Assembly: GCA_048938385.1 (NCBI GenBank)
Contig: JBHLMG010000011.1
Location: forward strand, 11,975 to 75,974
DNA length: 64,000 nucleotides
Source of the DNA: Promethearchaeota archaeon
GTDB lineage: Archaea; Asgardarchaeota; Hermodarchaeia; Hermodarchaeales; Hermodarchaeaceae
Reading direction: 5' to 3'
Below the pieces are notes generated by a model that made no database searches, had not been told where the DNA came from, and saw only the letters and a program-made list of their open reading frames with translations. Numbering within the stretch: the first letter of the stretch is position 1; each line of letters opens with the position of its first letter. The translations under genes and the position numbers were made by a program. Shown here in pieces: positions 1 to 64,000 of the stretch.

Positions 1-504
1 TCCAAAGAACAAGACAAACACCAACGCTCCGATGGGAGGACCTACGGTTTGAATTAAGCTGGTGGCAAAATACTGCACGCTGTTCATCCGCGTTAGGTGC
101 TCATGGGGAACCATGATTGGAACAATAGCTTGAACGGCAATTTGATGAAAGGCGTTGATCACACCTGAAATTAGTTGGATGACTAACACATGAATAATGT
201 TAGCAATTCCGAACAGGAAAAGAATGACAAGGATGAAGCTCAAAAACGCTAAGAAGCTGTCTGCCGTGACAATGACCTTTTTTCGCGACCACCGATCCAC
301 CAAAACTCCGGCTACAGGTGTTACTAAGATAAAACTACCAAAAGCAAAGAACGCTGATAACCCAAGTAGAAGTGCGCTCCCTGTTTGTACAGTGATCCAC
401 CAGGTCAAACTGAAGGTAACGATATTTGTACCTGCTAATGAAACGAGTTGACCTCCCCAAAAGAACAGATAACCACGAAAGGTCGATTTTTCGGGTTCAA
501 TCAT
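1..504 (-). CDS. MFS transporter (Mef(A)/DHA3-like efflux), 3' end runs off the window
   Basis: Not in the ORF track. Manual translation from ATG at 504 gives MIEPEKSTFRGYLFFWGGQLVSLAGTNIVTFSLTWWI...PVAGVLVDRWSRKKVIVTAD, which contains MFS motif A (GxxxDRxxRK). Confidence 0.85.
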   Translation of the reverse strand, partial: MIEPEKSTFRGYLFFWGGQLVSLAGTNIVTFSLTWWITVQTGSALLLGLSAFFAFGSFILVTPVAGVLVDRWSRKKVIVTADSFLAFLSFILVILFLFGIANIIHVLVIQLISGVINAFHQIAVQAIVPIMVPHEHLTRMNSVQYFATSLIQTVGPPIGALVFVLFFG

Positions 505-653
505 CGAAACTCAACTCGGTCACTTGTTTTTCAAAAGTTGTGGCTGTTCGGCATCCACCCTTTGTCTACACTTAAGTTTCTTCTTATTACGGTAGTTTTC
601 ACTCTCGTCCAAAAGAAATTCTTCTCATGTAATGCCGGTATGAGGAGGATTCG

Positions 654-697
654 AAAAAAGAGAGAGGAGGGGGCAAATCTGTTGTTACCCCCTTCTT
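654..697 (-). terminator. Hairpin plus U-tract terminator downstream of the 756-aa gene
   Basis: The minus strand reads GAAGGGGGTAA-loop-TTGCCCCCTCC followed by TCTCTCTTTTTT, about 25 nt after the stop codon. Confidence 0.55.
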
Positions 698-722
698 TAG
701 TAATGGGGTCTCATATATGAGG

Positions 723-2993
723 TCAGGGTGAGAAACGGCGTTTAGCTAGGAAGTAGCCAACCAGGATACCTACAGCTACCATGATGATTGCTGTTAAGAC
801 AATCACAGAGATCATAGCCATCGAAAAAACTGGGACAACAGCAAGGATGAAGAATTCCACCGGGCTCCTCATCAATGAATTCAGCGGTCCTCCTACCATA
901 ACGAAACTGACTCTACCTGTATATGTCGCAGTGAAAGTGCCAATGTATGTCATGCCAAATGGCATTGAGGTTGATACACCAATAAAAAGATCTACAAATG
1001 AGCCAGTTACGAATGGCGAGTAACCATAGGGATCCAAGAAGTAGCCAAAGGCTTGTTCTCCATCGGCTTTCAGTGTTAATTCGAAGTAGTAGGTGATGCC
1101 CGCTTCAACATTGAAAGTGTAGGTGGCAAATTGTTTCTCAGCTACTATTGCTGTGGCGATAGTCCCTAGGGGATAGGGTATGGGTGCTGTGGTCGTAAGC
1201 GACACGCTCCCTTCGGTCATATCGCCTCCTACCATTCCAGGTCCTTGAATCCACAGATAATTCATGCCATCTTTGACAGAGATGTAACTTAGGGTTGCGG
1301 TGGCATTAGTATTCACAGAAACTCCTAGACCAGTAGCTGGTTCAGCATAGGCAATGGGAGATCCAAAAATCATCATCCACTGCCAGTTTTCGTACTCTTT
1401 AGACTGTGGCAGATCTTCAAGGTAGATAGTACCTGCTGAGGTGTAATTAGTGGCAAGGGCTTTTACGGTATAGATTGCGCCACTCGCTTGGGGCACTTGA
1501 AAGATGTGGTAGAAGGGTCCAACGGTGCTGTTGAAGTCAAAGGTTAATCCAATGGGCGTCAATTGAGGGAATGGAGTGAGTTCGAAGTTGGCATTAATGC
1601 GAAATGTAGTAGTTGGAGTTCCGAGTGGAGTAGCGATTACGCGGAAGTAGAAGGTGTTGAATCGACTTGTTGCTCCCATTCCACCTAGTGGGATGGCAGT
1701 GACATTTGTTCCATTGACATAGATTGAATAGGTGGAATCTGTCACCCACGTTTCTGCATACCAATCACCAAGAAGGCCTGGGGCAGGTGTTCCCATACTC
1801 ATCGCTGTAGCCCAACCATATTCAAGATTGTCTTTGTTCCTAAAGTGGGTTGTTGGATCCGCATGAGTTTGGAACAGAGGACCTGAGTAGGCACCGGTCC
1901 ATGCATCATATGCCATCACAGTCCAGTTTTGACCCACTGGATTGGAAAAGTCAAAACTGAAGTAGTTGCCTTCTGGAATAGTGACTGCTAGGTAGGTGTC
2001 ATAGACATTGGGCGTGGTGTTAAATCCGAGTTGTAGAGGGACGCTGGGATAGAGAATTTGTGTAGGTACGGGGGAAACATTGATGGTGAAATCAACGAAT
2101 GAGCCATTGAGGAACTCAAAGGCGTTGGTTTTACCAATTAGAAAGTACTCACCAGCCTCTAAGGGCTCTAAATCAATTCGTGGTCCCCAAGTAGTGCTAT
2201 TTGTATCTGCACCTGCTGGGATATTGAAAGATGCGGAACCCCAAAAATCGTAGTATATATTTCTACCATGCTTTAGGTCGATTAGCATGAGATCATTGAA
2301 TGGTGTAAAGGATGCATCGCCAGTCCAGCCAGCTGTGGTAGCCCAGTTCATCTCACCAAAGGCCGTTAAGTTGTATAAGTCATTCCCAGGCAGATGCATT
2401 CGAAGGCCCATCCAGGAATAATCTTCAGTAAATCTGATGGTCGAATTTTGACCTAATGCTTGTCCGAAAGATAATGTGGAAAAAACCAGTTGCTCGGTGA
2501 CAGTGACATTTCCACTAATTTGGTCATTGGGATCGGTATTAAACATTCCGACTTCGAGTCGGAAGGAGCCAGCCTGAACAGCGATTTCTTCCTGGTCATT
2601 CCATCGTGTGGTATTTTCACTCTGGGGCCACCAACTTGCGGATGAGAAGCTAAAATATTCTGGAATACCTCCAATATGAGGATACCACATTTCAGCGGAT
2701 GCTCCATAACTGACAGATACTCCAGGACCTGGAACTGGTAATCCGGAGTCCACATGAACGCTCACATTGAACTGGTACACACCAGCTTGCGAAACTGGAA
2801 CATCAAAGTATTCCGTTGGATAAGAAGCATTGATGCGAAATGCTGTTATGCTATTCACCGGAGCCTGCATGGCTGACACAGTGGGTAAACTCTGATTCAC
2901 CTGTAGAATGGGTGCAAACGGGCTTGGTAACCCTAACTGAAACACTAGAAGACAAATCACTAATAAGCCAACTTGTAAGGTTATTCTTTTCAT
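723..2993 (-). CDS. Secreted, C-terminally anchored cell-surface (glyco)protein, beta-rich
   Basis: Has an N-terminal signal peptide, many N-x-S/T sequons, and a C-terminal TM helix followed by KRR. Confidence 0.75.
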   Translation of the reverse strand: MKRITLQVGLLVICLLVFQLGLPSPFAPILQVNQSLPTVSAMQAPVNSITAFRINASYPTEYFDVPVSQAGVYQFNVSVHVDSGLPVPGPGVSVSYGASAEMWYPHIGGIPEYFSFSSASWWPQSENTTRWNDQEEIAVQAGSFRLEVGMFNTDPNDQISGNVTVTEQLVFSTLSFGQALGQNSTIRFTEDYSWMGLRMHLPGNDLYNLTAFGEMNWATTAGWTGDASFTPFNDLMLIDLKHGRNIYYDFWGSASFNIPAGADTNSTTWGPRIDLEPLEAGEYFLIGKTNAFEFLNGSFVDFTINVSPVPTQILYPSVPLQLGFNTTPNVYDTYLAVTIPEGNYFSFDFSNPVGQNWTVMAYDAWTGAYSGPLFQTHADPTTHFRNKDNLEYGWATAMSMGTPAPGLLGDWYAETWVTDSTYSIYVNGTNVTAIPLGGMGATSRFNTFYFRVIATPLGTPTTTFRINANFELTPFPQLTPIGLTFDFNSTVGPFYHIFQVPQASGAIYTVKALATNYTSAGTIYLEDLPQSKEYENWQWMMIFGSPIAYAEPATGLGVSVNTNATATLSYISVKDGMNYLWIQGPGMVGGDMTEGSVSLTTTAPIPYPLGTIATAIVAEKQFATYTFNVEAGITYYFELTLKADGEQAFGYFLDPYGYSPFVTGSFVDLFIGVSTSMPFGMTYIGTFTATYTGRVSFVMVGGPLNSLMRSPVEFFILAVVPVFSMAMISVIVLTAIIMVAVGILVGYFLAKRRFSP

Positions 2994-3150
2994 ATTCTTA
3001 AATCTCGCTTTGAATTCGTTTGTTGAGCAAGATAAACGATTCCCGCTGGATAAAAAGAATCGTACATTGCTTACTCCAAATCATGTAATCCGTTATAAAA
3101 AATTGTATCGGTTTTAAAATCGAAGTATTGATGTTGAAAATCAACGCAAT

Positions 3151-3996
3151 CTATCCAATTTTGGCACCGCATTTAGGGCAGAAGTTTCCTTGATACATGA
3201 AGAGGGGATATTCGGCGTTGCACTTAGGACAATGAGCAATGAGCGTTCCCCCACATTGAGTACAGCGTTCACTAATTGCAACTGTGTTTTTACAATGCGG
3301 ACATTGCACCTGTGGCATGGATGGCATAACACCTGGCGTAGTTGGCATGGTAGCAGGAGTTACTGGTGAGGGTGTCGAAGCTGTACCACTTCGTACGGCA
3401 GCTGCACAATTGGGGCAATGCGTGGCACCGTTGGGGATGTGGGCTGAGCAGTAGGGACACTTGTTTTTGGCTTTGGCGGTTTCAATTTGTGCTTCAACGA
3501 TGGCAAACATCTTCTCCTTTTTACTGGTGAACTCGATATCGTCTCCGCCGTTTAAGGTAATAATGAGCTTGTCATTTGGGCTTGAGATGTTATCGATTGC
3601 GATGAGGGGAATTGCCAAGGATTCAGCGGATCCATCGGCTCCTCGCGTGACAAGTTGGTTTCCGCGGAGTGAGTCAAAGACAATAGCCTTAGCAGTGGCA
3701 TCTGTAGCACTTTGGATGCCGTGTCCGACGGCTCGTCCAATTATTCCACCATGTCGGCGTGCAACGCCTGCAGCAGCGGAGCCGGCCACACCCACAGCAA
3801 AGGCTTTAGCGAAGCCACCGAGTAAACCTCCACCTTTCTTCTTTTGTTGTTTATACCACACGACTCGAACATCTGATACGACCAGTCGACCGGTTTCTCC
3901 TTCAAACCGGACTTCATCAATTGTGGTGGCAACTTGTTCGTGCCCAAGGGGAACGAACTGACCATTCTGTATGGCAACATTGAGAAAATCAGTCAT
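3151..3996 (-). CDS. PH-like domain plus multiple zinc-ribbon protein
   Basis: PH/GRAM-like strands (GRLVVSDVRVVWY...IPLIAIDNI), a Gly/Ala-rich insert, and six CxxC pairs. Confidence 0.7.
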   Translation of the reverse strand: MTDFLNVAIQNGQFVPLGHEQVATTIDEVRFEGETGRLVVSDVRVVWYKQQKKKGGGLLGGFAKAFAVGVAGSAAAGVARRHGGIIGRAVGHGIQSATDATAKAIVFDSLRGNQLVTRGADGSAESLAIPLIAIDNISSPNDKLIITLNGGDDIEFTSKKEKMFAIVEAQIETAKAKNKCPYCSAHIPNGATHCPNCAAAVRSGTASTPSPVTPATMPTTPGVMPSMPQVQCPHCKNTVAISERCTQCGGTLIAHCPKCNAEYPLFMYQGNFCPKCGAKIG

Positions 3997-4230
3997 AGGT
4001 TCACTATTGCTAAGTTAGGTCTATAATCTTTCTACATAGTACTGTTACAACTTCGGAGATTTCGGTATTCCCAAATCCATTACAAAATAGGATAAGGCCG
4101 GTCCTGTGAGAATAAGGCACAGCTCTACGATCTAGTTAAGTTGGCTTTTTGCAATTGTGTGTGAATGGTGTTAACTTCTAGTAGGGAGACGGGTCTCGTT
4201 GCTTATGAGCGTAGAGGTTCTGAGATAGGA

Positions 4231-5004
4231 TCAAATCGGTGGAAAGGCGAATGATTGCCAGTAAGCAAGGTCAATTATCTGGCAATTCGTCACCTGGGAA
4301 TTGTAATCATCGATCCATTGGGTGTTGGTCTCTTCAGCGTAATGAATGGGAATGAAGTACCGTGGTTGAATTCGATCGAGTACATCCACGACTTCTTCGT
4401 TAGCCATAGTTTGACAACCTGGTCCGAGAGGCAGGAGTGCTACATTAATTTCTCCTGTAAGCTGGTAGTATTCCAGGATGTTCTTAGAATCACCGGCATG
4501 AAAGAAGGAAAATCCGTTAATGTTGATGATATAGCTGGTCCAGTTGGCTTCTCGTGGGTGAGTTGCTGGGTTTTCTTCTACAGGAAAGGTATACATGTAA
4601 AACGCCGTGATGTGAACAATTCCCATTTGGAGCTCATCCAGTGGATTGACACCCACTCCCTCATGAAGAGCAATTTCAGTAGTCATGTTGGCAGGGAACA
4701 CATTCACAGTCCCTTCCTTTTGAAGCATCGTGATTATGCTCGCTTGGTAGTGGTCACCATGGGGGTGAGTGACTAATATGAGATCTGCTGGTAATGACGA
4801 GTAACTTCCAGGTAGGTTAATGGGGTCAACATAGATACGCAATCCATAGGCTTCAATCATAACCCCGGCATTATCTAACAAGGTAAAGCGGATAGCGTTG
4901 GTATTCGCATTTAAGAAGTATATGCCTGCCACGGGAAGGCCAACTGCTAAGGAAGCAATGACCACGACACCGATAATGATCTTTGCTCGCCGTGATAGTG
5001 GCAT
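4231..5004 (-). CDS. Membrane-anchored MBL-fold metallo-hydrolase
   Basis: N-terminal TM helix; THPHGDH, HAGD and PIHY motifs. Confidence 0.85.
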   Translation of the reverse strand: MPLSRRAKIIIGVVVIASLAVGLPVAGIYFLNANTNAIRFTLLDNAGVMIEAYGLRIYVDPINLPGSYSSLPADLILVTHPHGDHYQASIITMLQKEGTVNVFPANMTTEIALHEGVGVNPLDELQMGIVHITAFYMYTFPVEENPATHPREANWTSYIININGFSFFHAGDSKNILEYYQLTGEINVALLPLGPGCQTMANEEVVDVLDRIQPRYFIPIHYAEETNTQWIDDYNSQVTNCQIIDLAYWQSFAFPPI

Positions 5005-5109
5005 GTTAATGCGTGTGAGAAGTTCAAGTATATATTTACACAGGTGCCGGCAAACTAATCGAATAATATTCGTTGTGAATCCTTGGGGGCTCCTTTCGGT
5101 TCATCCACT

Positions 5110-5724
5110 TCACATTTTCTTAAGGGGTTGTCTAATCACCGTTCGTAGTTTCCCAGGTGCTGTTCGTCTTGGATCGCTTAGATAGACTTCATGGTGCTTT
5201 CCTCGAAGTTCGTAACCTTGGTCAAAGGCGTATTGGTGCATCCGTTCAATGACAGGACCCTCTTCTGAGAATGGACCAATATGCATTATCTGGACAGAAA
5301 CACCTTCGCGGTAGGGTTCAAGTCGCATCTTGGGTAGTGCCACAGGGTTTTTCTTTTGTTTCACTTGTTCAACGGCTTCTCGGTACCGTTCTTCGGTAAC
5401 TTCCACAGGTTGCAAAATCATCGAAGTCCAACACCATTCGTCTTTACGGGTTTCGATGCGAAAGACCTCCATGTCTTTTGCCCACCAAAGTCCCTCAAGG
5501 GGCATAACCGTGTAATCCAGGATTCCCGCTTTCTTAATTGTGAATTTCAGAGTGTAGGCAACTGGATAGAGGGCTTCCATGGCGTCTTGGTATTCTTTTG
5601 ATGTGCCTGGATAACCCTGTCCATCTATCATGAGATACTGAATTTCTGGGACATCAACGATGACTGGTGTTCGTGGAGGATTGTAAAATTCTTTTAGGGT
5701 TTTTTTGTGGTCAATCTTTTTCAT
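5110..5724 (-). CDS. GyrI-like small-molecule-binding protein (Lin2189/cyclopropanoid hydrolase-type subfamily)
   Basis: PLEGLWW, QIMHIGPF and HHEVYLSDPRR...LRTVIRQP motifs. Confidence 0.85.
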   Translation of the reverse strand: MKKIDHKKTLKEFYNPPRTPVIVDVPEIQYLMIDGQGYPGTSKEYQDAMEALYPVAYTLKFTIKKAGILDYTVMPLEGLWWAKDMEVFRIETRKDEWCWTSMILQPVEVTEERYREAVEQVKQKKNPVALPKMRLEPYREGVSVQIMHIGPFSEEGPVIERMHQYAFDQGYELRGKHHEVYLSDPRRTAPGKLRTVIRQPLKKM

Positions 5725-5731
5725 TTTATTT

Positions 5732-6889
5732 TCACTCCCTCTTGAGTGTTTGTTGGAGTGATCGAATGGCTTCTTTTTCTACTTCATAGAGTCGGATAAT
5801 CCATTTCTGTGCAAGTGGTAGGAATTCTGCAGCTTGCGCTACTTCCCCCATGATTGTGTCTTTATTAGCGTCTATGGCATGATTGATTTCAAGCATCCGT
5901 TTTAGGGCACCAGGTTTCTGTTCTTCACCTACCTGGTTTTGCTCCAAGATCCATTTACGCACTTGGTGCAACATGGGGTATTCGTCAGGGAGTAAACGAG
6001 TAGCAATTTTGCTCCAAATCTTCCCTGCCTCTTGGTATTTTGAAATGACTGCATCTAATCCTGACATAGGAAATCGTTCCTCCACCTCTTGGAGATATCG
6101 AACGAACATCGGTCGAAAAGCGCTTCCACCCGATCCCCCCGTCTCGATGTAGATGAATCCTTGGTAGAGGGCTTGCCATAACCTTTCATCTGGAAAGATC
6201 TCTGGCCATTGCAGGATGAGCTCTGCCCACTTTTGGATACCTTTCAATCCGATGTTTCGAATCGGAGGATTGAGCATTTTATCCACAGTAGTGGTTAGCG
6301 CGTCCACAACCTTTTCTTTCGAAATTTCAAGAGCTTTGGGAAGACTAAATTCAAAAATGGCATGTTGGGGTGGCCAAGGAGGATACTTCGAAGCCCGTGC
6401 TCGTTTCAATTCATCAACAGTCACAGTAACCCCTCGTTGCCCACGATCAGAGATGTAGACGGTGTTGGCCCCCTCATCGACGCCATAGACCACCAAGGCA
6501 TGTTGACCAAAGTGAGCATCTTCGGGGACGCCTGTGTAGGGAAGGCAAGCAATATCTGCGTAAATGACTACAGGTTGTTGGGCTTCGAGTTTTTCCAGCA
6601 ACCAGGCATGACCCTTTTTACTGCTCATTGTGCGATGTACCGTAATTGATGCTCCAGCGCGGTAGGCTGCATTCTCGATGAAGTAACGGCCACCGCCTCT
6701 ACCACCTACCATTGGTGCCGGCATTTGTTTTACATACCAATAGATGAAACCAATACCACCTCCCAGTCCGAAAAGGAACTCTTCAGATATGGGCAAGTTG
6801 TTATATAGAAAGATCTTGCGAACGGCACTGGTTTCACAATGCAGTCCGCCAAACAAATTAAAATCTGTAATGATGTAGCGGCTTCTCAT
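5732..6889 (-). CDS. BtrH N-terminal/DUF4872 protein (papain-like fold)
   Basis: HCETSA, FGLGGGIGF, HFGQHALVVYG, VYISD and GGSAFRPMF motifs. The start is reassigned to ATG 6889, which forms an ATGA overlap with the padR stop. Confidence 0.8.
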   Translation of the reverse strand: MRSRYIITDFNLFGGLHCETSAVRKIFLYNNLPISEEFLFGLGGGIGFIYWYVKQMPAPMVGGRGGGRYFIENAAYRAGASITVHRTMSSKKGHAWLLEKLEAQQPVVIYADIACLPYTGVPEDAHFGQHALVVYGVDEGANTVYISDRGQRGVTVTVDELKRARASKYPPWPPQHAIFEFSLPKALEISKEKVVDALTTTVDKMLNPPIRNIGLKGIQKWAELILQWPEIFPDERLWQALYQGFIYIETGGSGGSAFRPMFVRYLQEVEERFPMSGLDAVISKYQEAGKIWSKIATRLLPDEYPMLHQVRKWILEQNQVGEEQKPGALKRMLEINHAIDANKDTIMGEVAQAAEFLPLAQKWIIRLYEVEKEAIRSLQQTLKRE

Positions 6890-7455
6890 TGGCCCGTATT
6901 CTCCTGGCGTTCCTTTAAACGGCGTAATACATCCTCCACCCACTCCAACTCGGCTTTGCCTTTGATGTAGCCATGATCAAAAATAATCTCGGCACCAAAC
7001 GGAAGTGGTTCTTGTTCTTGGCGAATTTTTAAAATTTGGTTGATGCGTTCTCGCATTAAAAGGCGGTATTGCTCAAGACACTGGATGCTTTCATCCGGTG
7101 AAAGTAGTTCGATGTAAGCTGCTCCCAGATCAATACGAGTTCTGGGCGGTTCAGGCTCAGATAGTGATCGTTTGATAGAGCGAAGGAGGGCTGTCTGACC
7201 GGCTTTGGTGAGGCGATAGAGCTTACGAGCAGGTCCTTTCGACGAGGGATCAATGCGACTACTAATAAGCTCAGTTTTTTCCAGGCGGTTAAGGATCCAG
7301 TAGATGGAGGAAAAACCAATGTTCGTCCAGTTACGAAAACCACGGTCTTCGATGGTTTCGTTCAACGCGTAGCCGTGTTGTTCGCCTTCGCTCAGGAGGC
7401 TCAGAATGGCAATCTCCGCTTGGGTCGGCTCGGTGGGAGGTTTCATCTCTATCAC
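6886..7455 (-). CDS. PadR-family transcriptional regulator
   Basis: ILSLL..HGYAL...SSIYWILNRLEK..LI...GPARKLYRLT..G motif. Confidence 0.92.
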   Translation of the reverse strand: MIEMKPPTEPTQAEIAILSLLSEGEQHGYALNETIEDRGFRNWTNIGFSSIYWILNRLEKTELISSRIDPSSKGPARKLYRLTKAGQTALLRSIKRSLSEPEPPRTRIDLGAAYIELLSPDESIQCLEQYRLLMRERINQILKIRQEQEPLPFGAEIIFDHGYIKGKAELEWVEDVLRRLKERQENTGQ

Positions 7456-7497
7456 TATTCTAACTATAGAATACTACTATTCTAACATTAGTATAGT
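7454..7497. promoter_or_regulatory. Two abutting 22-bp palindromic operators (consensus ACTATTCTAA-NN-TTAGAATAGT) between the TATA box and the padR start
   Basis: 7454-7475 ACTATTCTAACTATAGAATACT matches 18/20 arm positions and 7476-7497 ACTATTCTAACATTAGTATAGT matches 19/20. A minus-strand TATA-like TAATATATA lies at about 7498-7506. Confidence 0.85.
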
Positions 7498-7704
7498 TAT
7501 ATATTAGTCTTTTGCACCCTACATAAAAAACGGATACACCCTCCCTTTGCGCGCGACAAAAAGCCCGCTTTGGGTGGTAAATTTAAGGATGTGGAAACGC
7601 AACACGATGAGTTTTTAAGGGTTAAGCTCTTTTTTGTCGGGTTTAAAAAGCTATGGCTACAAGCTGCTTGATTTTTAAGGAGGTTCTGTGTTTAGAGGGG
7701 TTAA

Positions 7705-7727
7705 CTTACTCCTGAAACGGGAGTGAG
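7705..7727 (+). promoter_or_regulatory. 9-bp 5' leader hairpin upstream of the small membrane-protein gene
   Basis: CTTACTCCT-GAAAC-GGGAGTGAG lies about 25 nt after TATA-like TTTTTAAG and is followed by AACCAATAA repeated twice. Confidence 0.45.
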
Positions 7728-7762
7728 GAACAACCAATAAAACCAATAAATGGTGTATAAAA

Positions 7763-8131
7763 TTGGCTGAACGACCAATTGGCGTAATCATCATCGCTAT
7801 TCTACAGCTTCTTGGCTCGATTGTGATGCTTGCTGCCGGTGGTTTGATGCTGATGCTCGGTCTCGCCATACCCTTCTTTGGATTCATCCTGATGGCAATT
7901 GGTGCCTTCATGATCATCTGGGGTATTATCGGCCTCATACTCTTCTGGGGTCTTTGGGGTATGAAGAGCTGGGCCTGGCTAATTACCATCATCTTCAACA
8001 TCATCTCTCTTATACTTAGTATCTACAACTTCTGGAACTCTGGATTCACGGACTACACTACACTAGTCAACGTCATCATTCCTCTCATCATTATCATCTA
8101 TCTCTTCTTCGTCCGCGAACACTTCAAGTAA
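7763..8131 (+). CDS. Small 4-TM membrane protein
   Basis: TTG start. The RPIGVIIIAIL...GLWGMKSWAW...YLF..VREHF pattern is typical of a widespread archaeal small membrane family. Confidence 0.8.
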   Translation: MAERPIGVIIIAILQLLGSIVMLAAGGLMLMLGLAIPFFGFILMAIGAFMIIWGIIGLILFWGLWGMKSWAWLITIIFNIISLILSIYNFWNSGFTDYTTLVNVIIPLIIIIYLFFVREHFK

Positions 8132-8164
8132 ACTGGCTCTCACAAAGCACAATCCAAGTTTAAC

Positions 8165-8201
8165 GGTGCCCCCCTCCCGGGGCACCCATTCTTGTTTTTT
8201 T
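8165..8201 (+). terminator. Intrinsic terminator (8-bp GC stem plus U-tract)
   Basis: GGTGCCCC-CCTCCC-GGGGCACC followed by CATTCTTGTTTTTTT. Confidence 0.75.
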
Positions 8202-8344
8202 CTACTATGAGTATCAGCCTATCTAATACCATTTGTGCGGAAATAGAACAGTCAAATTTCCTCTTCAAAGATTACTAAAGGGAGGAGATATTACACAGAA
8301 TCTCAAAGAAAACGCCAGTGAGATCTCTGAACCCGTTTCTTTGA

Positions 8345-9190
8345 TTGCAAATCAACCTACTTCAAAATGGTGAAAAAACTGTGATATCAGTAAAGAGTAT
8401 TGTCCCTAAAGTAAAACACGCGCTTTTAGAACTTAGTAAAACGGAGCACCGCTATCCTGATGTGATTGCTCAGGCCCAAAAAGTGGATTGGCATGAAGAC
8501 TTTTCGTCAGGCTATAAAGGGCTCTACTATTTTCTTCCTCTCTCCCTTTCTCCTAATTACAAACGACGAGTACGGGTATTCGCAGTCGATACTCCGATGG
8601 TTCGAAGAGTAAGCTCAACCCTTTTTCAGGAACTTAAAGCGGAAGGGATTCGTGATGTTGAAACAATGCTTTCATTATGTGATACATTGTTAGAACAGTG
8701 GAGCTGGGAATATCGCACCATCGCCTTCGATTGGTCCTTTCGCGTTCGAAGCCAATTTGAACCACGCCATTTTCCAGTTTTTCATAGATGGGCAAAACTC
8801 TACCTATCAACCTGGGGTAGCGTCGATGATTTTTGCACCCATACCATGGGCTACTTTTTCTTTACTTACCCCGAGTTTACACATCATGTGAAAAACTGGG
8901 CTACCTCGGAAAATCCGTGGATTGTACGAGCTGCGGCCGTTTCGCTAATCTATGGTTTGCGACGCGGTGTGCATCTTAAGTACATTTTTGATGTTGCGGA
9001 TGCCATGTTGTTAGATCCCCGTAAGTATATTCAAACCGGCTATGGTTGGATGCTCAAGGAAGCCACAAAGCATTTTCAAGCTCAAGTCTTTGAGTATGTG
9101 ATGCAAAGGAAGGATGAGATGCCGCGGCGGGCTCTTCGTTATGCAATTGAAAAAATGCCTAAATCCCTGAAAGCCCGCGCAATGACTTAA
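8345..9190 (+). CDS. alkD: AlkD-family (HEAT-like repeat) DNA alkylation repair glycosylase
   Basis: STWGSVDDF, PWIVRAA, YIQTGYGWMLKE and LRYAIEKMP carry the W/D/R/W catalytic set. The true start may be GTG 8381. Confidence 0.85.
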   Translation: MQINLLQNGEKTVISVKSIVPKVKHALLELSKTEHRYPDVIAQAQKVDWHEDFSSGYKGLYYFLPLSLSPNYKRRVRVFAVDTPMVRRVSSTLFQELKAEGIRDVETMLSLCDTLLEQWSWEYRTIAFDWSFRVRSQFEPRHFPVFHRWAKLYLSTWGSVDDFCTHTMGYFFFTYPEFTHHVKNWATSENPWIVRAAAVSLIYGLRRGVHLKYIFDVADAMLLDPRKYIQTGYGWMLKEATKHFQAQVFEYVMQRKDEMPRRALRYAIEKMPKSLKARAMT

Positions 9191-9285
9191 ATTGGGGGCA
9201 TATACGCAGCAGTTGGACTCTTATCTCAGGTTAAAGTTACTCTGTTTTAGTGGTTAAAACCGCTTCAAAGCTTTGAAGAGTGAAT

Positions 9286-10512
9286 TTAGCCTTCGAATTG
9301 GCTTTTCAATCTAGACGGTGTTGCATGTTCGATTTTTACTGTGGTAAGATCGTGAAAAGTCTGGAATCGGTGAAGTTCTTCTCGAATAGGCTCAACTACC
9401 TTTGGGATTTCTTTTGATGGTAAAAAGACCTCGAAGTTACGGAGAATGAGGGTGCTCGTTTCCCGATTAGCTTTAGGATCAAGTCGTCCGATAACACGAT
9501 GCTGCCAAAGGATGGGTGTCACATAGTAACCGAACTGGCGCTGTGATGGAGGTGTATAGGCCTCTAATTTTAATTCTATTCCGAATAATTCTTTTACACG
9601 GGGTCGATTCCACAAGATGTTATCAAAGGGATTTAGGAACCATGCAGTTGAAGATGAATTGGATCGATCCTGCACTCGTTCGAGGAAGGGTAATTGTCGA
9701 GTGAGCATGTAATATTGATTTTTGACGGAAGGAACTGTGATTTTGGTCACGATATCTTCTTGTATTAAAATTTCAAGCTGCTTCTCCATTGTTTTTGTAC
9801 GGTTCTTAGAAATATTCAAAGCAAAATTACTACAGCTGATGTATTCACACAAGCCTTTCGCAGTGCATGCAACTAGAGAATCTAAGTTGCGTTCTATGAA
9901 ATATCGCCATACCATCTCTGGGTCAATGTGCTGGTCTAGGTATTTACTTGGGATGACGCGTTCGGATATGTCATAATATCTTTGGAAGCCTCGTCGTTCA
10001 GTGACTGCTAACCGACCAGTCTCCCACAGTAAGTCGAGTGCGTGTTTTGCTGGTTTCCAGTCCCAGAATCCTCCACGCCTTGTTGCGGTTGGGTCTTCGA
10101 AGTCCTTGCTACTGAGCGGGCCTTCATCTCGGACTCGTTGTTCGACGGCATCCATGAGCTTCTTGTATTTGATGAGCCGGCTCTTTTGCCAGCCATTACA
10201 ATGAATGGAAAATCGTTCCATGCGATGGCGGTAATATGGATATTCTTCAATGGGTACAAAACAGCAACCATGAGCAAAATGCTCAAACACTTCATTATTT
10301 CGAAGTGCGGTCCAAACTTGATCAGGATGGTAATTTCGAACACGGTGACGGAGAGTAAGGTGATGACTTCGCGCAACTACAGATATTGAATCAATCTGCA
10401 CAGCTGCTATCTGTTGTATTGTTTCACGAACAGATTTCCAAGAAGGTTTTTCATCTAATCCTTGTCGGATGATGAAGGCGGCTCTTATGAGTGGAATGTT
10501 AATTCCTTCCAC
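9286..10512 (-). CDS. ycaQ: YcaQ/AlkZ (HTH_42) crosslink-repair DNA glycosylase, QxD type
   Basis: VQIDSISVVARSH, RRGFQRYYD, LNPFDNILWNR, EAYTP..RQFGYY and GRLDPKA motifs. Confidence 0.88.
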   Translation of the reverse strand: MEGINIPLIRAAFIIRQGLDEKPSWKSVRETIQQIAAVQIDSISVVARSHHLTLRHRVRNYHPDQVWTALRNNEVFEHFAHGCCFVPIEEYPYYRHRMERFSIHCNGWQKSRLIKYKKLMDAVEQRVRDEGPLSSKDFEDPTATRRGGFWDWKPAKHALDLLWETGRLAVTERRGFQRYYDISERVIPSKYLDQHIDPEMVWRYFIERNLDSLVACTAKGLCEYISCSNFALNISKNRTKTMEKQLEILIQEDIVTKITVPSVKNQYYMLTRQLPFLERVQDRSNSSSTAWFLNPFDNILWNRPRVKELFGIELKLEAYTPPSQRQFGYYVTPILWQHRVIGRLDPKANRETSTLILRNFEVFLPSKEIPKVVEPIREELHRFQTFHDLTTVKIEHATPSRLKSQFEG

Positions 10513-10796
10513 AGCATCACTTCAAATGCTTCGGGTAAGCAATCACTAAGAACTTAGGTTATTAATAATCGACCTTTTGAGAAAACCTTCAAACTTTAGG
10601 TTTAGGCAAGAAAATGACAACCTTCGATAATGTACACAAAGGAGTCGATCAATTCTAGCAGAAATATTTTGCATCCTTTTGCCTTTTATCTAAGATTTTT
10701 ATAGATGACTTTAGTATGCCTTCATATAATGCTTGGGACTAGAGGATGGTTTTCTCTGTAATGGTTTCACAAGTATTGGATTTTGGTGGGTAGCAA

Positions 10797-13700
10797 ATGA
10801 GTAAATTATGGCTAAGGCAGCTCATGTGTTTGGTTGCAATCAATCTATTAGTTGTCCCTTCTTTAGTGGCAACAGCAATTCCATCATCGAAAAGCGAACC
10901 AAATGATGCGTTCACGACCTTCAAAATCCCTGATTCTGAGCCGAAATCGACGAATGATATCGCAAATGGTTTGTCTAATTTTGTTGAAGAAATACCTGAA
11001 GCAGAAAGGGATTGGTATTGGCAGAAAAACGATGGTGCATGGCAAGATTATCGCGGTTGGCTTGAATCCTACCGGCAAATGGCTGAAGGTATACGACATT
11101 ACGAAACAAGTTATTTTAATAGTGCAGAGCCCGGTTTCTCGCTCAATGAACAATTAATCGGAAACCGGTTGCATATTACAGTCCAGGTGGGGGAGTATAG
11201 CATCATTACCTACGCCTTCGAAACAGATTCGTATCAGGCTTTGCTCATCGAAGACACTGAAGTGACCACCACCTATGGGCAACCTACTATTCCCTTCAAG
11301 AACCTCTTGTATTCACTTCCTGAGGGAGTTCATCCCCTCTCTGTCCAAATTCAGAAACAAGAGACCGAACTAATTTCGGGGTTATCTCTCATTCCTGGAG
11401 CAGCTCCGATGCATCTGGCAAGTAGTCATAGAACCCAGGACGAGTTGTATTTCAGTGAACAAGGTTATTCTGATTCGACCTTTACTCCCGTTGAATTCCT
11501 AGACTATCAGACGGTTGGAATGAAGGGCCAACCTGGAGTATTAGTCAATCTACACCTCTTACAGTATAATCCCGTGCAAAAACAAGCCCACCTCATAACT
11601 TGTCTCGAGTTTGATCTAGTCTTCAGCGCATCCGTTGCATGGTCCGAGTTGACTTCAAATCCCTATGATTCTCAGTACAATGGAGCAGGGCAAGGGTATG
11701 TAATCGTCGCTCCTACAGCGTTTCTATCCGCCTTGAATACCTTTGTCCAATGGAAAAGCGATCTTGGATTTGATGTTTCCATTACTACGATAGAAAATGT
11801 CTATGCCACCTATTCTGGACGTGACCGGGCAGAACAACTCCGGAACTTCGTCATAGCGTCATTCACTGAAAATGCTACCCAGTACTTCCTCCTTGTTGGG
11901 GATTGTGATGTCGTCCCAACACGGGAAGTTTGGGATCCTTATCTGGCTGGAGGTCTTGATAACGGAACTGAACCAAGTGATATGTATTTTGAGTGCTTGG
12001 ATGGCGATTGGGATGCTAACGCAAACAACCTTTTTGGAGAGGCAGATGATGCTGTTGACTTTTTCCCTGAAGTATCAGTAGGTCGGCTTCCCGTTCAAAC
12101 TCTCACCGAAGCTGAAGATGTGCTTTCAGGTATTATTCAGCTAGAAAGCAATCCTTCTCCTGGAAATTGGATGGATGATTTTCTCCTAATCGGCCCCGAC
12201 TGTTTTGGAATGGGGGATGGGGCGAATATGCTCGAAGAGGAACTCAACCAGTGGTTTCTTTACGACTCTTTCTTTGATGTTCATCGTCTATATCCCACGG
12301 ATGGCTCGTTATCTAATACGAATGTAATTAGCCGACTAAATACAGGCGTGGGTATCGTTGACTTCTTTGACCATGGCTGGTATGGTGGGTGGGTTGGTGC
12401 CCTAAACGAGGAAGATTACGGTGAGGTTTCTGGATTGGTAAATGGAGCTAGACGGCCATTTGCCTTTGCAATGGCTTGTGAAACCGCTGCCTTTGACGCA
12501 GAATTCGTCGAACCTACAATTGGCGAAGCGTTCTTCCGCAATCCAAATGGTGGTGCCGTTGCCTACATCGGAGCAACCCGTATTGCTTGGGCAGGTTACC
12601 ACGCCTTTGATGGACTCCACCATCGGTTCTGGCGTTCGTTTTTCGAAACTGCACTTCAAGATCAACTGGTCTCTCCTAAACAAGCGCTTCAATCTGCACT
12701 TTATGAAATGGTAACGACCTACTCGATGTCTGATCCGATCAGTCTCGAAACCGTCTACCAAGCCATCTATTTTGGCGATCCCTCCATGCAATTGTATTGG
12801 AAATACAAGGTAACCAACACAGCCACTCCTGTGGAGGTCAATGAACAAGTACAACTCAATGGCACCTGCTCCATGTTCTTTAATAAGACACCAATTGTAG
12901 ATGCCGTTAATGTCGTAGTTCGCGATCCCATCGGGCGAATAGTCTACATCAACAACCACCTCACTGACAGTCAGGGTAACTACACCGCCACCTTTTCAGT
13001 CAATGAACTTGCAGGTAACTACACCGTATCTACAACGATATCCCAGGCTTTTCTTCACACGACTATCAACACCTTCTATGTAGGAAACTTATCAGTCGCT
13101 GTTCAGTTAGATTCTACTCCGACCTACCACAGTTTACTTGCTTTTTCAGGGAGCGCCAACAAAGATGGCGCAGCCAATGCCTCTCTAGTTGACACTAGTG
13201 GGAATATCCAAGCCAGCAAGTTATTCACCATCACGGGAGGAACCTATTCAGAAACATTGAATGTTACAGAATTTGGGTGGCTTCAACTTTTCATTTTTCT
13301 CACGAATGAAACTGAACATGGCGGTGTAAGTGAACCCTTCCAAGTGACACGAGGTGAGATACTCGTGATTGCGGATTCTAGTGGTGGGTGGGGACCAGAT
13401 TATCCTGGAGGATGGGCAGACAATAACTACGGCGATTCAACCAACACAGGTGACTTTGTTATCGCACTTAAGGACGAATATCATGTTTTCGTTTACCGTC
13501 CACGATACAATCTGACACCTAGTCTATTATTCCTCGAATCCTTCGATGCGGTAATAGTTTCCGTTGGAGATAACTACGGATATCCCCTCATTGCTCCGGA
13601 TAGTTTTCTGTTAGATGTCTTACATTCGTATCACAATTCAGGTGGCAACCTCTTGCTTGAGGGCTGCCAGATTTCAACAACTCTAGCCTCCACTCAATAT

Positions 13701-16700
13701 AATCAGACCTTTGAAAGCTTCACGCACACAGATTATTCAGGTAGCTTGATTAATTCTCCCTCAATCACGCTTGTTAATCAGTTGCACACAATTACCTCAG
13801 GATTGCCTAGTACGATCTCCCTGCTTGGTGGCCTAGGAACTCCATACGCTGATATCATTATTCCAATCAATGGTTCAGAACGAGTGAGTGGTTATCTTGG
13901 GGAACCTTCCCCTGGTTCCGCGATTACAGCACTTACACCTACCCAATCTTATGGGGGTGTTGTCTATTTTGCCTTCTCAATTGATGCCATTGGTAATCAG
14001 AATCATCGTAACCTCATAATCCAAAATGCAGTCGCTTATCTCCTTCAACCTCGACTTGAGGCTACTCTCTCCGATGATGCCTTACAGACGGGAACATCTG
14101 AGGTAATTTTCGTTGAAGTACTGGAAGCCGCTACAAGTCAACCTGTTTTTAATGCGAATGTAACCTTCTTGGGGTGTGGAGTTATGGCTACTAATCAAAC
14201 CCTCACAGATGGTACTTGCTCAATTTTTATCACACCCACCACTGAAGGCCTCATCCTCGTATCAATAAACAAATTAGGATATCTCAATTTCACAGCTGTA
14301 ATCATCGTCTATGATATCCCAACAATTGCTGTCGAAACGAATCCTAGCTACCTTGAAAAGTATGAAAGCCAGTTGCTCACTATTCGGACGACGGACTATT
14401 ACGAGCACTTCCCTCTCGATACCTGCTTTGTTAATGTTATAGGTTGTGGAGTTAGTGATTCTGGGTATACCAACTCCTCGGGGTTGGTTGAGTTCACCGT
14501 AACACCGACCGCTTCAGGGTTGATTGCGATTGGTGCTAATCTCACGGGATACATTAATGTCACAAGCTCAATTGGTGTCCGATATATCGCAGTAGTTCTT
14601 CCCAGTGCAGGGACTATGTATCCAAGCGATTTCTGTTGGGACGAGATCAACCTCAACTGGCAGGACTATGGAAGCATTCCAATTTTTATAAACTATACGG
14701 CATTTCCAGTAACAAATACCAGCTTTTCTTTAGCGGACCTTGAAGCCATTAACGCAGATGCACTAATTATCCCTTATGTCTTTGAAGCGTTTTCACCTGA
14801 AGAAATAGACGCTGTTACAACCTATGTTCGCGCTGGTCATGGTCTTTTTACTAGTGGATATGCCTTATACCTCAACCCAGAAACGCTGGGACCCTTTTTT
14901 GGGCTCATCGATAACATCACCTTTTCCGCAAATTTTGTACCGTCCTTTGATATTCTCCAGCCACTGCACCCAGTTTTCGAGAACCTTCCTGACCCGTTTT
15001 CTACCTATTATGGGCTGTCATTTCACCCTCTAGCGACGGGTTGGGATAGCTCAGTCCTTGATGGGGCTATTTATCTTGCCAAAGATACATCTGGCTATAA
15101 TTATGGAACCGTGTTAACTCATCGAGGAATGATTTTTACCTCGCACCATCCCGAGCTGCTATCAAATCGTGATGATACCCAGTTAGTATATAACGCCCTA
15201 GCCTGGTCGAAATTTGCGATTCCTGACCATGACCTCCGAGTTACACTCGATGTGCCGGACTACTGTGAACCAGGTGATACAACCAAAATTAACGCAACCG
15301 TGTTTAATGAAGGGAAAAATAACGAGACAAACTTACTTCTCCAACTATTCATCAATGATCTCGAAGTAGCTACTCTTCCAATAGCAGAACTAGCAAACTT
15401 TACGAGCCAGACCCTCACATACCTTTGGAATCCATCTATAGAAGCTATCTACAATATCACTGCATATGTCGCTCCTGTTCCGGATGAATATTCTAATACT
15501 AATAATGTTGCTACTCACTTCGTTCATGTTCGTTATATCCAAGGATGGATCCTCTGGGATGACATTCACAGTACTGATTCCATGATGTCTTATTCGACTT
15601 GGCTGACGGATCTCGTCGCGTTGGGTTATGTCATCGAAGCGGTTTCATTTGGATCAATCACCTCAACCCTCTTGGATGATTATCACATCCTCATCTGTGC
15701 TCAACCCCATGTAAGCTATTCTTCCTCTGAACAAACCGCAATTCACTCATTTGTAACGAATGGAGGAGGATTACTGGTTATTGGGGATGATACACCCTCC
15801 ATCTTCGATTCTCTGACGCAATTTGCAGGGATTGACTGGGAAAGTGGAGGAGTAAGTGGCACCACCACGGACATCACATTGCACCCCGTAACCGAGAATG
15901 TGTCTTCTGCATATTTCGGAGCTCCTATAAGCCGACTCATAGTATCAGGTCAGGCCATCAGTCTCATCCGAAATGGTGGTGAAACTTTACTAGCTGCTGC
16001 GGAAGTAGGACCGGGTCGGGTAATTGGAATTGGCGATGAAGATTGCATTAACGAATATGCCATCAATCAAGCCGATAATCGTCAGTTGGCCCTCAACATG
16101 ATTGCATGGCTCACCGTACAGTACCCCCACGAAGTCCTTGTTGAACTTGAAACACCTAGCTACGCCAATCCGGGCGAACAGCTTTCTCTCAACATGACGG
16201 TCTGGAACAGAGGTACGGAAAACGAAACGAATCTCACACTCCAATTATTTATCAACGAGTCCCTCATCGACACATACTTAATTCCTAAACTTAACGCTAG
16301 CCACTCAACTAGATTTACTAAACAATGGACGCCGTCCGGCCTTGGATACTACAACATCACAGCCTATGTACTCCCCGTTCCCTTGGAGAATATCACTTGG
16401 AATAACCGAGATACCAATTGGGTGCTAATCCGGAACATTTACGCTCACCTTCTCTACGATTTTACACATGGCAACCAGTTACCCCAGAACTTTTCTATCT
16501 GGTTCGAAGAAGTCCTGGCTCTTGGCATTGCTATCGATGTGTTATACGCTGGACCAATCAGTGCCGCTACTCTCATCGGCTATGATGGCTTGATAAGCGT
16601 AACGCCGTTTTACAACTACTCAACCCCTGAGCTAACGACAATCCAAAGCTTCGTAGATAGTGGTGGGGCGTTACTAGTAGTGGGCGAATGGGCACCAGAG

Positions 16701-17711
16701 GTTTGTACTTCCCTCACATCATTTGCAGGTATCACCTTCATCGAAGATTGGAATGTCAGTACAGTTACTGATATTACTCCTCACACAATCACACAAGGTG
16801 TCGATTCCTTGGACATCGGCTATTTAGGGGCACGCCTTGATGTTTCTCCGGTAGCGATGAACCTTGCCCGAACAGTGGAAGGCAAATGCGTATTGGCAGC
16901 CTTCGAAGATATTGGTCGGGTTATCGGCTTTACTTCCTCCTTAGCATTAACTGATTACAGGATTGGAAACATGGATAACCTCCTTCTTGCCATCAATATG
17001 GTCGCCTGGATGGTAGATGACAATCTCCGCCCCTCTGTGCCTGTTCTACAAGCTATTAGCGATATCATCACAACTTCGGAGTTTCCTGCTTCGTGGTCTG
17101 AGGCAAGCGATCCTGATGGCTATATTGTTACCTATCAGTTACAAGTAGCCCTAGATGACCTCTTCTCAACGATCTATCAAACCGTTGTTACCACCATCAC
17201 CACAAGTAATGTGACGGTGTCAAGCGATGGTGTATATTATCTTCGGGTCCGTTCTCAAGACAATGAGTATCGCTACAGCCTATGGAGCAATGTCATTTCT
17301 GTAACTGTTGAACTCGCAAATCTTGCTCCCACCGCACCCACACTGAGCCTAGTACGAAACGATGATGGCTCAATCACATGCACTTGGACAACCTCTACTG
17401 ATCCTGATGGTCAAGTTGTCTCCTATCTCCTTCAATGTTCCAACTTTCCAACATTCCTCCTCGTCTATCACTCGTGGACGGTGAATCATACCTCAATCAT
17501 TATTGCTAGCCTCGAACCAGGTATGCACTACTTCCGAGTTGCGGCAATTGATGATGAAGGGGCATACAGCCTCTGGAGCAACAGTTGTGACATGTTAATC
17601 CCTGGAATTCCAAATTCCCTCCTCATTGGGATAGCTGCATTACTTGTCACTACCGTTGGGGTAGTGCTAGTTGTGTATTGGATTCGTATACGCCGAAAGG
17701 AAAGTGCATAA
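10797..17711 (+). CDS. Giant membrane-anchored C25 (gingipain-like, clan CD) cysteine peptidase with Ig/CARDB, GATase-like (GIFT/DUF4350-type) and FN3 modules
   Basis: Signal peptide, propeptide, YFLLVGD, PSDMYFECLDGDWD, VSVGRLP, FDHG (His526), MACET (Cys561), FGDP, and a C-terminal TM plus RRK. Confidence 0.88.
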   Translation: MSKLWLRQLMCLVAINLLVVPSLVATAIPSSKSEPNDAFTTFKIPDSEPKSTNDIANGLSNFVEEIPEAERDWYWQKNDGAWQDYRGWLESYRQMAEGIRHYETSYFNSAEPGFSLNEQLIGNRLHITVQVGEYSIITYAFETDSYQALLIEDTEVTTTYGQPTIPFKNLLYSLPEGVHPLSVQIQKQETELISGLSLIPGAAPMHLASSHRTQDELYFSEQGYSDSTFTPVEFLDYQTVGMKGQPGVLVNLHLLQYNPVQKQAHLITCLEFDLVFSASVAWSELTSNPYDSQYNGAGQGYVIVAPTAFLSALNTFVQWKSDLGFDVSITTIENVYATYSGRDRAEQLRNFVIASFTENATQYFLLVGDCDVVPTREVWDPYLAGGLDNGTEPSDMYFECLDGDWDANANNLFGEADDAVDFFPEVSVGRLPVQTLTEAEDVLSGIIQLESNPSPGNWMDDFLLIGPDCFGMGDGANMLEEELNQWFLYDSFFDVHRLYPTDGSLSNTNVISRLNTGVGIVDFFDHGWYGGWVGALNEEDYGEVSGLVNGARRPFAFAMACETAAFDAEFVEPTIGEAFFRNPNGGAVAYIGATRIAWAGYHAFDGLHHRFWRSFFETALQDQLVSPKQALQSALYEMVTTYSMSDPISLETVYQAIYFGDPSMQLYWKYKVTNTATPVEVNEQVQLNGTCSMFFNKTPIVDAVNVVVRDPIGRIVYINNHLTDSQGNYTATFSVNELAGNYTVSTTISQAFLHTTINTFYVGNLSVAVQLDSTPTYHSLLAFSGSANKDGAANASLVDTSGNIQASKLFTITGGTYSETLNVTEFGWLQLFIFLTNETEHGGVSEPFQVTRGEILVIADSSGGWGPDYPGGWADNNYGDSTNTGDFVIALKDEYHVFVYRPRYNLTPSLLFLESFDAVIVSVGDNYGYPLIAPDSFLLDVLHSYHNSGGNLLLEGCQISTTLASTQYNQTFESFTHTDYSGSLINSPSITLVNQLHTITSGLPSTISLLGGLGTPYADIIIPINGSERVSGYLGEPSPGSAITALTPTQSYGGVVYFAFSIDAIGNQNHRNLIIQNAVAYLLQPRLEATLSDDALQTGTSEVIFVEVLEAATSQPVFNANVTFLGCGVMATNQTLTDGTCSIFITPTTEGLILVSINKLGYLNFTAVIIVYDIPTIAVETNPSYLEKYESQLLTIRTTDYYEHFPLDTCFVNVIGCGVSDSGYTNSSGLVEFTVTPTASGLIAIGANLTGYINVTSSIGVRYIAVVLPSAGTMYPSDFCWDEINLNWQDYGSIPIFINYTAFPVTNTSFSLADLEAINADALIIPYVFEAFSPEEIDAVTTYVRAGHGLFTSGYALYLNPETLGPFFGLIDNITFSANFVPSFDILQPLHPVFENLPDPFSTYYGLSFHPLATGWDSSVLDGAIYLAKDTSGYNYGTVLTHRGMIFTSHHPELLSNRDDTQLVYNALAWSKFAIPDHDLRVTLDVPDYCEPGDTTKINATVFNEGKNNETNLLLQLFINDLEVATLPIAELANFTSQTLTYLWNPSIEAIYNITAYVAPVPDEYSNTNNVATHFVHVRYIQGWILWDDIHSTDSMMSYSTWLTDLVALGYVIEAVSFGSITSTLLDDYHILICAQPHVSYSSSEQTAIHSFVTNGGGLLVIGDDTPSIFDSLTQFAGIDWESGGVSGTTTDITLHPVTENVSSAYFGAPISRLIVSGQAISLIRNGGETLLAAAEVGPGRVIGIGDEDCINEYAINQADNRQLALNMIAWLTVQYPHEVLVELETPSYANPGEQLSLNMTVWNRGTENETNLTLQLFINESLIDTYLIPKLNASHSTRFTKQWTPSGLGYYNITAYVLPVPLENITWNNRDTNWVLIRNIYAHLLYDFTHGNQLPQNFSIWFEEVLALGIAIDVLYAGPISAATLIGYDGLISVTPFYNYSTPELTTIQSFVDSGGALLVVGEWAPEVCTSLTSFAGITFIEDWNVSTVTDITPHTITQGVDSLDIGYLGARLDVSPVAMNLARTVEGKCVLAAFEDIGRVIGFTSSLALTDYRIGNMDNLLLAINMVAWMVDDNLRPSVPVLQAISDIITTSEFPASWSEASDPDGYIVTYQLQVALDDLFSTIYQTVVTTITTSNVTVSSDGVYYLRVRSQDNEYRYSLWSNVISVTVELANLAPTAPTLSLVRNDDGSITCTWTTSTDPDGQVVSYLLQCSNFPTFLLVYHSWTVNHTSIIIASLEPGMHYFRVAAIDDEGAYSLWSNSCDMLIPGIPNSLLIGIAALLVTTVGVVLVVYWIRIRRKESA

Positions 17712-17756
17712 ACCTCAACCAAACTTTTTTGGTATGTGCTCAGAGTAGTGAGATTC

Positions 17757-18545
17757 CTATTCAGAGGTAGTTGAAAATCCCAGCATTCGTGGTATTAGTT
17801 CTTCTAACGCCGCAGAGAGTGTTGGTCCCTTTGGATTTCGAGTTTCATAATACGAAATCCCTAACTTTTGGGCTAGTAATTTACCCTGTTTACGGGTGAC
17901 TTTTCGGCGACCAGCATGTTGGTTTTTGTGACCAATGAGGATGGAGGGGATATTACCACTGGTTTGTTGTATGATCTCATGAAGTGTTGGTAGGTGAGCT
18001 AATCCTTCTTTGTTGAGAACATCAAAGATGTATAGGGCACCATGAGCCCCCTGATAATATGTACGGCGGTCAGGATCTTGTGGTGGGAGTACATTCCAAG
18101 CTAGGACACGAATGCGATTGTCAGCGTTCTTGAAGTCACGCACTGCTAGTGTAAATCCAAGGGTTAATCGATAGTCTCGAGGGCTGAGTTCAAAGCCCGA
18201 TCGTTTTAACAGTGGTAACACATCGAAGGCTCGGTCACTAACCACGAGAAGTTTCAATCCGAATTTTCGTTGGGTGAGTTCACCAGCGAGGCGCTGTCCC
18301 GATTCAATGATAATGCCCCCGGGGAGAATTTGTTTGTCCGCCAGCCAAGTGTGAAACTTAACAGCCATTTTTGCTTCTTGCTGTTTAATTGGGTCAAGGT
18401 GAGCACGAGATTTTAATGTCTGTGCCGTGGCTTCGTCGTTGACGACAGTTAATCGCATATCGAAACGTTGCAATAGAGTGTGGCAACTAGGGCATTGCCC
18501 GTGTTCATCGGGCTTTACTGTTTTTCCACAAGACCAGCACTGCAA
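17757..18545 (-). CDS. Zinc ribbon plus degenerate Rab-like small-GTPase domain
   Basis: N-terminal CWSC..CPSC. Rab-like framework YRLTLG, YYQGAHGALYIFDV, ILIGHK and YYET, with the P-loop and G3 eroded. Confidence 0.75.
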   Translation of the reverse strand: MQCWSCGKTVKPDEHGQCPSCHTLLQRFDMRLTVVNDEATAQTLKSRAHLDPIKQQEAKMAVKFHTWLADKQILPGGIIIESGQRLAGELTQRKFGLKLLVVSDRAFDVLPLLKRSGFELSPRDYRLTLGFTLAVRDFKNADNRIRVLAWNVLPPQDPDRRTYYQGAHGALYIFDVLNKEGLAHLPTLHEIIQQTSGNIPSILIGHKNQHAGRRKVTRKQGKLLAQKLGISYYETRNPKGPTLSAALEELIPRMLGFSTTSE

Positions 18546-18646
18546 GGTGATATGCTCCCATCTGGAAGAAAATCAAAATAAAACGAATTCGAGTACCAGA
18601 TATACTTTGTGTTAATTGTGGAATCCGTGATGAATCAAGATAGTCA

Positions 18647-19387
18647 TCAGCGTTCTTGTTTGATTAGCACGACATGGTGATAACCATCATTGTTGAGGTC
18701 TTTGCTGATGGTCCATTGGGCCTTTTCGATGGTGTCAAAGAATTCTTGGAATGTGGGTAGCCAGAGTGGGAACCAACTCGAAGCATACGCGAGATATCGC
18801 CAGCGTAACCGGATTTGACCAATAGGGAGGCCCTCGGCACGGTTGCGTTGATGAAGGGCGAGGTGATAAGGTTTCTTAGTTCCTGATGGATCTGCAAAAG
18901 AGAGTAAGATTTTAGCTTGGCGGGAACCGAGTTGATGAATACGGTTGAGCATCTTTACAGTATCCGTTGGGGTTCCACAGATTCCAAAATTGTTGAAAAG
19001 TAACAGGAAGGTATTGAAGGATTGCTGAAAGGATGGAAGGTTGGTTGCAGAGCCGTGAACGGTCTTTTTCAGGCCTCGTTGCCTACAGACAGAGATGGCA
19101 CCTTCAGAGATATCAAACCCTGTCACATCCATGCCTTGCTCCTGAAGATAAAGCGCATGACGGCCCGCACCACAACCGATATCGAGTATTGGGGATTCGG
19201 CGTGTTGAAGGATTTCTCGTTCATGAGCTGGCCACTCCTCAACAGTGGTAAAATACTTCTGCGCGGTGGGGCAATCGATGTACCCATCGTCTCGTTCAAG
19301 CCCATGGTAGATTGGTTCCGTGGAATCAAGCTGAGCTTTGAGAATTCGTCCAAAGACATCAGGGGTTTCCTGAAGTTCTAAGAGCAT
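18647..19387 (-). CDS. Class I SAM-dependent methyltransferase
   Basis: ILDIGCGAGRH and GFDIS motifs. Confidence 0.9.
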   Translation of the reverse strand: MLLELQETPDVFGRILKAQLDSTEPIYHGLERDDGYIDCPTAQKYFTTVEEWPAHEREILQHAESPILDIGCGAGRHALYLQEQGMDVTGFDISEGAISVCRQRGLKKTVHGSATNLPSFQQSFNTFLLLFNNFGICGTPTDTVKMLNRIHQLGSRQAKILLSFADPSGTKKPYHLALHQRNRAEGLPIGQIRLRWRYLAYASSWFPLWLPTFQEFFDTIEKAQWTISKDLNNDGYHHVVLIKQER

Positions 19388-19562
19388 ACTCTCACTTCAA
19401 AGTGACTAAGGACATCCAGTTAAATAAGCGCTAGGTCTGTAGACCTTACTTTAGCTAGCTTCTTGTTCTAAAAGCCTTATTTCCTTCATACAACCATGGG
19501 AACTTGAACGCATAGATTTTTGGACTATTCTGTCCAATACTACATGAACGGGAGGGTTTCAT

Positions 19563-22442
19563 TTGCAAGCACGGCGCTTGACGCTTATTTTCGTGGTGAT
19601 CACCAGTATTTTCATTAGTGCCATCATTTACCTGGTCATTGTTCAAGGCCCTCTTCTGTACAACCTCATCTTTGGTATCGGTGGCATCGTGGGACTCATC
19701 TTAAGTGTCCTTTCGCTTTTTATCGTGCCCAAAGAACGAGCCGAAGCTCCCCCTATGTACAAGCTAGAATCCATTTTGCGTAAAGGCGAATACATTAACC
19801 CTCAATTTCTTCGAGAGGATCCCGCCTGGGTGGATTTTGAATACAACCACTTTTACCCTCATCCTAAGGTTCCTGAACTTATCAGTCTCCTTGAAACCCC
19901 CTGGCCGTTCAAAGGGTCTAGTGCCACCCAATTAGGAAAGAAAGAACGAAGTGCTAAAGCGCCGCACCTCTATGTCACTGGACCTCCCAGTACAGGGAAA
20001 ACCATTCTGATGAAACAGCTCGGATTTCAACTAGCGCAAAAACAACGAGGACTCTTTCGTCAATCCCGACCCGTCTACCTGGTGGAATTCAAAACTCTCC
20101 CACCTGAAGCGGACATCATCGCTGGAGGTATCGATCGGCTCCTCGCCGCTATCAAGGAAGACGACAGTCGCTTCCAATACCTATTCCTTGATGATGTGCA
20201 CCTCAACCCACGGTTAGCCAATTCAATCACTAAACAGCTCTCTGGCAGCCAAACCGCCCTCATCTATTCAGGACGGTTAGGTTTTCAAGACCATTATCCT
20301 GCTAATGAAACCGAATTCTTACGGAGAGATCGCTTATCCCATGTAATAATCGAACTGGATCGAATACAAATACAAAACTTCGTGGACTGGTTTTCTCGCC
20401 AAACAAATCTCAATCCAGAATTACAGCCCCGACTCGATGAGCTTCAAAGGGAATGTGGCAACGATCTCTGGCTCCTTGGTCAACTCCTCTTATACTGGCT
20501 GGCTCATCCTGAGCACACTCCTACAGTAGATGACTTGTATCATACCATTGCGAACCATATTCGTGTTACTTACCGGGCCAACCCAGCATCCTGGACCGCT
20601 CTCATTTGTGTGGCTGGCTATTTTCAGTACGAATGGGGTGTACCTCAGGACTACCTGACAGCACAAGCAGGTATGGGACTTGCAGTGGAAACCATTGAAG
20701 GATTAAAGCAAACCCGTGACCTCACTGTCATTGAAGATATCGAAGCACGAGATCGTTCGAGGCAATCCATTGAACTAGGTTATCACCATTCCTCTAAAGC
20801 CCGGCACTGGTTTGGCGCTGGTCTAATCGCACCAGACTTGTGTCAGCACCTTCGGGATATCATCGACAACCGACTCTCTGAATTAAAATCTGAAAACCTC
20901 ATCGCAGATCTAGTCCAAACTTACATCCTCTTTTGTACTCGTACACCTACCATTCAGAATGCTGAAAAGGTTACTCATTTACTTCTTGATATTGGACAAA
21001 ATGATGTAGAACTTCTAGCAACAATAATTGAGCTTCGCTCAACAGAACTAAAGCGAATTCAAGAAGCGTGTACTCCCGAGGCCTTGGTCTTTGGCTGGGC
21101 TCAAATATACCGATTTCTCAATCAAAGGGATAAAGCCCTTGAAATATGTTCTAAAGCGTTGAAACTAAAAGAGTTTCCTGAAGCATATGACATGCAAGGA
21201 ACACTTTACTATGAAACAGGGCATGCGAAGAGCTGCTTAGAGGCCAATGAAAAAGCGTTTTCTCTCGCAGTCGAACAAGATAATAAGAAAATGCAGATTT
21301 CTGCTTTAGATGGAATAGGATGGATTCTGGCTGTTTTAGGCCAAATTGAAGAAGCGATAAAAAAACACAAAGCCGCAAGTGAAATCCTCCAAGGGCTCTC
21401 GGATCCGATGATAGAAGCTCAGCACCTTAATGCTTTTGCAACAACACTGGCAAATGCTGAACAACATGAAGAGAGCTTAGAGAAATACCAGCGGGCCCTA
21501 GAAATCATGGAAGAGATAGGCGATCGACGCGGATATGCGTCATACTTGGCGAACACAGCGATAACCATGATCAAAGTTGGTAGACTCGACAAAGCCACCG
21601 ATGCGGCTTATCGAGCCTTTTATGAACTTAAAGAAAGAGGACACATCCACAACGCCGCCTTGGCTCTTGGAAACATTGCGATGGTTCATTTTTTGAAGGG
21701 TGAACTAGAAGAAGGAGTAGATGTGGAACAAAAAGTTCATCAACTCCTTCTAGAGGCGAAAAGCAAAACCTTTGCGAGCATTAGGATGTTGATACGGACT
21801 AGAGCCCTCATAGAGTTGGGACGATTTGACGAAGCCCATGAAATCCTTGAAGCTGAAATCAAAGAAAATGAAGAACTCGATGAGCCCTGGATGGTTGCCT
21901 GGGCTCTCTCATTGATTAGCTATCTAGAGCTTTTACAAGGGAAATCTAAGGTTGCATTAAAAACTATCAAGAAAGCCTATGCCAAGGCTGAACATGAACC
22001 ACTTCTTAAGGCTTCTCAGCACCTTAATGTTCTGTGGATTTGGGGAAAAGTCCTGATCGACCTTGAACAACATGAAGCGGCATTAGCAAAGCTTTACCAA
22101 GGTCAAAAGGAATTCAAGGCATTTTCACCAGGGATCTTAATATCTGATTATTTAACAGACATTGGGTTTGCTTTGCTTGGCCTGTCACGATTCGACGAAG
22201 CAGAACAACAATTTCTTAAAGCCCAAGAAACTGCAGAAAGACTCAAAGCACCCTATATTCTTGTCCGTGTGTATTACGGATTAGCGTTAATGCATCTTCG
22301 CCTTAATCAGTATACACAAGCGTTAAGTCTTGTTGCCCAATCCCTGCAACTAAGCGAGAAGATGAAACTCGTTCCATTCCATACCGAATCCAAGGCATTG
22401 CAAACGGAAATTCAACGAGCCATGAATTCAACAAAGGATTAG
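19563..22442 (+). CDS. 2TM + STAND-like P-loop NTPase + TPR-repeat protein
   Basis: Two N-terminal hydrophobic helices, Walker A GPPSTGKT, Walker B YLFLDD, CGNDLWLL at the GxP-like position, and a long C-terminal TPR array. Confidence 0.75.
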   Translation: MQARRLTLIFVVITSIFISAIIYLVIVQGPLLYNLIFGIGGIVGLILSVLSLFIVPKERAEAPPMYKLESILRKGEYINPQFLREDPAWVDFEYNHFYPHPKVPELISLLETPWPFKGSSATQLGKKERSAKAPHLYVTGPPSTGKTILMKQLGFQLAQKQRGLFRQSRPVYLVEFKTLPPEADIIAGGIDRLLAAIKEDDSRFQYLFLDDVHLNPRLANSITKQLSGSQTALIYSGRLGFQDHYPANETEFLRRDRLSHVIIELDRIQIQNFVDWFSRQTNLNPELQPRLDELQRECGNDLWLLGQLLLYWLAHPEHTPTVDDLYHTIANHIRVTYRANPASWTALICVAGYFQYEWGVPQDYLTAQAGMGLAVETIEGLKQTRDLTVIEDIEARDRSRQSIELGYHHSSKARHWFGAGLIAPDLCQHLRDIIDNRLSELKSENLIADLVQTYILFCTRTPTIQNAEKVTHLLLDIGQNDVELLATIIELRSTELKRIQEACTPEALVFGWAQIYRFLNQRDKALEICSKALKLKEFPEAYDMQGTLYYETGHAKSCLEANEKAFSLAVEQDNKKMQISALDGIGWILAVLGQIEEAIKKHKAASEILQGLSDPMIEAQHLNAFATTLANAEQHEESLEKYQRALEIMEEIGDRRGYASYLANTAITMIKVGRLDKATDAAYRAFYELKERGHIHNAALALGNIAMVHFLKGELEEGVDVEQKVHQLLLEAKSKTFASIRMLIRTRALIELGRFDEAHEILEAEIKENEELDEPWMVAWALSLISYLELLQGKSKVALKTIKKAYAKAEHEPLLKASQHLNVLWIWGKVLIDLEQHEAALAKLYQGQKEFKAFSPGILISDYLTDIGFALLGLSRFDEAEQQFLKAQETAERLKAPYILVRVYYGLALMHLRLNQYTQALSLVAQSLQLSEKMKLVPFHTESKALQTEIQRAMNSTKD

Positions 22443-22618
22443 AGAGAACGGGACGAAAACTAATTTTCTATATCCCTTTTGATGTTTCCTGCCACTAGCG
22501 CAATGATTGTCCAAATGTCAGACCCTTAGCTATGTGAACACTCGCGAATTCTTTGAAGCATTGGAAGCTTGTGTGATTCCTATCCAACTTAAATCCACGA
22601 AGTAATCCAAACTCAGAA

Positions 22619-23872
22619 TCATCGAGGACTAAAAGTGGCTGAGTTATCAATGTGGGTTATAGTGCTTGTCAAGCCATTAAAGGTATTAGTGTCTAAAATG
22701 GCTTCCAAGTCAGCTACTATTGCTGCAGAGATACCTAATGTTTTACCTAGCAGTCCTTGCTGCCGAAGGGTCGCCAAGTCTGGAACCCCTTTCTCAATTT
22801 TCACTGCAAGCTCATAATAACGCTCCCATGAGGGTTTTGGATTCCCTAGGGTCACTGATTGATAAAATACAAAGTCTAGCAATCGATTTAACACCTGAAC
22901 ATTCGCTTTTGGTTCTTCCGATGGCATGTGGCGAATCGACCGGTCTGGGATTCCGACTTGTTGGCAGATTTTCCGACCTTGAATCATCACATTCACGGGC
23001 AGGCGATCGACGATTGGATGGCCATACATGTGATTGTTCGCATAGATGCTTTGAAGCTGATCGTAATGTTCTGGCACTTGGTGGCGAACTACATTGAAGA
23101 AGTAATCTTTTTGTCGTCCTGGTTTAAGGGTCATGCCGGCAAACAGGATGAATTCAGCATTCGCCTTCTTCGCCTCGATAGCAAGTCCTCGCATATTATC
23201 GTAGGTATCGCCAATGGTGGGGATCGTCGGATAGGCCATCACTCCACCATATAGGCCTGCGTTACGAATTTGTTTTAACGCATCAAATCGTTCCTGGGTC
23301 GAAGAGGATTTGGGTTCAAAAACGATTCTCACCTCTTCGTCATGAAGGGTGATGCTAAAACATACGCTGGCAAAAGCCTGCCTGTGGATCTCCTTCAAGA
23401 GGTCAAGATCTCGGAGAACGAGATTTGATTTGGTTAATATGAAGACAGGTAGACGAAAATCGTGTACAGTTTCAAGAACCTGTCTTGTCACTTTGTACTT
23501 TTCTTCGGCTGGTTGGTATGCATCGGATACGCCACCCGAAACGCCGATGATGATTTTTCGTGGTCCCTGGTCCATCAATTTTTCTGCGTCTTGGTCCTTT
23601 AGGAACCGAACTAAAGTATCTGATTGCATTGTGCTCTGGGATTGAAACTTTTGCCGTTCTAGTTCTCGCCGTAGTACCTGTGGAGCGTTTTCTTTGATGC
23701 GAATGTGTGTATAGAAGTTATCAATGCGGTAATACTGGCAGTGACCGTCACAGTAGACGCAGCCATGTTCGCAGCCTCGATAAGAGTTCATGGAGCGATT
23801 GCTGTGAAACCAAGCGTCACCATAAATTGGCTTGGAGAGCAGAGTTTTGGCTTGAATGGTTTCGTAACGCAT
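22619..23872 (-). CDS. Radical SAM protein (SPL/Rv2578c-like) with C-terminal HhH domain
   Basis: NSYRGCEHGCVYC, SDAYQPAE, LTKS..VLRDLDLL and FEP motifs. The start is moved to MRYET (23872). Confidence 0.85.
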   Translation of the reverse strand: MRYETIQAKTLLSKPIYGDAWFHSNRSMNSYRGCEHGCVYCDGHCQYYRIDNFYTHIRIKENAPQVLRRELERQKFQSQSTMQSDTLVRFLKDQDAEKLMDQGPRKIIIGVSGGVSDAYQPAEEKYKVTRQVLETVHDFRLPVFILTKSNLVLRDLDLLKEIHRQAFASVCFSITLHDEEVRIVFEPKSSSTQERFDALKQIRNAGLYGGVMAYPTIPTIGDTYDNMRGLAIEAKKANAEFILFAGMTLKPGRQKDYFFNVVRHQVPEHYDQLQSIYANNHMYGHPIVDRLPVNVMIQGRKICQQVGIPDRSIRHMPSEEPKANVQVLNRLLDFVFYQSVTLGNPKPSWERYYELAVKIEKGVPDLATLRQQGLLGKTLGISAAIVADLEAILDTNTFNGLTSTITHIDNSATFSPR

Positions 23873-24128
23873 GAGTGTCTCCACAGTTTTTGCTGTATAT
23901 TGCAGCGTGTATGGTAACATTAACCTTGTGTATTTCTGGAGAATTGAAATCAGGAACTGATCACGATTAGTCAGGGCTAGGGGTGGAAGGTTATCAGGTA
24001 TTAGACATGAAAACACATTGAGCATGTAATCTAATTGTTCATCGCCTTTTCAGGAGGGCGTAATACCACTAGGCTTTTCCTTAGCTTTTTTGGTGCTTGA
24101 TACGCTGACTTTGAATGGCTAAGAGGTG

Positions 24129-24497
24129 CTAGGTGTTATGGCACCCATTAATCTGTTCAATGACTTGGTAGATGAATTCACCAAACTGGCCAGTATCTTT
24201 GATTTTCGTTTTGATTTCACCACGGAGGATGGATTCATCCACACCCACATCGAGTTGGCTTAAAACCACAATTTCAGTGAGTAAGTCTAAGAGGAGGCGT
24301 TGTTCTCGACGCGATAGGTTCGGTCCGAGCTTATCTAAGAGGTAAAACGCGTCAGTGAACTGAAGACTTTCTACGGAGGCTAGTTGGGCAATAGCAGTAT
24401 TGGTGTCACCAGCAAGAAAGTCCTTCCCAATACGAAGAAGGCGTTCACAAGCCTTAGCGTGGTTTACTACTGTGTTTTTTTGTTTGCTTACTGACAT
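24129..24497 (-). CDS. Hypothetical helical protein
   Basis: Its ATG directly abuts the upstream stop (TAAATG); no recognised motif. Confidence 0.6.
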   Translation of the reverse strand: MSVSKQKNTVVNHAKACERLLRIGKDFLAGDTNTAIAQLASVESLQFTDAFYLLDKLGPNLSRREQRLLLDLLTEIVVLSQLDVGVDESILRGEIKTKIKDTGQFGEFIYQVIEQINGCHNT

Positions 24498-25166
24498 TTA
24501 TTCCCGCTCCCTTCTCGGCGTAATGCGAATCCGTTGAATATGATCTCCAAAATCGATGTGACCCACCCATTGCACCCGAACATCCCCAGCTATCCGTTTA
24601 AGCTGTCGCAAGAATTCTCTTTTGAAAAAACCACCAATGCCTGGCGGCGCAGTATTCACTACTTCACGAAACATGAAGTTTCGGATCACGATAACGAAGA
24701 ATTCTTGATCCTGGTTTAGACTAGCGTAGCAACCATAGGCGTTAAGGGCTTGAACAATTTGATCCAGACGGTCCTGAAGGCTTCCGCTTGGTTTATCGGG
24801 AAAAATTTGTTTCCACAGGATGCGTAAGCTTTGTCGGATCAGGTCGTTGATGGTTTTAGTATCGAAAGATTGGTTCAGTGTTTGTAAGAGTGCAGCGGTG
24901 ACTTGAGCGGTTTTTTGAGGGAATAAAGTGAGGGCGAGGGGTGTGAGTGAGTAAAGACGCTTTGGACGGCCACGCTCAGCGGGTTCGCGGCGAGAAGATA
25001 CTAGTCCAGCAAGTTCCATGGCATCGAGGTGGTTGCGTATGGCGCTGATATTGATGTCTAGACGGTTTGCTAGGGTAACTGCATTAGCATCGGCATCCAG
25101 TAGGTGCTCTAAAATGGCTCGGCGAGTCCCTGTAATCATTGGGGAGAGTTGGTTGTCCGATGTCAC
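24498..25166 (-). CDS. ArsR/SufR-like HTH transcriptional regulator
   Basis: RRAILEHL...AIRNHLDAM..AGLV...GRPKRLYSLT motif. Confidence 0.85.
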   Translation of the reverse strand: MTSDNQLSPMITGTRRAILEHLLDADANAVTLANRLDINISAIRNHLDAMELAGLVSSRREPAERGRPKRLYSLTPLALTLFPQKTAQVTAALLQTLNQSFDTKTINDLIRQSLRILWKQIFPDKPSGSLQDRLDQIVQALNAYGCYASLNQDQEFFVIVIRNFMFREVVNTAPPGIGGFFKREFLRQLKRIAGDVRVQWVGHIDFGDHIQRIRITPRRERE

Positions 25167-25211
25167 GGTGCTGAACCTTGTTCAATCCCGTGCCGTTCTT
25201 ATATTTAAATC

Positions 25212-25239
25212 ATTATAAACACTATAAAGTGACTATAAT
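25212..25239. promoter_or_regulatory. Palindromic operator candidate
   Basis: ATTATA-AA-CACT-ATAA-AGTG-AC-TATAAT lies just upstream of the minus-strand TATA (TTTAAATA, about 25202-25209) of the HTH gene. Confidence 0.6.
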
Positions 25240-25328
25240 ATAGCTCATGAACGATTTTAGAATGAAAAGCAAATCACACTGCCGCGCAATCAACGCAACA
25301 TTGCACAAACAGTCTTGCTCAAATTTGC

Positions 25329-26597
25329 CTATTCGTAGCGCAGTGCTTTGACCGGATCGAGCTTTGCGGCCTTGCGCGCAGGGTAGTAAGCAAAGATGAC
25401 GCTCACCAGCATAGCAAAACCAATTGCGATTAAGATCGTGTCCAATGGGAGTACAGGAACTAATGTGATGGAGCCACCGCTGAAACCTCCGAATCCTCCA
25501 AATTCGCCTCCAAAACCACTTGACATCCCGCTAAAGAGCAAGGGCAACATTAAACCCATTGCGTAAGCGAGAACCCAACCCACAAGAATTCCAACTAGTC
25601 CTCCGATGATACCAAGAAGAACAGCTTCAGTGAGGAATTGACTTAGAATATTTCGGTCTTTAGCCCCTATGGCTTTCATTATGCCAATTTCACGAGTTCG
25701 TTCCATTACCGAGACTAACATGATGTTGAGAATCGATATTCCTGCAACGAGCAAGGCAATAGAGGCAATAGCTAACAAAAAGACCTCCATGATATCAAAG
25801 ACGCCTGAGACCGTGTTAATAATGAAGGTAGGTACGATCACAAGAACCTGATCTTCAAAAGCGCTCTCGATTTCGTCTGCAATTTCATCGGCTTGAGATG
25901 CATCTTCGATTCGGACAAGGATCATATCTACAGCTTCCGAGTCGAAAAGGGTTTGATAGGTTTCCAGAGGAATGAATACGGATCGATCAAAAGGAAGCAT
26001 TCCTGAAGATCCGACCTCTTCCAGAACACCACCTACAATGAATGACACATTCACTGGAGCAAAACCAAAAGGTGGAATTCGTACAAGGATTTCAGCTGTG
26101 ATGTTGTCACCAACGGACGCAATCGGATCTTGAAGATAGCCTATCATACACGAATCATTAGATCCAAGATCTAGGAATCCACCTTCGGCGAATTCTAAAC
26201 GGTGTCCATACACCACTTCAAGGTTAGTGAAATTCACACCCACCAATCGTGTTTCAAGTGTTCCGCCTGTTTCATTGTAGACGGTCGTTCCCGTCTGTGA
26301 AAAGCCTAAAGTTCCAACAACTCCAGTGATGTTCTCGATTAGCTGAGTGTCGTTCAAATTGAGTGAGAATGCTCCTCCTCCACCAAGGAATCCACCACCT
26401 GGCATTACTGTCAGAATGTCCATGTCAAGCCCTTCAGTGAGTTGTGTGGTTATTTGCGCTTCGAAACCTCCGCTAAGAGCAGAGATGGAGACGACGGCCA
26501 TAATGCCCACTACGATACCCAAGGTTGTGAGCGCTGTACGTGTTTTCCGCCGTCGCATGTTTGTGAAGGCTAATCCGAGGATGTTGCGTATGTTCAT
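25329..26597 (-). CDS. ABC transporter permease (MacB/FtsX)
   Basis: RTALTTLGIVVG, VSVMERTREIGIMKAIGA and PARKAAKLDPV motifs. Confidence 0.93.
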   Translation of the reverse strand: MNIRNILGLAFTNMRRRKTRTALTTLGIVVGIMAVVSISALSGGFEAQITTQLTEGLDMDILTVMPGGGFLGGGGAFSLNLNDTQLIENITGVVGTLGFSQTGTTVYNETGGTLETRLVGVNFTNLEVVYGHRLEFAEGGFLDLGSNDSCMIGYLQDPIASVGDNITAEILVRIPPFGFAPVNVSFIVGGVLEEVGSSGMLPFDRSVFIPLETYQTLFDSEAVDMILVRIEDASQADEIADEIESAFEDQVLVIVPTFIINTVSGVFDIMEVFLLAIASIALLVAGISILNIMLVSVMERTREIGIMKAIGAKDRNILSQFLTEAVLLGIIGGLVGILVGWVLAYAMGLMLPLLFSGMSSGFGGEFGGFGGFSGGSITLVPVLPLDTILIAIGFAMLVSVIFAYYPARKAAKLDPVKALRYE

Positions 26598-27382
26598 TGA
26601 AGCGTCACCTCTGCACCACCAACGCGTTCATTAACGAATTTTCCATCACTCATCTCTATGACCCGGTCAGCTACCGATGTCAGCCGTTGGTCATGGCCAA
26701 CTACAATAAGGGTCAGTCCCTGTGTTTTGGTAAGGTTTCGTAGGAGGGTGATGATTTCAGCACCTGTTTTTGAATCAAGGTTGCCAGTAGGTTCATCGGC
26801 TAGAATGATGCGGGGATTATTTGCCAATGCACGGGCGATGGCTACTCGTTGCTGTTCGCCTCCACTAAGTTCAGATGGAATGTGGTGGCGTCTTTCACCC
26901 AGACCGATCATTGTCAAGAGTTCTTCTGCTCGTTTTCGTGCTGTGGCTGTTGGGACATCTGCGAACTTGAGAGGGAGTTCAACATTGGTTTGTGCTGTGA
27001 GTTGAGGCATGAGGTTGAAAAATTGGAAGACGAATCCAATGCGATGAAGCCGGACTTCAGCGAGCTTTTTGTTGTCCAAAGTGGACAAGTCGAGGCCTTC
27101 GATGAAGACTTTGCCTTCTGTCGGTTGATCAAGAGCTCCAATCAGGTGGAGCAAGGTGGATTTTCCACTACCAGAAACGCCTAAAATTGTAACAAATTCT
27201 CCTCGACGCACTTGTAGGTCAATCCCGCGGAGAGCGTGGACTTCAACGGTACCCATTTGGTAGGTTCTATGCAAGTTAATGGTTTCAATGGTATACGCTG
27301 ATGTGCGAGATTGGTAATCATACAAGGCGGCAGTGAATTCCGCGCTCTCAGATTCTGGGTATTCTGTCAAATTCTTCACCAT
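26594..27382 (-). CDS. ABC transporter ATP-binding protein (LolD/MacB-type)
   Basis: GVSGSGKST, LSGGEQQR and ILADEPTGNLD motifs. Confidence 0.95.
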   Translation of the reverse strand: MVKNLTEYPESESAEFTAALYDYQSRTSAYTIETINLHRTYQMGTVEVHALRGIDLQVRRGEFVTILGVSGSGKSTLLHLIGALDQPTEGKVFIEGLDLSTLDNKKLAEVRLHRIGFVFQFFNLMPQLTAQTNVELPLKFADVPTATARKRAEELLTMIGLGERRHHIPSELSGGEQQRVAIARALANNPRIILADEPTGNLDSKTGAEIITLLRNLTKTQGLTLIVVGHDQRLTSVADRVIEMSDGKFVNERVGGAEVTLQ

Positions 27383-27475
27383 TTGTTAGAAGGTCCTTCG
27401 GTGATGGGAAATTTATGATTCTAAAAAACATGAAATTAAACAACACATATAAGCTTTTGCGATTAATTATATGCT

Positions 27476-27967
27476 ATGTCGTTTCCTCCCTTCTTTCAAC
27501 GACCCAAGGGCGTCTTGCTTCGAATCACAATTCTGCGGTTGCTGACTGATGGGCCCATGCATGGATATGAGATCATGAAACGCATTGAACAAGATACTGA
27601 TGGGCGTTGGGTTCCATCGCATTCGCTCCTCTATAACACTTTAGGTCGCCTTAGAGATCAGGGACTCTTATCAGATCAGCCGGATCTCAAAGGGAAGGTA
27701 GAAAGAACCGTTTACAAGATTACAGACCGAGGGAGGAATCATTTAGATGAAGCACTGACCCAAATGGCTCAAATGATTTCCAATATGTTAAGTTCCATTC
27801 ATGACAAACCTATACCTCGTTTACCTAGACTTCTCATGGACCAGTTACCACCGGAGGAAGTTCACGATCTCCTAATCAAAATGCGAAATAAATTCGAGGA
27901 GGTTATCGAATCCATTGATGAGGAGCTTCAGGCTGTCGAGGGGCGATTAAAGAAATCAGGTGGCTAG
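27476..27967 (+). CDS. PadR-family regulator, divergent from the ABC exporter
   Basis: PMHGYEIM...LYNTL.RL...RTVYKIT..G motif. A TATA-like element about 25 nt upstream suggests a leaderless mRNA. Confidence 0.9.
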   Translation: MSFPPFFQRPKGVLLRITILRLLTDGPMHGYEIMKRIEQDTDGRWVPSHSLLYNTLGRLRDQGLLSDQPDLKGKVERTVYKITDRGRNHLDEALTQMAQMISNMLSSIHDKPIPRLPRLLMDQLPPEEVHDLLIKMRNKFEEVIESIDEELQAVEGRLKKSGG

Positions 27968-28680
27968 CTCTTCTTCGCGTCGAGGTACATCTTGTTCATC
28001 GCATTAAGGTATTCTTTCTCAGGAACTAGAGGTTGACTGATAACCCGCAAGATCTCGCCCGTTATTCGTCCCTTCTCAATCAATTGCGAGCCAGCGATTT
28101 TCAAGGCATCAAATACTTCTTTGGTTTTCTCGTTGCCATTTCTGAGTTCAGATGCGTGAGGGCGCAGTACAGCACCAGTAAATTCAGTGTTTGCGTCTAA
28201 TGCGAGTTCTTTGGCAATTCGAAGTACAGTGTCGCAGTTTTCGATTTCCCACCAGCCACTTGTGCAAATCAAGACTATCTTCGATATCTTCGTTGATGAG
28301 GGAAAGCGTGCCCGGGTTCGACCATCGATGATTTCAAGGTAGGGCTCAACGATGGGACAAAGGCGGTTTAGGAAGTTCTGCATAGCACCAGGTAAAGGAA
28401 TGTAAACAGGTGTAGCTAAAACAAGAATATCTGTTTCACGAAGTTTTGGGTATAGTGTTAACATGTCATCCTTATGAATGCATTCACCGACTTTTTTAAA
28501 CCAGCATTGGAAATCACCGATACATGGATTAATTTTCAGGCGTGTGGCGTAGAAGAGCTCAACTTTTGCACCCGCTTTCTTCATACCTTCAATAAAGGGT
28601 GTTAGGACCATGGCAGTATTACCCTTTTCTAACCGGGGGCTACCGTTCATAACAAAAACGCGCGTCATAGAACTCACCAA
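27964..28680 (-). CDS. Iron-sulfur flavoprotein / flavodoxin-family protein
   Basis: NGSPRLEKGNT, CIGDFQC....EC and ATPVY motifs. Confidence 0.85.
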   Translation of the reverse strand: MVSSMTRVFVMNGSPRLEKGNTAMVLTPFIEGMKKAGAKVELFYATRLKINPCIGDFQCWFKKVGECIHKDDMLTLYPKLRETDILVLATPVYIPLPGAMQNFLNRLCPIVEPYLEIIDGRTRARFPSSTKISKIVLICTSGWWEIENCDTVLRIAKELALDANTEFTGAVLRPHASELRNGNEKTKEVFDALKIAGSQLIEKGRITGEILRVISQPLVPEKEYLNAMNKMYLDAKKS

Positions 28681-28757
28681 TAGCTAGACGGTTCAGTATC
28701 AAGGAGGGGTGTCCCTCCTTAAAGAACTAAGCTTCAGAATGGTGGATGAGCCAAAGG

Positions 28758-29324
28758 CTAGAATTTGATTTCTACAGATTCTAAACTACAAGTTGTGAAA
28801 AATTCTTTTCCAGTATGTTGCACTGGTCGATATTTTGTTATGTCCCAGACCTTTGTGAAGTATCCATCCATGACGGTAGCAGCCACGATTTCTCCTACGA
28901 TGAGATCGTGGTCGCCTGCCTCAAATGTTTTCCAGACCTTACATTCAAGGTGCGCGATGCATTCTTCAATAAGGGGTGCATGGACTATCTTCGCTTTTCG
29001 GGGAGTGAGTGGGAGTTCAGCAAATTTATCAATATTTTTACCGCTTATGCGCCCAGCTTTCAAGACTTTTTCAGCCATATCAAATGTGGGAATGTTAACG
29101 ACGAACTCGCCCGTTTTTTCGATGGCTTTGTAAGTAAATCGGCTTTTTCGAAGACTCATGGTAACTAGGGGCGGCTTAACACTGGTAGGAGTTATCCATG
29201 CCACAGCTGCTACATTATTTTGCCCATCAGGGGTTTTCGTACTGATTAAGGTGGCATTCAACGGATGAAGGAGATACAAGGAATTATCAAGAGGAACTGC
29301 AGATTTGTGGGGGCCTTCTGTCAT
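28758..29324 (-). CDS. Flavin reductase (flavoredoxin) family protein
   Basis: GEFVVN, SGK..DKF, AHLECKV and GDHDLIVGEI motifs. Confidence 0.9.
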   Translation of the reverse strand: MTEGPHKSAVPLDNSLYLLHPLNATLISTKTPDGQNNVAAVAWITPTSVKPPLVTMSLRKSRFTYKAIEKTGEFVVNIPTFDMAEKVLKAGRISGKNIDKFAELPLTPRKAKIVHAPLIEECIAHLECKVWKTFEAGDHDLIVGEIVAATVMDGYFTKVWDITKYRPVQHTGKEFFTTCSLESVEIKF

Positions 29325-29569
29325 ACAAAATAACTTCCTTTCGAGTTTGTTGGCTCAAGCCCACAAGGGTAAAAGCTTGAGGAAATTAAGTCATTCGCTA
29401 TTACCTATAAAGGCATACCAGTTACTAGATGTTTTTGTTGTGTTATTATTCAGGTTTTTCCAGACGGGCTTCTGTGCGAGCAGGTTAAACTGATTATTCA
29501 CCCTGCCTTGAACACTTCTCTTAAGAGTCCTGAGGATTTTAATACCTCCAACACCTTCCTACTCACTGA

Positions 29570-30238
29570 GTGATGCAATTGACTGTCACAATCAAATGGT
29601 TAGATCATGCAGGTTTCCAAATACGATCAGAATCTAAGGTCATCTACATAGATCTGGCGGAAGAAGCCACTCCTCTTGAAAAGGCTGATATCATCCTCAT
29701 CACACATTCGCATGGCGATCACTGCGATTCAAAACTAATCCAGAAAGCACGAACTGATAAGACTGTAGTCATCGCCCCAGCGGATTGTCAAACGCAAATA
29801 AGCGGGACAGTCTTGTCCTTAAAACCTGGCGAAGAGAAGATTGTAAACGAGGTAAAGATTCATGCCGTTCATGCCTATAACGAAACACGCTTCCGCTCTC
29901 CTGGCAATCCATTCCATCCCAAGGGTTTCGGAGTAGGTTACATCATCAACCTTGAAGGAAAAACTATCTACCATTCAGGTGACACCGACTTTATCTCAGA
30001 GATGAAAACCCTCGGTCCTATCGATGTGGCCATGTTACCTATTGGTGGAAAATACACCATGGAAGTTAGCGACGGAGCGGACGCCGCATTCGCCATTAAA
30101 GCTAAGTATGTCATCCCACATCACCATTGGGCTGGCCGATTTGGTCAAACTCCAGAAGCCTTCAAGCAAAAGGTGGAAGCAAGCTCTGACATTCAAGTTA
30201 TCGTCTTAAAAGCAAATGAAGAATTCCAACTCACCTAA
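29570..30238 (+). CDS. MBL-fold metallo-hydrolase
   Basis: THSHGDH, YHSGDT, LPIGGKYTM and IPHH motifs. Confidence 0.9.
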   Translation: MMQLTVTIKWLDHAGFQIRSESKVIYIDLAEEATPLEKADIILITHSHGDHCDSKLIQKARTDKTVVIAPADCQTQISGTVLSLKPGEEKIVNEVKIHAVHAYNETRFRSPGNPFHPKGFGVGYIINLEGKTIYHSGDTDFISEMKTLGPIDVAMLPIGGKYTMEVSDGADAAFAIKAKYVIPHHHWAGRFGQTPEAFKQKVEASSDIQVIVLKANEEFQLT

Positions 30239-30302
30239 TTCGGATACTGTATGGTCAAAAGCTACACGATTCCAGCAGAGAGCAATGGATTGAGGTTGAA
30301 CC

Positions 30303-31079
30303 ATGTCTTTGACGATCCGGCGTTTGTTCCGACCATCCGAGGACATTGAAGAGTATCTACGCCAAGACATTCCGTTAAACGGGTTACCCCTCTACGATCT
30401 TTTTTTGGGATGGAGATACTGTGATTGGTACATCGCCTGGGATCTTAATGAGATACGCGGGTGTTTAATTGTCTATAGGGGTGGACGGGGAATACCCACC
30501 CTCTTAACTCGGGGGACGCCTGAATCCGTTGAGCAACTAGCTGCACACATTACCTACGAGGTGTTATTTGCCATTGTTCCTGAATATCACTTGCCCTTCA
30601 TTGAGAGAAGCTATGAGGTTCAATCTCTTGGTGATCTCTTCCTTATGGTCTTGGACCGAAATCGATATCATCCGCCTGACACGCTTCCAACAGAGCAGTT
30701 AACTACTGCACACCTTGAGGAAGTGGAACAATTCTATGCCCAGGTGCCTGCAGGTGCGTATAATCCACGACAACTAGAATTTGGGCCGTTTTATGGTGTT
30801 AGAGTCAAGAAAAAGCTTGTTTCGGTTTGTGGTACGATTGCTTATTATCCCCGAAGCCCTGGTATAGGAGTTATTGGAAATCTTGTCACGCTTCCTAAGT
30901 TTCAGCACCGTGGATATGGAACAAGCGTGGTATGCGCTGTTATCCAGGATCTCTTTGAAGTGTGCCAGTATGTTTCGCTACTTGTGGAGACGACAAACGA
31001 GGAGGCAATCGACATCTACCAACGCTTAGGCTTCACTGAATATGCGACTTTTAGCATGGGATACTGTCAACGGGAGTAG
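30303..31079 (+). CDS. GNAT acetyltransferase (FR47-like)
   Basis: GNLVT.PKFQHRGYG and N..AIDIYQRLGF motifs. Confidence 0.85.
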   Translation: MSLTIRRLFRPSEDIEEYLRQDIPLNGLPLYDLFLGWRYCDWYIAWDLNEIRGCLIVYRGGRGIPTLLTRGTPESVEQLAAHITYEVLFAIVPEYHLPFIERSYEVQSLGDLFLMVLDRNRYHPPDTLPTEQLTTAHLEEVEQFYAQVPAGAYNPRQLEFGPFYGVRVKKKLVSVCGTIAYYPRSPGIGVIGNLVTLPKFQHRGYGTSVVCAVIQDLFEVCQYVSLLVETTNEEAIDIYQRLGFTEYATFSMGYCQRE

Positions 31080-31337
31080 GGGATTAAAACAGAAAAATAT
31101 TTAACGGGGAGACTGTTACCTCGGTTTAAGGCGATCTCGGATGATGGTGATTTTTCGGGATAGATAGGCCTTTCTGCCATGTGGATAGTGAGATTGGCGG
31201 ATTTGTATTGGTGTTGTCTAATGTATTTGATTACAACAGGACAAAAGGAAGAGGTTTGCCAGGTCTGGGCATGATTGGGGCAGTTTGATTTATATTAATT
31301 AATCATTGAATAGTTCAGATAAGCTTTTATAGTAAAG

Positions 31338-32453
31338 GTGGCAAGCCCATATCAAACTATCGGAGGCTTAGCCTTGCCACCAGAAATTGAACCCGTTGCA
31401 GCAATCGAAAACGCAGTGAAGATCTTCACTAAACCTTTAGTGAAACCACGCAAAGGTATTGCACGACGGTTCGCAGGCTTCCTAAAACGCGAGCAACGCA
31501 TTGTCCGTGCCTTAGATGGCGTCAGCTTCCAGATTCACCCCGGAGAATGTGTGGCCCTTCTAGGTCCCAACGGTGCTGGGAAATCAACCACCGTTAAGCT
31601 ACTTAGTGGAATCCTTCATCCTACAGCAGGTAAGGTTAGCCTTTTCGGAATGAATCCATACCATAACCGAATCGCTTGTGCAATGCGATACGGTGTAGTT
31701 TTTGGTCAGCGAAGCCTCTTATGGACGCATGTTCCAGTTCTAGAAAGTTTCAAGCTCTATCAGAAAATGTACAATATCCCCAAATCAGTTTTCGAAGATC
31801 GTCTAGAAGAATTCTCAGAAATCCTCGATGTCAAACAGCATCTCCCCACAGCTCCACGACGATTATCATTAGGCGAACGAATGCGCTGCGAAGTAGCCGC
31901 AGCATTACTCCATCGCCCTGAAGTTATATTCTTAGATGAACCTACCGTCGGACTTGATGTCGTGGCTAAAAAGCGAATCCGTGACTTCATCCGTCGTATA
32001 AATCAAGAAGAAAACATTACAGTCCTGCTGTGTAGTCATAGTATGAGAGATGTCGAAGAACTCACTGATCGAATCATCCTTATCTCTCATGGAAAGATCA
32101 AATACAATGGTCCCAAACACGAACTTAAAGCACGCTGGAGTAACGAACGTAATATTCGAGTCGTCTATAAAAAAACAGAAGAAATTAATTGGAACAATTA
32201 CTTTGGCGACTTGTTAGGGGTCCTAAGATACGAATCAACGAATGGAGAACTTCGCGTCCGCTATAACCAAGAGGTTATCAATGCGTCCGATGTGCTCAAA
32301 ATCATTTTAGATCTGGTGAAGATACGCGACATCGAAGTGACAGAACCAAATCTCGAAGATATCATCCGTGAAATCTTCGGTGAAGAAGAACGCAACAACC
32401 AACGACTCAATTCGACAACACTCACTAACATACCATACCTGGAGGTCATGTGA
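31338..32453 (+). CDS. ABC-2 exporter ATP-binding subunit
   Basis: GPNGAGKST, LSLGERMR and FLDEPTVGLD motifs. Confidence 0.93.
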   Translation: MASPYQTIGGLALPPEIEPVAAIENAVKIFTKPLVKPRKGIARRFAGFLKREQRIVRALDGVSFQIHPGECVALLGPNGAGKSTTVKLLSGILHPTAGKVSLFGMNPYHNRIACAMRYGVVFGQRSLLWTHVPVLESFKLYQKMYNIPKSVFEDRLEEFSEILDVKQHLPTAPRRLSLGERMRCEVAAALLHRPEVIFLDEPTVGLDVVAKKRIRDFIRRINQEENITVLLCSHSMRDVEELTDRIILISHGKIKYNGPKHELKARWSNERNIRVVYKKTEEINWNNYFGDLLGVLRYESTNGELRVRYNQEVINASDVLKIILDLVKIRDIEVTEPNLEDIIREIFGEEERNNQRLNSTTLTNIPYLEVM

Positions 32454-33284
32454 ATGACACGAAAAGACATCTTACGCCAACTACGCATTATTCCAAGCTA
32501 CCTTCGCCTATCCCTACTCAGGCTAGGTGAAAATAAAATCCAACTATGGGGCGCCTTCATCACTAGCGCTGTCGGTTTTGCATTCTACGCCATATTCTGG
32601 AATGTTGTTACACTCCAAGTTCCAATCCTAACAGGTGTAGGATGGGTTGTCTGGGGAGCTGGAGAACTCACCTTCCTCGTTGGCATGACAAACCTAGCTT
32701 GGAGCTTTGGCGCGTTCTTCTGGATGGGGATCTGGGAAATTCACTGGTATATCACAGAAATCGGCATTGAAGAATACCAAATCCGTCCAGTCAGCTCTAT
32801 CCTGCAAATTATTGCGCAAAACTTCTGGGCCGGAGGCATCGTCCAACTTAGTGTGGGGATTGTAATGCTGGTTATATCAACGGTCTCTTTTGGGTTAGTA
32901 ATCACACCAATTGGAATTCTCCTCGGAATACTAGCTCTCCTGTTTGGACAAGCAGCCCTCTATATTCTCTGGGCAACACTGGCCTGTCTAGCTTTCTGGA
33001 TTGGTCGAAACGCAGGACTCTTAGAGATCTCAGATGCCATCGAAATGAATTTCGGGCAAATGCCCATCGATGTCATGCCTCATATCGTCCAACACTTTCT
33101 AACTTTCATTCTCCCTGTCATCTTCATATCCACAGTTCCTACCATGATAATGCTTGGGCAACTACCCCTGAACCTGATCTTACTCTATCTCGGAATCGCA
33201 GGGCTCTTGATTCTCATTTGGATTCTCGCATTCAATATCACCTGGAATGCTGGACTGAAACGCTACCAACCAGTAGGGGGTTAG
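32454..33284 (+). CDS. ABC-2 permease (DUF990-type)
   Basis: About 6 TM helices, coupled to the ATPase gene, ends in GLKRYQ..GG. Confidence 0.85.
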   Translation: MTRKDILRQLRIIPSYLRLSLLRLGENKIQLWGAFITSAVGFAFYAIFWNVVTLQVPILTGVGWVVWGAGELTFLVGMTNLAWSFGAFFWMGIWEIHWYITEIGIEEYQIRPVSSILQIIAQNFWAGGIVQLSVGIVMLVISTVSFGLVITPIGILLGILALLFGQAALYILWATLACLAFWIGRNAGLLEISDAIEMNFGQMPIDVMPHIVQHFLTFILPVIFISTVPTMIMLGQLPLNLILLYLGIAGLLILIWILAFNITWNAGLKRYQPVGG

Positions 33285-33290
33285 AAAAAA

Positions 33291-34115
33291 ATGAGCAAAA
33301 AGGTCAAATTCAGCAGCTATCTAGCAGTTTCGAAGATTTCCTTCCGCAATGTCAAAAAGTATACGGTTGATTTCCTCACAAGCTTTGCTTACTTTCCTGC
33401 ACAAATCATCGCCTTATACTTTGTCTACTCTATTGTATATGCTCAAACCTTCTTAATCGATGGAGCCACTGTTATAGGAGGATTCACTTTTGCTCAGCTC
33501 ATTAACTATCTTTTCATCGCCATCATCATGCAACGCGCTCTTCCTCGCTGGAGACTCAGCACTGAAATCGAAAAAGACATCGATCGGGGGCCCCTTGTGT
33601 CTTATCTCGCTCGACCAATTGATTATGCTGGATTCAAGCTCTTTGGTGAATTCCCTCGTTCTTTCCTTTATCTCCTGTTTGGTTTGATCACTTACTTAAT
33701 CACTCTGTTATTCATTCCACTACCAGTTCCAGCTTTAGTGAATCTCTTGCTCTTCGTTCCCTTTTTCCTTGTCGCATATATTCTTGCCTTCCTACTCGTT
33801 TTTGCTACATCTCTTGCTGCTTTCAAAATGAGTCAGATTTGGTGGATTCGAAATCTCCTTGGTCTCACAATGACGATTGCGGGAGGAGGATTGATTCCCA
33901 TGAGCTTCTTCCCTCCACTCTTACAAGGCATCCTCCTCTTCCTTCCCTTTCAATACTGCTATTATACCCCTGCCATTATTTTACAGGGTTACTACACTGT
34001 GGAAGGCCTTATTGTCATCGCCCTGATCAGCGTAGGCTGGCTTGTTATCCTATGGTTATTAACTCGCGGTCTTTGGAACCTGGGACGCCGTGGGTACTCA
34101 GGTGCCGGGGGCTAG
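33291..34115 (+). CDS. ABC-2 permease (DUF990-type)
   Basis: About 6 TM helices; YLARP and GGLIP..FFP motifs; ends in GG. Confidence 0.85.
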   Translation: MSKKVKFSSYLAVSKISFRNVKKYTVDFLTSFAYFPAQIIALYFVYSIVYAQTFLIDGATVIGGFTFAQLINYLFIAIIMQRALPRWRLSTEIEKDIDRGPLVSYLARPIDYAGFKLFGEFPRSFLYLLFGLITYLITLLFIPLPVPALVNLLLFVPFFLVAYILAFLLVFATSLAAFKMSQIWWIRNLLGLTMTIAGGGLIPMSFFPPLLQGILLFLPFQYCYYTPAIILQGYYTVEGLIVIALISVGWLVILWLLTRGLWNLGRRGYSGAGG

Positions 34116-34317
34116 CTTTTTGCTTACATCCTGATCAATCAAGAATTTACTTCAGGAGCATTGAGAATACGCTAGTCAACAAGCCTGTGGATGGGGTTGC
34201 ACCTAAAATCCTACTATTGAAGGCCCCCTCTTCGTAAACAAAAACACGGTAATCACTGTTTTGATCACCATTGATGTTAAATTAAATAACTTACTTGTAT
34301 AATCCTTAGGACTCGAT

Positions 34318-35097
34318 ATGCCATTCCACATTTTTGATCTCACTGATAACCGTCAACTCTACTTCAAAGTACAAGGAGAGAAAGGTCCACGGCTCATTTT
34401 GATCCATAGTTCTTTGAGTAGCCATATCGAATGGAAGTATCAAGGTCCGATAGCTGATCACGCTGTGTTGACCTTCTTAGACTTACCAGGACATGGGGAG
34501 TCAGATCCTTTACCCGTTCCTGTCACAATTGTAGATTTTGTGGCAGTATTGTCACTTTTTCTTCGAAGTAACAATCTCGTCCCTGCGATTATCGTTGGTC
34601 ATTCAATCGGGGGAGCTATCGCTCTGCAACTCGCCTTGGACTATCATCAACTCGTAAACGGTTTAATCCTTATAGGCACAGGAGCTAAACTAGGAGTGTT
34701 TCCTGCCATCTTAGAAGGCTTGAAGACCCATTATGAAAAAGCTATTGAACTTACCTTAGGGCAATTAATGTTTGGAAAGAATGCTGACCCCAATCTTGTT
34801 AAACATGCTAAGGAGGAAGCACTCAGATGCCCTAAGTCGGTAGGGCTTGCTGATTTTCTAGCCTGTAATACCTTCGATGTCCGCACACGATTACACGAAA
34901 TCAAGGTGCCTACTCTGATCATCGTGGGTGATGAAGATAAACTCACACCTCCCAAATGGTCCCATTACCTGAAGGATCAAATCTCCGGTTCTCGGCTTGA
35001 GGTCATCCCTGGTAGTGGCCATTTCGTGATGCAAGAACAACCAGAAGCCGTGAATCATGCAATTCTAATGTTCCTAAATGCTCATGAATGGGTATAA
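34318..35097 (+). CDS. Alpha/beta hydrolase
   Basis: DLPGHGES, GHSIGG, GDED and GHF motifs. Confidence 0.92.
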   Translation: MPFHIFDLTDNRQLYFKVQGEKGPRLILIHSSLSSHIEWKYQGPIADHAVLTFLDLPGHGESDPLPVPVTIVDFVAVLSLFLRSNNLVPAIIVGHSIGGAIALQLALDYHQLVNGLILIGTGAKLGVFPAILEGLKTHYEKAIELTLGQLMFGKNADPNLVKHAKEEALRCPKSVGLADFLACNTFDVRTRLHEIKVPTLIIVGDEDKLTPPKWSHYLKDQISGSRLEVIPGSGHFVMQEQPEAVNHAILMFLNAHEWV

Positions 35098-35170
35098 AAA
35101 GCATCTTGATGCTGCCGCATTGGGAACCCATATAATATAGGGCAAAGAACCTAATGTGCTTCTCTTCTTC

Positions 35171-35259
35171 GGGCGGAGACGCCGAGAAGCTGGAAGGATG
35201 GTCGCATTGGCGGGACCACATGCCACCCAAAATCATGGTATTTCTTCTGGTCTCCGCCC
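35171..35259 (+). ncRNA. Candidate structured ncRNA (three-way junction closed by a 10-bp GC stem)
   Basis: GGGCGGAGAC/GTCTCCGCCC terminal repeat, internal stems, an upstream TATAATATA and a downstream pyrimidine tract. Confidence 0.45.
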
Positions 35260-35374
35260 TCCTTTTCTCTAACTAGATGTAGTATCTTTCTCCCCATATT
35301 ACTCGAAGTAGAATATTGAATTAGTATGAGTATGGTAATTAGGGTGTTACCCCTCATCAGGACGGTGGTTAATT

Positions 35375-36199
35375 CTGCCTGAGCTTCCCGACATCATACT
35401 CCTTACTAGAAGTCTAAACGATGGTTTAGCCGGGCGAACTATTCACTCTACGAAAGTGAATCAACCAAAAGTGTTGAATCGCTCACCAACATCATTTAAG
35501 CGAAAAGTAGAAGGGCGTCAATTCATTGGTTTCTGTTACTCCGGTAAGTGGATTGCTGGGAATTTGGACAATCATTGGACTATCGCATTGAATTTAGGCA
35601 TGGGTGGTGAAGTACGGCTACACTGGCCAGTAGAGGTTCCTGATCCAACCCGGGAACGGGTTATTTTTGTATTCAACGATGCCGCACAGCTTTGGCTACA
35701 TTTTTGGTGGTTTGGTCATGTGCATCTCATACCACCAGGGAAATTGGAAGAACATCCGCAATTAAGCACCATGGGGGTAAACCCCCTTTCAAGCGAATTC
35801 ACTACGGATCGACTTCTTGAATTATTAGCGAATAAACGCGGACGAATCAAAAGCTACTTACTCGATCAACGATTCATTGCCGGAATTGGTAATGTCTATG
35901 TACAGGACATTCTTTGGCATGCCAAACTTCATCCAATGCGAAACGCAAATACTCTCAGTGAGACAGATATTCACAAATTACATAAAGCAATCCAACATGT
36001 CCTCCATGAGGGAATTCGGTTTGGGCCTGGACCAGGGGAGCAAGATCTTTGGGGAAATCGAGGACAATGGGGCAAACTTCCTGGATGGCCAAAGATCGCT
36101 TATAAAACGGGAAAACCCTGCCCTACCTGCAACGCATTAATCGAAGAATTACGAGTAGGAAGCACAACTAGTTACCTGTGTCCGAAATGTCAAATCTAA
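35375..36199 (+). CDS. Fpg/Nei-family DNA glycosylase/AP lyase (CTG start)
   Basis: Extending the ORF in frame gives (M)PELPDII. H2TH motif LLDQRFIAGIGNVY and zinc finger CPTC..CPKCQ are present. Confidence 0.88.
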   Translation: MPELPDIILLTRSLNDGLAGRTIHSTKVNQPKVLNRSPTSFKRKVEGRQFIGFCYSGKWIAGNLDNHWTIALNLGMGGEVRLHWPVEVPDPTRERVIFVFNDAAQLWLHFWWFGHVHLIPPGKLEEHPQLSTMGVNPLSSEFTTDRLLELLANKRGRIKSYLLDQRFIAGIGNVYVQDILWHAKLHPMRNANTLSETDIHKLHKAIQHVLHEGIRFGPGPGEQDLWGNRGQWGKLPGWPKIAYKTGKPCPTCNALIEELRVGSTTSYLCPKCQI

Positions 36200-36282
36200 A
36201 GATTTAACATTGGTTAAAAAAACCGGAACGGGAAGTACTCTTATCCTCATCCTCCATGTAAGCGTTCTGAAATGGTGATTCA

Positions 36283-36735
36283 ATGAATAAGCGAGCAATC
36301 CAAGATCAATGGCCTGAACCTGATTCAATGTGTTATGGTTGTGGACGCAATAACGAACAAGGATTGCAGCTTAAAAGTTACTGGGCAGGTAATGAGACTG
36401 TCGCAACCTGGCAAGCAAAACCCTACCATCTTGCCTTTCCTGGTGCGCTCTGTGGTGGAGTTATTGCCACGCTAATTGATTGCCATGCAACGAATACAGC
36501 TAACGCTGCAGCCTACAAAGCTGAGGGTGATGAAATCGGCTCTAAACCCTTGAAAGGATATGTCACAGGCTCGCTCTCTGTGAAGTATCTGCGTCCTACA
36601 CCAGTAGATCAGCCTGTCACCTTACGAGCGCGTGTTAAAGAAATTAAAGGTCGAAAAATCACAGTGACTTGTTCTTTATATTCCAATGAAATCGAATGTG
36701 CAACTGGCGAAGTAGTAGCTATCCAGGTGCAATAG
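36283..36735 (+). CDS. PaaI-family (hot-dog) thioesterase
   Basis: CYGCG..N..GL, GGVIATLID and L.VKYLRPTP motifs. Confidence 0.88.
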   Translation: MNKRAIQDQWPEPDSMCYGCGRNNEQGLQLKSYWAGNETVATWQAKPYHLAFPGALCGGVIATLIDCHATNTANAAAYKAEGDEIGSKPLKGYVTGSLSVKYLRPTPVDQPVTLRARVKEIKGRKITVTCSLYSNEIECATGEVVAIQVQ

Positions 36736-36825
36736 AAATCCTACGATCTGAGATAAGATAGACACAAAAGTAGGCTATATGTGAAAGATGAAAGATAAGA
36801 TCACCTCAAGGTTGGTGATGGGTCA

Positions 36826-37587
36826 TTGAAGAAACGGATTCAACCTCATATCCGCTTGGGCGAAGGAGATGTCGCTGATATCGTTTTTATTGCAGGCAAC
36901 CCGGACCGTGTTCCAAAGATTGCGGCGAAAATGAATGAGCCCACTGAGATCGGAAATTATCGAGGGCTGGTCTCTTATCAGGCCTTCACTCCTAAAGGGG
37001 TAGAAGTCACTATTGCCACTTCGGGAATGGGTACTCCATCAACGCACATTGTTGTGGAGGAACTCGCCAAACTTGGTGCGAAAGTGTTTATCCGTATCGG
37101 AACCTGTGGTGGTGTCAATCCAATTATCAAAACAGGTGATGTCATAGTAGCAACTGGAGCTGTTCGGGATGAATTGACTAGCTCAAATTATGCTCCTTTG
37201 GAATATCCCGCTTTAGCAACTCCAGAGCTCTATTTAGCGCTACTTAACGCTATCCAAGACCTCTTGCCTCCGGAACGAGTACATGTTGGGATTGTGTGGT
37301 CTACCGACATCTACTATGATCAGCGTGAAGAAGATATTCTCAGACGGTGGACTCGCGCTCAAGTTCAGAGCGTCGAAATGGAATCTTCCCTTCTATTCGT
37401 GTTCGCCCAGACTCGTGGTCTACAGGCTGGATCAATTTTAGCCTGTGATGGAAATCTGCATGGAAATCAAAAAAGTGAGCAAGCTGACGAAATGGAACTG
37501 TCTGGAGAGCAGAATCCTCTTTTAGTGGAGGCTGTACAAAAAGAAATTGAAGCAGCCATCAAGGCTGTCGACATATTGTATGTGTAA
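36826..37587 (+). CDS. udp: Nucleoside (uridine-type) phosphorylase
   Basis: GNPDRV, SGMG.PS..I..EEL, IRIGTCG and VEMES motifs. Confidence 0.85.
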   Translation: MKKRIQPHIRLGEGDVADIVFIAGNPDRVPKIAAKMNEPTEIGNYRGLVSYQAFTPKGVEVTIATSGMGTPSTHIVVEELAKLGAKVFIRIGTCGGVNPIIKTGDVIVATGAVRDELTSSNYAPLEYPALATPELYLALLNAIQDLLPPERVHVGIVWSTDIYYDQREEDILRRWTRAQVQSVEMESSLLFVFAQTRGLQAGSILACDGNLHGNQKSEQADEMELSGEQNPLLVEAVQKEIEAAIKAVDILYV

Positions 37588-37762
37588 AAGTGTTTTAGAG
37601 CAGTTCATGAATGGATAGGAATAAGAGATTAATCAATGAAGGTTATACATTGTTAAGGAAAGATATCCTTATCATAGGAGCGTCTCTCGTACGCACCCTC
37701 TCCGGTAGTTTCATTAGCTATTACAGTAACTGCACGCCATTCAAACCTAGGTGGACTAATCC

Positions 37763-37969
37763 ATGAGTTGCATAATTCGTGGTCATGATTATGTGTCTCT
37801 AACAGCACGCCTTAAAGATGACCCTGAAGGTCCCATTGAGGGAGTCATGAATGTCTGCCGTCGTTGCGGACACCAAAAACCTCTACAAGGGCTGCTCAGG
37901 AAAGGTGCGAAGCTCTTCAACGAAAAAGGGCAATGGTTAGTCACCGTTGAAAAAGCTGTCGTGATATAG
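37763..37969 (+). CDS. Small putative Zn-binding protein
   Basis: C-x3-GH...C-R-R-C-G pattern; a GGTGG SD-like element lies upstream. Confidence 0.55.
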   Translation: MSCIIRGHDYVSLTARLKDDPEGPIEGVMNVCRRCGHQKPLQGLLRKGAKLFNEKGQWLVTVEKAVVI

Positions 37970-38171
37970 GTATTTAATATATAGGGGGAGAGCAAGTCAA
38001 CTAGGTTGATCAATATCCACCCCGCCATAGGTCCATTTTTCACCTCTTACGGGCTGTGGTATGTTTCACATCAAAGGAACTACCACTCCTAATCAAGCAT
38101 TGGAAGTCGTAAAGATTTATGTAGTCACAAATTATGAAAACCTCACACCAAACTATCTCGATGTGAACTAA

Positions 38172-38348
38172 ATGGGTATTCATTGTCACGATATGAAGAA
38201 AGGCCAAATTTTCATGTGTAAGGACTGTGGACTCGAACTCCAGGTTATTACCGAATGCACTGAATGCGAAACAGAAGAGGGTACCTGTGGATGCGAGGCT
38301 CCCTGCACCTTCGAATGCTGTGGAGAAGCCCTTCAACTGAAAAAGTAA
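38172..38348 (+). CDS. 58-aa Cys-rich desulforedoxin-like protein (not in the ORF track)
   Basis: Manual translation: MGIHCHDMKKGQIFMCKDCGLELQVITECTECETEEGTCGCEAPCTFECCGEALQLKK. Confidence 0.8.
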   Translation: MGIHCHDMKKGQIFMCKDCGLELQVITECTECETEEGTCGCEAPCTFECCGEALQLKK

Positions 38349-38369
38349 CCTAACCTTTAAGGGTTGGTT

Positions 38370-38717
38370 CTAGGGTTGGATGTAGGACCAACCCCTCGAT
38401 TGTTTTCGTACCAGCTCACCTACACCTGATACTGCAAATGTTAAGGCTTTAATAGAAGCCGTCTCATCCAATTGGAAATACTCCAAGGAATTCCAGTAAA
38501 TTACTACCCAAACCCCCAGCTTAAGAAGACTTTCAACTTGATCTTTGATTGGCGATGAAGCTTGGAGAAACAATTTGACTCCAGAACTATTTACTACGAG
38601 TTTTATTTCCACATCTTCACCTGGGTCATCAAGAAGGTTCTTGATGTCGCTCATTAAGAGTTTATCTCGGAAGGTATTTCCCTCTTCGAGGTGAAACAAG
38701 ACATCATGAGATGCCAT
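38370..38717 (-). CDS. DsrE-family protein lacking the usual Cys
   Basis: VLFHL, NLL, LVVNSSGV and SGVGELVRKQ..GWSYIQP motifs. YWNSL stands in place of ACxNS. Confidence 0.75.
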   Translation of the reverse strand: MASHDVLFHLEEGNTFRDKLLMSDIKNLLDDPGEDVEIKLVVNSSGVKLFLQASSPIKDQVESLLKLGVWVVIYWNSLEYFQLDETASIKALTFAVSGVGELVRKQSRGWSYIQP

Positions 38718-38804
38718 AAGTTGTCACCCGGGCATACTCAGTAACTAGAAGATTTTAGCTATTCGTATCAAAACACCTAATTACAACAACTCTCAAACCT
38801 TCAG

Positions 38805-39299
38805 ATGGGATCTAAAATGGCTGTTGGTCGATTCCAAGTTATGGCAGTCTTACAAGCGGCCCGGGCTCATATCCTTGGATTAGAACTGGCTTCAGCGAAA
38901 AGTTGGGGATTAAACCGTGCGATATTCTATGCCGCAGCGAAACGCGGCTTTAAAGGAAAACGACCAGTTAAACGCACACGAAGCGAGATCAAAGCGACAC
39001 CTATTGAGGAGACGCGAGAGGCATTCTATCTCGGAAGCGAGATGGCCTTCAAAGCTCCTACAAGTGGAGCCCCAATGCTTTTCGTGATGGGAGATCAAAT
39101 CCAAACAGAGGCTGACTTCCAGCGCCAAATCGAGAGGAGATTCAATGATCACTTTATAGAAGCATGGAGAGACGCTTTAGAATATGTTCGTGGATTTGAC
39201 CAAGAAGTACTACTTTCACAGAATGGGTTCTTTTCAGAGGTGTATAAACCTCAACGGGATATACTCGCAAAAAAATGGTCTGAACAAGTTACAAAGTAA
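38805..39299 (+). CDS. Conserved hypothetical protein
   Basis: RFQVMA.LQAARA...AKSWGLNRAIFYAAAKRG resembles an uncharacterised archaeal family. Confidence 0.7.
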   Translation: MGSKMAVGRFQVMAVLQAARAHILGLELASAKSWGLNRAIFYAAAKRGFKGKRPVKRTRSEIKATPIEETREAFYLGSEMAFKAPTSGAPMLFVMGDQIQTEADFQRQIERRFNDHFIEAWRDALEYVRGFDQEVLLSQNGFFSEVYKPQRDILAKKWSEQVTK

Positions 39300-39434
39300 C
39301 TGCTTCTTGTAGTGTTTTTCACAAGATATATCTCAGGGTTGCGTCCAATTATTTCACCCTAAATGCTTGAGGCTTCTTATACGCAAGCTTCCCCCTAGTA
39401 CGCATTAAATAGTCCCCAGTTAGGTGTTAGAACA

Positions 39435-40628
39435 TTGCAGCGCCGTTGGCTTGTGGTTATCCTAGTTATTACCGTGTTAAGCCTTGGGCTAGTCGTAATA
39501 GTTATTTTCCGCCCATTTTTGCCTTTCAATCAATTACCCCATGAAATGGTTTGTCAACTCACTGGTGAGGATGCTACAAATGACACAACACTTGTCAATG
39601 TGTATGGCACTGACATAGGCATCATGGTCCGACACCAAGATCGTATGCACTTCATCTTCGGCGATACCTTTGGACCAGACAAATGGGATTGGCGTTCCAA
39701 TACCATGGCTTACACACTTGATGACGATCCTTCTGATGGAATTATCCTTACGGGTTGGATTACCGATTCTTCAACACACCTTGCAAAGGAACTGATTTCT
39801 AGCCTCAAAGTGGATGATGTCGAAAAAACCGTGATTCCGACGACCGCTTATAGTTCGGGTGACTGTTTGTATGTGTTTTTTATGTCCGTGCAGAGTTGGG
39901 GAGACGCTGGAGATTGGAATTGCAATAATGCTAGTGTTGCTTATTCCTTGGATGGTCACAACTTCAGCAAAGCCATGAATATGAGCTGGCCTGGAACTTC
40001 TCACTTCATTGAATGGGGGGTGGTCAAGGGAAGTGCTACGGCTCCTTCGACTGGCGGATACATCTACTTCCTCACAACAGGAAGCGGTCGCTATCAACAT
40101 TGCTACCTTGCTCGAGTATTAGAATCCCAGATTCTTAACCAGAGTAGTTACCAATACTATATTGGCTTGGGATCAGATGACCTTCCTCTTTGGTCTAATA
40201 ATCATACCGACGCAACAGCCATCATTCAAGCACCAACGGGGGAAATTTCTGTGATGTGGAATGATTATTTAGAATTGTACATGATGATGAACCTCGATGA
40301 TGTTGCCAAACATATCGTAGTTCGAACAGCTCAATCCCCGTGGGGCCCTTGGAGTCTTCCAGCTGTGGTTATCAGCCCTCCTGAATACATCGGCTTCTAC
40401 GCTCCTAACATTGATCCAACGCTAGTGGAAGACAATGGTCGTATTATCTACTTCACCATGAGTCTTTGGAATGAATACAATGTCTACATAATGAAAGTGG
40501 ACTTAACTCGTTTATCAGGAGTCTATCTACAAAATATCAGCGTTTCTGATGGTTTTGTAACGCTATGGCCTTTGATAACACTCGTACAAGTGTTCCTTAA
40601 ACATCGGAGAGGGAATGTTCTCCAGTGA
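39435..40628 (+). CDS. Membrane-anchored DUF4185 (GH183-like) five-blade propeller hydrolase
   Basis: GTDIG, IFGDTFG..WRSN, IPT, GEISVMWN and PWGPWS motifs; N-terminal TM helix. Confidence 0.82.
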   Translation: MQRRWLVVILVITVLSLGLVVIVIFRPFLPFNQLPHEMVCQLTGEDATNDTTLVNVYGTDIGIMVRHQDRMHFIFGDTFGPDKWDWRSNTMAYTLDDDPSDGIILTGWITDSSTHLAKELISSLKVDDVEKTVIPTTAYSSGDCLYVFFMSVQSWGDAGDWNCNNASVAYSLDGHNFSKAMNMSWPGTSHFIEWGVVKGSATAPSTGGYIYFLTTGSGRYQHCYLARVLESQILNQSSYQYYIGLGSDDLPLWSNNHTDATAIIQAPTGEISVMWNDYLELYMMMNLDDVAKHIVVRTAQSPWGPWSLPAVVISPPEYIGFYAPNIDPTLVEDNGRIIYFTMSLWNEYNVYIMKVDLTRLSGVYLQNISVSDGFVTLWPLITLVQVFLKHRRGNVLQ

Positions 40629-40643
40629 ATGTTATGCCGTAGG

Positions 40644-41996
40644 CTAGTTGGAAGGGAGTGCTAACCGTGTCCAATCGATGAAATCTTCGCGTTTACGGTC
40701 GATTCGAGTACTGAGCCATGAGATGAGATCGTGTACGGTTTTGATGGCAGCAGGATGCATCATCATGAACACATCAACTCCCGCTAATAGGAACATCAAA
40801 GCCGTAGTACTCTCCCAGATAGGTCCACGCAATTCCCGGGGTCCAAGTTCAGGGTTTTTCATCCAAGCTTCACGTGCTGCCCAGGCGTTAGTTGTTCCAC
40901 TACTTAGAGGAAATTGAAGTTCGGAATCACCCAAAATTCCAGCAAGACGCATCCGTTCCATGATGGTGAAACTGTACTCAGCGCCATACCCGAGAGCCGC
41001 AGTCGTTGGATCGATGATAATTTGGTCTGATGTGATGTAATCGAGAAGACGTCTGTTAAGCTCTTTTTGCTGATTAATGTCGATGCTTGTCCACGACAAG
41101 ACCAGTTGGTCGTGTGTCTTCGCTGCTTTTGCGACAGGTTCCCACATATCTACTGTTGCGGACGCTAGAAGAACCCGTTCACCTTCTGCCACCTCCGCAG
41201 CGAGTGCAAGAAGTTCAGCATCCTTAACGGGATCACCTGAGCCGCCAACGATGATAGGGACTTTCACATTCTGGAGAACATTCTCAAACCCCTTCATTGC
41301 ATCCTTAGCACTCGTATCGTTCAAAAGCGGATCTGTACTAATCATGTGGTAGGTGATAAGGTCTGCACCAAACTTATCAATCACTAATCGAGCCCAATCA
41401 ACGGGATCATCCATTACCTCATCGTAATGTGTTCGTACGGCTTTAGCAAGTTTAATACGCATATCGAAGACATCTGCAGCGACCACGGGAAAGTGTTTCG
41501 CTGGAGTTTGAAAGAGGTTCCAAGCAGGTGCTTTATGACCTCCTACTGTAATGGTTTTACTCCGTGAACCTCCCTGTCCTTTCGTAGCTCCTAAGGTGAT
41601 TTCACGAATTTCTCCTGTATATTCAGCGAGTGGGGCTTTGAATCGGAGCTTTAGCAGTTGAGTTGGACGCACTGGTGAAGGTATACCCGGTGTGGGCATC
41701 GTAGCTTGTCCCGTTGGAAGCTGCATCTGTATCCCTAAAGCAGCAAGTATTTGCTGGGCAAACTGCTGAACTGCAAAAGCGTTTTGGGCAAGGAATTGTC
41801 GGGCTTGGTTAGACATGCCAGCTCCACCCCCCGGAGGAACGGTAACCTCGAGCTCATCGACATCAATTGTCATTTTCTCGAGTTCAAGTTCTTCGAACTT
41901 CCCAAATAGCGCCTCAAGTGGACCAAGAATACCTAATTCGGGATCGTCTGTCGAGAATGTGAGTTCGGTTTTTTCTTTTTTCTTATCCGGTGGCAT
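40644..41996 (-). CDS. cdhD: ACDS complex delta subunit (corrinoid Fe-S protein small subunit)
   Basis: GGSGDPVKD, IDINQQKELN, DPTTAALGYG, MERMRLA and AWAAREAW motifs. Confidence 0.95.
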   Translation of the reverse strand: MPPDKKKEKTELTFSTDDPELGILGPLEALFGKFEELELEKMTIDVDELEVTVPPGGGAGMSNQARQFLAQNAFAVQQFAQQILAALGIQMQLPTGQATMPTPGIPSPVRPTQLLKLRFKAPLAEYTGEIREITLGATKGQGGSRSKTITVGGHKAPAWNLFQTPAKHFPVVAADVFDMRIKLAKAVRTHYDEVMDDPVDWARLVIDKFGADLITYHMISTDPLLNDTSAKDAMKGFENVLQNVKVPIIVGGSGDPVKDAELLALAAEVAEGERVLLASATVDMWEPVAKAAKTHDQLVLSWTSIDINQQKELNRRLLDYITSDQIIIDPTTAALGYGAEYSFTIMERMRLAGILGDSELQFPLSSGTTNAWAAREAWMKNPELGPRELRGPIWESTTALMFLLAGVDVFMMMHPAAIKTVHDLISWLSTRIDRKREDFIDWTRLALPSN

Positions 41997-42011
41997 TCTT
42001 GATAGCCTCGT

Positions 42012-43442
42012 CTATTTCTTGCCCTTTTCGTCAAGGCGTTTGATGATCACTTTTTCAGCATAGATTTTTGCATTCTTGAAGATGATCTGGAACCCGGGAC
42101 TACCGCTAGCTCCTGGTACTGTCGTCATTAACTGACCAGGCATCATGAAAGGTTGTACTTGTTGAGCTGCAGGAGAGATTTCTTCACGACGCTCCTCTTC
42201 TTCTAATCGTGCTGCTGCACCTGTCTCCACCCAACGTTCAACGATTGGGTGGTTGTGGTCTTTAAGGTAGGTTTTCAGTTCATCTATGCTAGTCACATCG
42301 TTTTCTGTTGGAATGATGTCTCGAATATTCGTTGGCATGAAATCATAGACTCGATCCTTGATAGCCTTTGGTAGCCAGACAATTCGTTCCCAGCTCCCAT
42401 CCACTGTCAAAAACTTTGGTGACCGTAGGTACTCAATGGATAACCCATGGAAGCCAGGAATCTGACGACCACCTGCTGTTGAGTCTGCCATTGTGGAAAA
42501 TGGCAACCCGTTTACAGCTGGTCCCTTATAGTCACGATGCACAATTCCCAGTCCATCAACCTCTGGAATAATGAAGGCGATGGCTTCAAAACAGCCACAA
42601 CTCGTGTGTGGGTTCTCGAAGGCACTGTACAGGGCTACATCGGTCACCGCGCCGAGGGTCTTCTCCTTATAGGACTGATTTACTCCTGTATAGATGCCTT
42701 TCACAGCGTCAACAGTATCGCCTTTTTCGATAGCAAAGAGCGGTCCTTTCGGATCTATCCGGGCTGCTGCACGGCCATCAAACCAACTGATTGCTCCGCA
42801 GTTTGCATAGCGTTGTGGTGTAATGACACACATGTGTGTTGGGCTAAAGGATTGACAGAGGGTACAGCCATAGAACACATCGACTTCATCGTCTTTAAGA
42901 CCGCGGGTGCGTTCATCACGCGCGTTGTAGGTGACCATGGCTGTATCGTAGATTTCGTCCATTTTAGTGGGATCAGTGTAGAAGGTGACTTGGATTTTTT
43001 CGATGATGGGTAGTTCGGATTTGTAGAGGCGTTGGTATACTTGACCCAGAACCTTAAAGGTGTTAAAGCCTTTCTGGAAGGATTTCTTACCAATGCGAAT
43101 CCAGATATCATAGCGCTGATTAAGGTGCATAGTGCCTTCCACAAAATTGGTATATTCGTGGATGTGCCGTTCGATGACCCCTTCGAGGTCTTCTTCGACT
43201 TCCTTGCCTGCCACTTCGATGAGGATACCGAATGGATGGCTGGCGCCTTCTTCGAGGTCTTTTAGATCGGGTCCAATGATGTTGATTTTGCCGTCTTCGA
43301 TTTCGTTCATTTTTCGGGTTAGGACCAACTCGAATTTCTTTTGAATTTTAGGTCCACCGAGTTCGACTTGCATATCGGCTTTGCGAATGCGTTCACCTTC
43401 GAATACCACTCCAACCTGGATAGGTAAGTCTTCAAATGACAT
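42012..43442 (-). CDS. cdhC: Acetyl-CoA synthase (ACDS beta subunit)
   Basis: FEGERIRK, CTLCQSF, CGAISW and HTSCGCFE (A-cluster ligands). Confidence 0.97.
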   Translation of the reverse strand: MSFEDLPIQVGVVFEGERIRKADMQVELGGPKIQKKFELVLTRKMNEIEDGKINIIGPDLKDLEEGASHPFGILIEVAGKEVEEDLEGVIERHIHEYTNFVEGTMHLNQRYDIWIRIGKKSFQKGFNTFKVLGQVYQRLYKSELPIIEKIQVTFYTDPTKMDEIYDTAMVTYNARDERTRGLKDDEVDVFYGCTLCQSFSPTHMCVITPQRYANCGAISWFDGRAAARIDPKGPLFAIEKGDTVDAVKGIYTGVNQSYKEKTLGAVTDVALYSAFENPHTSCGCFEAIAFIIPEVDGLGIVHRDYKGPAVNGLPFSTMADSTAGGRQIPGFHGLSIEYLRSPKFLTVDGSWERIVWLPKAIKDRVYDFMPTNIRDIIPTENDVTSIDELKTYLKDHNHPIVERWVETGAAARLEEEERREEISPAAQQVQPFMMPGQLMTTVPGASGSPGFQIIFKNAKIYAEKVIIKRLDEKGKK

Positions 43443-43988
43443 TTACTTGGTACCTCCTGCTGCAGTGAGGATTTCTTTCAGTGCTTCATTCCATTTTTGT
43501 TTCTTGAGGTTTGGAAAACTCCATGATGCGTGAGGTTGATAATAGCGGCCAAGGGTGATGGTCTTGATGTGGGGAGAGAAGTTAATGAGCGCAGATAGCA
43601 TGAGCCATTCCATATAGTAGGGGAACCCGAAGGTCATTACAAGGTCGTGGGGTCCTTTCTTTGGAGCGACCATCCATTCATGGTCTTGGAGTCGTCCAGT
43701 AATTTCCATAGCACCATAGGCATAGGCGTTGTTGAAGCCTTTCTCTTTGAAGGCTTTAATAGTGTTACCAGTGGCGACGATGGGGATGTTTGTGGCAGTC
43801 GAGAGTTCGATGAAGTACTCAATCATGGATTTCTTTTGCGTCTTCTCTGTAAGGGCTTGAGCACCTACAATAATGAGTGGGTGTTTCGCCTTCTTCATGA
43901 GGGCTCCCACCACGGCGGTTTTTTTGAGTTCTTGAGCCTTAGTGGGTCCACAGACCTCTGCGGTTTGCCAAGGTTCAGCTCGCATCAT
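43443..43988 (-). CDS. cdhB: ACDS epsilon subunit
   Basis: PWQTA, AKHPLIIVG, G.PYY and YQPHASWSFPN motifs. Confidence 0.93.
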   Translation of the reverse strand: MMRAEPWQTAEVCGPTKAQELKKTAVVGALMKKAKHPLIIVGAQALTEKTQKKSMIEYFIELSTATNIPIVATGNTIKAFKEKGFNNAYAYGAMEITGRLQDHEWMVAPKKGPHDLVMTFGFPYYMEWLMLSALINFSPHIKTITLGRYYQPHASWSFPNLKKQKWNEALKEILTAAGGTK

Positions 43989-46346
43989 TTATTTGCCACC
44001 TCCGTTACCACCATAGACGAGTCGTCTAATGAGAGTTGGGTCGGGGATAGGTTTCTCCTTCCATTTATTCTCTTTCATCTGGGCTTTGATTTTGTCCTTA
44101 AGAGTGATGGGGATATCCGTTTCGCGTCGAATAAATCGGTGGATGTCATCAGGGAAGTAGCCGTAGTATTTTTCGTGTAAATCGATATAGTGGCTTAACT
44201 TGATGGCCCGACCCTTACTGGTGTCGTTGGGTCGGATGCAAAGTCTTGCGGTCAAAACCATGAGCTCTTCAAAGTTTTCCACAGCGTAGAAGAGATGTTC
44301 TGGTCCTGGGGCAATTTGGACACGGTTTCCTGTTCGAGCATCCCATACCATCCAGTCTTCATCTCTATCTGCTCGACCAAGGAGCATCCGTCGATACTTA
44401 GTACCATGGGGACCGACGATGACAGGAACTCCGAGTCGCCAGAACCCAGCTGCAATAGATGCCGCCTTCTGAGACATAGCCCCCCAAGAAATTCCTACTG
44501 CACCGACCCGGTTGTGTATATAGTCAGCAATTTCTTCATAGTTCCCTCGGAGGTTGCGTTTCGCAAAGATGCTGGCAATCTTGATTGCCGCGCCTGCTAT
44601 GTGGGAGTTAGCAACACAAGAACCCACATTGAGTACGCTTCCGGCATCGAAAGTGCCAGGTCGGCGTTCGTAGATCGATTTCCCTTCCTCATCTTTGATG
44701 GCACCGACTGTCATGGCGGCACATCCCGAGAAGACTACGATAAACCGGCGCTTCGCGAATTCCTCAGCATGGTCATGGATTGCACGCCCTCCATCAGGGT
44801 AGTTCGCGCAGCCAACATGAGCGATCACCCCTGGAATTTCTCCGAAAACAATGGGCTGTCCAACAGTTCGAATTTCGGTGTCTTTGATCGCACCGCGTCC
44901 GGATCGAACCATGAAGGCTTCTTGTTTCCATTGTCCTTCTGCGGCTTTGACCATCCAGCTGTGAAGGTCATATTCGTTGGGGCATGCGGATTCACACCGA
45001 GCACAACCGATGCACTCGTTGTATACATCAGCAAGCGGGCCAAGGTTGCCCTCCGCAGCGGCCAGTACCGCATCCATTACGGGTTGATCATTCGGACAAG
45101 CACGAACGCATTCGGAACATTGTCGACAAGCCTGGGCAAGTTCCTTTATCTTTGCCGCACTAGGTAGGGATCCTTTCTTCTTCCGTTTTGGATACATCTT
45201 GATGGCTGTCTTGACTACAACTTCACCAATCTTCTCGTGATCCCGAATATAGACACCGGGCATTTTGCCAGAAACAAGATCCGCAACGATATCGTCAGGA
45301 TCATCTTCAGTACGATCTGGTAAACCCATCGTTGACTTATCACAGGTCGCAATGACTGGTGAGTTGACTTTCTTCGCGTGTTCGAGGATGTCGGTGCGAA
45401 TACACTGCTCATCTACAACAATGACATCAGCAAATCCGCTACGAACGAATCGTAATTGCCAGGAAATTGGACCAACAATTTTCGCTTTCTTCTCATAACG
45501 TGTTATGTCCCAAGCAGTACAACAAATTCCAGCGATATCGATGTTTTCAAAAACGCCTGTTTCAGTAGCATAGTCCATGATGTAAGTCGCCGGTACTACA
45601 TTGTGCCCAATAGCCAGAATCATCGCTTTCTTGGGATCCATACTTGCTATCCCTGCTTCAACTAGGGGGGCCTCAGGATCAGACTGCGGAAATCCAAGGG
45701 TGGAAATCTGAGCGAGGTCAGCGATTTCCATACCCACTTGGTCAATCATACCTACATGGAAGGCCTTCGATTCAAAATCAATCCAACTTCCCTCTTGACC
45801 AGTGTGAACCGCTGAGAGTGTATGCGTTAACTGGGTTTCGCAGTAATCTAAAATTGCTGCCGCATCTTCTAGGGTGCGTGGGCGAATCCCCGTCACCAGA
45901 CGGGAAACAGGGGCTTCGATTTCCACACCCTCTCCTTGGGTTAATTCAAAGCGTGGACCAAATTCGTGAATCATGTGGTCGACCATATGTCGTGAGTGCG
46001 CAAGGTGCGCCGCACACCCGATGTTCGCAGCAGCCAACACAATCCGCGCTGACTGACCTTCGATATCGAGTCCACAAGCCCCCCGCTTACCTCCCGTCAA
46101 GTCACATTTCCCGAATGTGCATAAGCAGCATAGTTGGCATGCTGGCATGTATGCAGGTCGATAGCGTGTCAGGAGCTTATGGTCCCAACTCCTAAGTGTA
46201 GTGACATCGGGCATGGGGGTTGGACCCATGGGTTCGTCCCAATCATCATCAATGACTCGACCAATAGTAACTTCGACATTACGGAAGGACCCGAATCCGG
46301 TGTCAAGTTTATCGGCTTTGAGTCTTGCTCGTTTTTGTTCTGTCAA
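43989..46346 (-). CDS. cdhA: CO dehydrogenase (ACDS alpha subunit)
   Basis: PMGPTP, CQLCCLCTFGKC, GHN, GICCTA, DEQC, two ferredoxin motifs, VGCAN and GSCVAN; TTG start. Confidence 0.97.
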   Translation of the reverse strand: MTEQKRARLKADKLDTGFGSFRNVEVTIGRVIDDDWDEPMGPTPMPDVTTLRSWDHKLLTRYRPAYMPACQLCCLCTFGKCDLTGGKRGACGLDIEGQSARIVLAAANIGCAAHLAHSRHMVDHMIHEFGPRFELTQGEGVEIEAPVSRLVTGIRPRTLEDAAAILDYCETQLTHTLSAVHTGQEGSWIDFESKAFHVGMIDQVGMEIADLAQISTLGFPQSDPEAPLVEAGIASMDPKKAMILAIGHNVVPATYIMDYATETGVFENIDIAGICCTAWDITRYEKKAKIVGPISWQLRFVRSGFADVIVVDEQCIRTDILEHAKKVNSPVIATCDKSTMGLPDRTEDDPDDIVADLVSGKMPGVYIRDHEKIGEVVVKTAIKMYPKRKKKGSLPSAAKIKELAQACRQCSECVRACPNDQPVMDAVLAAAEGNLGPLADVYNECIGCARCESACPNEYDLHSWMVKAAEGQWKQEAFMVRSGRGAIKDTEIRTVGQPIVFGEIPGVIAHVGCANYPDGGRAIHDHAEEFAKRRFIVVFSGCAAMTVGAIKDEEGKSIYERRPGTFDAGSVLNVGSCVANSHIAGAAIKIASIFAKRNLRGNYEEIADYIHNRVGAVGISWGAMSQKAASIAAGFWRLGVPVIVGPHGTKYRRMLLGRADRDEDWMVWDARTGNRVQIAPGPEHLFYAVENFEELMVLTARLCIRPNDTSKGRAIKLSHYIDLHEKYYGYFPDDIHRFIRRETDIPITLKDKIKAQMKENKWKEKPIPDPTLIRRLVYGGNGGGK

Positions 46347-46512
46347 TGCAAAATCAACCTTTTTTTGCGCGCATTAATAGTATGAAGTAGTGTTCAAATA
46401 GTACCGGTATATCTTTTAAGATTTGATGCTTCTGCAAGGTTTCTAATTGGATGTATATCTCCTAGATGAAAAATGGAGACCATGTATTACTTAATAAGAG
46501 ACGATTACAAGG

Positions 46513-47718
46513 TCAATCGATGGGAATTTTCTTACCATTGATGTAGGCTTCTGTCACTTCGCTATAAAATTCGAAGGGATGCCCTGACCACACAATGATA
46601 TCAGCATCTTTACCAGGTTCAAAGCTTCCAATTCGTTCATGCAGGTTGAGGATCTCCGCTGGGTTAATAGTGACGCATCTCAAGGCATCGTCGCCGCTCA
46701 TGCCCTCCTTAATGCAATGCATTGCAAGTAGGGGAAAATAAAGCATGGGTGTAATTGAATCGGTTTGCAGGGCAACTTTGACACCCGCATCATTAAGGGT
46801 AACCGCGGTTTTGAATCCTTTTTCTCTGACTTCGGGTTTGCTTGCCCAAAGCATCGTTGGTCCAACAACCGCTGGATATTGTTTTTTGGCAAGAAATTTC
46901 GCAATCTTATGCCCTTCAGTACAGTGGATTAGAACCAAGTGAAGATTAAATTCCTCAGCGATTCGGATGATGGTGGCAATATCATCTGCACGGTGACAAT
47001 GGGCGTGAATCGGAATTTCCCGTTTAATGACCATCGCAATGGTTTCGAACCCCAAGTCTCGTTTAGGAGGCGTTGGAATAGCCTCACCTTTTGCTTTGGC
47101 TTCCTTCGCCTTTGCTCCAAAAGCCTTCCACTCATCCAGATAGTTTTGACCATCTGTGAAAGTCTTACGAAGCAGTGCTGCTATACCCATGCGGGTCATG
47201 GGCATTCTTTTGTTATCCTGTCCATGAACTCGTTTTGGATTCTCACCTAATGCAATCTTTAGTGCAGAAGGAGACATGACGATCATATCCTCGACGACGG
47301 TTTGGGGTATTGGTTTGAAAATAAAAGCTTCACCGGAAATCACATTACCTGATCCTGGACCTGTGTTCACAGTGGTTACCCCGCCCTTGATGATTTCTTT
47401 TAATGAAGGTTCGAATGGGTAGAAACCGTCCTTTCCTCGCATTTCGGGTGTGATAGGAGTAGTCATTTCGTTCCCATCCTGACCCATCGGTCCGATTGTG
47501 CCATCGAAGAGTCCATGGTGAGCATGGGCTTCCACGAATCCAGGTACAACAAATTGTCCTTCAACATCTGTGATTTTCGCATTACTGGGAATCGGAACTG
47601 ATGGGCCAACATCGACAATTTTTCCACGGTCAAAAAGCAGCGTACCGTTTTTAATAAGTCCCTGCACAGGACACAAAATCGTTGCATTTGTAAGGGCCCG
47701 CAAATTGGTCACCACCAT
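46513..47718 (-). CDS. Metal-dependent amidohydrolase
   Basis: PGFVEAHAH, LKIALGENP, HCHRADD, IHCTEG and GKDAD motifs. Confidence 0.9.
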   Translation of the reverse strand: MVVTNLRALTNATILCPVQGLIKNGTLLFDRGKIVDVGPSVPIPSNAKITDVEGQFVVPGFVEAHAHHGLFDGTIGPMGQDGNEMTTPITPEMRGKDGFYPFEPSLKEIIKGGVTTVNTGPGSGNVISGEAFIFKPIPQTVVEDMIVMSPSALKIALGENPKRVHGQDNKRMPMTRMGIAALLRKTFTDGQNYLDEWKAFGAKAKEAKAKGEAIPTPPKRDLGFETIAMVIKREIPIHAHCHRADDIATIIRIAEEFNLHLVLIHCTEGHKIAKFLAKKQYPAVVGPTMLWASKPEVREKGFKTAVTLNDAGVKVALQTDSITPMLYFPLLAMHCIKEGMSGDDALRCVTINPAEILNLHERIGSFEPGKDADIIVWSGHPFEFYSEVTEAYINGKKIPID

Positions 47719-47831
47719 ACCATTGCTTCAAGAATTACGAAAAGCTTTGGGTGACGCGTAAAACAGATTTTTTATCAAAGGTTAGACGAAGGTGTAACTA
47801 TTTCCCTCTGCTAATAACTAATGAAGCATCT

Positions 47832-48470
47832 TTAATGGCTCTGAGATCTGTTACTTTCCCGATTTGGTTCCGTTTCTGCTTTTCGGAACTTTGGAAATAG
47901 AGCGCCAGTCTGTTCTTTATATTCCCTGTAGGCATCACCAAATCGTCGGATGAGGTCCCGCTCTTCAACATATAGCATAGTGGGTGTATAGAAGAGGAGA
48001 AAGATAGTAGTCACTATGAGGAGAAAGAACGAGTTGACTAAGAGGGGTAAGGCAATAAACCAACTGATTTCCCCAAGAGTTTGAGGGTGTCGAATGTACT
48101 GATAGATTCCCCTGAACATCTTGGTGTTCGGGGACGGTGTAATAGATTCTGGTCCTGAGTCTTTGAGGCCCTTCAGCCAAATGGGAAAAGTGATGATGAA
48201 GATGATAACGGCCAGGATGCTGCCGATCCAGGGGTCTGAATGAATTGACCAAGCGAGTTCAGGGATCGGAAGCCAAATCCAGAGAAAAATGGTGATTAGA
48301 GCGACTACCATGAAGATTGTACCAATTGTGCGGAGGGTTTTACATTGTTTCCAGGCTTTATTACCAGCAGTTTCTGCTCGACGAGCTGGCTGTAAACTTG
48401 GAATGTAAAAGCCTGCAAAAAAAGCTAGACTGAAGAATAAGAGGAGAAGGTTAATCCAGGATACTAGCAC
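47832..48470 (-). CDS. Isoprenylcysteine carboxyl methyltransferase/PEMT-family membrane protein
   Basis: GIYQYIRHP and EERDL..RFG..Y..Y motifs. Confidence 0.88.
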   Translation of the reverse strand: MLVSWINLLLLFFSLAFFAGFYIPSLQPARRAETAGNKAWKQCKTLRTIGTIFMVVALITIFLWIWLPIPELAWSIHSDPWIGSILAVIIFIITFPIWLKGLKDSGPESITPSPNTKMFRGIYQYIRHPQTLGEISWFIALPLLVNSFFLLIVTTIFLLFYTPTMLYVEERDLIRRFGDAYREYKEQTGALFPKFRKAETEPNRESNRSQSH

Positions 48471-48518
48471 ATCGAACCCTTGAATCTCATATGTCCCGTT
48501 TTTTATTAGTCTGATTGT

Positions 48519-49328
48519 TTAAACTCGGTTGACGAGCTGTGACCTTAATTTCGGGATGATGGATTGGATTGCTTGAATTGCAGGAGATTGAGGGGCAAAG
48601 TCAAGGGGAGCTACGCCTTTGATATTGGCTTGACGTATTTCTTTGTCGAAAGGAATGCTGGCAAGTAAAGGAATATGGAGTGCTTTAAGGGTGGATTCGA
48701 TGGACTCGTTTTCTCCTTGATCCATGACTTTGTTGGCAACAGCGAAGACCGTATTAACGCCGATGTCTTGTGCGAGTTTCTTGATGCGCTCGACTGTATT
48801 AATTGAGGTTTGTCCAGGTTCAACCACAATAATGAGGGCGTCCATCCCACGGGAGGTTCCTCTCCCAAGGTTTTCGATACCGGCTTCTAAATCCATCACG
48901 AAGGCTTCCTCACTTCCCACGATGAGATAGCGAATTAACGCTTTGAGTAGAGCGCCAGCCGGGCACATACATCCTGACCCGCCAATTGTGACGGTTCCAG
49001 CAACGAGGAGTGTGACATTATCGGGTGCAGGAACGCCAAACTTCTCTGCTAGATCCGAAACATGAGGATTCAGTTTGAACATACCTCCGTATGTCTCTTT
49101 ATCCATTCCCGTGCGTTCCTCAACTAATTCGTCATTGTCTGTGAGTGGTACAATTGTTCTAGCGACATCTGAAGGAATACCCAATGCTGATGCCAGTGTG
49201 GGTGTGGGATCGGCATCTACGGCTAAGACTTGGATGCCTTCTCGACCTAGCAATCGAGCAAGAGTTCCAGCCAAGAGGGTTTTTCCGACTCCCCCTTTGC
49301 CAGCAACTGCGACTTTCACTATGGTCAC
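48519..49328 (-). CDS. cooC: CODH/ACS nickel-insertion ATPase CooC/AcsF
   Basis: GKGGVGKT, DADP, GCMCP and DLEAGIENLGRG motifs. Confidence 0.93.
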   Translation of the reverse strand: MTIVKVAVAGKGGVGKTLLAGTLARLLGREGIQVLAVDADPTPTLASALGIPSDVARTIVPLTDNDELVEERTGMDKETYGGMFKLNPHVSDLAEKFGVPAPDNVTLLVAGTVTIGGSGCMCPAGALLKALIRYLIVGSEEAFVMDLEAGIENLGRGTSRGMDALIIVVEPGQTSINTVERIKKLAQDIGVNTVFAVANKVMDQGENESIESTLKALHIPLLASIPFDKEIRQANIKGVAPLDFAPQSPAIQAIQSIIPKLRSQLVNRV

Positions 49329-49392
49329 CTGGTGAGTGTAGGTACTAATATACGGGGCTTAAAGCCTTCGTATTTAGCCAGGAAGTCCCCTG

Positions 49393-50673
49393 TTAAAATT
49401 GTTGGATGAACTGCTCAAGAATGGATTCTTCGCTTTGAATATCGGGAGGCGGGCTAGTGAAGGGCTTGAGGGAGACAGGAGTCCCATCCATCCGATTGAC
49501 AGTTCCTCCTACTTCCACACCAGTAAGTGCAGTGGGAATAACGAGTTGGGCTTCGCGGGTTGTCAAGGTAGGATGAGTTGATAAAGCAACGATTGGAAGA
49601 TCACAAAGAGCCTTGGCAACGGGCCCTGGGAGGAGGCTTAAGGCATCCCATCCGACTATGAGGGCTGAGTCGAATTCTCTTTTGAGAAGCCCTTGAAGGG
49701 GAGAGACATGAGCTGCAGGTTTCGATGAAGTGAAATCTATGGCATAGGGGAGTTTAGTTGCCTGTAAACTTGATTTCACGGCTCCGATTGTATTGCAATA
49801 AGTGACCATGGGAAGTGTGACACATTTACGGCCATTATTATTCAGCAATGAAGAAACCTTGGCAAGAAGAGGTAGTGACTTGGAACTATGGGAAGCGTGA
49901 AGTAATCCGCTGCCGTAGAAGAGGGCTATGAAATCAGCTGATCCGAGTTGTTTGACAAAACTTAGAAACTCGATCGCTGGGACCCCCCCAACTTGGGCGG
50001 GTGGAGTTCGTGCGTTACCTTCCAGTTCTGGAATTAATGTCTGGAGAAATTCGATATCACCATCTCCTGGAGAGAGTATTAGTTGGTGATTAGCTAATCG
50101 CATGGATTCGGAATCCCGTATGTCGATAACTGACACAATTCGGCTCTCTCGTCCCTCTGGGATTTTTTCACCTTTCGGAAAGACTGTGTAGCGACTCGCA
50201 TGTCGATGATGGCTTTCTGCAGGGTTAACTCCCCAATAGATAATGTGATCTGCCTGGTTACGCACTTCATCCAATAGTTGCTGGTGCTGGTCACCCCCTT
50301 GAAGGTTTGATTCTAACAACTGTCCATATTCAAAACTCGCCGTACTATCAAAAACGCCCTTCAATTTCTTTGTGAGAGTCAGTCCTAACCGTATTGCTTC
50401 AGTTGGACTATTTGACCAACCAATTAGGAGGGGTTTAGAACTTTCTTTCAGGAGTTTCACTGCCAAATCTATTGTTTTTTGCAATGCATTGCGCTTCTGC
50501 CTTCCTGTGCTAGTTTTGATTAAGGAAGTTTTAAGACGAGATCGACTAGAAAAAGAGCTGCAGTATTCGTGTCCTAGCCTGCAAAGTCCCAAGGATTGTA
50601 ATCCTGATTTCGTTAAAGTGACTGCAACATCATCGCAGACTACTGAGCAACCACAACACACTGTATCCTGCAT
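49393..50673 (-). CDS. fwdB: Formylmethanofuran dehydrogenase subunit B homolog with degenerate active site
   Basis: CCGCSVVCDD..LCRLG, VRNQAD..IYWG.NP..SH.RH.SRY and GVE..GT..RMDG are present. The metal-ligand and catalytic residues are replaced. Confidence 0.85.
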   Translation of the reverse strand: MQDTVCCGCSVVCDDVAVTLTKSGLQSLGLCRLGHEYCSSFSSRSRLKTSLIKTSTGRQKRNALQKTIDLAVKLLKESSKPLLIGWSNSPTEAIRLGLTLTKKLKGVFDSTASFEYGQLLESNLQGGDQHQQLLDEVRNQADHIIYWGVNPAESHHRHASRYTVFPKGEKIPEGRESRIVSVIDIRDSESMRLANHQLILSPGDGDIEFLQTLIPELEGNARTPPAQVGGVPAIEFLSFVKQLGSADFIALFYGSGLLHASHSSKSLPLLAKVSSLLNNNGRKCVTLPMVTYCNTIGAVKSSLQATKLPYAIDFTSSKPAAHVSPLQGLLKREFDSALIVGWDALSLLPGPVAKALCDLPIVALSTHPTLTTREAQLVIPTALTGVEVGGTVNRMDGTPVSLKPFTSPPPDIQSEESILEQFIQQF

Positions 50674-50700
50674 GCTTCATCCCGGTTAGGCTAAGGTTGG

Positions 50701-51168
50701 TTACCAAATTTCAATGGCTTTCACATAGCAGCCCTGCTCGCAAACTCGGCAATTCATCCTCTCAGGGGGAAATCGTCTGCACTTGTCTAGATTGATAATA
50801 TGAGCTATCCCATTTTCTACTTGAAACACTGTAGATCCTGACCTCGCTGCATGACCAGTTGCGGTATTCGGTTCTACTGTTGCATCCACAGGACAAACAA
50901 CAACACAATTGCCACATCCCGTGCATTTTGTGTCATCTAATGATAGGCCGGTTTCCTCAGCAGTTAGAAGGGGTGCAATGAGATCTGTAAGCTCTTTTAA
51001 TTGGTCTGCATATTGATTCTCTTCGTATAATGGTGTACACTCTTTGAGTTCAACTTCACGCAGAGCGAGCCGTGTTGCAAAGGCCATACAAATCATGCCA
51101 CACTTCTTACAATTCGTTTGAGGAAGAAGTTTGTAAACAAGCATGGGATTCAATTTTTGGCCCGCCAT
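50701..51168 (-). CDS. fwdG: FwdG-like Fe-S protein (LPxTNCxxCG Fe-S domain plus 2[4Fe-4S] ferredoxin)
   Basis: LPQTNCKKCGMICMAFA, CTGCGNCVVVCP and C..CRVCEQGC motifs; directly upstream of fwdB. Confidence 0.7.
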   Translation of the reverse strand: MAGQKLNPMLVYKLLPQTNCKKCGMICMAFATRLALREVELKECTPLYEENQYADQLKELTDLIAPLLTAEETGLSLDDTKCTGCGNCVVVCPVDATVEPNTATGHAARSGSTVFQVENGIAHIINLDKCRRFPPERMNCRVCEQGCYVKAIEIW

Positions 51169-51337
51169 ACTATCACATTTTAATTTCTGATATTTTGGTG
51201 CAGCTGCGCCTTTAGCTCTTCGGCAATAACGAAGTAGTGTTTATAATAGCATTTGCCTTCACAATTAAATGAAAAGATTGTAAGGTAAGAAGTGTTAAAG
51301 CACTCGTAAGGGTATCGAAATAAGGTAAAACCATGCG

Positions 51338-53797
51338 GTGACCATGGTGGCGAAACCAAAAAGGACCCCATCCCCCTCAAAAACTTCACAAAAACGCCAT
51401 AAATCGAAGACCAAGAAGCCCCCTCGTATTGCACTTTTTCTTTGCCATTGTGGAAGTAATATCAAGAGTATCATCAACATTGACCAATTGAAACATTATT
51501 ACGAAAAACAACCAAACCTCATCGTCATTGATGACGCCCACTTTTGCGTCGAGCAAGGTCTCAACTTGATTCGTGAAACGATCCAAAAAGAAAAAATTGA
51601 CCGAGTTGTCGTCGCCGCATGCTCACCTCACCTCCATGGCGAGCTTATGAGTCAAACAGTCGAAGAAGCTGGACTAAACCGAGGCCATCTCGCAATTGCG
51701 AATATACGAGAACAGTGTAGCTGGGTTCATTGGGACAGCCCTGAAGCAGCTACCGCCAAGGCTCGGTTAATGATCGATGTTGCTATAAAGCGCGCTGAAC
51801 ACAGCCTTCCTGCCCATTCGATTGAAATTCCGGTTACAAAACGGGTACTAGTGATTGGCGGTGGTATTGCAGGAATCACAGCAGCACTCCAATTGGCTAA
51901 CTCAGGACACGAAATCATTTTAGTCGAACGCAGTGGGTTCCTAGGCGGTCATATGGCTAAATGGGATAAGCTATTTCCCAGCCTTGATTGTAGCCTATGT
52001 ATCCTTGGACCCAAAATGACCGAAGTTGGTACACACCCTAAGATCCAGGTTCTGACACTTAGCGAAGTAACTGAGGTTGAAGGTACTCCTGGTGCTTATC
52101 AGGTCAAAGTCCATCAAAAGCCCCGATATGTAGACCTTGAGACTTGTAATGGATGCAATAAATGCCTAGAAATCTGTCCAATTGAAGAACCCAACGAATA
52201 CAATTACGGGCTGGGTGCCCAAAAAGCCATAATACGACCTTATCCGAGTACAGTACCCCTAGCTCCTTATATTGACATGGAGGCCTGCGTGGGATGTCAA
52301 TCCTGTGTTGGCGTTTGTGAGAAGGAGTCTATCCGGTTCGAAGAGACTGATCAACACCACACCTTCAAAGTCGGTGCAATCGTCGTTGCTACAGGCTTTG
52401 CTCCCTTCGATCCTGATATCCTCCGTGAATACGGGTATGAACGCTATCCGGATGTCATCACGGCTCCAGAACTCGAACGGCTCCTGAACCCGAGTGGACC
52501 CTCACAGGGAGTAGTCATTCGTCCATCTTCAGGGGCTCTCCCTCAACGCGTTGCGTTCGTTCAATGCGTGGGAAGCCGAGATATTCGAATTGGGCGACCA
52601 TATTGTAGTCGCATCTGCTGCACCTACGCACTCAAGGAAGCCGTGCAAATTCGACTAGCCCATCCTGACATAGAAACATATATTTTCTACACCGATATGC
52701 GAACATTTGGAAAAGGGTTTGAGGAATTATACGAGCGGGCAGGAAGCGAACATGGCGTGAACTTCATTCGGGGACGAGTTGCTGAAATTGAAGAAGACCC
52801 GAAAACTAAGCAATTACTTGTCCGAGCTGAGGATACAGAAATTTGTGAACCTATCGAACTACCAGTTGATCTAGTCGTGCTCAGCGTAGGTGTGGATCCC
52901 TCTATTACCAATCCCAAGCTTGCCACAACATTGAATGTTCCATTAGATGAAAATAATTTCTTTTTAGAAAAGCACCCCAAACTTAATCCAACAGGAACTT
53001 ACTCAGCAGGTATTTTTCTTGCTGGAACCTCACAAGGACCAAAAGATATAGCCGATACTGTGAGCCATGCAGGCCTTGCCGCTTCTCAGGTTTCCACGCT
53101 CCTTCACAAGCGAAAGCTCTCATTGGAAGTTCAGGCTCCGGTCCTTGCAAACCCTAACCTATGTGAAAGCTGTCGACTTTGTGAAAGAACTTGTGATGCT
53201 AATGCGATATCTTTTGAGAATTCAAAGGTTCCTGTGATTGATGAACTAGCCTGTACAGGGTGTGGGGCCTGTGTTGCCGCCTGTCCCACTGCTGCCTTAG
53301 ATCTACCAGGTTACACTCGACAACAGCTCATAGCTGCCGTTGATGCAGCCTGTGAAGATAATCCCCTCCAGCCAATCATAATCGGCTTCTTTTGTAATTG
53401 GTGTGCGGATACCGCTGCTGACACCGCGGGGATTAAGCGTATCCGTTATCCACCACAACTCATCCCTATTCGTGTGCCCTGTAGTAGCCGCCTTGATCCT
53501 CTATTGATTCTAGAAGCTTTTAGCCAAGGCGCTGATGGTGTCGCGATTATTGGATGCCATGAAACCGACTGTTTCTATCGAACAGGATTGAAAAAGGCTC
53601 GAACTCGAGTGATGAATCTACAACCACTTTTAGAAGAAATGGGTATCGACCCTGATCGTGTGTTCTTTGGAATGACAGCGGCATCAGAAGGGGGACGGTT
53701 GGCTGAAATGATCACAGATTTTGTAAATGTTATATCTGAGCGCGGTCCTTTAGGCTCGGAAATAACAATCGCTTCAAAGCCACATAAGGGTAACTAG
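51338..53797 (+). CDS. hdrA: Heterodisulfide reductase subunit A fused to MvhD
   Basis: CHCGSNI, AACSP, IREQCSWVH, GGGIAG, CVGSRD..YCSRICC and ferredoxin motifs. C-terminal MvhD motifs FCNWC, RVPCS and GC...DC. Confidence 0.95.
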   Translation: MTMVAKPKRTPSPSKTSQKRHKSKTKKPPRIALFLCHCGSNIKSIINIDQLKHYYEKQPNLIVIDDAHFCVEQGLNLIRETIQKEKIDRVVVAACSPHLHGELMSQTVEEAGLNRGHLAIANIREQCSWVHWDSPEAATAKARLMIDVAIKRAEHSLPAHSIEIPVTKRVLVIGGGIAGITAALQLANSGHEIILVERSGFLGGHMAKWDKLFPSLDCSLCILGPKMTEVGTHPKIQVLTLSEVTEVEGTPGAYQVKVHQKPRYVDLETCNGCNKCLEICPIEEPNEYNYGLGAQKAIIRPYPSTVPLAPYIDMEACVGCQSCVGVCEKESIRFEETDQHHTFKVGAIVVATGFAPFDPDILREYGYERYPDVITAPELERLLNPSGPSQGVVIRPSSGALPQRVAFVQCVGSRDIRIGRPYCSRICCTYALKEAVQIRLAHPDIETYIFYTDMRTFGKGFEELYERAGSEHGVNFIRGRVAEIEEDPKTKQLLVRAEDTEICEPIELPVDLVVLSVGVDPSITNPKLATTLNVPLDENNFFLEKHPKLNPTGTYSAGIFLAGTSQGPKDIADTVSHAGLAASQVSTLLHKRKLSLEVQAPVLANPNLCESCRLCERTCDANAISFENSKVPVIDELACTGCGACVAACPTAALDLPGYTRQQLIAAVDAACEDNPLQPIIIGFFCNWCADTAADTAGIKRIRYPPQLIPIRVPCSSRLDPLLILEAFSQGADGVAIIGCHETDCFYRTGLKKARTRVMNLQPLLEEMGIDPDRVFFGMTAASEGGRLAEMITDFVNVISERGPLGSEITIASKPHKGN

Positions 53798-53827
53798 TAT
53801 ACAATCAGCAAAGTTTTAAACAAATGC

Positions 53828-55552
53828 TTGTGTGGTCAATCTTGTTTCACAGATATTGATGAGTTGTACTGCTTGCGAACGGGCACTGTGAATCTAGTTA
53901 TTGTACTCGCTATTTCGAGTCTTATCCTTAGCGTTATTGCTTTGCCTTTAATTTCACAAACATCAACAATACTCCCTTCTCGAAATTTAGTAACTTCAGA
54001 CCATATCTGGAGTTTAAATTTTGGAGTCAACAACTTTGATGATGCTGCGAATTCTATAATCCACTGTAATGATGGAGGATATCTTCTCGCTGGATCAACT
54101 TGGATTCGTGAAGATCGAGATATCCTCTTACTGCGAATTGATGAGAGTGGTGGAATTCTCTGGAGTAACACCTATGGTGGGGCTGGAGAACAGATAGCTT
54201 CGGAGGTTATTGAATGTGAAACAGGTGGATTTGTTGTTATTGGAACAGACCTCTTCGATGATTCGACATCGGATGTCCTCCTTATTCGAACTAGCGCCAC
54301 TGGAGAAATGATCTGGTCACAAAGATTTGGGGGCAAGATGAACGACCGAGGGTCTTCACTGTTAGAATGTCAAAGCGGGGGTTTTGCTCTAGCTGGAAAT
54401 ACTAACAGCTATGGATTGAACGGGACAAATTATTGGTTGGTTCGAACCGATGCTGATGGGATGGCTTTGTGGAATCGTACTTATGGGGGAAACGATGATG
54501 ATATTAGTCATTCCCTAATCGAAATATCACCTGAAGAGGGGTTTGTCATTGTTGGTTCAACAAAAAGTTTCGGTGCAGGGAACAGTGACGCATGGTTAGT
54601 ACGCACTGATGCCTTAGGGGATGTTTTATGGCAACAAACGATAGGGGGATATAGGCATGATTCATGTCAGAATATCATCCGGAACCAGGATGGAGATTTC
54701 ACCATTATTGGAATTACAGATAACACTCCAAATCTTAACCCCAGCACCTTCGTGATACACTTTTTTGCCAACGGAACCCGAAAATGGGAAACAACATTTT
54801 TTGGAAGTCTTGAAAACAGGGGCTACTCAATCATCGAATGTCGTGATGGAAGCTTTGCAATTACAGGTATAACCCTTAACTGGGATTACAGGGGTGGCAG
54901 CACAAACCTTTGGCTTACGCGATTAGATGCAACTGGCATGCATCAATGGAGCAAGGACTATGGAGGCTATTACAATGATGCAGGGCAAGCACTCGTTCAA
55001 GCGGAAAATGGTGATTTTGTACTTGCAGGTACAACCCGAAGTTATGCCACCGGCGGGTCTGATGCATGGATTTTACGGGTTCCAGACTCAGCACCTCCAA
55101 CGAACTTGGAAGGTGTGTATATCCCGCCAAACTTTCTCCTTATCGCGTTAGGAGCGCTGTTAGGTATCAGCATTCTAATTAGTTCTCTTCTCTTGTATCG
55201 GCAAAGCCGCGAAGAACTTGTCCCTAGATGGGATCCTATTCCTCGCGAAGTGCTATTACAGACCTGCTTTTCACCACGATACATTGAAGATCTTCTACCT
55301 GTCCTAACGGGTCGAATCGCCTGTTCCATCTGTGGAAATCCTAATGATCGTGGAAATTCGACCTGTAACCAATGTGGGGTTGAGTTACATCGATGCTTTA
55401 TTTGCAATGAAACTCTTGGTCCGGAGGATTGCGTGATTTTTTGCCCCAGTTGTTCATCTCTCGCACATCATGAACATACACGACAAGGTTTTGGTGAAGG
55501 GACACCTTGTCCAAAATGTGGACTTTGTTTTCCCACTTCAAAAACATCTTAG
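53828..55552 (+). CDS. 7-bladed beta-propeller + TM + zinc ribbon + RING-like domain protein
   Basis: Seven W-x3-(Y/F)GG...G-F-x2-G repeats, a TM helix, CSIC..CNQC, and CFIC..CPSC..HHEH..CPKC. Confidence 0.8.
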   Translation: MCGQSCFTDIDELYCLRTGTVNLVIVLAISSLILSVIALPLISQTSTILPSRNLVTSDHIWSLNFGVNNFDDAANSIIHCNDGGYLLAGSTWIREDRDILLLRIDESGGILWSNTYGGAGEQIASEVIECETGGFVVIGTDLFDDSTSDVLLIRTSATGEMIWSQRFGGKMNDRGSSLLECQSGGFALAGNTNSYGLNGTNYWLVRTDADGMALWNRTYGGNDDDISHSLIEISPEEGFVIVGSTKSFGAGNSDAWLVRTDALGDVLWQQTIGGYRHDSCQNIIRNQDGDFTIIGITDNTPNLNPSTFVIHFFANGTRKWETTFFGSLENRGYSIIECRDGSFAITGITLNWDYRGGSTNLWLTRLDATGMHQWSKDYGGYYNDAGQALVQAENGDFVLAGTTRSYATGGSDAWILRVPDSAPPTNLEGVYIPPNFLLIALGALLGISILISSLLLYRQSREELVPRWDPIPREVLLQTCFSPRYIEDLLPVLTGRIACSICGNPNDRGNSTCNQCGVELHRCFICNETLGPEDCVIFCPSCSSLAHHEHTRQGFGEGTPCPKCGLCFPTSKTS

Positions 55553-55658
55553 CTTGAAAGACCAGCTTGCCTTATAATCAGAACCTAGGACGGTAACAAG
55601 CATTAAAGGTAAAGATTCGTAAGGCTAGTCAAAGAGTAACGAATTACAGGGATTCTCT

Positions 55659-57152
55659 ATGACTAAAGTACAGCGCGACAAAATCATTGTCGGCGAACGC
55701 CCGAAAGTAACTAGTGAAGTCATCGACGACACAAACATTCAGTACAATTGGATTACCTCACTCCTTAACAAGAACTTAAAGTACGATTTGGCACGTTGCA
55801 TCGGTTGTAGTCTTTGCCTACCATGTCCCTGGGACGCCATTACTTTAGGACCCGTTCAAGAAGTAGCCTCTGGTCGAATGGAGAGCGCGCCACTCATTCT
55901 TATTGATGAAGATAAATGCACCTTCTGTGGACTGTGTGATTCCGCCTGTATCTTCAATGCTATTGAAGCGGAATTCGATGATATACCTGCAAATGTTCAA
56001 TACGCTAGATTAAAGGGTAAGCACCACCTCGATGAGGAGAAGTGTGCCCCCTGTGTACTTTGTGCTAAAATCTGTCCCCGCGATGCAATAACTGTTGAAC
56101 TCAAGGTCACTCCAAAAATAGAGTTAGTTCACTACAAAGACCCTCAGGTTGCACAGAATGTTGCTGATGGAAATCCCGATGCTAAAGGTTCTATCGCAAT
56201 TGATGAAGACAAATGCACCTGGTGCGGCTTATGCGAGTTATTATGTCCTGAATGCATTACGATTTATTGGATTGAAGAGAAACCTAAACCCCCTGATTTT
56301 CATCCAGCAGTTAGTATCCGTGTAGATACTACTCATTGTGATTACTGTGGGCTATGTGAAGTCATCTGCCCTTCAGATGCTGTGAATGTGACCTGCAAGA
56401 GTAGTCCTGCACGCGAGATTAACGAACCCCAAATAGAGGGATCTATGAAAATTGATGATAAACTCTGCGTTGACTGTACTCTTTGCGCACAAAAATGTCC
56501 TTACGAAGCCTTAGAAGTAACCCTACCTCTTACTGGAATAGTAGAAATTCAAAACCTCGAAAAATGCGATCCCACCGGTTGTATTAATTGTTTTAAAATC
56601 TGCCCAACTCAAGCTATCTATCCTTCTGGTGATAAAGATAAGATTGCGATCAACGAGGATATCTGCGTGTTTTGTGGCGCCTGTGAAAATGCTTGCCCTG
56701 AACAAGTGCTTAAGGTGAAACGCGATAGTTATTCCCTTTCCCATTTAGAAAAAGCCCGAGACTGGGAACGCGCCCGGGCCAGACGGTTCTATGATCACTT
56801 GATTGGGCGAGAAGCACCGCGAAGTGATATCTATGAAAGAGAAATTACGGTGGCTACTTCGCAAGATTCAACGGGTGGACTATCCAAGCCTGAACATTGG
56901 AACGAAGAACCGATGATCCGCCAAGTAGCACAAGACCGGATTCGGAAACTTCAAAGTATTATCCAGAAGAATTGGCGCCTCCGACTGCTCTTTGAACGAG
57001 GGCGTGTAGATCCCTTGTGTGCTGCAGTTCGAAACGAGGCTAGCGAGGTTTTGAAGGTTACTGCTAGGAATGTGAAGGGGAACTCACCTTCGGGTTCGAA
57101 CAAAGAGAGCAAACCGAGAAAATCCTCTACCAAACACATCAAAAATACTTAG
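55659..57152 (+). CDS. fwdF: Polyferredoxin, FwdF-like (8 [4Fe-4S] motifs)
   Basis: Eight CxxCxxCxxxC(P)-type motifs; the N-terminal CPWDAITLGP pattern is FwdF-like. Confidence 0.75.
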   Translation: MTKVQRDKIIVGERPKVTSEVIDDTNIQYNWITSLLNKNLKYDLARCIGCSLCLPCPWDAITLGPVQEVASGRMESAPLILIDEDKCTFCGLCDSACIFNAIEAEFDDIPANVQYARLKGKHHLDEEKCAPCVLCAKICPRDAITVELKVTPKIELVHYKDPQVAQNVADGNPDAKGSIAIDEDKCTWCGLCELLCPECITIYWIEEKPKPPDFHPAVSIRVDTTHCDYCGLCEVICPSDAVNVTCKSSPAREINEPQIEGSMKIDDKLCVDCTLCAQKCPYEALEVTLPLTGIVEIQNLEKCDPTGCINCFKICPTQAIYPSGDKDKIAINEDICVFCGACENACPEQVLKVKRDSYSLSHLEKARDWERARARRFYDHLIGREAPRSDIYEREITVATSQDSTGGLSKPEHWNEEPMIRQVAQDRIRKLQSIIQKNWRLRLLFERGRVDPLCAAVRNEASEVLKVTARNVKGNSPSGSNKESKPRKSSTKHIKNT

Positions 57153-57526
57153 GGAAGCTCATGAATTGAAGATATGGGTTCTTTACTGGGTTTAATCATA
57201 ACAATTGTCCCTTGACTCGTAGCAATAGATCCGATGACAGCAAAAGCCCAGGGGCTTGGGTGCATAACGGCTACGCCCTCCGGTTGACTCTCCTTTATTC
57301 GAGCCACAACGACAATTTGCCCCGTTGTCGATTTTACCTCAATATTGCCACCTTCTTTGATGTTCAATCGTTTGGCATCCCCTGGTGCAATTATAATTCG
57401 GGCTGCAACCTCCTGGTATTCTGTTGATAATGTGCCCTGTGCGGCTTGCGCAGAATCAACATCTAGCGCACGGGCAAGAACTAATCGGACTTCGAGATGC
57501 GGGTAAAGGAAATCACGCAGAGCCAT
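57149..57526 (-). CDS. fwdD: FwdD homolog (molybdopterin dinucleotide-binding fold), degenerate
   Basis: EY....A.I.I.P.D..RL.IKEG..IEVKS..GQIVV and PEG....PWA motifs. Confidence 0.78.
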   Translation of the reverse strand: MALRDFLYPHLEVRLVLARALDVDSAQAAQGTLSTEYQEVAARIIIAPGDAKRLNIKEGGNIEVKSTTGQIVVVARIKESQPEGVAVMHPSPWAFAVIGSIATSQGTIVMIKPSKEPISSIHELP

Positions 57527-57662
57527 TACTTGTCGCCTAACCTTTCAGTACAAAGGTTAACCTCATATGTGTTCTCCCTAACCAAAACATAAAGATAATA
57601 AAGTCTGCATCTGCTGCGATTAATCATCGAGAGAAAAGGTCGCTTCTTGGAGACGAACCACA

Positions 57663-58346
57663 GTGGCTTACTACAATGAAGTCATCCGCTCCCCTACGCA
57701 CTACATGACCTACATCTTAATTCTCCTTAACGCAGTGATTTTCATTTTTCAGCAATTTAACGATACAATTACAGACTTATTTGCTATGGTACCTGCTTTG
57801 ATTCTTTCGGGGCAGAATTTGTTTACTCTCATCACAAGCATGTTCTTGCACGGCGATTTCTTGCATCTGCTAATTAACATGTATTTCCTCTACATATTTG
57901 GGAGTGTAGTCGAACATGAAATGCACCCGTTCATCTATCTGAGTGTATACATACTTGCAGGCGTGGTGGGCAGCTTTGGGCATATTCTTATTTCCTATAC
58001 TTTATATTCTGTAGTAAATCCATGGAGTCCTTCCATCCCTACTATTGGGGCATCCGGAGCAATTTTTGGGATTATGGCTGCCTATGCATATCTCCTTCCT
58101 CGGCGCCCAGTTGGTGTTTATGGGTATGGGGGTCGGTCAGTGGCCATTTGGAATATGATTTTCCTCTACTTCGCAATAGAGGTGTTTCAACTCTTCTTCT
58201 CATTTGGTTCGAATATCGCCCATGGTGCTCATGTTTTTGGCTTCATTGGTGGATATGTGATAGCTCTAGTATATCGTTCCCTTCGCGTTCAATCAAACCA
58301 GAAAAAAGCAGGTGCAGAATACGATCCCTATGAGCATTATGTATAA
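57663..58346 (+). CDS. Rhomboid intramembrane serine protease
   Basis: HGDFLHLLINM, GASG and AHVFGF motifs. Confidence 0.93.
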   Translation: MAYYNEVIRSPTHYMTYILILLNAVIFIFQQFNDTITDLFAMVPALILSGQNLFTLITSMFLHGDFLHLLINMYFLYIFGSVVEHEMHPFIYLSVYILAGVVGSFGHILISYTLYSVVNPWSPSIPTIGASGAIFGIMAAYAYLLPRRPVGVYGYGGRSVAIWNMIFLYFAIEVFQLFFSFGSNIAHGAHVFGFIGGYVIALVYRSLRVQSNQKKAGAEYDPYEHYV

Positions 58347-58367
58347 CGAATCAACTGAGGCGTTGGA

Positions 58368-59042
58368 ATGGTCCTAACAACAGCGATCTTACCGATCCGG
58401 TTTTCATTCGAGAGCAAACACCGACTCCGTAATATCTTAAACCAAACCGAGCGACAAGCAATTGTCAAGGCTATGTTGACTGATACGATTCAAGCCGTGC
58501 GCAATGCGACATTAATTGATCAATTCGTTCTACTTACGCCTGATGAAAAATTCCTCGTCGGCTCCTCTCCCCCCATATTCGAAGTCCATCACAGCCAAAT
58601 CACGGGACTCAATGAAGAACTTACAGCATATACTGAGATTTTACTTCAACAAAAAGTTCAGAATGTGCTAATCATTCTTCCCGACCTGCCTTTACTGACA
58701 GGAACGATTCTAGATGGGCTTATATCATCAGGACAACGATATCAACGCCCAGTTATTGCACCAGACTGGAAGAAATCTGGTACAAATGTCCTGTTCTTCG
58801 CTTTACCCACTCCAATACGATTTTCATTTGGATATCAGAGCCTTCAAAAACACATCGCGGGCTTCAATGCTGCAGGTTTAAAGCCAATCATCTATCATTC
58901 CATTGAAACTGCTCTAGATATTGATGATGAAGCAGCACTGCAACGCTTCTTCCTTTCTGCTAAGACAATCAAGCTATGGCAAGCAACAAGTACCTATCGT
59001 ACCTTCTGGGTGAATGAAAAAAGAATGGGGAAAGCGGCGTAA
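58368..59042 (+). CDS. cofC: 2-phospho-L-lactate/PEP guanylyltransferase (F420 biosynthesis)
   Basis: SKHRL, AML.D, GLN, DLPLL, APD....GTN, FG..S...H and LDIDD motifs. Confidence 0.85.
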   Translation: MVLTTAILPIRFSFESKHRLRNILNQTERQAIVKAMLTDTIQAVRNATLIDQFVLLTPDEKFLVGSSPPIFEVHHSQITGLNEELTAYTEILLQQKVQNVLIILPDLPLLTGTILDGLISSGQRYQRPVIAPDWKKSGTNVLFFALPTPIRFSFGYQSLQKHIAGFNAAGLKPIIYHSIETALDIDDEAALQRFFLSAKTIKLWQATSTYRTFWVNEKRMGKAA

Positions 59043-59065
59043 AAGATACACTGCTATTGTTTATG

Positions 59066-60427
59066 CTACTTCGATAGCTTCTGAAAATCGGGGTCAATAT
59101 CAGTTTTGTAAAGAATTAACGCAGCAATTATGACAAAGATCGCAAAGACCGGACCCCACAAGAAAAACCCAAAGTTAATAGGAGGAGGTCCAGGTGACAC
59201 TTGCCAAATCAGGAGAAGCCATCCTAAGAATGCAGATCCAACCGCTTGAAAGAGATTCAGTGGTAAACCTTGAAATCCTTCATACATTCCAGCCCGGGCC
59301 TTTCCACTTTCTAGTTCATCTCGTTGGGCAATATCCGCTGCTACTACATAGCGCATTAGATAAAGGACAGAGATCAAGCTGCCGAGGGGAATGCCAAAAG
59401 CAACGGCTTGACCTAGAACCGGCCCTAGCATCGGAAGCCCGAGTATCGCTGTAAAGGGAAGAACGAAGGCCAGAAGTATTAATGCTACAATGAGCGTGCG
59501 TCGTTTACCGTATCGTCGAACGATGATGGAGAGAAAGAATGGAATAATTATGAGTGCAATCAAAAAACCTATTGCACCGATAACCAGTTCAGTAGTGCTA
59601 AGGAGTAATCCGCTTTGCATCATTGGAATGATCATGCTTGTAACGGCTGAAAGAGTTAAAGACCAAAATCCAACTACTAAAATCCATTTAACATAGTTGG
59701 GGTTTTTCAGCACCGTTTTAGTTTCATCGATTATCGAACGTTGAATTGGCTGAATTCCGGATCGTGAACGTACGAAAAGAATTGATGGAAGATAAAAAAG
59801 GAAACACAGTATGCAAATTGAAGTTAGCACTATCATTCCTAGGGTCGTTGGGTAGCCAATTACAGGAATGAACAAAAGTCCAGAAATGAAGCCAAACACT
59901 ATTCCCGTACCTGTACCGATCCAGTTCGCTGTATTTTGCATCGCTCCGACATTCGGTCGTTCCTCGGGTTCAGCAATTTCTGGTAACCATGCCTGATACG
60001 CGGTTATGAGAAACGCATAGAAGAACTTGAATAACGCGAGGGTAATAAGATAATAGCTAAAGGTGAGAATTTGCCAGATGGGATCGTAAGCAGGATTAGG
60101 AGAGGAGGGAATAATCCAGTGTGGGAAGAATATTAGGAAAGCAGTAATAGCAAGAGCTGGAGCGCCAACGAAAATGAAAGGTCGACGCCGACCCCAACGA
60201 CCCTTAGTAACATCACTACGGTATCCTAAAATCCAATGCGAGAATCCGATGACAACGAAACCAAAGGCACTCGCTAGACCTGAAAAAAAGGGACTGAGCA
60301 GAAAGTAAGCGTAATAGATGTTAAGTCCAGTAAAATCCACGAATGTTAGGAGTAAAGAGGAACCTATTCGTCCCATTGCATATGAAACGCGTTTTGGATA
60401 GGAAAGCACAACTAGCACATCCTTCAA
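59066..60427 (-). CDS. MFS transporter (GPH/MelB-like)
   Basis: GYRSD....WGRRRPF and D.AQRDE..SG..RAGMY.G motifs; about 12 TM helices. Confidence 0.88.
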   Translation of the reverse strand: MKDVLVVLSYPKRVSYAMGRIGSSLLLTFVDFTGLNIYYAYFLLSPFFSGLASAFGFVVIGFSHWILGYRSDVTKGRWGRRRPFIFVGAPALAITAFLIFFPHWIIPSSPNPAYDPIWQILTFSYYLITLALFKFFYAFLITAYQAWLPEIAEPEERPNVGAMQNTANWIGTGTGIVFGFISGLLFIPVIGYPTTLGMIVLTSICILCFLFYLPSILFVRSRSGIQPIQRSIIDETKTVLKNPNYVKWILVVGFWSLTLSAVTSMIIPMMQSGLLLSTTELVIGAIGFLIALIIIPFFLSIIVRRYGKRRTLIVALILLAFVLPFTAILGLPMLGPVLGQAVAFGIPLGSLISVLYLMRYVVAADIAQRDELESGKARAGMYEGFQGLPLNLFQAVGSAFLGWLLLIWQVSPGPPPINFGFFLWGPVFAIFVIIAALILYKTDIDPDFQKLSK

Positions 60428-60625
60428 AGAAGAAGTGTAATTCAGACATTACCCAGTAAGTAGCATTTAAGATTGCAACCTTCAGCGATAATCCCTCGAA
60501 ATATCTTGTAAAGAACAAGTCAAATCAATACTTTTATTAAGTCCCTAAAATGTCGTGGTTGCCACTAGAACGGGTGAGCTATCGCTTTACATAGTAAATC
60601 CCTTTTCCTATCGAGGTTTACAATC

Positions 60626-63340
60626 ATGACAACCAAATGGGTCTATCTGTTCAGTGAAGGCAATAAGGACATGCGAGACCTCCTTGGAGGCAAAGGTGCT
60701 AACCTTGCCGAAATGACCAATGCTGGACTTCCTGTACCACCTGGATTTACCATCACTACAGAAGCTAGCATCAAGTATTTCGAAGCGGGAAAACAATTTC
60801 CCGAAGATCTTTGGAATCAAGTAATTACCGCTCTAAGAGACATCGAAAAGAAGACAGGTAAGAAATTTGGTGATCCAAAACACCCAATGTTAGTTTCGTG
60901 TCGATCTGGTGCTCGTGTATCCATGCCTGGTATGATGGACACCGTATTAAACATTGGATTAAATGCAGAAACCCTCAAAGGCTTTGCAGTCCTCATGAAG
61001 AACGAACGAGTTGCTTGGGACGCATATCGTCGACTCATTCAAATGTTTAGCAACATCGTGAAGGGTGTTGATCGCGGCCGCTTTGAAGAAATTCTTGACA
61101 AGTTCAAGGCGCGGACAGAAGGAGGCACTGACACCGATTTGACTGTACCTATGCTCCAAGAGATTTCTAACGAGTTTAAAGCAATCTACGAAAGCGAGCT
61201 AGGTGAACCTTTTCCTGATGATCCACTCGAGCAGTTAAAGCAGGCAATAGGTGCTGTCTTTGAATCTTGGTATGGCGCTCCAGCTACGGCGTACAGGAAG
61301 GCTGAAGGGCTTCCAGATGATTGGGGCACGGCTGTGAATGTTCAAACCATGGTGTTTGGAAATATGGGTGAAACTAGTGGCACAGGCGTCGCCTTTACAC
61401 GAAATCCTGCCATAGGAGATAATCAAGTCTGGGGTGAATATCTCCTCAATGCTCAAGGTGAAGATGTAGTCGCAGGGATTCGAACACCAAATCCCATCTC
61501 AGCCATGGCTGAAGAAATGCCAGAGCATTACAAAGAGTTCCTTAGAATCTGCCAAATTCTCGAAAGCCACTATCGTGACATGCAAGACATGGAATTCACC
61601 ATTGAGCGAGGAACTTTGTGGATGCTACAAACCCGAACTGGCAAACGTACCGCTCGTGCTGCAGTAAAAATAGCCGTAGACATGGTGAAAGAAGGGCTCA
61701 TCTCTAAAGAGGAAGCGCTCCTACGGGTTGTCCCTGCTCAAATCAACCAGTTCCTACATCCACGCTTTAGTCCTGACGCGGTGCAGGACGCGAAAAACGA
61801 AAGCCGATTTCTCGCCATTGGCTTGAACGCTTCACCAGGAGCTGCCTCAGGCAAAGCCATCTTTGATGCAGATCGAGCAGCAGAACAGTCCACCAGCGGT
61901 GAACCTCTCATTTTGGTTCGCCCTGAAACCCACCCTGATGATGTTCATGGTATGGTTAGTTCTCAAGGCATCCTTACTCAACGAGGGGGGATGACAAGTC
62001 ACGCTGCTGTAGTTGCTCGTGGATGGGGAAAACCCTGCATTGTAGGTGCAGAAAGCATTAAAATTGACTTAGATGGTCGTCTCTTTCGTATCGGTAAGAA
62101 AGTAATTCGCGAAGGCGACTGGATTTCGATTAATGGATCAACTGGGGAGGTTTTTGAAGGTAAAATCGCAACAATTGAACCCAACTTCGATGAAGAAACC
62201 GACCTCATTTCACTTCTAAGTTGGGCCGATGAGGTAAGGAAGCTTGGTGTTTGGACTAATGCCGATAACCCCAAAGATGCTGGGATTGCCCGTGGCTTTG
62301 GTGCAGAAGGCATCGGTTTGACTCGAACAGAACACATGTTCTTTGAAGAAGAACGCCGTCCCATTGTCGTGCAGATGATTATGTCAGACAATCTAGCTGA
62401 ACGCCGAGGTCTCTTGGACAAACTCTTACCCTTCCAGCGTGAGGATTTCGAAGGACTATTTCGCGTCATGGATGGGTGTCCTGTGATAATTCGGCTCATC
62501 GATCCACCAATGCATGAATTTCTCCCCCCCAAAGACGACCTCTACGATGAAATTTGCAAACTAAGAGTAACTTTGGAACGAACAAAGAATACATCCAAGA
62601 AGGGAGAAATCCAAAAAGAAATCTTCGATCGAGAAAAAATCCTCACAGTCGTTGAAGATCTATGGGAGGTAAATCCCATGATGGGACTTCGTGGATGTCG
62701 CGCCGGCATCATGGTGGAAGGCTTGACCGAAATGCAAACCCGCGCCATCTTCGAGGCTGCGTGCAATATGGCTAAGGAAGGAATCAAAGTATACCCTGAA
62801 GTCATGATCCCTCTTGTCAGTCATGTCAATGAGCTCGTCCTCGAACGCTTAAAACTCGAAAAAGTTGCCAAGGATGTTATGAAAGAGAAAGGCATCGAAG
62901 TACCCTACAAGTTCGGAACAATGATTGAAACCCCACGAGCGGCATTAACCGCGGGTCAAATCGCCGAATTCGCAGACTTCTATTCCTTTGGTACCAATGA
63001 CTTGACCCAGATGACTTACGGCGTCAGTCGAGACGATGCCGAGGGAAAGTTCCTCTTTGACTATGTAAAACGAGATATTTTACCTAACAACCCTTTTGAA
63101 GTGATTGATCGCGATGGAGTAGGCCAGCTTATGAAAATCGCCGTTTTACAGGGGCGAGCGGCGAAACCAGATATTGAAATTGGTGGTTGTGGTGAACATT
63201 TCGGAGAACCCAGCTCAATTGAGTTCTCTCATATCATCGGGCTCAACTATGTGAGCGCTTCTCCTTTTCGAGTTCCCATTGCCCGGTTAGCGGCAGCCCA
63301 GGCTGCTTTACAGCACGAATACGGACGTAAAACCCCTTAA
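60626..63340 (+). CDS. ppdK: Pyruvate, phosphate dikinase
   Basis: LGGKGANLAEM, RSGA..SMPGMMDT, GGMTSHAAVVAR (phospho-His), SFGTNDL and CGEH motifs. Confidence 0.98.
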   Translation: MTTKWVYLFSEGNKDMRDLLGGKGANLAEMTNAGLPVPPGFTITTEASIKYFEAGKQFPEDLWNQVITALRDIEKKTGKKFGDPKHPMLVSCRSGARVSMPGMMDTVLNIGLNAETLKGFAVLMKNERVAWDAYRRLIQMFSNIVKGVDRGRFEEILDKFKARTEGGTDTDLTVPMLQEISNEFKAIYESELGEPFPDDPLEQLKQAIGAVFESWYGAPATAYRKAEGLPDDWGTAVNVQTMVFGNMGETSGTGVAFTRNPAIGDNQVWGEYLLNAQGEDVVAGIRTPNPISAMAEEMPEHYKEFLRICQILESHYRDMQDMEFTIERGTLWMLQTRTGKRTARAAVKIAVDMVKEGLISKEEALLRVVPAQINQFLHPRFSPDAVQDAKNESRFLAIGLNASPGAASGKAIFDADRAAEQSTSGEPLILVRPETHPDDVHGMVSSQGILTQRGGMTSHAAVVARGWGKPCIVGAESIKIDLDGRLFRIGKKVIREGDWISINGSTGEVFEGKIATIEPNFDEETDLISLLSWADEVRKLGVWTNADNPKDAGIARGFGAEGIGLTRTEHMFFEEERRPIVVQMIMSDNLAERRGLLDKLLPFQREDFEGLFRVMDGCPVIIRLIDPPMHEFLPPKDDLYDEICKLRVTLERTKNTSKKGEIQKEIFDREKILTVVEDLWEVNPMMGLRGCRAGIMVEGLTEMQTRAIFEAACNMAKEGIKVYPEVMIPLVSHVNELVLERLKLEKVAKDVMKEKGIEVPYKFGTMIETPRAALTAGQIAEFADFYSFGTNDLTQMTYGVSRDDAEGKFLFDYVKRDILPNNPFEVIDRDGVGQLMKIAVLQGRAAKPDIEIGGCGEHFGEPSSIEFSHIIGLNYVSASPFRVPIARLAAAQAALQHEYGRKTP

Positions 63341-63352
63341 TGATGTGAAATC

Positions 63353-64000
63353 GTGAGATCTCCGAGAATTCGTGCAATGAGGTCTGAAGACTGGGCATCA
63401 TTCGAACTTCTCGACCAAGAAATCTTTCCCGATGACCGGCTCGAAAAAGGAGCATTTGAACGCTTTCTTCTCACCAACTCTTTCTTCGGGCTCGAAGCAC
63501 AATATGGAGAGCTTGTAGGTTATTTGAAACTCAACAGTTTTGAAAACAGGACTGGACACCTTGGTCGAATTGGCGTTGCCAGGGAGCATCAAGGGCGAGG
63601 TTTTGGTAGCTTACTTATGGATTTTGCCATCCAATGGTTTACCAAACACCATGTACACCAAATCGACCTCTACACTCAAGATTTCAACATCCAAGCACAA
63701 CGACTCTATCAAAAATTCGGGTTCAAACGAATCGGTACGACTTGGCATTACATTCTTCCTTTCGATTCTCTCCTTCCAGCAAAGGACCTTTACACTACAC
63801 AAATCATCAAAACAGATGAGATCGAACGAGTGGCTCAAACATTTTCAAACACAATGTCAGCTGCGGGTATTCGCCTGTGGTTAGAGAATGACATTGTTCT
63901 AACCTTGAAAAATCAAGAGGGGACTATCGTGGGTGCTTGTAGATTAACTCCCTCTTTTCCTGGGTGTTTCCCATTTGAACTCGATCGAGTTGATGGGCTT
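63353..64000 (+). CDS. GNAT acetyltransferase, 3' end runs off the window
   Basis: Manual translation from GTG 63353: RIRAMRSED...IGVAREHQGRGFG...N..AQRLYQKFGF. Confidence 0.85.
   Translation, partial: MRSPRIRAMRSEDWASFELLDQEIFPDDRLEKGAFERFLLTNSFFGLEAQYGELVGYLKLNSFENRTGHLGRIGVAREHQGRGFGSLLMDFAIQWFTKHHVHQIDLYTQDFNIQAQRLYQKFGFKRIGTTWHYILPFDSLLPAKDLYTTQIIKTDEIERVAQTFSNTMSAAGIRLWLENDIVLTLKNQEGTIVGACRLTPSFPGCFPFELDRVDGL

Follow-up and report, generated by a model that had tools for sequence, protein, structure and literature searches.

A putative electron-transfer module containing an altered FwdBD pair and an HdrA2-type subunit beside the CODH/ACS genes of a Hermodarchaeia genome

Within a 64,000-nt window (the whole stretch of DNA that was analysed) from a genome of the Hermodarchaeia (Asgard), the region 40644-57526 carries a conserved five-gene module, all of whose subunits have full-length matches among the corresponding proteins of Fwd/Fmd and Hdr complexes of known structure. 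With the CO2-reducing site gone from its FwdB-like and FwdD-like members (FwdB* and FwdD*), transfer of low-potential electrons is most likely the module's only role, and our leading explanation, which we hold with about as much confidence as reserve, is that a non-catalytic FwdB*D* core would hold an Fe-S wire to a bifurcating HdrA and exchange low-potential electrons with CODH/ACS.

When the gene content was re-examined, every gene named in the initial annotation (cdhABCD, cooC, fwdG-fwdB*, hdrA-mvhD, the 8-cluster polyferredoxin gene and fwdD*, all within 17 kb) was found where it had been placed, but three intervening genes, for the amidohydrolase, the methyltransferase and the 574-aa protein, had been omitted. 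The features are:

40644-41996, minus strand: cdhD, CODH/ACS delta subunit (Pfam CdhD)
42012-43442, minus strand: cdhC, CODH/ACS beta subunit (Pfam CdhC/ACS_CODH_B_C)
43443-43988, minus strand: cdhB, CODH/ACS epsilon subunit (Pfam CO_dh)
43989-46346, minus strand: cdhA, CODH/ACS alpha subunit (Pfam Prismane)
46513-47718, minus strand: amidohydrolase, 401 aa (3OOQ_A match, E 5e-94)
47832-48470, minus strand: membrane methyltransferase, PEMT/ICMT-like
48519-49328, minus strand: cooC, CooC-type Ni-insertion ATPase (PF01656/ParA/NifH-type P-loop)
49393-50673, minus strand: fwdB*, 426 aa (TIGR03129, 299 bits; no Pfam hit)
50701-51168, minus strand: PF04060-FwdG fusion ferredoxin, 155 aa (PF04060, E 3e-9)
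51169-51337: divergent intergenic region, 169 bp, between the starts of the fwdG fusion and hdrA-mvhD; presumed shared promoter region of both divergent operons
51338-53797, plus strand: hdrA-mvhD fusion of the HdrA2 type, 819 aa (NF040770, 925 bits)
53828-55552, plus strand: receptor-like membrane-anchored beta-propeller/zinc-ribbon protein, 574 aa (no family hit)
55659-57152, plus strand: FwdF-like polyferredoxin, 497 aa, 8 cluster motifs (5T5I_F, E 3e-44)
57149-57526, minus strand: fwdD*, 125 aa (PF01568, 48.8 bits)

An 84-aa ORF at 51180-51434, which overlaps the conserved HdrA N-terminus, is probably spurious. The methyltransferase and amidohydrolase genes (46513-48470) form a lineage-specific insert between cooC and cdhA that is present only in genus g1. 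The gene for the 574-aa protein is likewise limited to Hermodarchaeia genus g1, where it is sometimes doubled (identity 27-46%, dN/dS 0.33); it is found neither in genus g2 nor in Thorarchaeia, where hdrA-mvhD abuts the polyferredoxin gene. The encoded protein is outside the redox module. The cdhE gene is missing from the cdh locus and was found on another contig (G000:C2:177791-179170, 549 bits).

The reported lack of fwdA, fwdC, ftr and hdrB beside the module extends to its whole contig, on which we also found no NiFe hydrogenase or other molybdopterin-family genes, all of these being located on other contigs. Canonical fwdB, fwdA, fwdC and ftr, which the initial annotation had proposed searching for, are present on contig C51 of the same genome; the copy in the window is therefore dispensable for CO2 reduction, and because of this FwdB* and FwdD* are predicted to be extra, non-CO2-reducing paralogues in an Hdr-polyferredoxin context.

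The relationship of FwdB* to FwdB is clear from its match to 5T5I_B (E 6e-55), although its TIGR03129 score is under the cut-off of 327.8 bits. The active-site ligand motif TASVCHG of 5T5I_B reads TASFEYG in FwdB*, so that C118H119 is replaced by E115Y116, and the C-terminal catalytic motif PMRGHYN reads PMVTYCN, with R288/G289/H290 replaced by V/T/Y. The Lys following the fourth cluster Cys, which is near-invariant in canonical FwdB, is also replaced. The N-terminal [4Fe-4S] motif (C6, C9, C13 and C31) is retained, as are 50 of 78 canonical near-invariant positions, including WGxNP, DxR, GxG and GTxxRMDG. An AF2 model of FwdB* (pLDDT 84.5) displays the full-length FwdB fold, with TM values of 0.89-0.91 to FwdB/FmdB, whereas that to FhcB (6S6Y_F) is only 0.64. 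NuoG chains are among the fold matches, and NuoG was also matched in NCBIfam at E 3e-6. NuoG, the 75-kDa subunit of respiratory complex I, shows that a protein of the molybdopterin family can lose its cofactor and yet be retained in a complex that transfers electrons through Fe-S clusters; as a distant relative in a different complex, it offers an analogy for the mode of action of FwdB* only.

FwdD* is a Molydop_binding barrel (8RJA_D, E 3e-10) in which both pterin-facing motifs have changed: compared with about 40 canonical FwdD proteins, L(I/T)(T/S)GRTxxQG is replaced by LVLARALDVD and IPMGPWAN by HPSPWAF. It also carries a conserved N-terminal extension, MAL(R/G)DFL(Y/F)P. The annotated loss of pterin-site residues from both proteins was thus confirmed, whereas the description 'pterin-free' says too much: the ligand, catalytic residues and Lys are lost, but the full fold, the D subunit and most of the near-invariant positions are kept, and judged from sequence the pair may be pterin-free. 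This leaves room for an explanation that we consider unlikely, namely that FwdB*D* still carries a cofactor and works as a redox enzyme that catalyses or mediates an HdrA-driven reaction. The bis-pyranopterin would be kept, either with W/Mo, which Glu115 would ligate or which would be left unligated like the metal of arsenite oxidase, or with no metal at all. Glu-Tyr is strictly invariant next to variable positions, the D subunit, which pterin-less Fhc lacks, is still there, the fold and the 50/78 positions are those of FwdB, and other members of the Arg-less FwdB clade described below have Cys-His or Cys-Gln at the site and in some cases a FwdA-like neighbour. However, the Cys/Sec ligand, His119, Arg288, His290 and the cluster-adjacent Lys have all been replaced, the TGRT and GPWAN motifs of FwdD* have changed in concert with them, and we know of no Glu-ligated enzyme in this family. 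In addition, the homologue in the sister Thorarchaeia, in the same gene context, has Gly-Leu/Ala at the site and a degenerate C-terminal motif, so the shared function cannot need Glu, and Cys-less bacterial homologues, e.g. an Isosphaeraceae protein, still have the WGxxP...HPRH and GTxxRxDG motifs, which are therefore no proof of pterin binding.

FwdB* falls in an old clade of FwdB proteins that all lack the Arg. This clade is separate from canonical FwdB and the Fhc-like forms; its split from the canonical clade has a support of 1.00, and the bacterial Cys-less forms nest inside the canonical clade. Cys-His or Cys-Gln is retained in other members, and Glu-Tyr is fixed in 18/18 Hermodarchaeia species genomes and invariant in about 60 clusters. 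The dN/dS values of all five module genes lie within 0.04-0.17 (FwdB* 0.10-0.17, FwdD* 0.11-0.17, FwdG fusion 0.04-0.07, HdrA-MvhD 0.05-0.09). FwdB* and FwdD* are the fastest-evolving proteins of the module, with 56-64% identity within the family compared with 70-85% for the others, as might be expected of functionless decaying relics, but we regard this as highly improbable: the frames are intact in all genomes, the motifs and Fe-S cysteines are invariant and the genes are kept across two Asgard classes and beyond. Decay, which unique substitutions and a dN/dS near 1 were to have revealed, was not what we found, and on these alignments the substitutions are fixed, with purifying selection acting on them.

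The Fe-S cysteines are all present in FwdB*, the ferredoxin, the polyferredoxin and HdrA, as first annotated, and are invariant across relatives. The gene annotated as fwdG encodes a FwdG part at residues 74-155 (9SFI_U and 5T5I_G) but not a simple FwdG, as residues 8-71 are the [4Fe-4S] domain found at the N-terminus of the large subunit of the corrinoid Fe-S protein (PF04060; CFeSP/RnfB-type; 9FZY_F/2H9A_A), also matched by positions 2-67 of NF003195 (CdhE) at E 8e-16. Its 12 Cys would bind three predicted [4Fe-4S] clusters and are invariant (12/12) between the Hermodarchaeia and Thorarchaeia proteins, which are 62% identical. HdrA-MvhD had been called divergent, but its sequence is not, scoring 925 bits against the HdrA2 model NF040770 (positions 1-776) and 632 bits against M. 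marburgensis HdrA. Its HdrA part (21-673) matches 8RVU_a (E 2e-188) and its C-terminal MvhD domain (678-805) matches 5ODC_D (E 3e-35), with the FAD site (GGGxAG), four CxxCxxCxxxC motifs and the DCSxC Cys pair retained. The polyferredoxin matches 5T5I_F over residues 18-371 with 8 [4Fe-4S] motifs, scores 219 bits against NF042909 (under the cut-off of 375) and has a charged C-terminal extension (~372-450; motif NWRLRLLFERGR) that is conserved between Hermodarchaeia and Thorarchaeia.

The gene order is identical in every Hermodarchaeia locus long enough and recurs in about 45 Thorarchaeota loci (fwdD, pfd < hdrA-mvhD, fwdG > fwdB-like > cooC > cdhABCDE), and in Hermodarchaeia and Thorarchaeia this five-gene synteny is mostly joined to cooC-cdh. 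Recurrence extends to some Bathyarchaeia and Thermoproteota: one Bathyarchaeia locus reads fwdG > fwdB-like > cdhABC, cdhA adjoins the module in a Thermoproteota locus, and a Thermoprotei contig carries fwdG, fwdB-like, hdrA-mvhD, pfd, hdrC and hdrB in one co-directional cluster, which argues that their products act together. The proposal of a distinct Asgard complex does not survive this comparison, as the Arg-less clade is pan-archaeal (including Methanosarcinaceae, Baldrarchaeia, Bathyarchaeia and Thermoproteota); its members are preceded by the PF04060-FwdG fusion in all loci examined, with hdrA-mvhD and the polyferredoxin mostly alongside.

cooC lies directly downstream of fwdB* in every Hermodarchaeia and Thorarchaeia locus extending that far, and in both groups fwdG > fwdB-like > cooC stands directly upstream of cdhA. 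Given this arrangement, the module and CooC could instead be a device for maturation or reductive activation of CODH/ACS, not a bulk electron partner, in which very low-potential electrons would assemble or reactivate Ni clusters, or Co(I) corrinoid. The FwdG N-domain is of the same type as the N-terminus of CdhE/CFeSP, whose cluster is used to activate the corrinoid by reduction. We give this only a small share of probability: in other archaea the PF04060-FwdG fusion also stands in front of FwdB proteins with an intact catalytic site, and it is found in modules that have neither cdh nor cooC in their vicinity; most archaea with CODH/ACS seem to get by without the module; and occasional repair would hardly call for a full bifurcating HdrA together with a polyferredoxin of 8 clusters.

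The methanogen Hdr-Fmd/Fwd supercomplexes (7BKB, 9SW6 and 9SFI; Fwd 5T5I) share the HdrA, MvhD, FwdF, FwdG, FwdB and FwdD set, and their known low-potential path leads from HdrA along the Fe-S wire of the polyferredoxin to FwdB; in Hdr-Fmd supercomplexes FmdF is the wire between HdrA and the site of CO2 reduction (PMC13580544). The present module differs in being without FwdA, FwdC, HdrBC, Mvh and Fdh, in the replaced metal ligand and catalytic residues of FwdB, in the extra N-terminal cluster domain of FwdG and C-terminal tail of FwdF, and in the fusion of MvhD to HdrA. Closer comparators in Methanosarcinales are M. acetivorans MA2868/MA2867 (hdrA(-mvhD)-polyferredoxin; HdrA2, Yan et al. 2017), to whose HdrA2 type the present HdrA-MvhD shows a full-length model match, and fwdG2B2D2 (Rohlin & Gunsalus 2010), in which fwdB2 is constitutively expressed (PMC2838876). 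As here, a Methanosarcinaceae genome has pfd < hdrA-mvhD divergent from genes for PF04060-FwdG, a 419-aa FwdB-like protein of the Arg-less clade (no Pfam hit) and a FwdD-like protein, these three making up a fwdG2B2D2-like cluster, but its FwdB-like protein keeps the Cys (SFCQG) and its neighbours are thioredoxin and FTR-beta-like genes, not cooC-cdh. HdrB2C2 partners are known in Methanosarcinales, whereas we found no module-type HdrBC orthologue in the present genome. In the literature found, no paper described fwdG2B2D2 together with hdrA2-pfd as a single unit, or tested the Fwd-like proteins. Ca. Methanonezhaarchaeum fastidiosum has a 'Fwd-Hdr' cluster with HdrABC, a second FwdBD, FwdF and FwdG, apart from its Wood-Ljungdahl FwdABCD, and its FwdBD was proposed to oxidise formate (Kohtz et al. 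2025, PMC12700198). The comparable Thermoproteota loci examined belong to the FwdB* clade, and the relatives examined keep Cys-His; here Cys-His is Glu-Tyr, which makes it very improbable that FwdB* acts on formate or CO2, and the module adjoins CODH/ACS.

Methylotroph Fhc (6S6Y) also has a FwdB homologue without the metal ligand, and the initial annotation had offered an Fhc-like formyl-methanofuran hydrolase intermediate as its alternative, to which the 401-aa amidohydrolase in the same gene string might lend some colour. We find this scarcely credible, given that Fhc has a remodelled shorter B subunit of different phylogenetic origin and weaker structural match, has no D subunit (PMC11656701) and works with FwdA/FwdC/Ftr homologues, which are absent from the module, and that a complete canonical Fwd and Ftr already exist in the genome. 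The amidohydrolase itself was rejected as a FwdA (E 0.055 over 61 residues; absent in g2 and Thorarchaeia).

Returning to the non-catalytic core, we propose that the PF04060-FwdG fusion, FwdB*, HdrA-MvhD, the FwdF-like polyferredoxin and FwdD* would form one soluble Fe-S/flavin complex that is paralogous to the low-potential branch of the methanogen Hdr-Fwd/Fmd supercomplex and whose FwdBD part would no longer reduce CO2. FwdB*D* would be the structural core, holding FwdG and FwdF and adding one [4Fe-4S] cluster, and the HdrA FAD would be the sole catalytic centre, bifurcating or confurcating. In Hermodarchaeia and Thorarchaeia the module would work with CODH/ACS, directly or through ferredoxin: either bifurcated low-potential electrons would pass to CODH/ACS for CO2-to-CO reduction, or CO-derived electrons would enter the module when the pathway runs oxidatively. 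This may be likened to acetate-grown Methanosarcina, in which HdrA2-MvhD takes electrons from ferredoxin reduced by CODH/ACS (PMC5296606). It counts against our reading that bifurcation would need a second, high-potential partner, given that no module-type HdrBC was found in this genome. A pure relay would also not be expected to end in a [4Fe-4S] cluster that leads nowhere, and the strictly invariant Glu-Tyr and the retained D subunit suggest that the former active-site pocket still does something. As the module and cdhA are on separate contigs in Hermodarchaeia genus g2, and the same module stands beside thioredoxin/FTR-like or hdrBC genes, not cdh, in Methanosarcinaceae and Baldrarchaeia, its link to CODH may be lineage-specific or only regulatory. 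This type of module is therefore not confined to Asgard, but occurs in many archaea, including Methanosarcinaceae.

The window belongs to contig C48 of a Hermodarchaeia genome of 2.48 Mb and 90% completeness, and carries what we call the module (the FwdG fusion, FwdB*, HdrA-MvhD, the polyferredoxin and FwdD*, the starred proteins being paralogues of FwdB and FwdD with altered pterin-site residues) together with cooC and cdh genes in the following layout.

50701-51168, minus strand: 155-aa ferredoxin (the FwdG fusion), first in transcription order of the minus-strand string
49393-50673, minus strand: FwdB*, after the ferredoxin gene
48519-49328, minus strand: cooC, after fwdB*
47832-48470, minus strand: PEMT/ICMT-like membrane methyltransferase, after cooC
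46513-47718, minus strand: 401-aa amidohydrolase, after the methyltransferase gene
46346 down to 40644, minus strand: cdhA, cdhB, cdhC and cdhD, in that order
51338-53797, plus strand: HdrA-MvhD, beginning 169 bp from the ferredoxin start
53828-55552, plus strand: 574-aa membrane beta-propeller/zinc-ribbon protein
55659-57152, plus strand: 497-aa polyferredoxin
57149-57526, minus strand: FwdD*, convergent with the polyferredoxin gene (4-nt overlap)

The initial annotation had listed its genes correctly, but had mentioned neither the three genes lying between them nor the lack of cdhE. The ACDS operon set cdhA, B, C, D, E is incomplete at the locus, with cdhABCD in the window and cdhE, encoding the CODH/ACS gamma subunit, unlinked on another contig (G000:C2:177791-179170); Thorarchaeota loci have cdhABCDE together. 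An 84-aa open reading frame without a family match (51180-51434, minus strand) lies opposite the N-terminal part of HdrA-MvhD, which is Lys-rich and conserved, and most probably does not represent a gene. A rhomboid gene and cofC (F420 biosynthesis) follow FwdD* at 57663-59042 on the plus strand in all Hermodarchaeia loci and not in Thorarchaeia, an adjacency that is possibly incidental; the HdrA2 of Methanosarcina uses F420H2 (PMC5296606).

FwdB* aligns end to end with FwdB of the Fwd structure (5T5I_B, E 6e-55), and its AlphaFold2 model (pLDDT 84.5) gave TM-scores of 0.89-0.91 to 5T5I_B, 8RJA_B and 7BKB_H. It scored 299.4 bits, below the TIGR03129 cut-off of 327.8 bits, the other FwdB copy of the genome scoring 504.7 bits. 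At the W/Mo ligand site, where solved FwdB/FmdB proteins read TASVCHG, FwdB* reads TASFEYG, with Cys118 and His119 replaced; the ligand motif SVCHGP is thereby SFEYGQ and holds no Cys or Sec followed by His. In addition, MRGH has become MVTY (PMRGHYN to PMVTYCN), replacing Arg288 and His290; the roles of these four residues are described in PMC11656701. The Lys that follows the fourth cluster Cys, near-invariant in canonical (CO2-reducing type) FwdB, is Tyr in FwdB* and His in Thorarchaeia. The N-terminal [4Fe-4S] cysteines C6, C9, C13 and C31 of FwdB* are invariant, and the Glu-Tyr pair at the ligand site is found in every one of approximately 60 FwdB* protein clusters (55-76% identity).

FwdD* retains the Molydop_binding barrel (PF01568, 48.8 bits against a cut-off of 26.8; 8RJA_D, E 3e-10) and scored 39 bits against the NF042908 cut-off of 175. 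Its L(I/T)(T/S)GRTxxQG motif has become LVLARALDVD and its IPMGPWAN motif HPSPWAF, so that neither TGRTxxQG nor GPWAN is present, and the earlier claim that both proteins have lost pterin-site residues holds. Judged by these residues, FwdB* is shown to have lost its CO2/formate chemistry. Although the module retains a D subunit, whereas Fhc lost its pterin together with that subunit, and although FwdB* keeps the full-length fold, 50/78 of the canonical near-invariant positions and an invariant Glu-Tyr, loss of the pterin cofactor is likely as well: the ligand and catalytic residues have gone together with the cluster-adjacent Lys, the FwdD motifs have changed in concert, and the Thorarchaeia sister lineage is still more degenerate. 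The motifs WGxNP...HRH and GTxxRMDG were rejected as proof of pterin binding, because Cys-less bacterial homologues retain both.

Pairs of relatives with unsaturated dS gave dN/dS values of 0.10-0.17 for FwdB* and 0.11-0.17 for FwdD*, and of 0.04-0.09 for the FwdG fusion, HdrA-MvhD and the polyferredoxin. These ratios, with the conservation of the proteins, rule out a reading of FwdB* and FwdD* as decaying pseudogenes, for which the initial annotation had named substitutions unique to one genome and a dN/dS near 1; Glu-Tyr occurs in 18/18 Hermodarchaeia species genomes searched. A whole-genome search, which it had also proposed, located canonical fwdB (505 bits), fwdA, fwdC and ftr, all on contig C51. 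Three full-length hdrB copies, each near another hdrA and/or NiFe hydrogenase gene, and several NiFe hydrogenases are encoded in the genome, none of them on the window's contig. No hdrBC is present at the locus, and the genome holds no HdrBC orthologue of the module type, all copies being 22-29% identical with the hdrBC of related modules. The Molybdopterin Pfam model was matched in the genome by canonical FwdB alone, and therefore no Fdh was found. The best genome match to the archaeal MoaA model reached 86 bits against a 325-bit cut-off, in an assembly that is 90% complete and encodes canonical FwdB; a single weak MobA-like gene lies near canonical fwdB on C51.

The electron-transfer subunits were examined in the same manner. 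The protein annotated as FwdG is a fusion, of which residues 8-71 form a [4Fe-4S] domain as found at the N-terminus of the CFeSP large subunit/CdhE and of RnfB (PF04060; NF003195, E 8e-16; 9FZY_F and 2H9A_A) and residues 74-155 correspond to FwdG with its characteristic insert (9SFI_U, 5T5I_G); all twelve of its cysteines are invariant. The polyferredoxin is a full-length match to FwdF (5T5I_F, E 3e-44, aligned over positions 3-342) with eight [4Fe-4S] motifs, six canonical and two variant, in four ferredoxin modules, and scored 219 bits, under the NF042909 cut-off of 375. HdrA-MvhD combines a well-conserved HdrA part (8RVU_a, E 2e-188) with an MvhD part (5ODC_D, E 3e-35), matches the HdrA2 model NF040770 over its full length (positions 1-776) at 925 bits, short of the cut-off of 1100, and keeps the GGGxAG FAD motif, four CxxCxxCxxxC motifs and the pair of cysteines to which PMC13580544 draws attention. 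Together with the four cluster cysteines of FwdB*, this confirms that the Fe-S motifs are kept, as had been claimed. In solved supercomplexes the path of electrons between the HdrA FAD and FwdB runs via FwdF and FwdG (PMC13580544), and, judged by homology with these, the wire of the module is intact and its catalytic end is not. Two extensions conserved between Hermodarchaeia and Thorarchaeia and missing in solved Fwd subunits are candidate new contact elements: the MAL(R/G)DFL(Y/F)P stretch at the N-terminus of FwdD* (window 57500-57526), and a charged C-terminal extension of the polyferredoxin, ARDWERAR...NWRLRLLFERGR (residues ~372-450, window 56770-57010).

The module order recurs beyond this genome, as the initial annotation had suggested checking. 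In the genus of the window genome (g1) the whole arrangement is conserved, flanking rhomboid-cofC-MFS genes included; in a second Hermodarchaeia genus (g2) the three inserted genes are absent and cdhA is on a different contig. Approximately 45 Thorarchaeota loci read fwdD / pfd < hdrA-mvhD / fwdG > fwdB-like > cooC > cdhABCDE (pfd, polyferredoxin gene), with a Thorarchaeia FwdB-like protein of 35-39% identity that has Gly-Leu/Ala at the ligand site and a degenerate C-terminal motif, and a Bathyarchaeia locus reads fwdG > fwdB-like (ligand site Tyr-Tyr) > cdhABC. On one complete Thorarchaeota chromosome (L169, CP070658.1) only hdrA-mvhD, the FwdG fusion and the FwdB-like gene lie within 18 kb, with polyferredoxin, FwdD, cooC and cdh not adjacent, so that the module is rearranged there.

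As regards the inserted genes, the 574-aa protein between hdrA-mvhD and the polyferredoxin gene crosses the membrane once and has beta-propeller-like repeats, with zinc ribbons at its C-terminus; it is found in genus g1 only, where it is sometimes duplicated, and is fast-evolving (27-46% identity, dN/dS 0.33), with paralogues on contigs C31, C21 and C17. Between cooC and cdhA, again in g1 only, lie the amidohydrolase gene and one to three tandem PEMT/ICMT-like methyltransferase genes. The 401-aa amidohydrolase is highly conserved (dN/dS 0.03-0.04), its best structural relative being the uncharacterized 3OOQ (E 5e-94); it was rejected as a stand-in for FwdA, to which its similarity is not significant, and it is absent outside g1.

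Among 80 loci fetched with a FwdB profile, all 69 canonical-clade FwdB proteins keep CH(G/A/S)P and most adjoin fwdA/fwdC; within MRGH the Arg is invariant and the His near-invariant in canonical FwdB, and the Arg is absent from every FwdB-like gene adjoining hdrA-mvhD/pfd. A FastTree phylogeny of 96 representatives, midpoint-rooted only, as were all FwdB trees, gave a split with support of 1.00 between canonical FwdB and a clade of 59, of which 59/59 are without the Arg. FwdB* branches within this Arg-less clade, apart from canonical FwdB, and with it fall Thorarchaeia, Bathyarchaeia, Hodarchaeota, Baldrarchaeia and several Thermoproteota proteins and one from Methanosarcinaceae (SFCQG/MVGQY). 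IQ-TREE supported the canonical clade at 100 and Hermodarchaeia plus Thorarchaeia at 99, sister to Bathyarchaeia (99). On this comparison the Cys was lost several times in the Arg-less clade, with the Arg absent throughout. The trees also bear on the alternative, raised initially, of an Fhc-like formyl-MF hydrolase intermediate. Fhc has no D subunit and its partners are homologues of FwdA, FwdC and Ftr (PMC11656701); unlike Fhc, the module has a conserved FwdD* and contains none of these partners. Since, in addition, pterin-less FhcB (6S6Y_F) gave a TM-score of only 0.64 with the FwdB* model and the bacterial Cys-less, Fhc-like forms are nested inside the canonical side of the FastTree split, we reject this alternative.

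The FwdG fusion upstream of the FwdB-like gene, with hdrA-mvhD and polyferredoxin genes alongside, is shared by the window, the Thorarchaeia loci and four further archaeal loci (L207, L209, L210 and L211, the last with no FwdD-like gene seen); in L212, a short contig, the fusion alone accompanies the FwdB-like gene. The orders are pfd < hdrA-mvhD / trx, FTR-beta-like, PF04060-fwdG, fwdB-like, fwdD-like in Methanosarcinaceae, which corresponds to the M. acetivorans hdrA-pfd and fwdG2B2D2 clusters named in PMC2838876; hdrBC, fwdD, FwdA-like gene, pfd < hdrA-mvhD / fwdG > fwdB-like in Baldrarchaeia; cdhA / fwdD, pfd < hdrA-mvhD / fwdG > fwdB-like in Thermoproteota; and, in Thermoprotei, one co-directional cluster of fwdG, fwdB-like, hdrA-mvhD, pfd, hdrC and hdrB. 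The initial proposal of a distinct Asgard complex is not sustained, as the Arg-less clade occurs, mostly with similar neighbours, in Methanosarcinaceae, Bathyarchaeia and Thermoproteota, and its membership and gene contexts beyond Asgard indicate an old archaeal unit and not an Asgard invention. Distant FwdA homologues (24-26% full-length identity with FwdA, E 1e-27 to 1e-37) lie inside Arg-less modules at L209:2185-3735 (Baldrarchaeia) and L212:2338-3738, so that the ancestral module may have been a complete second Fwd. In two further loci, L082 and L088, the PF04060-FwdG fusion is upstream of a FwdB that retains CHGP and MRGH and is thus intact for catalysis; the fusion gene of L082 directly follows cdhABC-cooC-cdhDE. 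The fusion predates the loss of catalysis; no description of a role for the extra cluster domain in catalytically intact Fwd was found in the literature.

We propose an Fe-S wire built around FwdB*D* as its structural core, in which electrons would be exchanged at the flavin of HdrA, at the polyferredoxin and at the additional cluster domain that FwdG carries at its N-terminus. The partner process would be CODH/ACS, exchanging electrons either directly or through ferredoxin, because fwdG-fwdB* heads the cooC-cdh string in Thorarchaeia, Hermodarchaeia and Bathyarchaeia and because in Methanosarcina growing on acetate CODH/ACS reduces the ferredoxin that feeds HdrA2 (PMC5296606). Complex prediction of FwdB* with the FwdG fusion and polyferredoxin residues 1-400 (the scored partner) gave 0.70, and 0.66 when an unrelated protein replaced FwdB*, a comparison that at most points to the FwdG chain as the source of the score. 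A bolder version, which we consider improbable, has the module docking on CODH/ACS as an HdrA-Fwd*-CODH/ACS supercomplex in which flavin-based bifurcation would drive CO2-to-CO reduction directly, without free ferredoxin. Were it true, the remodelled FwdB*D* pocket, with its invariant Glu-Tyr and the N-terminal extension of FwdD*, would act either as a new site of docking or electron exit or as the binding site of a pterin or metal, whose carboxylate ligand would then be without precedent.

We found no description of the module in Asgard archaea in the literature, and Fwd goes unmentioned in the Hermodarchaeota genome paper. The nearest published work is the naming of the Methanosarcina hdrA-pfd and fwdG2B2D2 clusters (PMC2838876) and the biochemistry of HdrA2B2C2, performed without Fwd-like or polyferredoxin partners; a 'Fwd-Hdr' cluster in Methanonezhaarchaeum has been proposed for formate oxidation (PMC12700198). 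Every Asgard metabolic model leaves open how the very low-potential electrons of the Wood-Ljungdahl pathway are obtained. No known group is more closely related to eukaryotes than the Asgard archaea, and to our knowledge HdrA is the sole archaeal family of bifurcating flavoproteins. In two Asgard classes a conserved module under selection lies within or next to the cdh operon and ties HdrA to CODH/ACS by genomic context. As the genetically tractable M. acetivorans has fwdG2B2D2 and hdrA2-pfd (their adjacency being seen in a Methanosarcinaceae genome), the function can be tested now. NuoG of complex I is a non-catalytic electron-transfer subunit of molybdopterin-family descent, and the module would be a clear case, comparable with NuoG, of a CO2-reducing molybdo/tungsto-enzyme having become a non-catalytic electron-transfer subunit.
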